Program-made: the position numbers and the translations under genes
DNA from: the human T2T-CHM13v2.0 reference genome, Homo sapiens
Assembly: GCF_009914755.1 (NCBI RefSeq)
Contig: NC_060925.1
Strand: one strand, 5' to 3'
Length of the DNA stretch: 64,000 nucleotides
In this document: one piece after another, positions 1-64,000 of the stretch
How positions within the stretch are numbered: the stretch's first letter is position 1
Layout of the letters: each line of letters starts with the position of its first letter
Notes under the pieces: model-generated
What the model saw: the letters and a program-made list of their open reading frames with translations, nothing else
Database searches by the model: none
What the model was told of the DNA's origin: nothing

Positions 1-447
1 GAAGTATGTATGTATGTGTATCTGTGTATTGTGCTGGCATCCCATCATACAAAAATGAAATTAAATAAAGTTTTAATGGTATTTCTGAATAAGTGGGTGA
101 CTTTGGTGTTTGTCATTCAAATGATAAACAATGGTTTTCTTTTTAAATATGAACTCTCAAAAGAATGCAGTGGGAAGACCCACATATCAGAATGCCAATC
201 TTTTTTATGGGTAAACATGAAAAGACACTGTGTTTATGGTTAGAAGAAGCTGAGTATATGATCATCTGCTGTTCAAAAGAGGAAGCACATGTAAGCTCAA
301 GAGCCAGCACACTTACAGCCTGGTATAACCTCAGTTGGTTTGCTTTGAGATGTGTTTTCTGCTTGGAAGAGGAGAACATAGGTATCCAGAGGGTGGCTTG
401 TTGTTCATTAATTTATTTGATAAGCAATAAAATTGATATGCAAGTAA

Positions 448-743
<296 letters not shown>

Positions 744-753
744 TGATTTTTAA

Positions 754-1156
<403 letters not shown>

Positions 1157-1404
1157 TAATGGCTAGCATATTGAATTGTATACCTGAACCAAAGTCAGAA
1201 TCCCATAATATTACTTTTATATGGGATGGAGGGAAAATACATTATCTACATTCTTCAAAATTCAGCAAGTATACTATTTGGTTGATTCATAACTAAGAAA
1301 AAAAATCTCACAGCCTTTTAGAAACACTATATTTGTTGATATTGAACTTTGAAACTATCATAGATGTAGCCTCCGGGAGTTTACTTTTCTCTGTTTTCAA
1401 ACCA

Positions 1405-1520
1405 TTTATTTATTCAACAGATACTTAGTAAGCACTTACTATGTGGCAGACAGTATACTTTTAGCGTTGCAGATATAGCAGCGAACAAGGCAGTTATAGT
1501 CTCTGCCACCACTCAGATTC
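1405..1520 (-). mobile_element. L2 3' fragment
   Basis: atttattcaacagatacttagtaagcacttactatgtg resembles the reverse complement of the L2 3' end. Confidence 0.6.
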
Positions 1521-2507
1521 TGAGTGATACAGTTTTCTCCGGTTGCTGAAACAAATGAAAAAAGCACATAAGTGGAATGTCCTTTTGAAAATTCAGTATA
1601 TTGTTCCAATAAATATATACATGGTAAGGGTGGGGTGGCAGCAGGGACTTTGTCTTATTTCCCACTTATCCCAGAGTTCAGGAAAATGCCTGACGTTAGT
1701 CAGTGCTTCATAAATGATGGATGGATGGATGAATATATTACACTCATCAAACCTTTTTAAAGTATTTAGACTTAAGAGGACTTTAGCATAACTTGAGGAC
1801 AGGGGCCATAGCATATCTATTTTCTGATGCCAGCCTAGCACTGTGTATGTTATGTGCTGAAATAAGAACATTAAGGAATTCATCTCCATCTTGTGCAGTT
1901 TCAAGTGACTAACTGAAGCCAATAGAATTAAATACCAAGGAAAGATAGTCCTTTCATCATTTACACAGTTAGGACCTATTTCTAACAGGTGGGATCGTGG
2001 TCAATAGAAGTTGCTTCTAAGAGTAATTTCTACTTAACCTTCAATGTCTATGAACCCATAGCCATGTGCTATGGGAAACACAGCTTTTGGGATAGAGACT
2101 GAAGTGACTGGTAAAATTGTAATCTTTTCCTGCAGCATGAGTGAGTTCTCCAAGAAGCTGGAGAAGCACGAGTAAATGCTTCACTATTTAGCCATGAGCT
2201 CAAGCTAGAAAGTGGCCGAAATTCATGTCTCTGTAGTGAATCCCTCATTGGTTACGAATAGCCTCATAGAGTTTGATGGAGTTTTGAACTGTTGCATTAG
2301 ATCACACAATTTGACCACTCAACTCAGCACCAAGCCTGTTCATTTTGGATAGGTGAGGCCACTTTAGCCATTTTATTTCTACAAATAGTCACTATGTTAT
2401 AATTATTTGGTTTCACATTTCTCCCCTGTATAAAGAGTTGGGTAGGGTTGTCTTGACTAATCCATCTTATGTGGTCCTGGCCCAGCACCAAACTTAATAA
2501 ATGTTTG

Positions 2508-2572
2508 TATTAGGTTGAACTGTATAAAAATGCTGTGTTTGTAAGTCAAAAAATAGTCAAATATCAGCAATG
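2508..2572. mobile_element. MADE2 (mariner MITE), partial
   Basis: tattaggttgaac terminal repeat followed by MADE2-like internal sequence. Confidence 0.55.
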
Positions 2573-4089
2573 GTCAAGTGAATAATAAGAAAAATTCAAG
2601 CAGTGAATGACTGGTTGGACTAGATGATTTTAAAGATCTCTTCCGGTTCTGGGATTTCATGACCTTATAATTCAAACATAAATAACATCATCAGTCAGTT
2701 TCAATACTTAGCTACCAACTTATGAAACCATGGTGCTCATATTGTACACAAACCTGGCACCCTGTTCTTGTCTTTCTTGGAACTTATCACAGTGATTTAG
2801 CTATTTTTATACTAGATGACTATGTGCTCCTCATTTTAATGTGTATAATACATATCTAATGTGTAAGATATATAATACATATATACATAAATATAAATGG
2901 GTAGATAGATGATAGATACAGTGTATGTGTTTCCATCAGCTGTTAAAAGGTAGATGATAGATTAATACTGTGTCATTTTCATGTCTCTTCTGTTCTACTG
3001 CTTTAATGTGGCAGGTGGAGTCCACTGTGATTCAAACTATGAATTTTTTCATTGATCAATTCTGACATGCTAACCTCAGCAACTGAGCACCTGCATAATA
3101 TGTTAGGTCATCATATTAATAATGAAGATTACATAGTTGACTTGCCTTTTTATTGGGGGAATATAGAAAAAAACCCTAGAAATATGACTGATTTTAAAAC
3201 AAACTAAAATGATGATTGAGAACAGTAATACTATCTATAATTTCATTGCATCTAGTAGAAAATTAGCTTTGGAAAGCCACTCAGTTTATAAAATTGTTTT
3301 GATTATTCTTTATTTAAAAAATGAAGTTCTCAGTTTTAATCTCAACAGGAAATCTCTTGATTACAGCAGAGCAGATTTTTATCTGTCAATAAGTTAAAAA
3401 AATTTTGAGGAGGAAATCAGGCATCAGCTTCCAGGGGTCTAATAACTTCCTAACTTAATGGGACTTGCCTAACAGTAGATGAACTTTTCATTTTAAGACT
3501 TTGCCTTTAGTAGTCAACACTGTCCTCAGCACAGCTACAGACTATATAATACAGAGTCCATACAATACAGGGCATTTCTGTATGAATAAAGTATTAAATA
3601 TTTTTTAAAAATAACTTTTAAAAAATGAAGTTCTAGCCTAAGACCTGAATTAAGGGCTTTAGGGAAATAAAAACTTTGTTCCTTTTCTAAATTTTAGATA
3701 TTTCCGTTATGGTAAGTTAAACTGATCGGTTTAAGAAGGTAGTTTAAGATAGTAATGTATATGTGTTAACAGGCTTCTATCTCTGCGTCAGCTGTAAGAT
3801 TTACCTGGTTTTTATACTCTGAAGAGTTTATATTTAAATTCAACATAATAAAACATTCAAAATAAGAATCTCTGAACTTAGTTTTATTTTAGACTGCTTT
3901 TGAAAAAATCACTTCTTAAAGTGCACAGATTCACACATCCACCCTCCCATCCTTTGTGATAGAAAAAATGAAATACTTAGCTTGGTAAATCACATTGCTT
4001 CTCCTGAAGTAGACTGCCTTCACCCAGTGCTGTGAAAGAAAGCCCAGTGAGTGAGTAAGGAAGGGTGGCTATTGTTTAGTGCTCTCTAG

Positions 4090-4306
4090 CAAAAGAATGG
4101 GATTGGGGGCGGGGTTGGGGCGAGGATTGAGTTTAACTGGCATTGGCTCTGGCTTTTCTGCATTCCAAACTGTCTGAGGCACGAAATGAGAGCAAAAAGG
4201 GAGAGAGCAGGAAAGCGAGCACAGGCGAGTACAGTATACAAAGTGTTTTGAGTTTCTGACTGGCGTGCCGGAAAGATCATGTTAGCACACCCAGAAACTT
4301 CACACG
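4090..4306 (+). promoter_or_regulatory. RASAL2: Internal promoter and 5'UTR of the RASAL2 short isoform
   Basis: GC box GGGGCGGGG at 4106-4114 plus a second GGGGCGAG, and inverted CCAAT boxes (ATTGG) at 4102 and 4142. CpG is locally enriched and the region is repeat-free, directly upstream of the MQTP ATG. The TSS cannot be fixed from sequence alone. Confidence 0.75.
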
Positions 4307-4319
4307 ATGCAGACCCCAG
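4307..4319 (+). CDS. RASAL2: RASAL2 short-isoform first coding exon (MQTP plus the first base of E)
   Basis: ATG CAG ACC CCA G is followed by a canonical donor (CAG|GTAAGA, GT at 4320). Joining it in phase 1 to 52844 gives MQTPEVPAERSPRRRS..., the N-terminus I recall for nGAP/RASAL2. Confidence 0.93.
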
Positions 4320-4914
4320 GTAAGAGTTTGTAGAGTCTGAGACCGAAATGAAAAGTCACGTATTTAAGGGGAATGTGGCTTTTTAAAAATTACACAAATG
4401 CAGTGACTATTTACCTTTATGATTATTGGCTTTAAAAAAATAGGTTGGTTTTTATTGCTGTGAGTTCACAGAAATACTGTGTGGAAGCTGTCTGTTAGCA
4501 TTCCAGTACAAAATCCAGCACAAGAATAGCCATCTAAGAAACTCAGATAAATTAAAAGAATAATGACCATAGCAAAATATTAACACTGCAGCATGTACTT
4601 GTTCTGTTAATAATATGAAATGGGTCCTTATTCTGGATCTTTCTTAAAATTCTTTATGAAATATAAAGATACCTGGGAACAGGTAAAGCTCATTTCTCTC
4701 TGAGTGAGACAGAATATATTGACCATCAACAAGATATTAACAGCCTTGCTTGAATCTCAGTAACACATAATCTGTGTCATTCAAAAGTTTAACAGGTTTG
4801 ATCCATAGACAGCAGTAAGAGCATTCAAATGAGAACTTTGCTTGTTATTTTTGCCCAAGGTAGGCTTTTAATATCCTCTGCCAAGATGACAGGTAAGAAA
4901 GTTTATTGACTTAT

Positions 4915-5070
4915 TGAAAGTTAAATCTGAAAGAGACTTGGAGATTATCTATAGTCTATTCTCTCCATTTTCAATGAAAATTTTGTGGTCTAAGGTACTT
5001 GCCCAAGGTCAGAATTAGGAACAGAATTGAAATGAAAACCCAGATCTCCTTATTGTCAGTTTAACGTGTT
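4915..5070 (-). mobile_element. MIR
   Basis: ccattttcaatgaaaa...acttgcccaaggtca...gaaaacccagatct, the MIR core in reverse. Confidence 0.6.
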
Positions 5071-6569
5071 TTTCATAGAACCAATTATATATAGGCTTAT
5101 ATTTTCTCTATACTACATCTGCTAGCCCCAATTACAATGAATTATTGCCTAAATAGACCAAGTACATCATAAACCTAGATTGAAATCTTATGGAGAGGAG
5201 GTATTGAGAAATGGATGTCATCAAATCACTATTGATACATGCTCTTGACCAAAACCAAAAACATGTAACAAAATATTTATCAAGAGGAAAAAATGGCTTT
5301 CAGTGAAGGAAAATTAGTTTGTACGCTGCTTTTAATTTTTTAAAAGACTTTAGGACATCAATTTTCTGTATAAATATGTTAGTAAACTTTTTTCTGTATG
5401 CAAATATCTATTTTTGTAATGTATCTGTTTTACTGAAAGCAAATCGTATTCACTGCCTTTGTTATGTTTATTCAAAAATATAAGATAATATTTTAAATTA
5501 TCCAGCTATTTTGACCAGTTGCTTCCTTATCCAAGGTCCATTTCTGTTTCTCCCTGCTTATAAGGATCGTCTGTTACTTCACCTCATGAATTATGTGTTA
5601 GCAGATAATTTAAGTGAAGGATCTTGAGAGCCGCAACAGACAGTGAACATCTGTCTTCATACATTTTCATTTAGTGCCTAAAAAAGGTTGCTGCCCTTTC
5701 CATTTTTCTGGAGACCATTGTGGGGATGAGAGGCCACACTATTCTAGTGAGCTAAATAGTAAAGATAGCCACTGTCAACAGAATCTGTCATGGCTCTTTA
5801 CAACTCCTGGGAACAAGTTAGCTTGATTTGGCTATAAGCACAGTAAAGGGATGTTGTCCTTTTGTATTAAAGCCTGACCTGCTCTTTCCAGTTTTTGGCT
5901 GGGTCTGTGTAAGTGTAGTACTGACTTACAAGTCTGTGTGGAATGGGCAGCAAGTTATAAGGAATAGTTTCATTACTCCTCTCGGCTATATCGGAAACCA
6001 AATTACCAAGTGAATTCTCCACCCAGTAGGAAAGAAGAGACTGTCTGTCTTACTGGAGAATCCATTATTTAAGCACTGTTTTTAAGAGGACTGATGGCTG
6101 TGAGAATGAGGACATTAATGCTCTATCCAACTTAACAGTATTCATGTTGTATTACACAAAGCTTAGATTCTTCTCTGAGCTTTTATCCTGCTTTTAATAT
6201 GTGAAAGGACTGCCATGATATATCTATGTATATTATGTTGTGTGTGTATATTATATGATAGAATAGAGAGTAAAATGGGCCTTTGGCCTGAGTATATTTT
6301 CTGATGCCAGAAATGATCAGAAGTCATTAATCTATTGCTGGTATTTTACTGACCTAAGTTAAAAGAAACTATTTTATTAACCAAGCTAATCATGATAAAA
6401 CTCACTACCATGCACTACAAAGAGAAAAATACTCAAAGGAAACACACTTCTTTTTTAATTCTGAAAACAAATGTCAGATTATGCAGGTTCATACCTTCCG
6501 TGTTAGAAAAAAAAAACAATAAAAAGGTGCCCACTTTGTGGCTAAAGATAAATTTTATTTTTAAACAAG

Positions 6570-6682
6570 TTTTTATTGGTGTATAATACATGTAGATAGT
6601 TGTGGGATTCATTTGATAATTTAATATGTTTACACAATTTGGAAAGATCAAATCAGTATACTTGGGATACCCATCACCTGAA
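6570..6682 (-). mobile_element. L1MA-type 3' end fragment
   Basis: ttttattggtgtataatacatgta...gatcaaatcagtatacttgggatacccatcacct. Confidence 0.55.
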
Positions 6683-7535
6683 AAGGAGACAAATTTTAAA
6701 TGGGAATAGAATGGGTATAGTGAAATGAGTGGCATAAAAAAGAAACTCTCATATGTATGTGAAATAATTTTCTTTTGACCAGTGTTTTCTTGAAGGCAGA
6801 CCTATTTTCACTATTCATGATTTTCTCCTTGATACTGTTTTAAAATTTTTTCCCATGAACAATCTATATATAAATATTGTTTATATATTAAATTTTCAAA
6901 GAAGGTAAAGAGCTCTGCTATGTAATGACAACATTTTCTGAAAAAGATTTGGCTATAGTTGATCAAAACTTTTGACTCATTGAAAGGAACTGCTTTCTTT
7001 GCTGTTGCAATTTCTTTCTACCTCTTGGGCATAATTCTATGTTATGTGTCCCAGTTAAATCCCCAAGAATGAAATATCTTCAAAGAAAAATGAAGGCAAA
7101 AGATAGGGGCCAGGAGCAGGGACTTGAAGCTGGACATATAAATTGTTCTGAGATGTCAAATTAATTCTTTACTCATGAAAGTTACCCAGTTATCCACCCA
7201 AGACTCCAAGAGTCCTTTTATGTAGACAACACGATTGTGTTTGCCCTTCTGCTCCAGTCTTGACCTTCAGCAGTCTCTAAAGAGGAAAAGTGTTTGTTAC
7301 AGACTCTTTTTGTTCTCTTCTGTTGTTTCACGCTCCCTAGTGGTTGTTCATGGTCATTCTTGTTTTCAGTTCCCTGTATATCAGTTGTAGTGAGAAGGAG
7401 AAGGAGGTGACTATTGTATTGTGAAATAAGGTTCACCGGATTCTTATATTTGAGTTGCATAAACTTTCTTAAAATAACTGATTCTTATATGCAGAATCAG
7501 AAGCAAAAATTTTTGTCCTGTTGTTCCTAGTGGAC

Positions 7536-7745
7536 AATGATTCAAGAAAATGAGTCATGACTCAGCGATATGAATTCTCTTTTAGCCGGGGTTATTTTTA
7601 ACTGCTGATGGGAATTCCATCTATCAAAATTCCACATTTAATTGTGGGTATGATCTCAGCTTGTGTTTGGAAGCCTTAAGCAATGCCACTCAGAATACTT
7701 TCTTTGTACATACTTGACAAGTAAGAGAGACTTACTGAGTCAGTG
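7536..7745. promoter_or_regulatory. AP-1/ARE/MEF2/NF-kB-like motif cluster (candidate enhancer)
   Basis: TGAGTCATGACTCAGC at 7551-7566, TTATTTTTAA at 7592-7601, GGGAATTCCA at 7610-7619 and TGAGTCA at 7736-7742. Confidence 0.45.
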
Positions 7746-8844
7746 ATTAAAATTCAGATGAAGGCCTTTGTCCTCTCTGGTACCCTCCTTGCCCCTACTC
7801 AAACCGTGTCATTAAGCTGAATTGGAAATACTGTTAACTCAAGCACATGAAGAGGGAACCATTGAGGAGATCCTGTTAATAATACGACTCTATAGAACTC
7901 CACATTTCTGTCATTCTCAGGTTTGCAATATTTTTTGAGTAAATGAGTTGCTGAAAAACACCTTGAAAAAGTAGTTTAGGTTTGTGCAGCCCTATTCTTT
8001 GAAGAAGAAAAGATACCTGGTTCTGCTTGCTCTTTCTAATGTCAGATCTTGGAAAATAAGCAACTTGAGCTGCTGGAATAAAGCAGGTGTCGTTCAGGAT
8101 CAAGTGTTGCCTAGGATAGCTAGCCTGTTAGACAAGTTGCTAACTGATGTCCTGAATCCAATTCCAAAGATTACGGAGTACCTTTGAAAAATGTTGTAAC
8201 AGCACTGTTGTGTAACTATTCGTAAATACTACCTTTAGTTTATATGAAGATTAGTAAAATGGGTATTCTTTCCATTTTTAAGATTCTGGTTTGTAACTTT
8301 TTTGCTAAAATACTTCAAGTGGGTTGTGTGTGCCTCTCGAGTCAGATCAGAGAAGGTAAGATGTCTGGGTCCCTACTTCAATCACTCTTCTTTCCAGGAA
8401 TACCTGGAATATGAAGTTTCAGGTAAATAAGTGAAGTGAAATAACAAAGAGAAGTGATTTGTCAAAATGAGTGCAAGAAGAGCCACCAAAAATCTAGCTT
8501 GTGTGAGTACATAGAATTGAGTTTGTTCAGTCAAAGGACAAGGGAAGATGTGATAAGTCTATTAACAGGGAAGGATAATCATCTCCTGTGTACCAAGAGC
8601 TCATTTCGAAGAGTGTGTCCAGTATGATTATAGAATATTTCTTATCAGTATTTTCTCAAAGTATGGGAAACTAATCCCTCAAACAAAGGGAAATAGATTA
8701 TTTCAATGCTTTCAACATGTGGTAGAGGAATTGCATCACACAGTATTTGGCCTGCTTTATTTATGAATCTCTATTGTACAGCTGAAATTTAAGGAGTTTT
8801 TTTATTAATTGAAATATTTTATCTTTCATATAGTTTGCCACATC

Positions 8845-9152
8845 AGCCAGGTTCAGTGGCTCATACTTGTAATCTCAACACTTTGGGAGGCTGAATCAGG
8901 AGGATTGCTTGAGGCCAGGCCTGGCAACATAGTGAGACCTCCCCTCTACAGAAAATTTAAAAATCAGCCAGGCATCGTGGCATGCACCTCTAGTCCCAGC
9001 TACTCAGAAGGCTGAGGTAAGAGGATTGCTTGAGCCCAGGAATCAAGACTGCAGTGAGCTATGGTCACATCACTGTACTCCCGCCTGGGTGACAGAGCAA
9101 AACCTTGTATCTTTAAAAAAAAAAAAGAAAGAAAGAAAGAAAAGAAAAGAAA
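8845..9152 (+). mobile_element. Alu (AluJ-like) with A/(GAAA)n tail
   Basis: Diverged Alu dimer with J-type diagnostics (aggattgcttgagcccagg). Confidence 0.9.
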
Positions 9153-10169
9153 TCGCTATATACATCCTGATATTTTCCTTGAAGCATTTTTCCTCCACCT
9201 GAAGTCCAGTGAAATGTCACTGTAGTTTCCTGAAACAATAAATACGCTATTATATGAGTAGCATCATTTACTTGCTGGGGTATAATTGCTGAAATTTTGA
9301 AATATGCTTTTAGTATGTTAAGTTTTATTTATTTCCTTCCCCTATAAAAAACAGCACTTGGAAAATGATTGGTGATCAACTTTTAAAGATAATTTTTTAA
9401 AGTAGCTTTTTAAAATCAATTAAACACCTTACCATTCTCTTCTCATCTCTGAGAAATGGTATAGACCATTTTTATTAACCAAAAATATAGTATAAAGAAG
9501 AAACCCTAGGAGTTAACTGCTATCATTACAAGGAATGAAAACTAGTCTCCCTTGTAAACATTTTTTAGCTTATGCAAGATCAAAATGTACTAGGCAGAGG
9601 AAATTTATTGTAATATAAAAGGTAGAAGTCTAGTGGAAGTATAGCTGTTTGTCCCCAGTGCCTCAGTAGAACTGTTTAGGTCAACACTTGATGACACTGC
9701 TTTATTTTGGTTTTGTTTGGTTTTTTTAATGGAAGGGTATTTAAAACCAGAAGCCAGGCTTTCATCTGGTCTTTTTTAAAAGGAATATCCAAACAATGAT
9801 TTACCTGTTTTTCTCAGAAGCTATCTTACTGTGAACAAATTGCAAAATGTATTTGACGGTGAAATTTTAATTATCAAGAAATAGTGAGCTTGAAGGGTGT
9901 GACTATTGCCATAAAGTGCTGTGATTTATGACAGCTTCCCAGTAGAAATTCTCCCAGTGTCAGAAATTATAAACCCATTTTCATTTTACTTTGTTCTTGA
10001 ATTAAATATTTAAAGGTAGAATTTTTGTTTCTCTTTCCCCCTATCAGACCTGTGTGACGGGAGAATAGAAACTGTTTTAAGGCTCTTCAGATTTAGTTCA
10101 GATGTTGCTTATGTTACATTTTCTCTGATAGTCTGAAAAAATAAATTTTTAAATTTTAACGTTTGATCA

Positions 10170-11451
<1,282 letters not shown>

Positions 11452-11499
11452 TAAAAGTCCTTTTTTGTTTATGGAGAATGTGAGCAGGACACCAGGTTT

Positions 11500-11810
<311 letters not shown>

Positions 11811-11849
11811 GACACCAGGTTTATTTTCATGTTGAAAGTTCTCCAGTCT

Positions 11850-12146
11850 GGCCGGACGCCGTGGCTCACGCCTGTAATTCCAGCATTTTGGGAGGCTGAG
11901 GCGGGCAGATCACCAGGTCAGGAGATCGAGACCGTCCTGGCCAACATGGTGAAACCCTGTCTCTACTTTAAAAAAAAAAAAAAAAAAAAGCCAGGCATGG
12001 TGGCGCGCGCCTGTAGTCCCAGCTACTCGGGAGGCTGAGGCAGGGGAATCACTTGAACCCGGAGGCAGAGGTTGAAGTGAGCTGAGATTGTGCCACTGCA
12101 CTCCAGCCTGGCGACAGAGTGAGACTTGGTCTCCAAATAAAATAAA
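11850..12146 (+). mobile_element. AluSc-like with expanded middle A-tract
   Basis: ggccggacgccgtggctcacgcc...cctggcgacagag; TSD gaaagttc(t/a)ccagtct at 11834-11849 and 12147-12162. Confidence 0.93.
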
Positions 12147-12929
12147 GAAAGTTCACCAGTCTATGTGTGCCATCAAGGACTTTACATTTGGGGTCATTGA
12201 ATAGGTTAGATGAGGAAAGCATTTGGGAAACTAGGCTTGTGGATGTATCCTCAAAACAAAATTTCATCATGTAAATAATAGAATTTCTAGGCTTTCTAAA
12301 GCTCTGAGCTTACTGTATAAAAACACTAATCTAGTCATACCTTAATTGAAAATATTTTATAATAGTAATATATATAAAAAGATATATATGTACTCGTACT
12401 TAACACATTAACTTTTACATATAGTTACTAAAGAGTTGATGATACAAATTTAATAAGAATTTTCCATACTTTGGCTTTAATATAATTTTGCTTTAAAAAT
12501 ATGTATTTGGACTTTTAAAGGATGTGTAATTCCTTGTTATATTGGACGAAAAATAACAGCTTTTTCATCATTGTGAAATGTGAAAATATCCAATACAACA
12601 AATGGAAGACGCCTAATAAATGTTAATATCCTTCTTTGTCTTTACAAAACTACAAACATGACATACTCTTGAACATGCCCGTCTTATCTTCTCAGATTAA
12701 GCTCTGCCACCTGTGCTGTTCTTCCTGTTCTGAACCATTAAAACACATGTGTTTAGTTTTATTTCTGGATTCTTCTAGAGCAATCTTCTTCACTAGTTCT
12801 TTCATATCACTTGTTTTACTCAAACTTGATGTTTTAATGTTAGCATATTATTTATTTGTTGCTGTGTAAAAAGTTACCACAAACTTGGCAAGTGAAAACA
12901 GCATTCATTTACCCTGTCCCCCAGCCTTC

Positions 12930-13244
<315 letters not shown>

Positions 13245-13552
13245 TATTTCAATTTCTATACATCAGAAGTCTAGGGAGAGTGCAGCTGGTTCTCTGCTCA
13301 GGGCCAAAACAAACATATCAGCCAGACCACACTCGTATCTGGAGCTCAGAGTCCTCTTTCAAACTTGTTCAGGTTGTCAGCAGGATTCAGTTTCTTGCAG
13401 TGGTAGGACTGAGATCCCTGTTTTTTGGCTTGCTGTTGGCAAGGAGTCACTCCTAGCTTCTAGAGGCCACTGTTATGTCCCATTTCCATGGCCCCCTTAC
13501 TACTTGGCGCTTACTTTTTCAAAGCCAGTGAGAGAATCTTACTCTGGTTGGA

Positions 13553-13960
13553 TGTATTAGTTCATTCTTGCATTGCTACAAAGAAATACCTGAGACTGGG
13601 TAATTTATAAAGAAAAGAGGTTTAATTGGCTCATAGTTCTGCAGGCTGTACAGGAAGCATGGCATCATCTGCTTCTGGGGAAGTCTCAGAGAGCTTTTAT
13701 TCATGACAGAAGGCAAAACGAGATCAGGCTTCTTACATGCAGGCAGGAGCAGGACTTGGGTGGGGGAGATGCTACACACTTTTAAACAACCAGATCTCAT
13801 GAGAACTCACTATCCTGATGACAGGACCAAGGTTGCATGGTGTTAAACCATGAGAAACTGCCCCCATGATCCAGTCACCTCCCACCAGGCTCCATTTCCC
13901 GCATTAGGGATTATAATTTGACATGAGATTTGGGCAGGGATACAGATCCAAACCATATCA
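13553..13960 (-). mobile_element. MST (MSTA-like, MaLR) 3' LTR
   Basis: Termini TGTATTAG...CCATATCA and the typical gagactgggtaatttataaagaaaagaggtttaattggctca. Confidence 0.9.
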
Positions 13961-14182
13961 TTCCACCCTTGGCCCCTTCCAAATCTCATGTTCTTCTCAC
14001 ATTTCAAAATACAGTCATGCCTTCCCAACAGTCCTTGAAGTCTTGACTCATTCCAGTATTAACTCAAAAGTCCAAAACCCAAAGTATCATCTTAGAGAAG
14101 GCTAGTCCCTTTTGCCTATGAGCCTGTAAAGTCAAACACAAGTTAGTTACTTCCAAGATACAATGAAAGTATAGGCATTGGG

Positions 14183-14460
<278 letters not shown>

Positions 14461-14565
14461 GTGTAGGCATTGGGTAAATACTCCCATTCCAAAAGGGAGA
14501 AATTGGCCAAAAGAAAGCGGCTACAGGCCCCATACAAGTCTGAAACCCAGCAGAGCAGCCATTAG

Positions 14566-15079
<514 letters not shown>

Positions 15080-16536
15080 TTAAATCTTAAGGCTCCAAAA
15101 TAATCTCCTTTGACTCCATTTCCTACATCCAGGACACACTGATGTGAGAGGTGGGCTCCCAAGGCCTTGGGCAATCCATTCCTGTGGGCCTTTCAGAGGT
15201 CAGCCCATGTGCTGTTCTCTTGGGCTGTTATTGAGTGCTGGCAGTTTTTCCAGGTGCAGGGTGCAAGCTCTTGGTGGCTCTACCATTCTAGAGTCTGTAG
15301 GATGGTGGCCCTCTTCTTACAGCTCCACTAGGTAGTGCCCCAGTGGGGATTATTTGTGGTGGCTCCAACCCCACATTTGTCCTCTGCATTGCCCTAGTAG
15401 AGGTTCTCCATGAGGGCTCTGGCCCTGCATTAGGCTTCTGTCTGGACATCCAGGCTTTTCCGTACATTCTCTGAAATCTAGGCAGAGGCTCCCAAGCCTC
15501 AGCTCTTGCACTCTGTGTACCCACAGGCTTAACACCATGTATTTAAGGCTTTCAGCTTGTACTGTCTGAAGCAGCAGCCTAAGCTGTACCTGGGTCCCTT
15601 TGAGCCATGGCTGGAGTTAGACAGCTGGGACACAGAGAGCAGTGTCCTGAGGCTGCATGGGGCAGCAGACCCTGGGCCTGGCCCACAGAACCATTTTGTT
15701 TTCTTGGGCTTACAGGCCTGTGATGGGAGGGGCTGCTGCCAAGGTCTCAGAAATGCCTGCAAGGCCTTTTCCCTAGTGTCTTGGCTATCAGTACTTGGCA
15801 CCTTTTTACTTATGCAAATTTCTGCAACCTGCTTGAATTCCTCCCCTGAAAATGGGCTCTTCTCTTCTACCACATGGCCAGGCTGCAAATTTTTCAAGCT
15901 TTTACTGTCCATTTCCCCTTTAAATATAAGTTCCAGTTTTACGTCATGTCTTTGCTCATGCGTATGAGCATAGGTTGTTAGAAGCAGCCAGGCTACATCT
16001 TGATTACTTTGATGCTTAGAGATTTCTTCTGCCAGATATACTAAATCATCACGCTCAAGTTCAAAATTCCGTAGATCCCTAGGACAGGGGCAGAAGGCCA
16101 CCAGGTTCTTTGCTAATGCATAACAAAAGTGACCTTTGCTCCAGTACCCAATAAGTTCCTCATCTCCATCTGAGACCTCTTCAGCCTGGACTTCACTGTT
16201 TATATCACTATCAGTATTTTGGTCACAACCATTTAACCAGTCTCTAGGGAGTTCCAAATTTTCCCTCATCTTCCTGTCTTCTTCTCAACCCTCCACACTC
16301 TTCCAGCTTCTACCAGTTACCAAATTCCAAAGCTTCTTACATATTTTAAGGTATCTTTATAGCAGTGCCCAACTCTTCAGTACTAATTTTTTGGCTATGA
16401 TGTAATCCAGTATAACACAACTGTAATCATGATAGTGACTATACGTCACCTTGGCCATGTAATGTAACCTAATCAGTGGAGTGGCTATCCCATCATATTA
16501 CAGATTCCAGGCCCCTGAGGGTAGAGAATTATACAA

Positions 16537-16700
16537 GGGTGTGGTGGCTCATGCCTGTAGTCCCAGCTGCTCAGGAGGCTGAGGTGGGTGGATCACTGGA
16601 GCCCAGGAGGTCAAGGCTACAGGGTGAGCCAAGATTGTGCCACTGCACTCCAGCTTGGGTGACAAAAATGAAACCCTGTCCAAAAAAAAAAGAAGAAGGA
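16537..16700 (+). mobile_element. Alu monomer (FRAM/AluJ right arm)
   Basis: gggtgtggtggctcatgcctgtagtcccagc...ccactgcactccagc followed by an A tail. Confidence 0.85.
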
Positions 16701-17627
16701 AGATACATTTTCAAATTACAAATTTTTTTCAGTAAAAGAGACTACACACATCAGCTACTTTTATACCACCTAGCAATGACACATCATGAAAGGACAATTA
16801 CAGGGAGTTTTACTCATTATTATAGTTCCAGAAATCCTAAAAAAAATATTAGCAAATGGAATAATACATTATGACTAAAGTTGGGTTTATAACACAAAAT
16901 GCAAAGTAGATTTAATATTAGAAAGTTAGAATAGTTTACCATTAATGAACTAAAGGAGAAAAATCTTAAAATCATCTCGATTGAGCAAAAATGACATTTA
17001 ATAAAATTTAACAACTATTCATAAGAACTCTTAGCAAAACAACAATAGAAAAGAATTTCTTTACTCTGATTAGTGATATCTACAAAAACCCATCGACAAA
17101 TATATGTAATGGTGAAAAGCTTTCCCTTTTAGATGAGGACCAAGGCTGGGATGTCCATTATTATCCTTGCTATTCCACATTGTATTGGAGGTCTCAATCA
17201 ATACAGTAATCAATACAGTAAGGTCTCAATCAATACAAGAAAATATGTAAGGATTAGAAAATTAAAACTTCACAAGTGATGTGATCATTTAGAAAATCCA
17301 GTAAAAACTTTACAGGCATTGAGTTTAGCAAGTTGCTAGATAACAAGATCCATAAACAAAACCTAATTGCATTTCCATAGATCAACAATAAACTGAAAGC
17401 AAATTTTTTGAGATACTGTTTACAATAACAAAATGTAATAACCTAGGAGTAAATCTTTTAAAAGATGTGTAAAACATCTAAAAAGTAAACTATAAAGCTT
17501 TATTAGGAGAAATTTAAGAATAATCTAAAGTAGATATATACTACGTTTCTGGAGTTGGAAAACTGGTTTGTATGGTGTTAACTTTTACCCTAAATTCCTT
17601 TATAGATTCAATGTAATTCCAGTTTTA

Positions 17628-17860
<233 letters not shown>

Positions 17861-18598
17861 TATCTATATATTTGTATATATTAGGATAGCCAAAAACTCT
17901 TTTAGAAACCTAATTTAGGAGGACTTGCTCTGTCAGCTATTAAGGCTCTTTATAAAACTATATTAATTGAGACAAAGTGGTATTAGTGTTAGAAATAGAC
18001 CAATGGAACAGAATAAAGAGTCCAAAAACAGACCTGTGCATATATGTACATTTTACTTATGATAAAATTGACACTGCAGAGTGGTGGGGAAATTAAGATC
18101 TTTTCAATAAATGATCCTGGCTCATCTGGAGATCCATATGGAAAAATAAAGTGGAAGTGGATTATTTCTTAACAATTTACATAAAAATGAATTCCATCTA
18201 AATTGTAGACCTACGTGTAAAACACCAAATAGTAATAATACCACTTTTAGAATATATTATAGCATCTTCATGACCTGAGGATAAAGAAGTAATTATTAAA
18301 TCAAATAGAAAAAGCACCAATTATAAAGAAGAAAAAGGTGATAATGTTTATTAATATTAATAACTTCTGTTTGTCAAAAGACACTACTGAAAGTGCAAAA
18401 AGTCAAGCTATATAAACCAACAAAGAAATTATACCAGAATATTTCAAGCATCCCGACAAATTGAGAAAGACAAAGCCCAATAGAAAAATGGGCAGAGACT
18501 TAATAGGCACTTCACAAAAGAATATAACCAAATGGCTGTATACATTTAAAGAGGTGCTCAGCCTTATCAAGGAATCCCAAGTTAAAACCACAACAATG

Positions 18599-18900
18599 GG
18601 GCCAGGCGCGGTGGCTCACGCCTGTAATCCCAGCACTTTGGGAGGCCGAGGCAGGTGGATTACGAGGTCAGGAGTTCAAGATCAGCCTGGCCAGGATGGC
18701 GAAACCCCATCTCTACTGAAAATACAAAAAATTAGCCGGGATGGTGGCGGGCACCTGTAATCCCAGCTACCTGGGAGGCTGAGGCAGAGAATCGCTTGAA
18801 CCCGGGAGGCAGAGGCTGCAGTGAGCCGAGATTGTGCCACTGCACTCCTCCAGCCTGGGTAACAGAGCAAGACTCTGTCTCAAAAAAAAAAAAAAAAAAA
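18599..18900 (+). mobile_element. AluSg-like
   Basis: Full dimer, gattacgaggtcaggagttcaag, and a poly-A tail. Confidence 0.93.
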
Positions 18901-19619
18901 CCCACAAGATACCCCCACATAATCTCCAGATTGGCTAAGATTTAAAATCAGATGATACTAAAGTTGTCAAGCATATAGAGCAATGGGAACTCCTACATTG
19001 CTAGTGGGAGTAAAAACTTGTACAGTTTCATTGGAGAACACTTTAGCATTATCTAATAAAATTGAAAGTAATGCTAACCCAACATAAATACATGCTTATG
19101 TACATGAGGATGCATGTACAAGAATAAACAAGCATCCATAATGGCCCCAAAATGGATACAACCTGGAAAAAAATCAGTAAAATGAGTTTTAAAAAAGTGA
19201 CATCATCATGTAGTAAAATGAACAAACTACAGTGACACACAGCAACATTAATAAATCTTTAAAATATAATATTTAGTAAATCAAACTAAAAAGTATATCT
19301 TCTTATACTATTTATATAAAATTCAAGAAAAGGAAAAAGAAAACATGTTGAGATATGCACATTTCAGTGCTAAAACTAAATAAAAGCAAGGAATGTTTAC
19401 CCCGGAAATAGGTATAGTGGTTATCTATAGGGTGAAAGGAATTGGGATCAGGATGGAGTATTTGGGGAATCATTTGTTGCAGACAATGTTCTAATTCTTG
19501 CTATGGCGGTATTATAATTCATTAAACTCTACATTTATGTTTTATGCTATTCTCTGTGGGGCATCATATTTCACAATAAAATAAAGGCATATATTGAAGA
19601 CATTTTTATTTCATCATAT

Positions 19620-20415
19620 CTATACTTGTTATCCTTAAAGGCTGCATCTTATTCCATTGTAGATTTATCTGTTCCCCTCCTTTTGAATAGTTGGAGTGTT
19701 TTTGTTTTTTGCAGTTGCCAACTTTGAGTTAAGCATCTTTGTACATATATCTGTGTTCATTTGCTTGTGCTGGTATTTCTGTAGGATTGGTTTCCAGAAA
19801 TAGAATCAAAAGATAATTTGCATTTCATATTTTGATAGATGCTGTTAAATAGCCTTGCAAATTTGTTCAGCCTGTCTTTTGCTATTTGAAGCTTTTAATT
19901 TTTTATTGTTCAATCTGTCTCTCTTTTCCATTGTAATTTCTCGCTTTTGTGTCATGCTTAGAAAGCCTTTTTCAACTTCAGTTTATGTCTTTATCCGGAA
20001 TTTATTTTTGGTTATGTGAAATGAGATTTTTTTTCAGCCATATAGCTAGTTGTTTCAGTGCTTTTTTTTTTTTCGAATGGTCAGTTCTTTGCACAGTGAT
20101 GTAAAAGCTACCCTTTATCATCAGCTAAATGTCTATATGTCTTTTTCTACTCTACTGATCTATTTCTATATCAATGTCACAGTATTTTAATGATTATAGA
20201 TTTTAATGTTTTTCTCTTACTGATATAGGGAATTCTAATTAGTTTTTCCTTTCAAAAGGTATTTGGCCTTTTATTCATGTACTTACTTTTCCAAATGAAT
20301 GGTAGTATCAAGTCCCTCTGTACTCTCAGCCAAAAACAAAAAACAAAAAACATGTGTTGACATTTCAGTTGGAATTACAATGAATGTATAGATTATTTGG
20401 GAGATAATTTACTTT
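19620..20415 (-). mobile_element. Old L1 ORF2 relic, antisense; it resumes at ~21979-22060
   Basis: attccattgtag, tttgtgtcatgcttagaaagcc and gttggaattacaatgaatgtatagatta are reverse L1 ORF2 motifs. Confidence 0.65.
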
Positions 20416-20647
20416 CATACACATTTTTAAATTTTAGTCATTTTTAACTTTATATAAAGAGCATGTTTTATATATTCTTTTGAACTTTTTCCATGTAAAT
20501 ATTATATTACTCATATCTCTCCATATTTTTGCTATAGTTTATTTGACTACTGTATAATTTTTACATTGTTTGAATATAACAACAAATTTAGATTAAGAGT
20601 TGTGGTTGGGGTTGGTATTCAAGTTCAGTCTCTTATTGAAGTATATT
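20259..20647 (+). repeat. Inverted repeat, left arm (389 bp)
   Basis: Reverse complement of 21592-21978, with ~10 substitutions and one 2-bp indel by manual alignment. Confidence 0.97.
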
Positions 20648-20664
20648 TTTTAAACAAAAAACAA

Positions 20665-20946
20665 GGCCAGGTGTGGTGCCTCACACCTGTAATCCCAGCA
20701 CTTTGGGAAGCTAAGGAAGGCGGATCACTGGAGGTCAGGAGTTCAAGACCAGCCTGGCCAATGTGGCAAAACCCAGTCTCTACTAAAAATAAGAAAATTA
20801 GCCAGGCGTGGTGGCATGTGCCTGTAATTCCAGCTACTCAGGAGACCAAGGCACAAGAATTGCTTGAACCTGGGAGGCGGAGGTTGCAGTAAGCCGAGAA
20901 GGCGCCACTGTTCTCCAGCCTCCGTGACAGAGTGAGACTCTGTCTC

Positions 20947-20978
<32 letters not shown>
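20665..20978 (+). mobile_element. AluSx/Sz-like, in the spacer of the inverted repeat
   Basis: Full dimer with a ~30-nt poly-A tail. Confidence 0.93.
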
Positions 20979-20980
<2 letters not shown>

Positions 20981-21029
20981 AAAGGAAACAAACAAGAAGT
21001 ATTGACTATAAAAGACTGGTGGGGTTGGC

Positions 21030-21830
21030 CATTATATTAAAATTATAAACTTCTGTCCATCTATAGACTTTAAGTAAAGAAGGTAAAAAGACCAGTTAGA
21101 AACTGAGAAATGATATTCACAAGACCCACAATTTTTCACAGGATTACTATCAAGGACATACAAAGAACTGCTATCTATTAATAGGCTGAGCATGACCAAC
21201 TCAATAGAAAAGTGGGCAAGAGATATAAAGAAGACTTTCACAAAAGCATAACATATATACCCATAGACTTATGAAAAATGTTCGGTATTACTGGTAGTCA
21301 GGATATGCAAAATCAACCATCTTATCTTCATTCCATGAGAAACACTAAAAATTCTGACAATACCAAGTATTAATATTGAGCAGAATGTAGATGACTCAGG
21401 ATTTCATATATCCTGCTGGTGGGAAAAAGTTTGGCATTGCTGAAGTTGAACATTTATATACCCTAAGCCCAGAGATTCTATTCCTATGTATATACCAAAG
21501 AGGAATTCCTACAAAGGATAAAAGAAGACATTTGCAAGGATGTTCACAGCAGCACTGACACCAATAGCAAAACTCTTAACAAAGGAAATACAATATACTT
21601 CAATAAGAGACTGAACCTGAATACCAACCCCAACCGCAACTCTTAATCTAAATTTGTTGTTATATTCAAACAATGTAAAAATTATACAGTAGTCAAATAA
21701 ACTACAGCAAAAATATGGAGAGATATGAGTAATATAATATTTAAATGGAAAAAGTTCAAAAGAATATATAAAACATGCTCTTTATGTAAAGTTAAAAATG
21801 ACTAAAATTTAAAAATGTGTATGAAAGTAA
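21030..21830 (+). mobile_element. Old L1 (L1ME-like) ORF2 end and 3'UTR
   Basis: aaattataaacttctgtccatc, caactcaatagaaaagtgggcaagaga and aaggatgttcacagcagcact. Confidence 0.7.
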
Positions 21831-21978
21831 ATTGTCTCCCAAATAATCTATACATTCGTTGTAATTCCAACTGAAATGTCAACACGTTTTTTGTTTTTTG
21901 TTTTTGGCTGGGAGTACAGAGGGACTTGATACTACCATTCATTTGGAAAAGTAAATACATTAATAAAAGGCCAAATAC
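21592..21978 (-). repeat. Inverted repeat, right arm (387 bp)
   Basis: aatatacttcaataagagactgaac...taataaaaggccaaatac is the reverse complement of 20259-20647. Confidence 0.97.
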
Positions 21979-23349
21979 AGGATTTTGTCAGTTGCCTTTT
22001 CAGCATGTACTGATATAATCATTTTGTTTTTACCTTTTAATCTCTTAATACAGTGTCATAATGATGTTGTATTAAAATATTTATTCATTTCTCCCAAGTC
22101 ACAAAAGTAAAGCCAGGAAACTTAAATATAGCAGGTCATTGAAAATACAAATTTGTTCTTTGCAGTATTCTTAAAGCCTTAGAATTTTTTGTGTTTTGTC
22201 ATCCAGCATACCGACCTTGTGCTCATCTTTTTACTCTGCTTATCTACTTTCATTTTACAAAACATCATTTTGGAATTTCCCAAGATACTTAAATTTTTAT
22301 TATTTATTAACTATGTGCAGAAAAACTTGGGGTCTCTCTTCATGCCAGCTAATTACACTACTGCTGTAAAATGAAGATGCAATTAGGGAAAGCAAGGCAG
22401 CAACTTACTACCATTTATTCTATGCTGTAGTCAGATGATGATGGTGAACTCTGATTTTGTTATAAATGACTGTAGATCTTTGATAAACCTTTGATGTTAC
22501 TGTTGTTGAATTAATTTCTCCTGTCTTACAGCGGCCTCTGTTGACCCCAAACCTTAAGATCTTTTTAGCGTATGAGACCTTAATAAATGATAGAAGAAGA
22601 AAAAAAATTGTGTTTGCAATTTTGTGATTTTTTTAACATATGGACTCACAGATTATATAAGCTTCAGGTCCCACAACACATGAGTCTGCCTCTGGGTGTA
22701 AGGGGTGAAGAGTGGGGGTTTTATTTACCCCAGTTCTTGCCCACAATTGTGCTATCACTGCTAGAAAGCTGATCTCTATGATGGGGAGCCAATCGTTGTT
22801 TACTTTACTTTCAGTAATTAAAGTTAATTTAATCTACTTGATTAAAATTTTATCTCATATCCTATTTAACTCCACCCCCAACCCCACCATGGAGTAGGAG
22901 ATAGCCAGCCAGTTCTTTCACTCCTCCACCCCTGCTCTACCCTCTTCAACTTCTAACCCTTCTGGCATTGGAGTAGGGAGACAGGATTGGAGAAAAGGTG
23001 TTCTGGTCTGATGCCACAGTTTTTACTTAGCCAGACATGAAATTACAAGCCCCTGTTGGTTATTGTTGCTTCTCTAGCTAACATTGGCCGTGAATTTGAA
23101 TGCCTTCTGCGTGTGTTCCAGTGCTGGTTCTGTTACAGGTAGAAGGGTGCAAACTCTTCAGAGGGGCCCATAGGAAGCTTCCCTACTGAATAGTTCTTTG
23201 GTGTTGGAGATCCAGCATCCACGATATAGACCTGGTTCTCTTTTTTGGTGTCTACTTAGCTCATAGTAATCAACTATATCTTTCCTTTGCATTCTTGTTC
23301 TTCCAGTCAGCAAGGTTACAGGCTGCTCCACTGCAGCACCTTGTTCAGG

Positions 23350-23555
23350 GTTTTATTTTACCAGGGCTGCTATAACAAAGAACCACTGACTGGGTGGCTT
23401 AGACAACAGAAATGTATTGTTTCACAGTTCTGGAAGTTAGAAGGTGTCAACGGGGTTGTTTCCTTCTGAGGGCTGTGAGAACGAATCTGTTGCATGCCTT
23501 TTCACCTCGCTTCCAGTGGGTTGCTGGCAATGTTTGGTGTTCCTTGGTTTGTAGG
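23350..23555 (-). mobile_element. MLT1 (B/C-like) LTR fragment
   Basis: agggctgctataacaaagaaccactgactgggtggcttagacaacagaaatgtattgtttcacagttctggaag. Confidence 0.8.
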
Positions 23556-24212
23556 TATGGGTGGGAAGAAAATAATAGAGTTTTATCCCTTTGGTTTTTA
23601 TCTGAAATAAGGAAAAGTGTACTTCACTAATATTTGCTTTATAGATTTGGAGCCCATGTATGTCATTTATGAATAAATATACTAGAGATATGAAGTTAAA
23701 TTTTCTATTGATATAATATTTAAGAAGTATAGACCATGAGCTTCTTGAGAACAAATCTTTTTCTAATTTGTCTCTATATTCCACAAATGTGATGTATTTT
23801 ATTGTAATGTTAATGAATTTCTGAGGTAGATAATAATGTAGTTCTGTAAAATAGTTCTGCCATTTAAACTCATTTAAGATCAAATAGGGCATGCTTTACA
23901 TATCTGTTGATGCAACTGTTTTGTCCAACTACAGCCGAATTTACAACAGATTCAAATACTAACCAGAAGGAAATTAATGAGTTGATTGTGGTATTTTTTT
24001 TTCAATCAGAAGTGTTTTCTGGATACATCTAGATACAGTGTTGTAACAATCCAGGTGATAAATGTATTGAACATTTTTTATAATTGTGGTTTTTAATGTA
24101 AAAAAAGAAAGGTATGAAAACCCTTGACTTTTTTTTGAGTTGCCAAAACATTTCTGTAATAATGTATACATTCTCCATAGCTATTAGTACCCGTTAGCTT
24201 TTTTTAATTGAA

Positions 24213-25051
24213 CAGTTGGCCCTTCATATCTCTGGGTTCTGCATATGTGTGGATTCAACCAACCATGGATCAAAAATATTCTTAAAAAAATTGCATCTGT
24301 ACTGAACATGTACAGACTTTTGTTCTCATCACTATTCCCTAAACTAGTGCTCCCCAGCCTTTTTGGCACCAGGGTCTGGTTTCATGGAAGATTTTTCCAT
24401 GGACAGGAGGGAGTCGGGGGTGGGGGTTGGTTTTGGCATGATTCAAGCACATTACACTTACTGTGCATTTTATTTCTATTATTATTACATTGTAATATAT
24501 AATGAAATAATTATACAACTCACCATAATGTAGAATCAGTGGGAGCCTGAGCTCGTTTCCCTGCAACTAGATGGTCTCATCTGGGGGTGATGGGAGACAG
24601 TGACAGATCATCAGGCATTAGATTCTCATAAGGAACACGCAACCTAGATCCCTTGCATGTACGGTTTACAATAGGGTATGTGCTTCTGTGAGAATCTGAT
24701 GCCACCACTGATCTAACAGGAGGTGGCGCTCTGGCGGTAATGCTTGTTCATCTGCCACTCACCTCCTGCTGTGCGGCCTACTTCCTACCAGGCCATAAAC
24801 CAGTACTGCTCCGTGGCCTGGGGGTTGGGGACCCCTGCCCTAAGTAATATAGTGTAATAACTATTTACATAGGATTTACATTGTATTAGGTATTACAAGT
24901 AATCTAGAGATGATTTAAAGTACATGGAAGGTTATGCATAGGTTATATACAAATACTGTGCCCTCTTTTATCAGGGATTTAAGCATCCATGGATTTTGAT
25001 GTCTGTAGGAGGTCCTGGAACCAATCCCCCATGGATACCGAGAGATTACTG
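24213..25051. mobile_element. MER2 (Tigger-family MITE) split by MER1A
   Basis: Left end cagttggcccttcatatct...ggattcaaccaacc; right end ggaaccaatcccccatggataccgagagattactg. Confidence 0.85.
24345..24837 (-). mobile_element. MER1A (hAT-Charlie) nested in MER2
   Basis: ccccagcctttttggcaccaggg...ggggttggggacccctg; 8-bp TSD ccctaaac/ccctaagt. Confidence 0.9.
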
Positions 25052-25054
25052 TGT

Positions 25055-26200
25055 ATGACTTAAGGTCTATAACATGATGTTTTGATATACATAGTGAAAT
25101 GATTACTACAGTCCAGCAAATTAACATATCTGTTATCTCATATACTTCTCTCCCTCCCTCCTTCCTTCTCTCCCTCCCTCCCTCCCTCTCTTCCCTTCTC
25201 TTTTCCTTCATAGTAAGAGTATCTAAAATCTACTCCCTTGGAAATTTCCAGTATAAAATATTATTAACCATAGTCCTCATGTTGTACACTAGATCTCTAG
25301 ATTTAGCCTACATAGCTGCAAACTTTATACCCTTTGACCTAATTCTTCCCATTTTCTCTGCCCCAGGTAACCAGTATTCTGCTCTTTGTTGCTATCTGTG
25401 TATTTGTTGTTGCATTTTTTGGTTTTTCATTATGTTTTTTTTTTAATTCCACATATAAGTGAGATCATGCAGTGTTTTTCTCTGTGTGTCTGGCGTATTT
25501 CACTTAGCATAATGTCCTCTAAGTTCATTAATGTTTTGCAAATGGCAGGATCTCTCTCTTTTTCAAGGATGAATATTTCATTACATACACACACACCCAC
25601 ATCATAGTTTCTTTATTCGTCAACAGGCACTTCAGTTGCTTCCATAACTTGTATTGTGAATAATGTTGCAATGAATATGGGAATGCAGATTTTTTTAATA
25701 AGATTGTGATTTCATTTCCTTTGAGTAGATACTCAGAAGAGGCGGGATTGCAGGGTCATATTACTAGTTCTATTTTTAATTCCTTAAGAAACCTCCATAC
25801 TGTTTTCCACACGGGCTGCACAAATCTGCATTTCCACCAACAGTGTACAAGGGTTCCCTTTTCCTCCCACTCTTACTAACACTTGTTATCTCTTGTTTTT
25901 TTGATAATAGCCATCCTAAAAGGGGTGAGGTGATATCTTATTGTGGTTTTGATTTTCATTTTCCTGATGATTAGTGATGTTGAGCATCTTTTCATATACC
26001 TGTTGGCCATTTTTATGTCTTTTGAGAAATGTTTATTCAGGTTCTTTGCCCATTTTTTAATTAGGTTATTCAATTTTTTGGCATTGCATCGTTATATATT
26101 TTTGATATTAACCCTTTATCAGATACATGGTTTGCAGATATTTTCTCCTAATGCGTAGGCCTCCTTTTCATTTTGTTGATTGTTTCCTTTGCTGTGCAAA
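25055..26200 (-). mobile_element. L1MA/MB 3' end, antisense
   Basis: ttccacatataagtgagatcatgcag, catttccaccaacagtgtacaagggttccc and gatgattagtgatgttgagcatcttttcatatacctgttggcc. Confidence 0.9.
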
Positions 26201-26526
26201 AAAAGGCTATTAACTTTTATCCGGTACCACACGTCCAAAGTTAGATTTAAATTAACATAGTTTTCATTGTAAAATTAGCAATGGTAAATTTGTCGAAGCA
26301 TTAAACAGCCTCATTAAATGTTCATAGGAGCAAATAACCATGTCAAATACCCTGTTCAGATATGGAAAAATTTTGCTCATTTAACAAATATTAAGCACTT
26401 ACTATGTGCCCAGCATTGACTAATGTTCAGTGAAATCCTTTTGTTAAGAGATTCTTTTGAAAAACAATCAGACTATAAATATTATTTATTGGTGGAAAAG
26501 AGTAAAACATCTATATGCTATAAAAA

Positions 26527-26887
<361 letters not shown>

Positions 26888-27019
26888 TTAACTCTGTTGT
26901 AGTGTCTCAGATCACTGATCAAGGAAAAGAGTTTTACTTCTCATTAAATAACTGTTCACCTTCACCCTTCATACCTCACCCAAAATATCTAAAAATGTTA
27001 TGGAAGAAATTCCAATATG

Positions 27020-27260
27020 GAATGTAGTTCTGAGTGTCGGCTCTGGAATAAGAATATCTAAGTCTTCACCCAACCTCCAATACTGGCTATATGACTTCAT
27101 CACTTCTCTAAACCTTTGTTTTCTCTGAACCTTAGTTTACTTAACTATAAAATGGGAAAAATGTTACTACAACCTTGTAGGGTTGATATGAGGAGAAAAT
27201 GAGAGGTTAATAGCACCTCACGTACTACCTAGTACATTGTAAATGCAGAATACATTTGAT
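27020..27260 (+). mobile_element. MIR
   Basis: ctctgaaccttagtttacttaactataaaatgggaaaa...gtagggttgatatgagga. Confidence 0.65.
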
Positions 27261-28141
27261 CTATTATTATTGTTGCTACAAGTATTCAAATTATTGCTAG
27301 GCCTAGTGACAAATTGCAGGAGATGTTACCCTAATGATTTTCAGTTTACTTACAGAGCAGTGCTAATCATAGGTATATTGGGTTTATATATCCATCTATG
27401 CATCTACTCAATAAATATTAGGTAGCTACTATTTGCTTGATATTTTGTTAGGTGCTAAAAGTGATAGGCTCCAAGAATTGTATATACTATGAGTAAAATG
27501 TAAAATATAACTTTATATTAAAGAAAAAATATTTCAAGAATAGTTATGCATTAGCTACTTTCTGGGTCTTTTTGAGAAGGAGTTATCTGTTCATTAACAA
27601 CAGCTGTCACTGTATTTACTTTTTTTTTCTTAGAAGAATAGCTTTAGTATTTAAAGAATCTGATTATCTTTAATTCTAGATAATCATTAACGTCTTTAAA
27701 CAGAACCTGCCTTTAGCTTTGAATGGAATATTTCTGTTGAGCACATGTTTTATAATACTGTTGACTACCTTGCTTTTTTTTTTATTACTTTACATCTTGA
27801 TAGCCTTTTTCACTGAAATCAAAGCAACTTCTATGTATATATTAAATATTCATATGATGGGAATACTTCTGATGCTAACATCCTTGTTACATTGTGGCTT
27901 TGCATGTCTAAGTATTGCTTCCTAAATCTAGATAAATGAAAATTCATCTTAGTTTCATTAGTTTCATCAGCTCTAATCTTATAATACCTTATATGATCAT
28001 ATAATACTATATCTCCTCACTAAAATACAAGGAAAGTTATAGTTTGATATTTACTTTAAGCTTCTTTGAGGAAAAGTATTGTACATGTACAAAGGAGTAT
28101 CAAGATAGAGATGCAATCATGGTATCTATCCTCTAGTTGCC

Positions 28142-28196
28142 TGTTATGTTATGTTATGTTATGTTATGTTATGTTATGTTATGTTATGTTATGTTA
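28142..28196. repeat. (TGTTA)11 pentanucleotide microsatellite forming an Alu tail
   Basis: Eleven perfect copies between the TSD and the Alu body. Confidence 0.97.
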
Positions 28197-28489
<293 letters not shown>

Positions 28490-29359
28490 TAGAAAACTAG
28501 TTATTCTTGCTTTCAGTCCTTTATCACAATAGTGTATTGAATGTCCGTAAGTTCAATAGTAATCCTCCAAATATTTGAGACATATTTTAATATTATATAG
28601 ATTATTACTTTGAATTATACTTGCAATCAGTACCCATGATTTCTCAGTCACCATTGCTTGAAGACACTTTGTTTTTCAAATAAATGCCTTTTTATGATAT
28701 TGAAATATAATTTGTATAGTAGATTATTCATGGAGTAGCATGCCTAATTTTATCCTTAAAATGTCAACCAACATCAATGTTAAATTTCCTGATTTTAATT
28801 TTTGTTCTTGGTTTAGTAAGAGAATGTCCTTTGTTTTAGAAAATGCACACTGAAACAGTTGCTGGTAAAGGGCATAATGTCTCCAGCTTCCTCAAATGAG
28901 TCAGGAAAAATGCATATATATAATAAAAATATACATAGAGTGATTCAGCAAAGTTGGCAAAATGTAAACTGTTGATAAATCTGGAAAAAAGATATTCAGG
29001 AGTTGCTTATACTATTTATATAAAGTTACTAAAAAATCTACACCAACTTTAGTTATCAGTTTAGGAAAAGATCATGTATTACTTGCCTTTGTTCATTCTT
29101 GAGTATCTAGCATTAATCTTTTCCTATGTGCAAGAATACTAAAGCAGGAGGAAAGAGACTGAGTTAGTGGTTTTGGTTTCTTCAAGAAGGATGGAAATCC
29201 CAGAGGAATTAGGGAGAAAATGTGGTGATTGTAAAATTAGAAGATAACGCTCATCCGCTGTCACATTTTAAAATTACTTGGTACCTCCCACCCCCCCCCC
29301 CCCAAAAAAAAACACAGATTATAGAAAACATCTTATTTGGACATCCTTTTGAAGTATAA

Positions 29360-29805
29360 GGCTTCCACACAAAAACTTGTACACAAATTGTTCATGGCAG
29401 CATTCTTCATAATATTAAAAAGTAGAAACAACCCAAATGTCCATTAGTGGAATATTTTCGGCCATAAAAAGGAATGAAGTACTCGCTAAAACATGGATGA
29501 ACCTAAGTAAAAGAAACCAGGCATAAAAGACCACATATTATATGATTTCAGTTGTATAAAATGTCCAGAATAGGCAAATGCATAGAGTCAAAACTTAGAT
29601 GAGTATTTGTTAGGGGATTAGGGGCTGGGGAGTATACAGAGTGACTGCTAATGGACACAGAGTTTCTTTTACAGGCCATGAAAATGTTCTGTAATTAAAT
29701 AGTAGTAATGGCTACAAAAATGTGAATGTATTAAAAATCACTTTAAAAGGATGAATTTTATAGTATGTGAATTATATTTCAATAAAGCTCTTATTTTAAA
29801 AAAGT
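29360..29805 (+). mobile_element. L1MB/MC 3'UTR
   Basis: ccacacaaaaacttgtacacaaat, gccataaaaaggaatgaagtact and gtatgtgaattatatttcaataaagct. Confidence 0.85.
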
Positions 29806-29809
29806 AAAA

Positions 29810-30310
29810 CCTTGCCCATCACTCTTGCCTCGGAGTCTTCCTGTCTAATTAAAGGTAAGTCAAAGACCCCTAACATTACATGATCTGGCTTCCTATTACT
29901 CCACAGTCTGATCTCCTTTTACTTTTTCCCTCTCATTCCAGTCTAGCTGCAGTGCCTCCTGGCTGTTCTTGCCTCTAGTCTTTTTATTGGTAGTTCCTTC
30001 TTCCTAAAACTTACCACCTTTAACAGTTTAGTCAAATGTCAACCTCTCAGCAAGGCTTTCCCTGGCTACCCTCTCTGAAATTGTAAACCTCCCCCAGATT
30101 ACCTATTTCCCCTTTTTGCTTTACTCTTCTCCTTGGTATTATTTACCATCTAACACAATATATATTTTACTTTTTTATCTTACTATTTCTCTTCCCCATA
30201 AAATATAAGCTCCCTGAGGACAGAGATTTTGTTGCTTTTGTTCACAACTGTATGTGGGGGTCTAAAATATGCTTGGCACATATTAGCACTGATATTGTTG
30301 AATGAATGAA
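29810..30310 (+). mobile_element. L2 3' region
   Basis: Ends with aagctccctgaggacagagattttg...tggcacatattagcactgatattgttgaatgaatgaa. Confidence 0.8.
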
Positions 30311-30638
30311 TCTGAAAGTATGAGTACAAGCAGCTATAATGAAAATCAGGAATACTAAGTAATTGAAGAAAGGGCTACATATTTTATGCCCTTTATTAAA
30401 ATAAAAATTAAGTATCTCATGGGACCATGAAACTAAAGGAGTAGAAGGAAAGCAGTAATTTCTGTCTTGAAAGCAAAATAATAAGACAATTATTCAGTTA
30501 TTAAAATGGAAATAAAACGTTATTTGACCCAGGCAGATAATAGTTACTTTACTTTTCAATGATAAGGACTTGGTAGATATCCGGACATACATTAAGTACT
30601 GAAAATATGTTGCCTGAATGGACAGTGTTGACATAAAT

Positions 30639-30846
30639 CAGGGATCATTTAAGTATGGCCCATGCCTTTTTTTGTAAAAAAATTTGTATTGGAACACAGC
30701 CATGCCCATTAGTCTACGTATTTTCTATGGTTGTTTTTGTGCTATAACAGTGGAGTTAAAGTAGTTGCAGCAGATTATATGACCCACAAAACTTAAAATA
30801 TTTACTATCTGGCCCTCCACAGAAAAAGTGCATTTGCTGACCCCTG
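30639..30846 (+). mobile_element. MER58A (hAT-Charlie)
   Basis: attggaacacagccatgccca...aaaatatttactatctggccc...gctgacccctg. Confidence 0.85.
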
Positions 30847-30869
30847 CCTAAATTGGTCTCTGTGGAATA

Positions 30870-31090
30870 TGGATTAGTATAATAGAGAATCATGACCAAG
30901 CCTTCAGAAGTTTACGTTTCATTTCCTGGACTGGCTGTGTTGATTTGGAAAAGTTAAGTTCTATGATTTTCGGTTTCTCATCTGAAAATGAATAGAATAC
31001 TTATCTCACGTGGTTGTTGTTTAAGAATTTTAACTGAGCTAATGTGTATAAAGCACTTAGTGAAGTGCCTAGTAAACAGTAAATGTCAGC
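30870..31090 (+). mobile_element. MIR
   Basis: tttctcatctgaaaatg...gtgtataaagcacttagtgaagtgcctagtaaacagtaaatg. Confidence 0.7.
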
Positions 31091-31334
31091 CCAGTAAGTA
31101 GCACATGCATATGTGTATATGCATATATACAGACATGCACATACACACAGGAAATGCATATGCCCTCAAATAGGAACTCTGTAAGTCACCAAGCATTCTC
31201 CAGACACTTTCTATATTTTTAAGTAAATAATGAATAAAGTTAATTAGTAAGTACTTACTACACATAAGACGACATGGTAAACTGCCAAAATGTATGGGAT
31301 TTTGTTTTTTATGTAGAAAATTATAGTCAAACAT

Positions 31335-31630
<296 letters not shown>

Positions 31631-31830
31631 TTCAAGCATTATTTCTGACAGCCCTATTTACAGTATTTTGATGCTCTTGACTCACATTTTAGCAAAATGT
31701 ACAGCCCACTATAGAGTTTTACATTTTCAGGTAAGTTTCAATGTTTTATTTTTAAGGAAGGACTAGTTCATGCTTTGTTCGGATTATAAAAAGAGGAAAA
31801 CAGTGTAATGCCTTATACATCATATTATGA

Positions 31831-32230
<400 letters not shown>

Positions 32231-34028
32231 TGGGTGCCTCATTTTCTAACTGTCAGTATACAGAAGGCAAATTCATAGGGCTGGATTATTTTGATGACCT
32301 TTCTAACTATACAGTGTTTTCTTTGTTAAAATAAATAAGAGATTTAATTTTTCCTTAACCAAGTTATTTTGGTTGTTAAATAAGAAGACCAATGGTATGA
32401 ATCCTTAAATCAGGATATCTTTAGTATTAAGATATCTGCAATACATGAAATTATAATCTCACTTTCAATAATAATCTAGTAAACAGTTATAAATCTACTA
32501 TATGCTAGGCATTAAAATTTTTTAAAAACTTAGTAGAACAGAAATTTTGTTTTCTAAAGGTATGAGATATTGTTGAGAAAAACATTATGTAAACAAGTAA
32601 TTTTAATAACATAATAGTAATAACAATGAAAGTACGGACGTGAGAGCCATTAGTTCTACTTTAAGATGTCAGGGAAGACCTGGAGAGGTGACATTTGAGC
32701 TGAGTCTCAAGGGAACAGTTCAATATTGTCAGATGTATATGGTAGAGTGATACCACACAAGAGGTACCAAAGTCATTCGGCAAAAATCTTTGAGCTTCTA
32801 CTGTGTGTCAGATAATGTTTTAGGCAGTTGAACAAAACAAAACAGTTGTCTAGTTGTTCTATACAAATGAACAAAACAAATGACTTTTTTCTGCCACTTT
32901 CAGTGGAACATGTAAAGGCGTGGAAGTGAGGTAAATAATACAGAATGGCTGAGTCGAGAGGAGTCTGGGGGTCCCTGACAAGAAAAAAGCAGAAGCCGTG
33001 TCACACCAGGAAGTTTGAGTGTAATCCTGTAGGCTACTGATGTCCAATCCCAGAGCTCCAGGGATACTGGTGTGTCATGAAGTTATTACAAAGGAATTAG
33101 CAATCCATGCTTAGATATTAAGCATGCATAGCCTGTGGATTTTAATAAAATGTCTTTTACACCTATTTTTGTACTACTTCTCAATTTTTTGTAGTTATTT
33201 TGAGTAATAGAAACTCATTTAAACATATGAATTCATAATACCTTTTTCGACAATTTTTATTTTCTCAATCGTGTGGTACTGTCACTTTAACTACTTTTAA
33301 GTAATCGTCAAAATGGTTAATTTTTAAATGAGGTCCTAAAATATTCAGCCTGGCATCTCCTGCCAGTGTTGAACCTGTTAAAACTTCTAGAGCTACCATC
33401 TAAAACTTCAGTTAATATTTGATGAGCTCCATCTAAGTGCCAAGCACTGCTCTAGCCACTAGGATTACAAAGATTAATATAAAACAAGGTCCATGTCCTC
33501 AGGGAACTTACAGTCATAATGAAATAGAGTCTAGATTAAAAATAAATAAGACTGAAGTAAGCATGGAGAAAAGGGTATAGATTCAGGATATGTTAAGGAG
33601 GTAGTAACTCTTAATCAATGAGAATCTCTCACTGAAAGCAGACTACTAGAATAGAAGCAAAGACCAGATTCTTAGGAAAAGAGCTAGTGTTTTGCTAATA
33701 CAGGGGAAAAAAAGCTCTATCTTTTATTAAGAATATTGTTTTATCCTAGTAACAAGCCTAATCAATCTCCAGAGAACAAGGATATTAATAATTTATGGTT
33801 CTGTGAACATACCTCTTCTGCTTGATTTTTCTCTGCCTGGTAATAAGGTATAAACCTGTGAAATAATCTTAAGTCAAACCATGAAAATATGTAATGTAAA
33901 CGATGTAAAAAATTCATCTGGATCTGACACCTTCATGATGATGTTGCAGAACAGTCATTCTCTATGTTGATCTCTGTACCTTCAGCCCAACAAGCTTACT
34001 TCTCTTCTTTCAGATTTCAGCCTTCTTT

Positions 34029-34031
<3 letters not shown>

Positions 34032-34082
<51 letters not shown>

Positions 34083-34105
34083 TACACACACACACACACA
34101 CACAC
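34032..34105. repeat. (CA)n microsatellite, ~36 units with one interruption
   Basis: Read directly from the sequence. Confidence 0.98.
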
Positions 34106-34109
34106 TTCC

Positions 34110-34500
34110 TTTCTTTCCTCGCAAAGAAAGACAGCTATTGACTAGAAGCCCAGAATTGCCCCCAAGTTCCGACCACCAGCTCGAATTCTTATGAAGTGGA
34201 CTTGTAATATCCTTAATGTTGCTGTTGGCAGTCAGTTACAGATTCCATTATTGTCGATCAGTGCAGTCGCCATGCGAGGTGGGGGGAGGAATGGAGGAGG
34301 AGGAGAAGAAAGGAGGGATGAGAGCTTCCTATTCACAGATTTATCAACCTGCCTTTTCTTGCAGGAAATCTTCGTAAAGGGGGCTGTTGAAATAGCTAAA
34401 GCAGGAAGGGGAAGGGGGCTGCAGTTCTTGCGGAGGACTGAAAGGAAATTTGAAAACCTTTCTCCTCAAAACAAAACAAAATGCTGAATTTGTTCTTTTG
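34110..34500 (+). promoter_or_regulatory. Putative intronic promoter/enhancer next to a (CA)n repeat
   Basis: Repeat-free, with several CpGs and G-rich/GGA-rich tracts, upstream of the 34945 exon candidate. Confidence 0.4.
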
Positions 34501-34944
34501 TCTTTGTTTTTGTTTGATATTTTTTACTTAACTGATTAGCTATTGTGCTGTCTGGTTATCTAAGCTGCTTCCAGTGTAGGAACCTGTTTCTTTTTCTTTG
34601 AGTGTCTTTATTCTTTATTTTCGTATGATTTTTCCTGTCATTAAACACACTTCATTATTCAGTGTTATCCTGGCTTTTTCTTTCAGACTAAAGCATAACA
34701 CCAAGAGACAGAAGGACAAATCTCCCTTCTCTTCTCTTATACCACCCTCTTTTAACCCTATTTCTTTCCCCCTCCCCCTGGTTGTATTAGATTGATGTCA
34801 CAGAGACAGAATTCAGAGTGGAGGGAGGATCACATTTTCTCTTTCATCATTACTGCCTAGCCAGCAATTTAAGTGTTGGACCCCCAAGAATTTAGTCTCT
34901 GTATCCTTTTTTTCTCACTTCATCATTCAGTAATTGTGCTCTGT

Positions 34945-35050
34945 ATGGAAAAGTTTTCTGGCTGGAGAATGAGTCTCCTTTCCCCCGGTGATGTGGCGGA
35001 GTGGTTGGATAGTAGCACCGAAGAAGAGAAGAGCCTTCTGTCATTTCTGG
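34945..35050 (+). CDS. RASAL2: Candidate alternative RASAL2 exon, MEKFSGWRMSLLSPGDVAEWLDSSTEEEKSLLSFL; either a first exon or a 120-nt cassette from 34931
   Basis: Repeat-free and coding-like, 35 codons + 1 nt, ending at TGG|GTACGG in phase 1, which fits the 52844 acceptor. A phase-1 acceptor (tttttctcacttcatcattcag|) also exists at 34930. Confidence 0.55.
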
Positions 35051-36000
35051 GTACGGTAGGGCTTGCTTGTTCTTTTAACCCTTTATTGTCTGAACTTTTC
35101 TTACTTTTGGGAATAGGACCCCAAATTCTCTAAATCCACTTTTGTATTTTTAAAAGGAGAAGAGGAATTAAGGGAATATGTTTAAGTCGTTTGCTTTTCA
35201 AATTTTGTTTGTCTGTAGAAATAATGCCACCAACACTAGCTATGAGAAATAAGAGAGAGATTGCTTTGCCTTAACAAAGAGTGCTAGCTCCATTCAAGGC
35301 TTACCATGTCATCTGGCCAGCTGTTCATGGTATTTAGACAACTTCTGCCAACCAAAATAATATTATTGTTTTACTTTACTCTCAATACAGTGATGGTGAG
35401 GTGTGCTGTGTGAGAGTGGGAGTAGGCTTTGTGTGCATGAAAAGCCAATGTACAAATCGAGAAGTAGCTTTTATGCAAGGTGTGAAATATTTGTAATGCT
35501 TATATATGATTTCTACTGACTACATAAAATAGGACACATGGACCTCCCATTGCTTTAATTTTGCATTTTTGAATGCTTTCTAATAAATTTCTAAGTAAAG
35601 CAATTGTTTATCTTGTGGTTATTGATATAATAAACAAATTATTAGGAAAGTTAGGTTGTAAATCCAGTCATATCTTAAATGTGATAGAAGAGCTTGATAC
35701 TCATTTAAAAACCTATTTGTGAATACTTTCCCTAGATTAATTATAGCCTTCAAATTTATCTTTCTTATAAATTTGATTTATCTTCTATTTTCCTAGATAT
35801 AAGTATGCCTTTATTATAAATGGACAAAATTCAGTTGATCTTCTAATTTTCTAATTTATTCCTCATGAATATTATGTATGACCTATGGATAGTCTTCTGC
35901 CAGTCCAAAAGTTATCTCTACTATTATTTGAAAATCTTTCTTATAGTTAGCATAAGTTTATCTTTCAATTCTGTTGTCAATCTTAGCATTCTGTTTCTTT

Positions 36001-36002
<2 letters not shown>

Positions 36003-36033
<31 letters not shown>
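36003..36033. repeat. Poly-T run (31 nt) not attached to an obvious Alu or L1
   Basis: Read directly; followed by gcagtttag. Confidence 0.95.
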
Positions 36034-36035
<2 letters not shown>

Positions 36036-38039
36036 AGTTTAGATGTAAAGGGTCATCCTAATCAGGTCTTCCTAGGTACATATATTTAGATACTAACCCG
36101 ACTCTTAATTTACCATGGCCTTATTTATCTTCGGCATTTGGATGACTTTAAGAAATATGTATACCTCTTAAGCCTTCGTTTCTCTGAAGCCTATCTCATT
36201 CTACTTGCTTCCCATTCCCCTCCCCTGACACATGCATACATACACATAGAGAAACATCAGTGAAGAAACAAATACAGATATCCCTAAGTAAAACCAATCA
36301 CTTAGACTCTACTACATCATGGGAAAGGAAGGCAGAGTTATCATTAAACATATTTTCTGTGCTCTGGCATACCTTTATGAATTCTAATTATCTAGCCTAA
36401 AGATAAATTTATTTATCTCCTGTTTTTGTGGGGAAGGCATTATCCTACTATACCTGAAATGAATTTGGTTAACAAAGATGAGTAAATAAAAAGTGCTATA
36501 GTAGTGCCCCCACCCATCCCTGCTCCTGTCCTCTGATTAAGGGAGTTAGTAAATTCCTATTTATCCACAGATGGATAAATGGAGGTAATAAAGACAAAGA
36601 ATGTTAGAACTTGCTTAGAAGAAAAAAACGCAAATTTCCATAAATTATGATGTTGACTTCTGGGTAGTCAATTCCCGATTATCCACCCAATGGAAGCTTC
36701 AGATTATAGATAAAAACAGGTAAGTTAGAGTCCTGATTCTGCTCAAGGGCTACAATAAGTTTAGTTGCTGAGTGAATAGACAGCAATGTATCCCATGCTC
36801 TGCTGTGGCAGTGCTAAGCTGTGAAAGTCAGCAAATCTTATTTTTAGGATTGAAGCTCTCTCCTGACCATAGGCAGCAAACACCTCCATCTGTGGATAAA
36901 CAGGAATTTTACTGAGCTCCTCCACAGGAATGAGGAACAAAACTATCTGAGATGTAGCTTGTGATAGTTCGAGGATTAAGTAAAACCCTTGTGTTGAGTC
37001 ATTTGCTAATGTAATTACCATTAGTGACAACATGCTTTTCCCAATGAAGATGCCAAGAGAAAAACAAGAAAACTAAATCTACTTTATGGTGAATCTAGGA
37101 TGAGTAGAACCAAGAAACACTGTGTCTTTTGGTAGCTATCAAATTATGCTTTCTTTGCCTAAGGAATTTTAAGGCAGATTTCCCTCCAGAAGGGGGGATG
37201 CAAGAAAAGTACTTTGTGCTGGTTAGGATCTACTACTTACTTCTGTACAGTAACCACCTAACTGATGTTCAGGCCTTCCCAATAACGTAGCTCACTGCTA
37301 GTTTGATGAAACTTCATACAACTGTGCACTGTTATTAATCTGTTAAAAAACCTTCCATGGTTTCTTCATCACCTACCAGATAAATTTAAAACACCTTACT
37401 GTGAAACTTAATTTGGCCTTTCACACCTGACATTCTATTATTCATTTTAGAGGAGAAAATCCCCAAGCCTCCCTTCCAACCAAATTGATTTACTTCCTGT
37501 CTTGGAACAAATATTGCCCTTTCCTACCTTGTTTCTTCTGTCAGCAGTGTTCAAACTCAGCTTTCTAAATTCAGCTTTTTAAAACTCTGCCCTTGTTTCA
37601 AAACTTTCTTATAAATAAATGCAATGTTCTAGACACTGCTAGATGCTGTGGCTGGATACAGAGAAGTATAAGAAAAAGCTGCTTGTGAGAGGCATAGTGT
37701 TTGGCTAGGGAGAAAACATGAACTACGCACAAGTTAAATGAGAAAAATTAAATGGTAATTCAGACGACAGTGGAGAAAATGAAAATAAGGCAGTTCCTAA
37801 TTGTAAAATTATCCAGGTAAAAATTGCTTTGGGAGTTTGAAGAAGAGACATTTAAAAACATTGAAAATTATCTTACAGAGATAGGGTTTAATCTGAATCC
37901 TAAAAGATTTTTTATGGAAATGGTAGGGTTTTCTGTATGAAAGCAGTGTCCTGAGGAACATTAAATAATTTCACATCCGGTGAGCAAACTGTCTTGAAAA
38001 GAACGCAGAATTCATGTAAAGAAGTAATGAGAGATAACA

Positions 38040-39110
38040 TTTGAAGGGTATTTGGAAGCTCACTATGTAGGACTAGTGACAATTTTATCCTGAAAGCCAT
38101 AGAGAAGAATGAAAGACCCTTGAGCAAGAAGAAGATATGATCAAAATAGTTTTTTAGAAAGACATCTGAAAGTGATACTAAAGGGGAAGAGGCTAGAAGC
38201 AGTTAAATCAGTTTGAAAGCTATTGCAGTAGTACAGGTATGCAATAAGTGCCTCTACTTTTTTTATCCCTGTGTATTATAATTGTTGGTTTGTGTATTAA
38301 AACCAGACTGTGAATGCCTCCACAAGGAGGGCTTAATCCTCTGTCTTTTCAGCACGTGGAATACTCCTTGTGCAGATGAATGTTTGTGTAGCTCAGGTGA
38401 ATAACAGATTAAAATAGATGGAGAGATTACAAAGAATGTATCAGCAGAATTGGTGACATATTAGAGGAATGGGGAACAAAATGAATCAAAGATAATTTTT
38501 GAACTTGGAAGAATGGTGGTACTATTAACAGAAATAAATTGAGAAAGGGAGCCAATTTTTTAGGAAGATGGGAGTTCTGTTTAGGTATTTTCACTTTTAG
38601 AAGACTAATCCACATCCAGACAGAAAAAACAGTTTTGGTAATTGGAAATGAAGTCACAGGTGGGAGCTGTTCATCTAGAGAAGAAAGATTGTTGATATTC
38701 TAAGCATCTGTAGGTCATCTGCTATCAAGAGCTTGTCAAGAAAAAAGAGAGGGCAGCAGCTGAAACTTGAAGAATATCAACATTTGGGGGTGGGTGGAGA
38801 CAAAGAGGAGACACAGAGCGAATGACCGTAAATGTGGGAGGAAAGCCAGGATGGTGTGGTATTACAGGTGCTAAGGTAGAAAAGGTTAACAATGTGGTCA
38901 GTAGTGTCAGTGGCTACAAAAGCCAAAGAGAAGTCAGAAAAAAACCACTAGGCTTGACAATGTAAGAGACTGTTGATAACCTGTGAAAGTGTTAATGCTA
39001 TTTGAGTAAAGTTGAAGAGGGAGAAGTCAGATTTTATAATACTGAGAATGACAGTAGGAGGTGAGATAGTGGAAACCACAGGTTAAGCCTTTTGCCTGAA
39101 GAAATCTGTG
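38040..39110 (-). mobile_element. Degraded L2 relics
   Basis: Purine-rich L2 reverse motifs (ttttatcctgaaagccatagagaag, gctattgcagtagtacaggt, gaacttggaagaatggtggtactattaacaga). Confidence 0.55.
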
Positions 39111-39969
39111 ACTGACAGAAACATGTACCCTGTTAAAAACTAGATTGAGAAGACTTGTACATATTTTTAAGTGGAGGAGAGAGCAAGATCTTGAACCTAC
39201 AAGAATAAAGACTAAGAAAACAAAACATTTTATGGGTTTGGAGGTGAGAGTAGAATTAAAAGCATAGGATTAACCTTTTGAAGGGAGAAAGAAAAAACTC
39301 ATACAGGAACCAAATATACATGCCGAGATTTAGCAATGGAATGTAGGGAAGATGGGGAGATAACAGCTACTGTATTAATCTTATGCCATTTATCACACCC
39401 AGTCTTGCAGAGTTAGCTATTTGTGTACCCATTTATGTTGTTATTTGTGTGCCCATCAAATACTTCCCTGCTACTGCCAGATAAGGATCTTCTCTTAATA
39501 TTTTGGCATCTTCCAGAATAGCACCGAATAGGTACTTAGTAGATACTTTTTGAATGAATGAATGATATCCAGATACCCAAAAATTTGAGACTCGGGACTT
39601 TTCAAAATTATTGAAATTATTCTGTCAGATCCAGCTTTTTTTCCCTCTTATTCTACTACTATTCTGTAGTCCCATAACCTTTTCAGGTACTTTGATAGCA
39701 TTTGAAATTATTATTCAGTAGATAATGATTGCGTTTTCCAAATTCTAGAATAAGAAGGAAAATACTCAGCGTATACTTTTTTCCACTTTGCCTTTTCTAA
39801 ATGGAATTTAAATGATTTCATTTTACTTCATAGAGTGAAGTAATTTATGTGATGGAATAGTTCTATGAAAGAATAATGTAATTTTGACAAATCCTAAACA
39901 TTTTAAGTTTCTAAATGACTCTGTTGACTATAGTTAATTATTTGGCATTGGCAACTATTATCTGATTCC

Positions 39970-41975
39970 CAAAATTTACACCAAACATCAAGGGAGAAAC
40001 ATATTCAAAAATTGAAACTCTAATTTCTGGTAATATGCCAGACTAGATAACCTCAAAAATAATATAGAGACAATTAGAAATTTCACATTAGTGTAACAAA
40101 CACTTTTAACTAAATGGCTGAACTCTCAGGAAGGAAAGGAAGTCCCCAGGAAGAGGAAAAAGAAAACAAAACAAAACTCGAAATCTAGACAGTAAACTCT
40201 CCTGGGGGCATTTACCAATTTTAGAATATTAGAGTTAAGTTTTAATGGCTATAATATAGGAGATGGGCCAAGGGTCTAACAAAGTAAAGAATTAGAACTG
40301 AAAGGCCTATGTCATTCTTCCCCATAGGACTGGGCCTCTGAATGAGTTACACCTTCAGTGAGAGTTGAAGTTAGAAAAATCTCTCATTGACAAATATAGA
40401 CAAATCTTAATTATCTTAACCTGGACTGGTAGGTGAGGTGGGAGGGGGAAAAACATCCTGAGAATTCATAATCACAGTCGTGATAAGGTAAAACTGAAAT
40501 AGTGGACAACATTAATATGTCAGAGATAGGAAGTGGGTAATTGGAATTGAAGTATTTTAAGATTGTTGAATTATTCGAGAAAAGGATAGAAATCGTGATT
40601 AACTTTAGGCTTTAAGTATACGTGTTAAAATGTTAAGGACAACTACTAGAAGAGTAAAAATAGAGTATTTTTATTGAAATATTTGAAAATATTAAAAAAT
40701 ATTTTCAAAAGCAATACAGAAGAAAATGGAATTTTTTAAACCTGATTAACCTGATTTTAAAAAAAAGAAAATCAGAAAAAAATGGGGAAAAAAATAGAAA
40801 ATACAGTAAGATGGTAAAAATAAAATCCAATTATATCATAAATTATATATGAAAATGTTAAAAGATAAATATTGTCAGACTGGATTTTTTTTAATGCTAT
40901 GAATGAGAGATCTAAAACACAGGGACCTAGGAAAGTTAAAAGTAAAGGCTTGGAAAAAGAAAGCTGGTGTAGCCAGTGAAATAGAATAAGACTATCAAAA
41001 AAGTTACTGGAATAAAGGAGGTCCCTAAATAATGATAAAATATAAAAATCACTAGGAAGACATAACAATCTTACATGTACCCAATAACAAAACCTCAAAT
41101 TTTATTTGGCAAAAATGGACAGAAATGGATAATTCTACAGTCCTATCTATAAAAATTAGTAAGGATATAGAGAATATTCAAAAATGCAGTAAGCTTGATT
41201 TAATGGACATATATAGAATCCTGACTCCAACAATTAGTCTTCTCAAGCACATACAGAATCTTTATAAAAACTGGCAATAGACCAGGTCATAAAACAAATC
41301 TCAACAAATTTCAAAGTTATACGGATTGCATTCTCTAATAACAGTTGAACTAAGTTAGAAATTAGTAACAAAAATTTACTGTAAAAACCTTTATTTTTGC
41401 AGTCTTTTAAAGTTACTTGCAAATAACTTGTTAGTCAAAAAGGAAAACATAATGGAAATTATAAAATACTAAGCAATACTGAAAATAGTGTATATCAAAA
41501 CTTGTGGAATATCACTAAAATAGTTCTTAAATGAAATGTGTAGTCTTTTACATTGAAAAGGGCAAAAGCTACAAATCAATGAGCTAAGCATTTAACTCAA
41601 CAAGTTAGATAATAACAAACCCAAAGAAAGTTTAGGGAAAGAAAGAATGAAAATAAGAGTAGATAATGATGAAATGGAAAATAGAAATAAACAGAATCAA
41701 TAAAGCCAAGAGTTGTTCCTTTAAAAAGCCTAATGAAAATAGATGAAACCGACAAGATTTGCTAAAAAGAGAAAATATAAACAATGTTGACATGAAAAAA
41801 GGGTATAATTATAGAAAATTAGAGAATTGAAAAATAGACTATTATAAAAAAGACCTTTTTGATAATATATTTGGAAATTTAGACAAGTGGACATTTTAAG
41901 AAAAATGTAACTTAAAATTGTAGAAGCAATAAAAAACTGTAATTAGGCCTGTGACCTGTAACCATTAAAGAAACA
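39970..41975 (+). mobile_element. Old L1M relic including the decayed endonuclease region of ORF2
   Basis: aggaagacataacaatctt, attagtaaggatatagag, ttctcaagcacatacagaa, aaatctcaacaaatttcaaag and cagaatcaataaagccaagag. Confidence 0.75.
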
Positions 41976-41977
41976 GA

Positions 41978-42200
41978 GGCTAGACACAGTGGAGCACACC
42001 TGTAGTCTCAGCTACTGGGGAGGCTGAGTTGGGAGGATCACTTGAGACCAGAAGTTTGAGGCAGTGAGCTGTGATTCTGCCACTTTACTGGGAGTGACAG
42101 AGCAAGACCCTGTCTTGAAAGAGAGAGAGAGACAGAGAGAAAGGAAGGGGAGGGGAGGGGAGGGAAGGAAGGGAAGAAAGGAAGAGAGAAGAGAGAGAGA
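41978..42200 (+). mobile_element. Alu monomer (FRAM/AluJ) with GA-rich tail
   Basis: cacacctgtagtctcagctactggggaggctgag...gacagagcaagaccctgtct followed by (GA)n and (GGAAG)n. Confidence 0.82.
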
Positions 42201-42662
42201 AATGGAATCAGTAGTTTAAAATCTACCACTGATTATGGTTTAATTTCTCATACAGCTTGACTTCAGAAAAATAATTAATGTCAAAGCACACTTGCGTTAA
42301 TATTTCCAATCAGTGATAATTCAGTTTTTCATAGCAAGTGAATAAATTAGCATTCTGGCATCTAAATTTAAAAGCAAAAAGTACCTCAGTATGGCTATTG
42401 AATCCATATTGAGTCTCACAGGTGGACATGGTTCCCTTAGAGTTTTTAAGTCTTACATCCTTTGTTTAGGGATTTCCTTAGAACAGAAAAAGTGTAGAAC
42501 AGAAGATGTTCTTGCAAAAATTTTCCTTTTGGGGATGTATAATTTAAAAACTAAAGGAAATTAAGCTGAACAGATATCTAAAGAAAATGAATAAGATATC
42601 AAGACTTAAATGTAATTATGTTTAAGTGTGCTTCTCAATAAAATTTGGAAATTTGTGACTTA

Positions 42663-42932
42663 ATTTGAGACAGGGTCTCACTCTTGTCAGTCAAGCCCTG
42701 CCTCTTCCACCTCAGCGCCTTGCCTCCCAGCCTCAGCGCCCCCTACCCGTAGTAGCTGGGACGACAGGTGCAGTCGCACGCCGCCACGCCCAGCTAATTT
42801 TTGTATTTTTTGTAGAGATGGGGTTTCTCACCAGGTTGCCCAGGCTGGTCTCGAACTCCTGAACTCAAGTGATACACCCGCCTCGGGCCCCCAAAGTGCT
42901 GGGATTACAGGCGTGAGTCACCGTGCCCCGCC
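42663..42932 (-). mobile_element. Rearranged, CpG-rich Alu (Jb/S-like) with almost no tail
   Basis: TSD aatttgtgac at 42650-42659 and 42933-42942; internal deletion and a duplicated cctcagcgcc. Confidence 0.88.
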
Positions 42933-43203
42933 AATTTGTGACCTTTTTAAATAGAATGATGCATAGAAGGAAAATCCTCAAAACTTTTAAACCTAATTTC
43001 CCATGAGGCTTATTTATCATAATCTCAATTTTTCTGTGATAGCCATGTCACTAATAGAGAGATCAAAAGAAAAAGAAAAAAATTAGAAGAAAAAATAACA
43101 ATTTAATATACATAAAGGAGAGTGGTCCTAAACTCAACCAGTTGGTTGAATTTAATTCCATGTGTGAGTTAGAGGTAACTAGAAAATTTATTAATTTATT
43201 TTG

Positions 43204-43288
43204 TATTAAATTGAACTATATGAAATTGCTGGTATTTTACCATTTTAATCTACCAAAAAAAGGCAGTTCTATAGGGCTGTACCTAATA
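43204..43288. mobile_element. MADE2 (Hsmar2 MITE)
   Basis: tattaaattgaactatatgaaattgc...ggcagttctatagggctgtacctaata, ~80 bp with degenerate TIRs. Confidence 0.75.
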
Positions 43289-44489
43289 GAGTCATGATTA
43301 TAAGCACATGTGTCTATTGAGTGGGGGTAGGGGCAGGTGTCCAGACAAAGTATGCTTAACTATTTTTTAGTTGTTAAAATATATTTGCCATTATTTATTA
43401 TCTTTTATTCTATCTTAATAATCCCTGCAGACAAGCAAGAATGGGTGCAAATGGTTTATAAAAACATTGTGAGAGAAATACTTAAAACAGAGAGAATTCT
43501 ACCGGTTAAAATTTGTTTAAAAATTTAGACACAATCACAAGATGATTCCAATCTTGCAGTGACTTAAGACCTCCATTATGGAACACTAGTATCAGTATTA
43601 GTCAGGAATATAGTTTAGTTTGGTACCCAAAACTAAAACGCATATAATCAAAGAATATGAACTTATATAAATGTATTAATTGGAAATCAAAGAAATGTGA
43701 GTAATTAGGCCTGGTTTTATGGAAGTAGATGAATTGAAGTTGATATTGAAGGTCATCTAAGAGTTGGCAGATATGTAGGTGAAAAAAGCAGGCATGTGAG
43801 AATGAATGTGGCCAGTTTGAGATTAGAGATCATCTGACTGAGGCAAATTGTAGAAAACTGTTGGCAGAAAGGACTAAATATGCAAAGTAGGGCCAGGTGA
43901 TTTTTTTCCTAATGTCTGACTATCTAAAGATCTCTAGGAAGGAAATTTCATCCAGAAAGTAATGTTTTAGGGAGATTAATCTGGTAATGATGAGTAGGAT
44001 AGCTTTAAGCAGGGAGAGACTGGAGTCAGTAAGAGCAGTTAGGTGCTTCCTGCCATAATCTGCATGAGAAGATAAAAAGCCCTAGATTAGGATGGTGGAT
44101 GGTAGTGGAAATAAGACAAAATGAAGCCAACAGCCATTTCGAAGAGATACTTAGCAGTGTGTGTTGGCTAAAGGGGGGCAAATCAACATCATAGGCTCCT
44201 TTCTTTTTTATTACCTTCACTAATGGGTGATGTTGAGTGTAAATGATTTTGTTTTTGTACAGTGTCATGTGCATATTTAGTTCTTGGTAAATGATTAAAT
44301 TTTCATCTTTATATTACAGGTTTACATATTTGTATGTTTTCTTTTTTTAATGTCCTCTATTAATATTTGTTTGGGAAATAAAACCCAAACAGAGGCTCTG
44401 GCATAATCAAGACTAAATCTTTTTTTTAATGTTCACTGACTACCAAAATGATGGTATGAATAAATCTACCATTATACCCCCAATTGTAC

Positions 44490-44600
44490 ATGAAGCATAT
44501 TAACAATGAGAATATATTACTAAATCAGTTACAGAAAAAGTTATATATGAAGCATATTAATAATGAGTATATATTATTAAATCAGTTACAGAAAAGGTTT
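44490..44600. repeat. Tandem duplication, 57-bp unit x2
   Basis: atgaagcatattaa...aaatcagttacagaaaa at 44490 and 44547. Confidence 0.92.
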
Positions 44601-44662
44601 AAATAAAGGTGTTAGGCCCTATCTGTAGATTAGAAGAGATAGTTGATGACAAAATAAAACTC

Positions 44663-44718
44663 ACCAAACTGAAGTTGATACCTTATAAATACCAAACTGA
44701 AGTTAATACATTATAAAT
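44663..44718. repeat. Tandem duplication, 28-bp unit x2
   Basis: accaaactgaagtt(g/a)atac(c/a)ttataaat at 44663 and 44691. Confidence 0.92.
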
Positions 44719-45448
44719 AATTGGACTGACATGTTCAAAATAGTCATTTTATGCTGAACAATGCTTTGTTGTTTAGTAATTGTTCTTTGCAAAACCTAAA
44801 ATATTAATGCTTTTTATCTCTGTTCATCTCATACAACTTATCTAAGTACTTATCTCCCCACATAGGTATACTGAAGATTAGTGGCATTGAAAGACATGGT
44901 TTATTTTGGAGGGCTCTTGTCACTTTTTTGTTCAAGGGATCAGTATTAGATATTCTTTATAAGTTGTTTCCTGTTTTGTTCACATTTTTTCACCATTAAC
45001 TTTTGTCATTAAGTTAGTAAACTTTTGTCCCTTGTTATTGTTTTGCCTCACCTCTCTGTGTTTCTTGACTAGAATGTTTTTATCAGCATCAGCATTCAAG
45101 GATTGAGTTGTTCTTTACAGGTTTTGTGTGCAGAAAACACCTCAAGAGTATGACTTAATTCTCTTTAAAATATGAAGAAAACTAGAGTCTCTGTGATCAT
45201 TCATCTTATTTTTTTTCTCCATTGCAGCCCATTATACAAAACACATGGAGAACAGGATAGAATGCATGGCAATTAAAGCTGTCTCTAAAGCCAAACTGCA
45301 TGGATTCTAATCCTGCCCCCACCCTTTTTACCAGCTGTGCAAACATGGGCAGAGTAATACATGGGTGATAGTTCCACCTCCAAAGAGTTGTTTTGAGGAT
45401 TAAAGATGTAACTTATGTAAAACATGTAGCAAATAATAAGGCATAATA

Positions 45449-45526
45449 CAAGGTTGGCGCAAAAGTAATTGTGGTTTCACATTTTTTAAGTTGCAAAAGC
45501 CACAATTACTTTTGCACCAAACATGA
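45449..45526. mobile_element. MADE1 (Hsmar1 MITE), palindromic, next to a MIR (~45265-45440)
   Basis: aggttggcgcaaaagtaattgtggttt...aagccacaattacttttgcaccaa. Confidence 0.92.
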
Positions 45527-47249
45527 CAGTTTGATGTTTGTACTTGTCGTTGTTATGTTTTCATCATCATCATTAAGATACCCACTTGTCATCACTAAGA
45601 ACTAGATACGTGTTTTCTATCTGAAACTTAAGATAACACATAAATATCCCTGAGCTATTTTCTTGGCCTTTTCAGTTGAGAGTGTTGTTTGCACTAAAAG
45701 TATTCTCTACCATCTCATCCAACATTGTCATGTGAAGCCCTAAGTTGAAGAAATGGAATACTTGTGGGTGGTATTCAGATTCCTTGGCTGGGGAAAAAAA
45801 TTGTTTTTCTATTATGTTAACAAGAAGAAATATTAAATATTAAAAATAATAATAAATTTACTGAAGCAAGGAAGTGGTGGGGAGACTGGATGGCTTTACT
45901 TTATGAGAATTTACCACATTTATGTACTTAGCACCAATTTGTACATATTGGAGTGTGTGGGGCATGCAAACTTGAAAGGACTACTTGTTTGAGTGAAGTA
46001 CTGCAGTCTGAGTGATACAAATTGGGTGAATTAAAGTGGCTCTGGGGATTTGTATTTCAGAGCAGCTGGATGCTTGTGGCTGACAGTGCATAGGCTTTAA
46101 GGCAGTAAAAGTGGGATACAGCAGAAAGTATCCTACTGAAAATGGTGGATGAAGTTTATAAAAACACCCAGGTGCTATAGTGTTAGCAGCCGTATAAATG
46201 CAGTATGTGATTTTTCTTCTCTTTGCTCTTGTCACTTTTTCTTTATAATATTTTTCTAACTCTGTCTTTTAAGTTCCTATTACCTTTAGGAGTCCTCCAG
46301 CAAAAAAATATGAAACCTTATTTTCATGAAAGCCTTTTTTGTTTCACAATTTGCCATTTGTTATTAAAGCCCCTCTACTGAAGAGCTACAAACCCATTTC
46401 CTCCTACTATTTCATCCTTCCTATTCTGTTTCTTAAATGTCTTCTGTGCCTTAAATGTCTTCTGTGCATCCTATGGAAGAAGAACCCTCCTAATTCAGAA
46501 TTCACAGCATGGAGAGAGAAGTTATTTGCTTATTTCATTCATTAATAACTAGAGCCACCAACATACCACATCCTATTTAATGTTGTCATTATTTACAAAA
46601 TGCAAGGGAAAATAGATTATAGTGAAGTGGACTCATTCATAGCAACACTATATATGCCAAAATTTCAGTGACTTGAATGGGTACACAAACAGTTTGGTTT
46701 GTATTCAATGTTTTATCATGTTTTGTTGAAATGTTGATTTTTAAAAAGGCTTTTGAAGTAAACTGAAGAATTCACTTTATGAGAAAAACATTAGAAACTT
46801 GTTTCCTACCTACAAATATCAAAATTATTAAAGAGGCATGTGAATAATTATAATTGAAAGAGTATTTACATTTATTCATGTTTTATAATTCTGTGCAAAA
46901 AATTACTAAGAATTGGTTCAGGTTGCCATTAATATGAAGTGCTTAGAATCCTGTATATGCCAAAGAAACTGCATCTGTGACATGTAATATTTTTCTGTTC
47001 TATTGTAACTTGAGAATTTTACTATGATATTTTAGTTTCTTATATAATTGTTCACCAAATTAAAGCTATAAATATCTTTCTACATTTTATTTACCTTTCC
47101 TGCTGAATTTCCTCCTCTGAACTTACTTTATTCCCTTTTAAATTTTGCCACCATCCTCAGAGAGAGTAATAATTGTTACTATCTCAGGGGCTACAGCAAA
47201 GATTAAGTAAGTTAGATACTAGGCCCAGTACTTAGCACATAAATTCTCA

Positions 47250-47446
<197 letters not shown>

Positions 47447-47913
47447 TCAATATGAGCTAAAATTATAATAAAACTATTTTCCCTAGACAAATTATTCACA
47501 AAGAGGTGCTTAAATAGCTTTTATAATGTAACTCTTTTAAAAGAAAAAAAATTTAAATTATTATCTTTACTTGTTTTTTACGCTATGGTAACTAATTCTA
47601 AAAATGATAGACATTATAAGAAATTTATGTTATTTATAATAGTTAAGTATATGCAAATATTATATGGCATATGACCTTCGGTTAAACGAGATTGAACAAA
47701 AAGTAAATGTAATTGATGCCTATAGATATTTGACCGTATAGTAATGACATTGTGTAGCAGATACCTTTCTCATTTAAGATATTTTCGGAGTCTTTTGGAA
47801 CCTAACCCTCAGTTAATATGATAGACATTTCACTTTACTCTCTTTCCAAACATAATAACATTCCAGATTTATTCTGTATCACATTCATTATTCAAAATCC
47901 TGAAAAGAAAATT

Positions 47914-48192
47914 GACCTGGTGGAGTTGGCTCAAGCCTGTAACCCTAGCACTTTGGGAGGCCAAGGCGAGTGGATCATTTGAGCCCAGGAGTTAGAGACT
48001 AGCCTGGGTAAGATGGTGAAATACCCTTTCTAGAAACAGGCATGGTGGCACACACTTATAGTCCCAGCTACTCAGGAGGCTGAGGTGGGAGGATCACTTG
48101 AACCCCGGAGGTGGAGTTTGTAGTGAGCCCAGATCATACCACTGCACTCCAGCCTGGGCGACTGTCTTAAAAAAAAGAAAGAAAAAGAAAAG
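47914..48192 (+). mobile_element. AluJ with the middle A-tract deleted
   Basis: ggctcaagcctgtaaccctagcactttgggaggcc...ccactgcactccagcctgggcgac. Confidence 0.88.
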
Positions 48193-50108
48193 CATTAAGA
48201 AATACCAGTAAGTGTATATCTATGGACTTTCAATACGATTTGTACCTTTTGGTGACGCATGTCTGACCAGGTGGTTTTTCATTTTAGAGTTAAAAAAAAA
48301 AAGTCCTTACAAGAGAAGATTAATGAGTTTATATGTTTTGGTGCAAAATTAGCTTTTTGGAAGAAAGGGGTTCTTTAAAATATAGTAGTATTGTAGTGTC
48401 ATTTCCTTAGCATATACATTTTCTTCTGTCACTGTCCTTATATTGGCCAGTATTATCTGAACATGTCTGCCCCAGTTCCTCTCAGACTTTACCTCCTACT
48501 ATTTGTTCCCACTCACTGGCACCAATCCCACTGGCCTCTTTGTTGCGGTTTACCTTAGAAGCTTTGTACTAGCTTCCCTCTACCTGTAGTCTTCTTCCCT
48601 GTTAAACCTGCAAGGCTGACTTCCTTACCTCCTAAAGTATTGACTCACACCTCACCTTTGCAGTGCAACTACCTATTGAAAATTACTGTACCTATTCATC
48701 TCCCTGACTACTTTTTATTTCCCCTAAAACACTTGTCACCTTCTAACTTACTCCTTAGGGTCCTCTCAAATACATGATAGGAATTTTTGGCATTTACTCC
48801 CTGGTAAGTGAACCAAAGGCAGTGTATACACTATTAGGTTCTAAGGCAGAAATTGACTTCTGTTTGTTGAACAGGAACATCCTCCACCAAAAGTATATTT
48901 GCCCCTATAATTATCCAATTTTCAATTTCTTTGCCACACTTTCCAAAGAAAGTGCGTTGACATAGAGGAATATGTGTATGTTGAGGAAATGATAGTACTC
49001 TATTTTGGATTTTAAAAGATTCTTCCTTCCAGAAAGCTAATTTTGCCTCAAAGCATATAAACTCATTAATCTTGTCTTTATCTCTGTTTGGTCTGGATAA
49101 CCCAGTTTATTAAATGGCGAAGACCAGGACAGAAAAGGTGAAATGGCTTACACAGAATCGTACATATCATTGGTAGAGCTGCTAAGAAAAACATCCAGAT
49201 GTTCTCTTTGTTCAATACATCATTCTATATGGAGCTGTATTGGAGGTTATCTCTCATCATTTTAAGTCATCACATCATCTGAGGTCATATCCAATGGCAA
49301 AGGAAATGAAGAGATACATTTAAAACTTAACCAGGCTTTTTATAACTCTTTTTGCCTTTCAATCTGAAGATGAAAAATATTATGTTTAGAGATGAGAAAG
49401 TGAGGCAGTTTCAGGCCTTTATCTGAAACAATACTGTATCTCTCTTGTCTCATCAGTCTCAGAGAATGAGCATATTTTAAAATGACTGTAATTAAATATT
49501 GTAACTATGAAAAGAACATTAATTTTACAGCAGGTGAAAATAATGCAATAGTATGTAGCATGAGTGGGGGTAGAGGATACAGCTGTCTAATTTTGGTCTA
49601 CTGGAACTAGTGTAGATTTTCCTTCAAACTGAGCAGAAATGTAGCTCTTAGAGCATAGTAGCAGCTTTCCTTTCTGCTTACAGATTTAAAGTTAAAGGCA
49701 CAAGTTTAATATGCTGTTCGTTCTGTGACTAATCCAGCAGGTTGCTCATTCCGCTCTTGCTAATGCTGCTACCTTGCTTCTAAGTGGACATTGGTACTTG
49801 GGGTATTTATTTTTCTGTATGCTTTGAAGTAGTTATGAATCTTCTGAGAACTAAAGAACTGGGATTCTCCAAAGGCCTATTCTACACTAGCAGGTGAGTG
49901 GTATTATTGTGGGGGTTGAGAAAGCAACAAAGTGTAAACTTCTTTTCATTAGGTGATTTAGCTTTACCTTATTTCTTCCCCTTCTTTCCCCTTTTTAGTG
50001 GAAATTGTTCAAACTTCAGGAATGATTTAATATCTTCTTTCTGGACCCGATAATACATCATATAAGCTACATCAGCATTGTATTTTTTCCCATAATACAG
50101 AAAGAGAA

Positions 50109-50525
50109 TTTTTTTTTTAATTTTATTATTATTATACTTTAAGTTTTAGGGTACATGTGCACCATGTGCAGGTTTGTTACATATGTATACATGTGCCATG
50201 TTGGTGTGCTGCACCCATTAATTCATCATTTAGCATTAGGTATATCTCCTAATGTTATCCTTCCCCCCTCCCCCTACCCCACAACAGTCCCCGGAGTGTG
50301 ATGTTCCCCTTCCTGTGTCCATGTGTTCTCATTGTTCAGTTCCCACCTATGAGTGAGAACATGCAGTGTTTGGTTTTTTGTCCTTGCGATAGTTTGCTGA
50401 GAATGATGGTTTCCAGTTTCATCCGTGTCCCTACAAAGGACATGAACTCATCATTTTTTATGGCTGCATAGTATCCCATGGTGTATATGTGCCACATTTT
50501 CTTAATCCAGTCTATCATTGTTGGA
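50109..50525 (-). mobile_element. Young primate L1 (L1PA3/4-like), 5'-truncated, ~415 bp
   Basis: ttattattatactttaagttttagggtacatgtgcac...cttaatccagtctatcattgttgga; lacks the L1HS-Ta ACA diagnostic. Confidence 0.95.
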
Positions 50526-51559
50526 AAAAAGAGAAAAGAAAACAGAAGTATAACAATACCATATTTATTGGAGTTTGAAATGTGGCCACTAATTTTAGTC
50601 AATATAGTTTCAAATAGTTAAAAGCATTGAAACATATTCATTTAATGAGTTTGTATGCCTGAAAACTAAAATTGGATGTATGGAAGAAAGTGAGGAAATT
50701 AATTTCAGTTTTTTTTCCTTAGCCAGAACATTGCAAATTAAGGAAATGGTTTACTAGATCATTTTATCCCAGCTAATGAAATTTATTTTTCCCCCAATTT
50801 AGTTTCTCTGTCAATTATTCAGAAATTAAAACATACTATATTGTAATATTAAATCTCCAGTGTCTTCTAATTTGATATGAGGTTACCTTTATAGGTAATT
50901 ATTAGAGGAAAGGTGAGATTTTTTTTCTACCTTCACCAGCCCCATTCCCTGCCTGCCTTGCCCCTAGCCACATAGAGTCATCTAACTTGGATAATTACTC
51001 TGTAAAGTCATATTCCTGAAGTCTGGAAGTCTTTCTGTTCAATGTGCTCCAACAAGCTGATTTACTTAAATTCAGTGCTTTGTGCCATTCCCATGAATCT
51101 GAGCTAATTATGCTGCCATTTTTCAGCGATGTGCATTAGAAGTCATGTGTGCCTAATTCTGAGAACAGCTTTGCACATTAAGGCTCATTTGACTAGTGAT
51201 GGTTAGAGAGAAGTTAAGGGACTTACAGTTACTGGTCATAATTTTAAAATACAGTAGTAGTATGGAACTCTCTTGTACTGCAAGCATACAAGATGCTATG
51301 TTGTCAGCCTCTCAGTCTTTAGGAATGTTCCAATTTGGCTTGTGCCTTACCAGTCAAGATGTCACAGAGAAGATATGTTTAGTCATGGAAAAGAAAATCA
51401 GTGTCCAGCATGCAAAGATAGTAAAAGGGTAAGCACTTCCAGTTGGATTTTCATAGGAGGAATTGATTTGTGTGCATTACTGGATCTGTGTAAAATGGTG
51501 TCCTTTTGGCACTAGGTGGATATACATTTCAGTAAATGTTTTTTCTTGCTGCAGATTAG

Positions 51560-52029
51560 TGTAAGACAGTGAAATTTTCAGTAACTGAGGGAAGGCAGTG
51601 GTTGGGCATCTGTTAATAGCCTGAAAGTAACTAATGAGGATGTGCAGTCAGAACGATTGATTGAATAGCTGCAGTCCTGTGTATTTCTTTCTTGCTTGCT
51701 CTCTGCAAGCTGTGGAGAGGGAGGGGGAAGAGCAAGACACAGAGAGGGAGCGAGAGAAAAAACGCTCTCTCTTAAGTGGAAGTAGCACGGATCCCAGGGG
51801 CCAGGAGGCCAGAAATGGAAGTTTAAACTGCATCTGTCTTTTAAAGGGAGAACAGCAGGAATCAAAATGTCAGTCTCCGGAGTTACGATTTACTCCTTGT
51901 TTTCTAAGATCTGGAAGATAACACAGAATACTTTTTTTAGGATGTGGCTTTTTTTTCCTTGTCCATGTTGAGATTATCTAATGTTATCTGAGAAGCTGGA
52001 TTCCTTTATGTCTGTCAGTTGAAGTGGCG
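51560..52029 (+). promoter_or_regulatory. Putative proximal alternative promoter / 5'UTR
   Basis: Repeat-free, GA-rich and locally GC/CpG-richer block immediately upstream of the MGSSCDK candidate. Confidence 0.4.
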
Positions 52030-52051
52030 ATGGGAAGCAGTTGTGATAAAG
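52030..52051 (+). CDS. RASAL2: Candidate alternative RASAL2 first coding exon, MGSSCDK(E)
   Basis: Strong Kozak gcgATGG, 7 codons + 1 nt, donor AAG|GTATAA in phase 1, and an in-frame upstream stop at 51979-51981. It lies ~790 nt before the shared exon, after a purine-rich repeat-free block. Confidence 0.5.
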
Positions 52052-52843
52052 GTATAATACGTATATATCTATCATCTGTGTGTGCGTGTGTATGCATATA
52101 TATATACACATGTATATATATATCACTCTATGAAAAAATCTTAAAAATGTAGCCTTAATACAGTATATAGTAATTAAATGGGAGAAGATCACATTATCTG
52201 CAAAATCCTAAGCTTGTTAGGTTAGTTTGAACAGATTTAGGATTCCAGAGTAAGATCTTAGTAAGGTCATATTGCCAGAACAAGGAGAAGCTGATCTATT
52301 TTTATATCTGCATAGGCATATATGTTATTTTATCTTGGCAGCAGCTTTCAGTCTTCTCATGGCCCTTTTGTTGCAGTCTGGTGAATCATCTTATCTGCAC
52401 AGAACTAACTTTGACCTTTGTGCAAACACCATCAAATCATATGCAACATTAGACTATATTTTGTTCAGAAGAATATTAGAAATTCCATTTTATTCTATTA
52501 ACTCCTACATTGCTGACATGTAGAGAAGTAGATTTATATACTGTGAGATGCAACTATTAAGTGAACTTAAAGATATTAAACATAGCTCAGAGGAAATTAT
52601 TTTTATATGTGCACAGATGAAAATATAAACTGTCACACTAAAGCAGATTCTTAACTGTGACCAAGTCTCTCTAGTGTCTTGATAGTTTAAGCACCTCAAA
52701 GATAGATAAATTATGTGAGATAGAATGTAATATACCTTTAAAGCATGCTGGTTTATTGTGAAAAACCAGTAACTTTACAGTTCAGTGGAAGATCCTAAAT
52801 TTGGGGTTCTTAATGATGTTTCAACTTTCCTCCTTTTTTCCAG

Positions 52844-52950
52844 AGGTACCAGCAGAAAGGTCCCCTCGTAGACGGAGTATCTCAGGGACCAGTACATCAG
52901 AGAAACCCAACTCCATGGACACTGCAAATACCTCACCCTTCAAAGTACCA
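52844..52950 (+). CDS. RASAL2: RASAL2 internal coding exon, 107 nt, (E)VPAERSPRRRSISGTSTSEKPNSMDTANTSPFKVP; phase 1 in, phase 0 out
   Basis: Pyrimidine tract ctttcctccttttttccag| acceptor and CCA|GTAAGT donor. The peptide matches the RASAL2 segment just before the PH domain and is homologous to DAB2IP ESPQERPGSRRSLPG. Confidence 0.96.
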
Positions 52951-53130
52951 GTAAGTGTTTATCTTCTTTATAAGAATATTTTACTTTTCCTTTTCTCCTT
53001 TCTTCTTAGAGTTAGGGGCAGCTACTAAGGAATCCAAACATTCTTCTCTTCAAGAATTTCTTTATAATTCTGTGATTAAAGGATAGACTCATCAACTTGT
53101 GTAAATTAACTGTGGTTAATTGTCAACTAC

Positions 53131-53422
53131 TTTCTTTTTTTGAGACTGAGTCTCACTCTGTCATCCAGGCTGGAGTGCAGTGGCGCGATAACACTCACTG
53201 CAACCTCCCCCTCCCGAGTTTAGGCGATTCTCCTGCCTCAGCCTCCGGAGTAGCTGGAATTACAGGCGCATACCATCATGCCTGGCTAATTTTTGTATTT
53301 TTAGTAGAGGCGGGGTTTTACCACATTGGCCAGGCTGGTCTCAAACTCCTAACCTCAAGTGATCCCCCTGCCTCAGCCTCCCAAAGTGTTGGGATTACAG
53401 GCTTAAGCCACCATGCCCAGCC
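53131..53422 (-). mobile_element. AluSx/Sz-like
   Basis: Reverse dimer flanked by an actactttc duplication. Confidence 0.92.
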
Positions 53423-53871
53423 GTCCACTACTTTCAGTATAATATTTATTAGGTTTTAGGGAATATTATTTTTACTCACAGGGTACTTAACAAAATATGT
53501 AACTACATTAAGTTCAAATTCCTCTCAACTGTAGAGTTCAAATCCTTGCAGACATCTTTTTATCAAGTTGCTAGCAAAAACCTATCACAATTCTGTAAAG
53601 AATCTGGTGGCAGGTTTTTTTTTTAGGAACGGGATGTGGTTTTTTTTATTTTTCAGAGCTGGAACATAAGCAGAGAGTGACGAGACTCAGAAAGTTGCAG
53701 ACTAAATTCACAGAGAATTAGACAATTGTGAATTCTAATCCTAAGACTTGGTCTGCACTTTGCTTAAGCTATCTTTTGGATGACCATGGAAGTGCTTAAG
53801 AAAAACCTTGAAAGAAACTAACTCCTTAAATTGACCAGGCAGTATTGAGAATCAGCATTAAATACAAAAGA

Positions 53872-53934
53872 GGCTGGGCCTAGTGGTTCACACCTGTAAT
53901 CCTAGCATTTTTGGGAGGCTGAGGTGGGAGGATT
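53872..53934 (+). mobile_element. Alu 5' fragment (3'-truncated)
   Basis: ggctgggcctagtggttcacacctgtaatcctagca...gggaggctgaggtgggaggatt, then an abrupt end. Confidence 0.8.
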
Positions 53935-54394
53935 AATTAGACCTTAAGGATATTATTGTGTTCCAGGATGGTCTATAGTGCAGAAATTGACATTGATAAT
54001 AATGATCCTGAATCATCAAGAAAAAGTGAGATTATATTTATTTCACTATTTTTTTAAAAAGTGGAACTATGTTTGTGACATGCATCCATTGAGAACATTT
54101 AAAATGTTGAAGATATGTGATGTTTATAAAACTTGTTATCCAGAAAAGTGGTTTGTGAAGTACCTCATTCCTTGGTCATGCTAGATAAATAATTTATTTT
54201 TTCAAGAGAAATCAAAATATGCTGGCTAAATGAGTACTTGGATATCTGTAGAAATTCATTGTATTTTCTTAAATTTTCATGTAATACCAATAGTAGTGTG
54301 ATTTACATCACTTAAATATATTGCTGATTAGAAGAATGTCTAATTTTCAGGTCAACACACAATACATTTATAATTAATATCACAGTGGACTCTT

Positions 54395-54539
54395 TGAATT
54401 TGGGAAAGCAGTACAAAAAGGAGTCAGACTTTGAGATATTTAACTTAGAGTTGTTTATGCAATATCTGAATTTAGGATAGCAGTACAAAAAGGAGTCAGA
54501 CTTTGAGATATTTAACTTAGAGTTGTTTATACAATATCT
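54395..54539. repeat. Tandem duplication, 72-bp unit x2
   Basis: gcagtacaaaaaggagtcagactttgagatatttaacttagagttgtttat occurs twice, 72 bp apart. Confidence 0.95.
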
Positions 54540-54779
54540 CAGATCGTTTCTATGTTAACTTTGTGGAGAGACAGAACCAATATTTTACCACAAGTACCAG
54601 TGGTTCCAGGATTCAGATGTCATTGCTATGGTGAGCAGTAGGTTTACCACTCATCAATTGGACCCCAAAATTATAGTAGTGGACTCTCACAAAGGACCTT
54701 ATTCTTCCGAGCTCCATTTTCAGACTAACTGAGAGCAGATAAAATAGATTTTAACAAGTCCTAAATGAAATTATTTACA

Positions 54780-55240
54780 ATGACACACTTATTGAATGCT
54801 TACTTTGGGCAAAGTATTGGTGATTCATCAATTGATACCTTCTTGGCATACTGTGCGTGGTATAAAAAAGTTTTCCATTCTGAGACCCTATATATAGCCT
54901 AGTAGCAAGAGATAGAAAAATGACCAGATTCATAAAGAGATAAGTGAGCATGGTAACACAAGTTATTAACAACACAATGTGTAAGTTAAGGCTTTGACAA
55001 GGAGCAGCATTTGAGCAGAGTTTCAAAGTCTGAAAGAAAATAATTGACAGGGGAAGAAAGTACTCCAGGCTGTGGGAATGGCATTTTGGAAAGACACACA
55101 GTCATGGGATGACTGATGCTTCCAGGGATTATAGAAAGAACTGAGTGAGACAGGAATTGAAAAGTATGTGGGCAAAAATCGCAGGTGAGAAGGCCGGAAA
55201 GGTAGGTGGGGGCAAGACTGTGATTGAGTTTGTTCATCAA
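54780..55240 (-). mobile_element. L2 relic
   Basis: cacttattgaatgcttactttgggcaaagt...gcatttgagcagagtttcaaag. Confidence 0.6.
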
Positions 55241-55848
55241 ACTTAACTAAATTATACTTGCTGCTGAAGCATTAAAGATGTGTTTATTAGAATATTTGTC
55301 TTTGACTCTAAAACTGAACAAAGTGGCATGAATACTGTGAAATATGGGTAAATTACTTGACTCTTCTCCTAAGTGAGTCTTTTTTCCTCTTGCTGTCACT
55401 ATTCCAACTCAGGGTGATAGGTAAGGGGCTATCATTCAATAGAAGGCCAGCCCAGCACTCACCCCTGGCCTTTCAGCTGATACTACTGATTTTTCTAGAA
55501 TAATATTTAGCCTTAAGGAGATCAAGGAGAAGCCAGTGGGTAAGGATCACTCATATCCTGCTGGTTGATGCCAAGTTAGGCAGAAAGAAGAATAACTGTA
55601 ACAGTGAGCTCAAAGCAGGGAACCCTAAAAAACCTTTGTATGCCTTCCTCATTCACAAAAATTTATACTTTTAAAAACTTAAAATAGGCAACTGGTACAG
55701 CAGGGTATTCATGTATAATAACATTCAAAATGTGGGAAGAAGAGGAAATTTATATGGCTACTGAACCTGTAGGTTAAGGCAATGTCTTGGTTTTCAGCAA
55801 TATTTAAATGTATTTGTACTCTTATCTAATCATAGCCATAAGAAAAAG

Positions 55849-56378
55849 TAGTGGTCCCCAACCTTTCTGGCACCAGGGACCAGTTTTGTGGAAGACAATT
55901 TTTCCACGGACCAGGGTTGGGTTGTGGGGGATGGTTTGGGGATGATTGAAGTGCATTACATTTATTGTGCACTTTATTTCTGTTATTATTAGGTTGTAAT
56001 ATATAATGAAATAATTATGCAACTCACCATAATGTAGAATCACTGGGAACCCTGAGTTTGTTTTTCTGCAACTAGACGGTCCCATCTGGGGGTGATGGTA
56101 GACAGTGACAGATCCTCACGCAGTAGATTCTCATCAGGAACACACAACCTAGATCCCTCGCATGCGCAGTTCACAATAGGGTATGTGCTCCTATGAGAAT
56201 CTAATGCCACCGCTGATCTGACAGGAGGCAGAGCTCAGGCTGCAAGTCGATGGGGAGCAGCTGTAAACACAGATGATGTTTTACTCGCTCACCTGCTGCT
56301 CACCTCCTGCTGTGCCGCCCAGTTCCTAACAGGCCACAGACCAGTACTGGTCCATGGCCCTGGGGTTGAGGACCCCTG
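55849..56378 (-). mobile_element. MER1A (hAT-Charlie), full length
   Basis: gtggtccccaacctttctggcaccagggacc...ggggttgaggacccctg, ~530 bp. Confidence 0.92.
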
Positions 56379-57854
56379 ATCTATAGGAGAGTTTCTTCCT
56401 TCCTTCGCTCTCATTCCATATTTCTTCACACATACCGTAATTCCAATTGCAATTATTTGTTTGTAGGTTCTGTCCCTCATTAGACAACAGATAATCTGTT
56501 CCGATCATCTTTATAACAACCCCAGTGCCTAACACAGTACCTCCCACAGAGCAAACATTCAACAAATAATTGTTGAATAGATAAAATATGCATGAATTAT
56601 CAAAGACCAGAATCGAACGAGTTTATCTCACACATATTCTCTTGGTATTACTGATAATGTCCCTAGTCAAATGGAATATTAAATATGTAATTACATTTAA
56701 TAAACATTTAATAAGAGATCATGTGGGATAAGAGCAGAATGGATGGATTTTTTTCCTTAAAGAGAGATTTTAATTAATATTTGAAATTCAGAACTATGGT
56801 GTTTTAGTTATATAGTGTATACTTTGTCTACTTATGTTGGTAACTGAAACTAGATAGAATTCTTTATTATTTAATGATTTGTTTCTGTGGCTATTTCTTG
56901 GAACCTTTTAGGTGTTATACATATGTATAAATTCACAATGTTTTTGCACATCTGAGTTTTGACTGTTCTTCAAAAACAACTTTAGTCATTTGACATTTTC
57001 TCCTCTTTTAAAGATCATTTTTCATTTTTTCTTTAACATCGTGCTAGACTTTCATTTAAATGAAATTACTGGGATGATGAGGAACAATTGAATAAATAAT
57101 GAAAAGTTATCCAGGTACATACTTAAGTTTAATTCAGAAAGAGAAAATGATTATGTCTTGTAATTGTGTATATTTGTTTCACAGTGCCTGATATTTTGGA
57201 ACAGGCTTTTTTCTTTATACTCTATTTATAAAGTGACTATTGATATTTATGATTTGTTTAATCACTTCTACTTACATGATACCATCAATTTGGCTTCGGT
57301 CAAGAGGGAACTGCTTGTGTTCTGGGCCAGGTGCTAGGCTTAGTGTTCTGATTTTCATAACACAATGGTCTAACTTGGCCTTTCATGTAAGTATAACACA
57401 ATACAGTTGCAGCTGCTTCATTTGTGTTTGCTTTGAGCTTGGCTCTGAAAGAATTCAGGCACCAAAAATTATGCCAAGACATCCAGAAAGCATAATTGAA
57501 CTAAGGCAGTAGCTGAATATTCCTATGTAACTCTCCCTGTGCTCTTGTCACTGTGACACCTAAGCATTCCCAATCAAATAAATACACTAGAAAGAAAACA
57601 TTGTCAAAAAAACAAATCTTTACATAGTTTTTAGAAGAATCTAAAGCCCTGGGAAATAAGATATAGGCTAAGTTAAAGTCCTGTGTAAAAAGAAATGTGT
57701 CTTAAGTATCGAGATTATCAGACTCAGTTGCTATTGGTTTCTGTTTTGAATCCTCTATAAGATCCTATGTAAGTGTTTTTCCAAGTTAAACAAAGAGATA
57801 GAAAGCTTCACGTCCACTATTTAATAAAGACTAGTAAGTGTCCATTGTCCAAAC

Positions 57855-58033
57855 TAGGGGTTTTCAACTCTGGCCATACATGAAAATCACCTAAGGAACT
57901 TCAAAAAATATACTGATGCTTAGACTCCACCTCAGACCAGTTAAATCAAAATCTCTAGACTAGAGCCCAGTCTTCTGTATTTTTTTAAAGGTCCCAGATG
58001 ATTCTAATATGCAGCTAGGGTTGTAAGCCATTT
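57855..58033. mobile_element. MER5-family (hAT-Charlie) MITE
   Basis: ttttcaactctggcc...aatcacctaaggaactt...cccagatgattctaatatgcagctagggttg. Confidence 0.8.
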
Positions 58034-59587
58034 GTCTAAATGATTGATAAAATATTAGGAACTCATTTTAGTCAGTGTGTTACCTGTGAATATGAGTGCT
58101 TTCTTTCCTACCTTCAAGTCTGACATAAGAAACTAAGAAGCAGTATTTTCTCAGTGGCCTTTGTTACTCACATACTAATTGCTGAGTTGCCTGTTAGTTG
58201 CCCTTCTGTGTTTGCCACAATCAGTTCAGATGACCAATGTAAATTTACAAAATACTTGCTTTACCTTTGACCAGCCTAAGAATCTCAGATTTCAGGGTGA
58301 AATATTGAAATTCAATTCATAGCATCCAAGCTACAATACAGTTCCAACTTTCATATTCTCAGCATTACTGTATTCCAAGAGGATACTTAAAACTTATTTC
58401 CCATGATGCTTAAAGACTCTCTATCCGTGTTTCTTCCCTCTTTTCACTAACCATCTGCATGGAGTTAAAATCCATAATAGGATCGCCCTCCAGTGAGACC
58501 TCTTTTAATGAACAGTATATATATATATATATATTTATTTATTCATATGTGTATGAATGTATAGATATGAGTATATTCATATGTCTATGAAAATGTTATT
58601 ACCAAAGGTAGAAATCATATAGCAATCATGGGTATGTCAGAAAACTATAGCCTGTAGATATTAACTATATCTTTAAGTCATTTTGTAATCAGAAAGGGCA
58701 TAATTTTAAAATCTTCTAATGATAAATATCTTAGAAAATATATAATTTAGAACCAAAGGTCTCAGAGCAGAGAAAAAAAAAGAATAAGGTTAGATACAAC
58801 TCCTTAAGGGAACAGGGTGAGAACTGGCAAATACCTGGAGGAAAAGGGAGCAGGCTTGGTTAGGAAATACTACCAAGACTCTAAACTTGAAAGAATTAAA
58901 GAATGAGGGAAGCCCTCCTCAATCTGTGGTAATTCCTAGAAATGGGCTTGCAGCAGCACTAACTACTGGAGATTCCAACTTACCCTAACCAGGAGAAGAG
59001 GGCTGTTTGAGAGAGAGGATGAGATACACTCACAGCTCATTCTTATAGATGATGTACCATAAACCCTTTTCCTCTCAAAGCAAAGATATTTCTCCTCAGT
59101 TTTAATGGGCAAGGGGAAACACAAGACCTCTCATTTCACAATGAGAGATAAACACTTTGAAGGCCTAATGCCCACTTAAGGGAGCATGTAATTAGCTACT
59201 AAGTATAACCTCTTTTACAGAAGTTCTGAAGCCAGAGATGTAGAAAAGAAAATTTGCCACCTTCATGATTAAGCTAGAGTTAGCTATGCAAAAAAATATA
59301 TATATATATTTTGGTCTTCTCAGCTGTACTTATACTCAGCAAGGTATGAGAATTGCTGGTAAACAATAATACCCTTGGTGTGCCTTTCTACCATAAGGCC
59401 CTTTAATTTCATAACCAATGCCAGTAGCATTCCACTGGATTTTTAAAATGCTTTGTTTCTTTTATATTAAACATCTACTAATTTCAATTTAAAGAAACTT
59501 CATTCCAACAGTATTATTTGATTATAATATCAATACAAAATTTTTTGTCAGATTGTTGAGTGGCTGGTAAAAAAAAAAAAAAGGCTC

Positions 59588-60730
59588 TAGAAGAATTTGA
59601 ATAGATGTTTCTCCAAAGAAAATATACAAATGGCCAATACACACATGAAAAGATGCTCAATATCATTATTCATTAAGAAAAAAATCAAAACCACAATGAA
59701 ATACCACTTGATGCCCACTAGGATGACCACAATCAAAAAGAGAGACAATAATAAGTATTGGTGAGAATGTGGAGAAATTGGAATGTAAAATGGTGTGGCC
59801 ACTTTTGACAGCTCCTCAAAACATTAAATGTAGAGTTTCTATATGACCTAGCAATTCTACTTTTAGGAATATACACAAGAAAATTGAAAATATATGTCCA
59901 CATAAAATGTACACAGATGTTTATAGCAGCATTATTTATGACAGCCACAAAGTAGTCATAACCCAAATGTCTATCAACTGAAGAATAGATATGCAAACTA
60001 TGATTTATCCATACAATGGCTTATTATTTAGCCATGAAAAAGGAATGAGATACTGACACATGCCACAACATGAATGAACTTTGAAAATATTATGCTAAGT
60101 GAAAGAAGCCGTACCAAAGGCCACATGTTGTATGATTCCATTTATATGAGATGTTCAGAATAGGCAAATCTATACAGACCAAAAAAGAGATTAGTGTTTC
60201 TCATGAGTTGGGTGAGGGAGAAATGGGAAGTGACTGCTAATGGGCATGGGGTTTCTTTTTACATAATGAAAATGTTCAGGAATTAGACTGTGGTGATGGT
60301 TGCACAGCTTTGGGGATATATAAAAATCACTGAGTTGCATCTTTTATTTTTTACTTACTTTTTTTTTTTTAGATAGGGTCTCGCTGTGTCACCCATGCTG
60401 GACTGCAATGGCACAATCGTGGCTCACTGCAGCCTCAACAACCCAGGCTCAAACGAACCTCCCACCTCAGCTGTGAAGCTGGAACCACAAGCGCATGGCA
60501 CTGTACCTGGCTAATTTTTTTTTTTTTTTTAACTTTTGGAGAGATGGGATCTTGCTTATGTTGCCCAGGCTTGTCTCAAACTCCTGGGCTCAAGCAGTCA
60601 TCCTGCTTTGGTCTTCTAAAGTGCTGGGATTACAGGCATGAGTCACCATGCCCAGCAGAGTTGCACACTTTAAAAGGGTGAATTTATGGTATATGAATTG
60701 TATCTCAGTAAAACTTTTTAAAAAGTAAAA
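59588..60730 (+). mobile_element. L1MB 3' portion interrupted by an AluJ
   Basis: aatagatgtttctccaaagaaaatatacaaatggccaat, atatgacctagcaattctact and gccatgaaaaaggaatgaga. Confidence 0.9.
60342..60656 (-). mobile_element. AluJ
   Basis: Reverse dimer flanked by a gagttgca duplication. Confidence 0.9.
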
Positions 60731-61657
60731 CACCAGGCTTAGGAGACTTAGGATAAAAAATTTGAAAATATTAATACTTTAATATTGATTATAAATTGAA
60801 ATAATGTTTTAGATATATTTTAGATATGTAATATATTACATATTGGCTGCTTATTTTCTACAGTTTTTTTTAGTTAATCGTTTCTGATACTTTGCATATT
60901 TGCATTTTTATACAAACTACCATAATTTGGCCTACTATAAGGGAGATAGTACTAACTACTTTTACTCAAGGATGTAGAAATAGAAGCATAATATTTAGTT
61001 TAAAGAGAAAAAAGCTAATTTACAGTAGTGTCCTATATGTGGAATATTTTTTAATTTTTGCAAATTATCAACAAATTTTTATATCTTGTTCATGTTTGCA
61101 TAGCATATGTTATAGTTTCTTCTATAAATTCATACCTGTTAAATTGTTTGACCTTTTGTATTTTTAATACAGTCCACCTCTGCCTCTCCATTCTTGTAAG
61201 ATGTCCTATATGTGGGTTTGTTTAGTGGGATAATGCTGAGATTTCATATTAGAGGAGTGTTTTTATTATATTTGTATATCAATGCAATTAATATCAACAA
61301 ATCAGGAAATAGAAAAGGATGCTGTTTTGGCAAACATTCTTTCATTCAGTCCTCTGTATTGTACTATGGCTTGGTTCTGATGTCTCATAGTAATTTAAAC
61401 TCAGCTTCCCCCAAACTGTATTCACTTTATGTTTTTCTTAAAAAATTTTCCCTTGAATTTCTCTTTGTAGTGCTGCACATTTCTTCAGTTCCCAGGGCCA
61501 AAACCCTAAGAGTCATAATATACTCTTCCCCTTCTCTCAAATTCTGTCACCAGATCTTGTCTACCTCTCTTCAAATTCATTCATCCCCTTTTCCAGCCCC
61601 ACTGCCATTTACTGACTTCGCTTATCAGTACTTGTGGTTCCTTCCCTGAACTAGTAC

Positions 61658-62548
61658 CAGGGTCAGCTTCATGAGCATGAGACCAGTGCAGTACACAGGG
61701 CCTACACTTACAAAGGCTCAATGCATGAAGTTCAATGCTGTATTGTTGCCATCTCAAAGTTCTTAGTGATTGATCTTTGGATTTGTATTTTCTAAGTGAA
61801 GTTTAATGGGACAATGGAGAATTCGTGGGGACCTTGGGCATGGTACCACCTCCTGCTGCCTCCCTGGAATGAATTATCTGTTGCCCACTTCCCCACTCCC
61901 TGATCTCATTCAGCCTCCCTCTCTCTTCACCCAGCCACAGCTGTCACTCTCTGACCCTGGCAGGGGCCTTTGCACAAGTGTGAGAAAGATAGGGATTAGA
62001 CAGCACAACCCATGGTGTCTTGGAGCAGGGCTTGGTAAGGGTAGTCCTTGCCCCTGCCTGTCATCTCCAGGGATGTCTTACAGGTAGATAGAAACCACAA
62101 CTGTGTTTGGGTGGGCGGGGGAGGGGCAGGGGAGTGAAGGGACAAGCCTCTTGCCTATCTCCAAGCCAGGTACCTAGTGAGTTGTAGGGGCAGCCACAGG
62201 AAGGGAAGAAGCATCAGCCTCCCAGCATGGCATGACACGCAGGTTTGGTGGCTGGCATGGTGGAACCTGGTAGCCAGTGGACGCCCACTGCTGAGTCATA
62301 GTCTGGGGCCCCTGGCACCTCTGAAGGTTTATACTTACCTGTAATTTTTCCTGGTACTGGAGGAAGTGTGACATTAAATAGTAAATAAAAGGCAGCATGG
62401 CAAGTGGAGACAAAAACTACTGAAGAAAGGGAAAAGTTTCCTAATTTATAATAGTACGTTTAATGACATTGTCTTCCTGCTTTTTGAACAGTACTACTCC
62501 CAGCTTTTCATTTTGCACTGAGCCCCTCTAATTATGCTGCAGGTCCTG
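61658..62548 (+). mobile_element. MER45-family (hAT-Tip100, MER45B/C-like) element inserted in an L2
   Basis: Ends cagggtcagcttcatgagcatg and ttttcattttgcactgagccc...aattatgctgcaggtcctg; 8-bp TSD actagtac/tctagtgc. Confidence 0.85.
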
Positions 62549-63493
62549 TCTAGTGCAGTAGAGATTCTTAACTCACTCCCGGCCTCCAATTCCTCCTCAT
62601 CAACTTTAGCCTTCGCTCTGCTGCCAGAGTGGTCTCTAAAATCTAAACTCCATCATTACTTGGGCCTCCCTTGCTTAATGTCTTTTAGCTCTCTACGATT
62701 CCATGCCCATGAACAAGACTAGTTTCATACATTTTATTTGGCCTGCTCAGTGGTTTCTTCCTCCTCTCTCTTCCTTTCCCCTCTTCTTTCCCTTCATTTG
62801 AATGTCTTCAGACAGAACTACCTTTTACTTCAAAAACTGTCAGTCGCCCGCTGAAGGCTTTTGAGTTGAACTTGTGTTACAGGATGATAAAACCAAAGTT
62901 AAATTGGCACTGAGAGCTTTCATTGTCTAATTTTGTACTGCCTTTCCAGACTCATTTCCTAACGCTCAGTATCCTCATTTTCACCCCCAACTCTCTTCAG
63001 TCCTGAGTTCCATCTTTAACAAATCTGAGAGTTCCCCAAACAAGTTTTCTCAGGTCTCCTTACACATTTCTGCCCAGGAAGTCTACCTTCCATCCTTGCT
63101 AAAAGTATTCTCATCCATTAAGACTCAATTCCAGTGTTTCGTTACCTCTTCTAGGCAGCATTAACCTTGGCCGTCTCTGTCCTTCCACGGGAGTGTATAT
63201 TATCCATTATAGCACCGACACTATTATATTGTAGGGTTGCCTTCCCTAGTCTGTGATATTCTAGTTGGTGATCTCCAGAATAGGTTGTGTATACTTCAGA
63301 GGATACACAGACAATTCATTTGGGGTGCAGAAAGAAAATATTAAATGTTTGATATTTTAAAAAAATTTTTGCTCTTTAAAAGTTTTATGTTATTGAATAT
63401 TTTACAGTCATATATCAGAAAATCATATTTTATAAGTATATTTTATTAGGAAGGCACACTCAACAATATTTTATTCATTTCATAGTCAAAATT

Positions 63494-63808
<315 letters not shown>

Positions 63809-64000
63809 TAGAAACCACTCTTCTAGAAGACAAGAACTATATCTTATTCATCTCATAACTTCAGCACTGACCTTTTATTTTTCCTAATCTGTTTATGAAA
63901 ACTGATTTAATATATGGGTGATATTCTTGATTACCCAAAGTATGCACGTTGCAAAGACATTGACCTCTTATGCCATAGTTTCTTCATCATTAGTTGGTAG

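What the first reader, a model, noticed from the sequence alone, without database searches (positions are those of the whole stretch)
4307..52950. Several phase-1 exons could supply interchangeable N-termini to one shared RASAL2 exon
Seen: the shared exon at 52844 needs a phase-1 partner, and three separate repeat-free islands each end in an ATG-initiated ORF with a phase-1 GT donor. These are MQTP (4307-4319), MEKF...LSFL (34945-35050) and MGSSCDK (52030-52051). Established: the paralogues SynGAP1 (A/B/C N-termini) and DAB2IP use several promoters splicing into the homologous pre-PH exon. The long RASAL2 isoform also enters here, from upstream of this window. Inference: RASAL2 may have at least four interchangeable N-termini, two of which I do not recall as curated isoforms. 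They could set localisation or regulation of the RasGAP.
Basis: partly seen in the sequence, partly recalled or inferred. Interest (0 to 1): 0.8.

Follow-up and report, generated by a model that had tools for sequence, protein, structure and literature searches.

The report
Alternative RASAL2 first exons, already annotated
The human RasGAP gene RASAL2 has several alternative start exons that each give the protein a different short beginning; they are real and partly very old, but they are already in the public annotation and nobody has yet studied what they do.

Summary
The sequence pattern alone proves nothing. By a crude donor score, 61 such units lie upstream of the shared exon at the donor strength of the MEKF and MGSSCDK exons.

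Support comes from two other sources:
- **Annotation:** the hub's RefSeq table lists exons ending at exactly 4319, 35050 and 52051.
- **Orthologue records:** MEKF… begins RASAL2 models of a bat, a shrew, two parrots and a snake, with 26 of 35 positions invariant. MGSTCDK and MMGNSCDR begin models of a sparrow and a char.

MKWT…AMR lies at 34191-34278, ends at an annotated donor, and is used in goat and camel models. The MEKF exon also has an acceptor and is 120 nt long, so it could act as an in-frame cassette, but 0 of 155 fetched proteins use it that way.

All short forms keep the PH-like, C2 and GAP domains. AlphaFold shows no structure for the MEKF peptide, at low confidence. These are ordinary alternative first exons, already annotated, and their function is untested.

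The parts
4092..4161 (.). Probable bidirectional TATA-less promoter between the lncRNA LOC105371629 (minus-strand 5' end at 4091) and the MQTP exon (plus strand, 4162). It holds a GC box at 4107-4112 and inverted CCAAT boxes at 4102-4106 and 4142-4146.
   Evidence: sequence; the GC box is at -55 and is one of only 5 in the 64-kb window; the CCAAT boxes are at -60 and -20. The transcript ends come from the hub table. Motifs only; no transcription-start data were available.
4162..4319 (+). Alternative first exon 'MQTP'. The coding part is 4307-4319 (MQTP plus 1 nt), with a strong donor CAG|gtaaga. The 145-nt leader holds 2 upstream ATGs.
   Evidence: exon ends from the hub table. That this is the curated short RASAL2 isoform is recalled and was not checked here.
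34191..34278 (+). It encodes a 29-residue peptide running from MKWTCNI to SAVAMR, plus 1 nt, with donor GAG|gtgggg. It ends exactly at the annotated exon end 34278, and a (CA)n run lies upstream at 34033-34106.
   Evidence: the goat P0134 N-terminus maps to 34191-34277 with 28 of 29 residues identical, E 6.9e-15. Camel P0052 holds the same peptide. Crude donor score 3.59. Coding status is uncertain because the non-ORF sequence just upstream is conserved as well.
34931..35050 (+). 'MEKF' exon, 120 nt, with acceptor …tcattcag| and donor TGG|gtacgg. The coding part from ATG 34945 gives 35 residues plus 1 nt. The whole exon is open in phase 1, so it could also be an in-frame cassette.
   Evidence: Orthologue N-termini: (26 of 35 positions invariant). 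Exon against flanks. Exon ends from the hub table.
51256..52051 (+). Alternative first exon 'MGSSCDK' (annotated starts 51256-51260). The coding part is 52030-52051 (7 codons plus 1 nt), the ATG context is gtggcgATGG, and the donor is AAG|gtataa. The 774-nt leader holds 18 upstream ATGs.
   Evidence: Sparrow P0095 begins MGSTCDK and char P0128 begins MMGNSCDR, each directly before the shared-exon sequence.
52844..52950 (+). Shared RASAL2 coding exon, 107 nt, entered in phase 1 and left in phase 0. It lies just upstream of the PH-like domain.
   Evidence: 97-100% identity to mammalian orthologues. Pfam PH_RASGAP begins about 30 residues after the junction.

Best explanation
RASAL2 carries an array of alternative 5' exons inside the large intron that separates the long-isoform exons (upstream of this window) from the shared exon 52844-52950.

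Each 5' exon supplies its own ATG and ends in phase 1 with a G. Every one of them therefore joins the shared exon in frame and makes the same Glu codon (G|AG). The units in the window are:
- MQTP (4307-4319), driven by a GC-box/CCAAT promoter shared head to head with a lncRNA.
- MKWT…AMR (34191-34278).
- MEKF…LSFL (34945-35050).
- MGSSCDK (52030-52051).

All of these forms keep the PH-like, C2, RasGAP and C-terminal domains. They differ from the long form by lacking its conserved N-terminal region and carrying a short peptide instead; AlphaFold gave no structure for the one peptide modelled, the MEKF peptide, at low confidence. They are most likely alternative-promoter isoforms of the kind shown for SynGAP, giving tissue- or state-specific expression and perhaps different targeting.

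Shown here: the anatomy, the frame compatibility, the peptide conservation and the retained domains. Inferred: separate promoters (apart from motifs at 4162), translation from these ATGs, and any functional difference.
For: - **Anatomy and frames:**
- **Annotation:** the hub's RefSeq table has exons ending at 4319, 34278, 35050 and 52051.
- **MEKF N-terminus in orthologues:** it is followed directly by the shared-exon sequence in 5 of 155 fetched RASAL2 cluster representatives. These are the bat Rousettus, the shrew Sorex, the parrots Pezoporus and Strigops, and the snake Notechis.
- **MEKF conservation:** 26 of 35 positions are invariant with human. Identity to human is 94% for the parrot and 89% for the snake, against 89% and 68% for the shared exon in the same proteins. 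The shrew has a one-codon in-frame deletion.
- **MEKF exon against flanks:** two unnamed mammalian read-through ORFs match the exon at 35/35 and 34/35. The flanking intron read in the same frame matches at 18/24, 6/9 and 18/27.
- **MGxxCD[KR] before the shared exon:** 2 of 155, the sparrow Melospiza and the char Salvelinus. Gly2, the Cys and the Asp are kept in all three species, human included.
- **MKWT peptide:** the goat form matches at 28/29 and ends at the annotated donor.
- **Domains:** Pfam PH_RASGAP is complete (profile 2-127 of 127) in the long, MEKF, MKWT and MGNSCDR forms.
- **Promoter motifs at 4162:**
- **SynGAP precedent:** PMC3621422, passages.
Against: - The MEKF and MGSSCDK donors are weak by my crude score (0.63 and 0.68), and 61 chance units reach that level.
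- The annotated MGSSCDK leader holds 18 upstream ATGs. The only annotated first exons reaching the MEKF/MKWT region start at 21806 and are 12.5-13.2 kb long, with 278 ATGs between 21806 and the MEKF ATG. This looks like retained-intron or nuclear RNA, so the true start sites are unknown.
- There is no CpG island. No GC-box, CCAAT or TATA motif lies within 200 nt upstream of 51256, 34191 or 34931; the only hit in those scan windows is a TATA-like run 32 nt downstream of the 52030 ATG.
- Apart from unnamed ORFs, every orthologue record I fetched carries a predicted-model or genome-annotation name. I saw no cDNA, CAGE, ribosome-profiling or peptide evidence.
- The short forms are rare among the representatives: 137 of 155 are the long form. 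Clustering at 90% identity hides isoforms, so this is not an abundance estimate.
- Sequence just upstream of the MKWT ATG is conserved in the camel record, and human has a stop codon further upstream in that stretch. Its conservation may therefore be regulatory and not coding.
Confidence: 0.8

Rival explanations
1. The MEKF, MKWT and MGSSCDK exons are non-coding or noise. On this reading they are model artefacts built from intronic RNA, or 5'-UTR exons and promoter or enhancer DNA whose conservation is regulatory. Translation would then start elsewhere, or the transcripts would be unproductive.
For: - Weak donors and many chance look-alikes.
- 18 upstream ATGs in the MGSSCDK leader, and giant 12-13 kb first exons (and the hub table).
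- No core-promoter motifs within 200 nt upstream of these exons.
- The non-ORF flank upstream of MKWT is conserved in camel.
- AlphaFold shows no structure for the MEKF peptide, pLDDT below 50.
Against: - MEKF is 89-94% identical at the amino-acid level between human, parrots and a snake. That is at least as high as the constitutive shared exon in the same proteins.
- An in-frame one-codon deletion in the shrew keeps the frame.
- The exon is more conserved than the flanking intron in two other mammals.
- MGxxCD[KR] with its ATG, frame and junction recurs in human, a passerine and a salmonid.
- Regulatory conservation would not need to keep an ATG-to-donor frame. This rival stays strongest for MKWT.
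Confidence: 0.15
2. Exon 34931-35050 acts mainly as an in-frame cassette exon. It would insert 40 residues between an upstream phase-1 exon (the long-isoform exon, MQTP or MKWT) and the shared exon, and would not mainly provide an N-terminus.
For: - It has a good acceptor (…tcattcag|), is 120 nt long, and is open throughout in phase 1.
- A preceding G would make Val, and the ATG is in that frame.
- RefSeq lists it as 34931-35050, that is with an upstream exon. The exon ending at 34278 is also phase 1 (hub table).
Against: - 0 of 155 fetched RASAL2 representatives have the peptide internally. All 5 that contain it start with its Met.
- Only 14 nt lie between the acceptor and the ATG, so an open frame there is expected by chance.
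- The upstream exon may simply be non-coding leader.
Confidence: 0.1

Closest known systems
SynGAP (SYNGAP1) N-terminal isoforms A, B and C from alternative promoters
   Same: Same RasGAP subfamily and the same principle. Different transcription starts give different N-terminal peptides on a common PH-C2-GAP core. For SynGAP the N-termini change the effect on synaptic strength (PMC3621422, passages).
   Different: SynGAP C has no unique peptide and has a truncated PH domain. All RASAL2 short forms tested keep the complete Pfam PH_RASGAP match. I did not verify that the SynGAP exons join at the exon homologous to 52844. No 5'RACE or functional data exist for RASAL2 in the papers I could search.
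DAB2IP transcript variants (hDAB2IPA and hDAB2IPB)
   Same: A paralogue with two common transcripts, one of which has its own methylated promoter (PMC4826168, passage; title of Qiu 2007 seen in its reference list).
   Different: I saw only a review passage and a reference title. The exon structure and join point were not checked here.
N-terminal fatty-acylation signals (Src-family SH4 type, Met-Gly… with nearby Cys)
   Same: MGSSCDK has Gly2 and a Cys at position 5. Both are kept in the sparrow and char versions.
   Different: Position 6 is Asp in all three species, whereas Ser/Thr is preferred by N-myristoyltransferase (PMC5170614, passage). It also fails the PROSITE-type pattern, which I recalled and did not check. 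No paper I could search links RASAL2 to acylation.

Membership tests
Alternative first exon / alternative-promoter N-terminal isoforms | Each variant exon has its own ATG and a donor whose phase matches the common exon | tested here: met
   All four units end 1 nt into a codon, and the shared exon starts with 2 nt of a codon.
Alternative first exon / alternative-promoter N-terminal isoforms | Each variant has its own transcription start and promoter | tested here: inconclusive
   GC-box and CCAAT motifs plus a divergent lncRNA lie at 4162 (hub table). No core-promoter motif lies within 200 nt upstream of 51256, 34191 or 34931. The 34931 exon has an acceptor. CAGE and chromatin data are not available with these tools.
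Alternative first exon / alternative-promoter N-terminal isoforms | Transcripts join each variant exon to the common exon | not testable with these tools
   Only the hub's RefSeq exon list is available, and it gives exon ends but not whole transcript chains. Orthologue protein models show the MEKF, MGxxCD[KR] and MKWT junctions.
Alternative first exon / alternative-promoter N-terminal isoforms | The variant peptide is under coding constraint | tested here: met
   Met for MEKF: 26 of 35 positions invariant from mammals to a snake, an in-frame indel, and exon more conserved than flanks. Met for MGxxCD[KR] in human, sparrow and char. Inconclusive for MKWT (mammals only, flank also conserved). MQTP is too short to judge.
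N-myristoylation signal | Gly at position 2 | tested here: met
   MGSSCDK. The sparrow and char versions also have it.
N-myristoylation signal | Small uncharged residue, preferably Ser/Thr, at position 6 | tested here: not met
   Asp at position 6 in human, sparrow and char. The preference is stated in PMC5170614 (passage).
N-myristoylation signal | Acylation shown by labelling | not testable with these tools
   Needs metabolic or click labelling.
In-frame cassette exon (for 34931-35050) | Acceptor and donor present, length a multiple of 3, open in the entering frame | tested here: met
   120 nt, AG acceptor, GT donor, no stop in phase 1.
In-frame cassette exon (for 34931-35050) | Found between two coding exons in a protein | tested here: not met
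   0 of 155 fetched RASAL2 representatives.
RASAL2 / SynGAP-subfamily RasGAP (shared exon) | The exon translation matches RASAL2 orthologues and lies before the PH_RASGAP, C2, RasGAP and DAB2P_C domains | tested here: met
   97-100% to mammals; Pfam architecture.

The most novel reading that the evidence does not exclude
The 7-codon MGSSCDK exon may be an ancient N-terminal membrane-anchoring signal, kept since the common ancestor of bony vertebrates. The likeliest form is S-palmitoylation of the invariant Cys5, with or without atypical myristoylation of Gly2. It would make a constitutively membrane-tethered RasGAP isoform. The 35-residue MEKF peptide, conserved across amniotes and with no predicted structure at low model confidence, may be a second and distinct targeting or regulatory module. 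RASAL2 output would then be set by the choice among at least five N-termini, as in SynGAP.
Probability: 0.15. Interest if true: 0.55.

Novelty: already known. Interest (0 to 1): 0.3.

Why it matters
RASAL2 is a RasGAP that has been studied both as a tumour suppressor and as an oncogene, and most studies treat it as one protein. If the short N-termini direct the same catalytic core to different places or partners, as the N-termini of its paralogue SynGAP do, then isoform choice could explain conflicting results.

The exons themselves are already in RefSeq. What this check adds is modest:
- Two of the predicted N-termini are conserved deeply enough to be taken seriously as coding. MEKF is conserved across amniotes, and MGxxCD[KR] is shared with a teleost.
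- A fourth unit (MKWT) exists in the window.
- All the short forms tested (MEKF, MKWT and the char MGNSCDR form) keep the PH-like, C2 and GAP domains.

Tried and rejected
- **MEKF exon as a diverged copy of the long-isoform N-terminus.** MAFFT had aligned the two, but BLASTP finds nothing (E 1.6). Rejected.
- **MEKF peptide elsewhere in the protein universe.** A 40-residue search of 1.84 billion cluster representatives gave 5 hits. Two are read-through ORF fragments of the same exon, and three are multi-stretch hits to unrelated proteins; the one I read (P0160) is an internal tandem repeat. The peptide appears specific to RASAL2.
- **Short forms lacking half of a split PH domain that the long form completes.** The AlphaFold model of the bat MEKF form shows only 3 strands and a helix before the C2 domain. 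The model of the horse long form was too poor to use: mean pLDDT 47.8, with much of the known GAP fold below 50. No structure of this region has been solved. Pfam calls the PH-like domain complete in all forms. Left open and not claimed.
- **Other N-termini seen in orthologue models.** Hummingbird MGEEILH…, a lizard cassette and salmonid forms have no counterpart in this window by tblastn.
- **RASAL2-AS1 as the divergent lncRNA at 4091.** It lies next to the long-isoform promoter instead (PMC12785090, passage).
- **The dual-coding preprint 10.64898/2026.05.28.727796.** It names RASAL2, but the passages I saw do not place the region, so I did not use it.
- **Calls that yielded nothing.** Paper one search (min_terms 2) returned only unrelated papers. 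The search of earlier findings was not open.
Full report
**Observation**

I read the four places directly and translated them.

- ATG 4307 reads MQTP plus one G, then CAG|gtaaga.
- ATG 34945 reads a 35-residue peptide running from MEKFSGW to SLLSFL, plus one G, then TGG|gtacgg.
- ATG 52030 reads MGSSCDK plus one G, then AAG|gtataa.
- The shared exon 52844-52950 is 107 nt and follows a strong polypyrimidine acceptor. Entered in phase 1 it gives Glu at the junction and then a 35-residue stretch running from VPAERSP to SPFKVP, and it ends in phase 0.

Frame 0 of the shared exon is also open. That the VPAERSP frame is the real one follows from its 97-100% match to mammalian RASAL2 proteins.

**Is the pattern more than chance?**

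On sequence alone, no. I scored donors with a crude matrix built from recalled consensus frequencies, so the scores are only a rough ranking.

- The MQTP donor scores 7.16. The MEKF and MGSSCDK donors score 0.63 and 0.68.
- Upstream of the shared exon, 61 GT sites at a score of 0.6 or more are reached in phase 1 by an ATG-started open frame. Of these, 51 have 7 or more codons and 10 have 35 or more.
- Two unannotated sites, 4829-4892 and 8244-8355, have donors as good as the MQTP donor.

**Independent evidence**

The hub's RefSeq table lists RASAL2 exons of other transcripts at 4162-4319, 21806-34278, 21806-35050, 34931-35050 and 51256(-51260)-52051.

I then asked whether the peptides occur in orthologues.

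- A 40-residue translation of the MEKF exon found RASAL2 (nGAP) records that start with this peptide and continue directly with the shared-exon sequence. These are the bat Rousettus (100%), the parrots Pezoporus and Strigops (94%) and the snake Notechis (89%).
- Two further searches were aimed at the region after the junction. One gave 479 hits among 543 candidates, of which 120 were listed. The other gave 93 hits among 97 candidates, all listed. Together they brought in 155 RASAL2 cluster representatives.

I sorted the 155 by what precedes the shared exon:

| What precedes the shared exon | Count |
|---|---|
| Long-isoform exon | 137 (plus one variant of it) |
| MEKF… (the four above plus the shrew Sorex) | 5 |
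| MGxxCD[KR] (sparrow Melospiza MGSTCDK; char Salvelinus MMGNSCDR) | 2 |
| MQFT (a hummingbird) | 1 |
| MKWT… (goat, and the same peptide inside a camel record) | 2 |
| Other single forms | 5 |
| No recognisable junction | 2 |

These are representatives of 90%-identity clusters taken from the top of ranked lists. The counts say which forms exist in records, not how common they are.

**How constrained are the peptides?**

For MEKF:
- 26 of 35 positions are invariant in human, bat, shrew, two parrots and the snake.
- Identity to human is 94% (parrot) and 89% (snake). The constitutive shared exon in the same proteins is 89% and 68% identical.
- The shrew differs by a one-codon in-frame deletion.
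- Two unnamed mammalian ORFs read through this exon. They match the exon at 35/35 and 34/35, but match the adjoining intron read in the same frame at 18/24, 6/9 and 18/27.

This is what a coding exon looks like.

For MGSSCDK:
- The peptide is too short for any search statistic. tblastn gives E 0.5-1.4, and a chance MGSSC occurs at 56250.
- The point is positional. The annotated N-terminus joined to the shared exon in a primate, a passerine and a salmonid is M-G-[SN]-[ST]-C-D-[KR], with Gly, Cys and Asp invariant.

For MQTP: four residues cannot be judged. I recall that it is the curated short isoform but did not check this.

**A fourth unit and a cassette option**

- The goat N-terminus maps to 34191-34277 with 28 of 29 residues identical (E 6.9e-15). 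That is one base short of the annotated exon end 34278.
- The window there reads ATG, 29 codons, one G, then GAG|gtgggg. The crude donor score is 3.59.
- Its coding status is less sure. It was seen only in mammals. The sequence just upstream of its ATG is also conserved in the camel record, and human has a stop codon further upstream in that stretch.
- The MEKF exon has an AG acceptor, is 120 nt long and is open in phase 1 over its whole length. The chains 34278>34931>52844, or any phase-1 exon>34931>52844, would therefore stay in frame.
- No fetched protein uses it internally, 0 of 155. I rate the cassette reading low.

**Promoters**

- The 70 bases between the lncRNA 5' end (4091, minus strand) and the MQTP exon start (4162) hold a GC box and two inverted CCAAT boxes. 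The GC box is one of five in the whole window. This looks like a TATA-less bidirectional promoter.
- No region is a CpG island. CpG observed/expected is 0.41 at 3900-4400, against 0.19 for the window.
- No core-promoter motif lies within 200 nt upstream of 51256, 34191 or 34931; the only hit in those scan windows is a TATA-like run 32 nt downstream of the 52030 ATG.
- The annotated MGSSCDK leader is 774 nt long with 18 upstream ATGs.
- The only annotated first exons reaching the MKWT/MEKF region begin at 21806 and are 12.5-13.2 kb long (hub table). That suggests the true start sites of these forms are not yet defined.

**What the N-termini change in the protein**

- Pfam finds PH_RASGAP complete (profile 2-127 of 127), followed by C2, RasGAP and DAB2P_C, in the long, MEKF, MKWT and MGNSCDR forms. 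The PH-like match begins about 30 residues after the junction. So the catalytic and lipid-binding core is the same in all of them.
- The short forms lack the long form's N-terminal region. That region holds a block that is invariant or nearly so across 96 long-form sequences.
- In an AlphaFold model of the bat MEKF form (mean pLDDT 57.5), residues 1-122 have no secondary structure and pLDDT below 50. These residues cover the MEKF peptide and the shared exon.
- A model of the horse long form was too poor to use, with mean pLDDT 47.8. No structure of this region has been solved. Whether the long N-terminus completes a split PH domain therefore stays open.
- The MEKF peptide has no similarity to the long form. 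It has no relatives outside RASAL2.

**Mechanism**

The best reading is an array of alternative 5' exons of matched phase. They are probably driven by separate promoters, and they put different short peptides, none with a predicted fold in the one model obtained, on one PH-C2-GAP core. SynGAP does this through alternative promoters, and its N-termini alter its effect on synapses (PMC3621422, passages).

DAB2IP has two common transcripts (PMC4826168, passage; title of Qiu 2007 only).

An acylation role for MGSSCDK is attractive because Gly2 and Cys5 are invariant. However, Asp at position 6 goes against the Ser/Thr preference of N-myristoyltransferase (PMC5170614, passage). I treat it as the bold reading and not the best one.

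**Novelty**

- The exons are in RefSeq, and the peptides are in public orthologue records.
- Five searches of the held library found no paper on RASAL2 N-terminal isoforms or promoters. One search found none linking RASAL2 to acylation.
- Subscription journals and bioRxiv supplements were not searchable.

The feature is known as annotation but unstudied as biology. Interest is modest.

Noticed in passing
window 34191-34278: An ATG-started 29-codon ORF (MKWT…AMR) ends in phase 1 at an annotated exon end. Goat and camel RASAL2 models use it as, or within, the N-terminus.
   Followed up: yes
window 34033-34106 and 34279-34320: A (CA)n microsatellite lies just upstream of the MKWT ORF, and a purine-rich GGA/GAG run follows its donor directly.
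   Followed up: no
window 52052-52120: The intron right after the MGSSCDK donor starts with a TA/TG-rich low-complexity stretch. The donor itself (AAG|gtataa) is weak by my crude score.
   Followed up: no
window 51981-52022: Two short upstream ORFs (ATGs at 51981 and 52008) share a TGA stop at 52020-52022, 7 nt before the MGSSCDK ATG. That ATG has a good context (G at -3 and G at +4). The layout could allow reinitiation control.
   Followed up: partly
window 4829-4892 and 8244-8355: Two unannotated ATG-open phase-1 units have consensus-strength donors (CAG|GTAAGA and AAG|GTAAGA). The second lies just after the annotated enhancer at 7502-8070.
   Followed up: no
window 52844-52950: The shared exon is open in two frames, frame 0 as well as the RASAL2 frame. 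A preprint lists RASAL2 among genes with dual- or triple-coding regions, but the passages I saw do not say where (10.64898/2026.05.28.727796).
   Followed up: partly
P0050 residues about 60-150 (alignment A3): The long-isoform N-terminal region, absent from all in-window forms, holds a block that is invariant or nearly so across 96 vertebrate sequences. No Pfam family was reported there in the one long form scanned, P0051.
   Followed up: partly
P0063, P0027, P0152, P0154, P0156: Lizard, hummingbird and salmonid RASAL2 models carry further different sequences before the shared exon. None has a counterpart in the human window by tblastn.
   Followed up: partly
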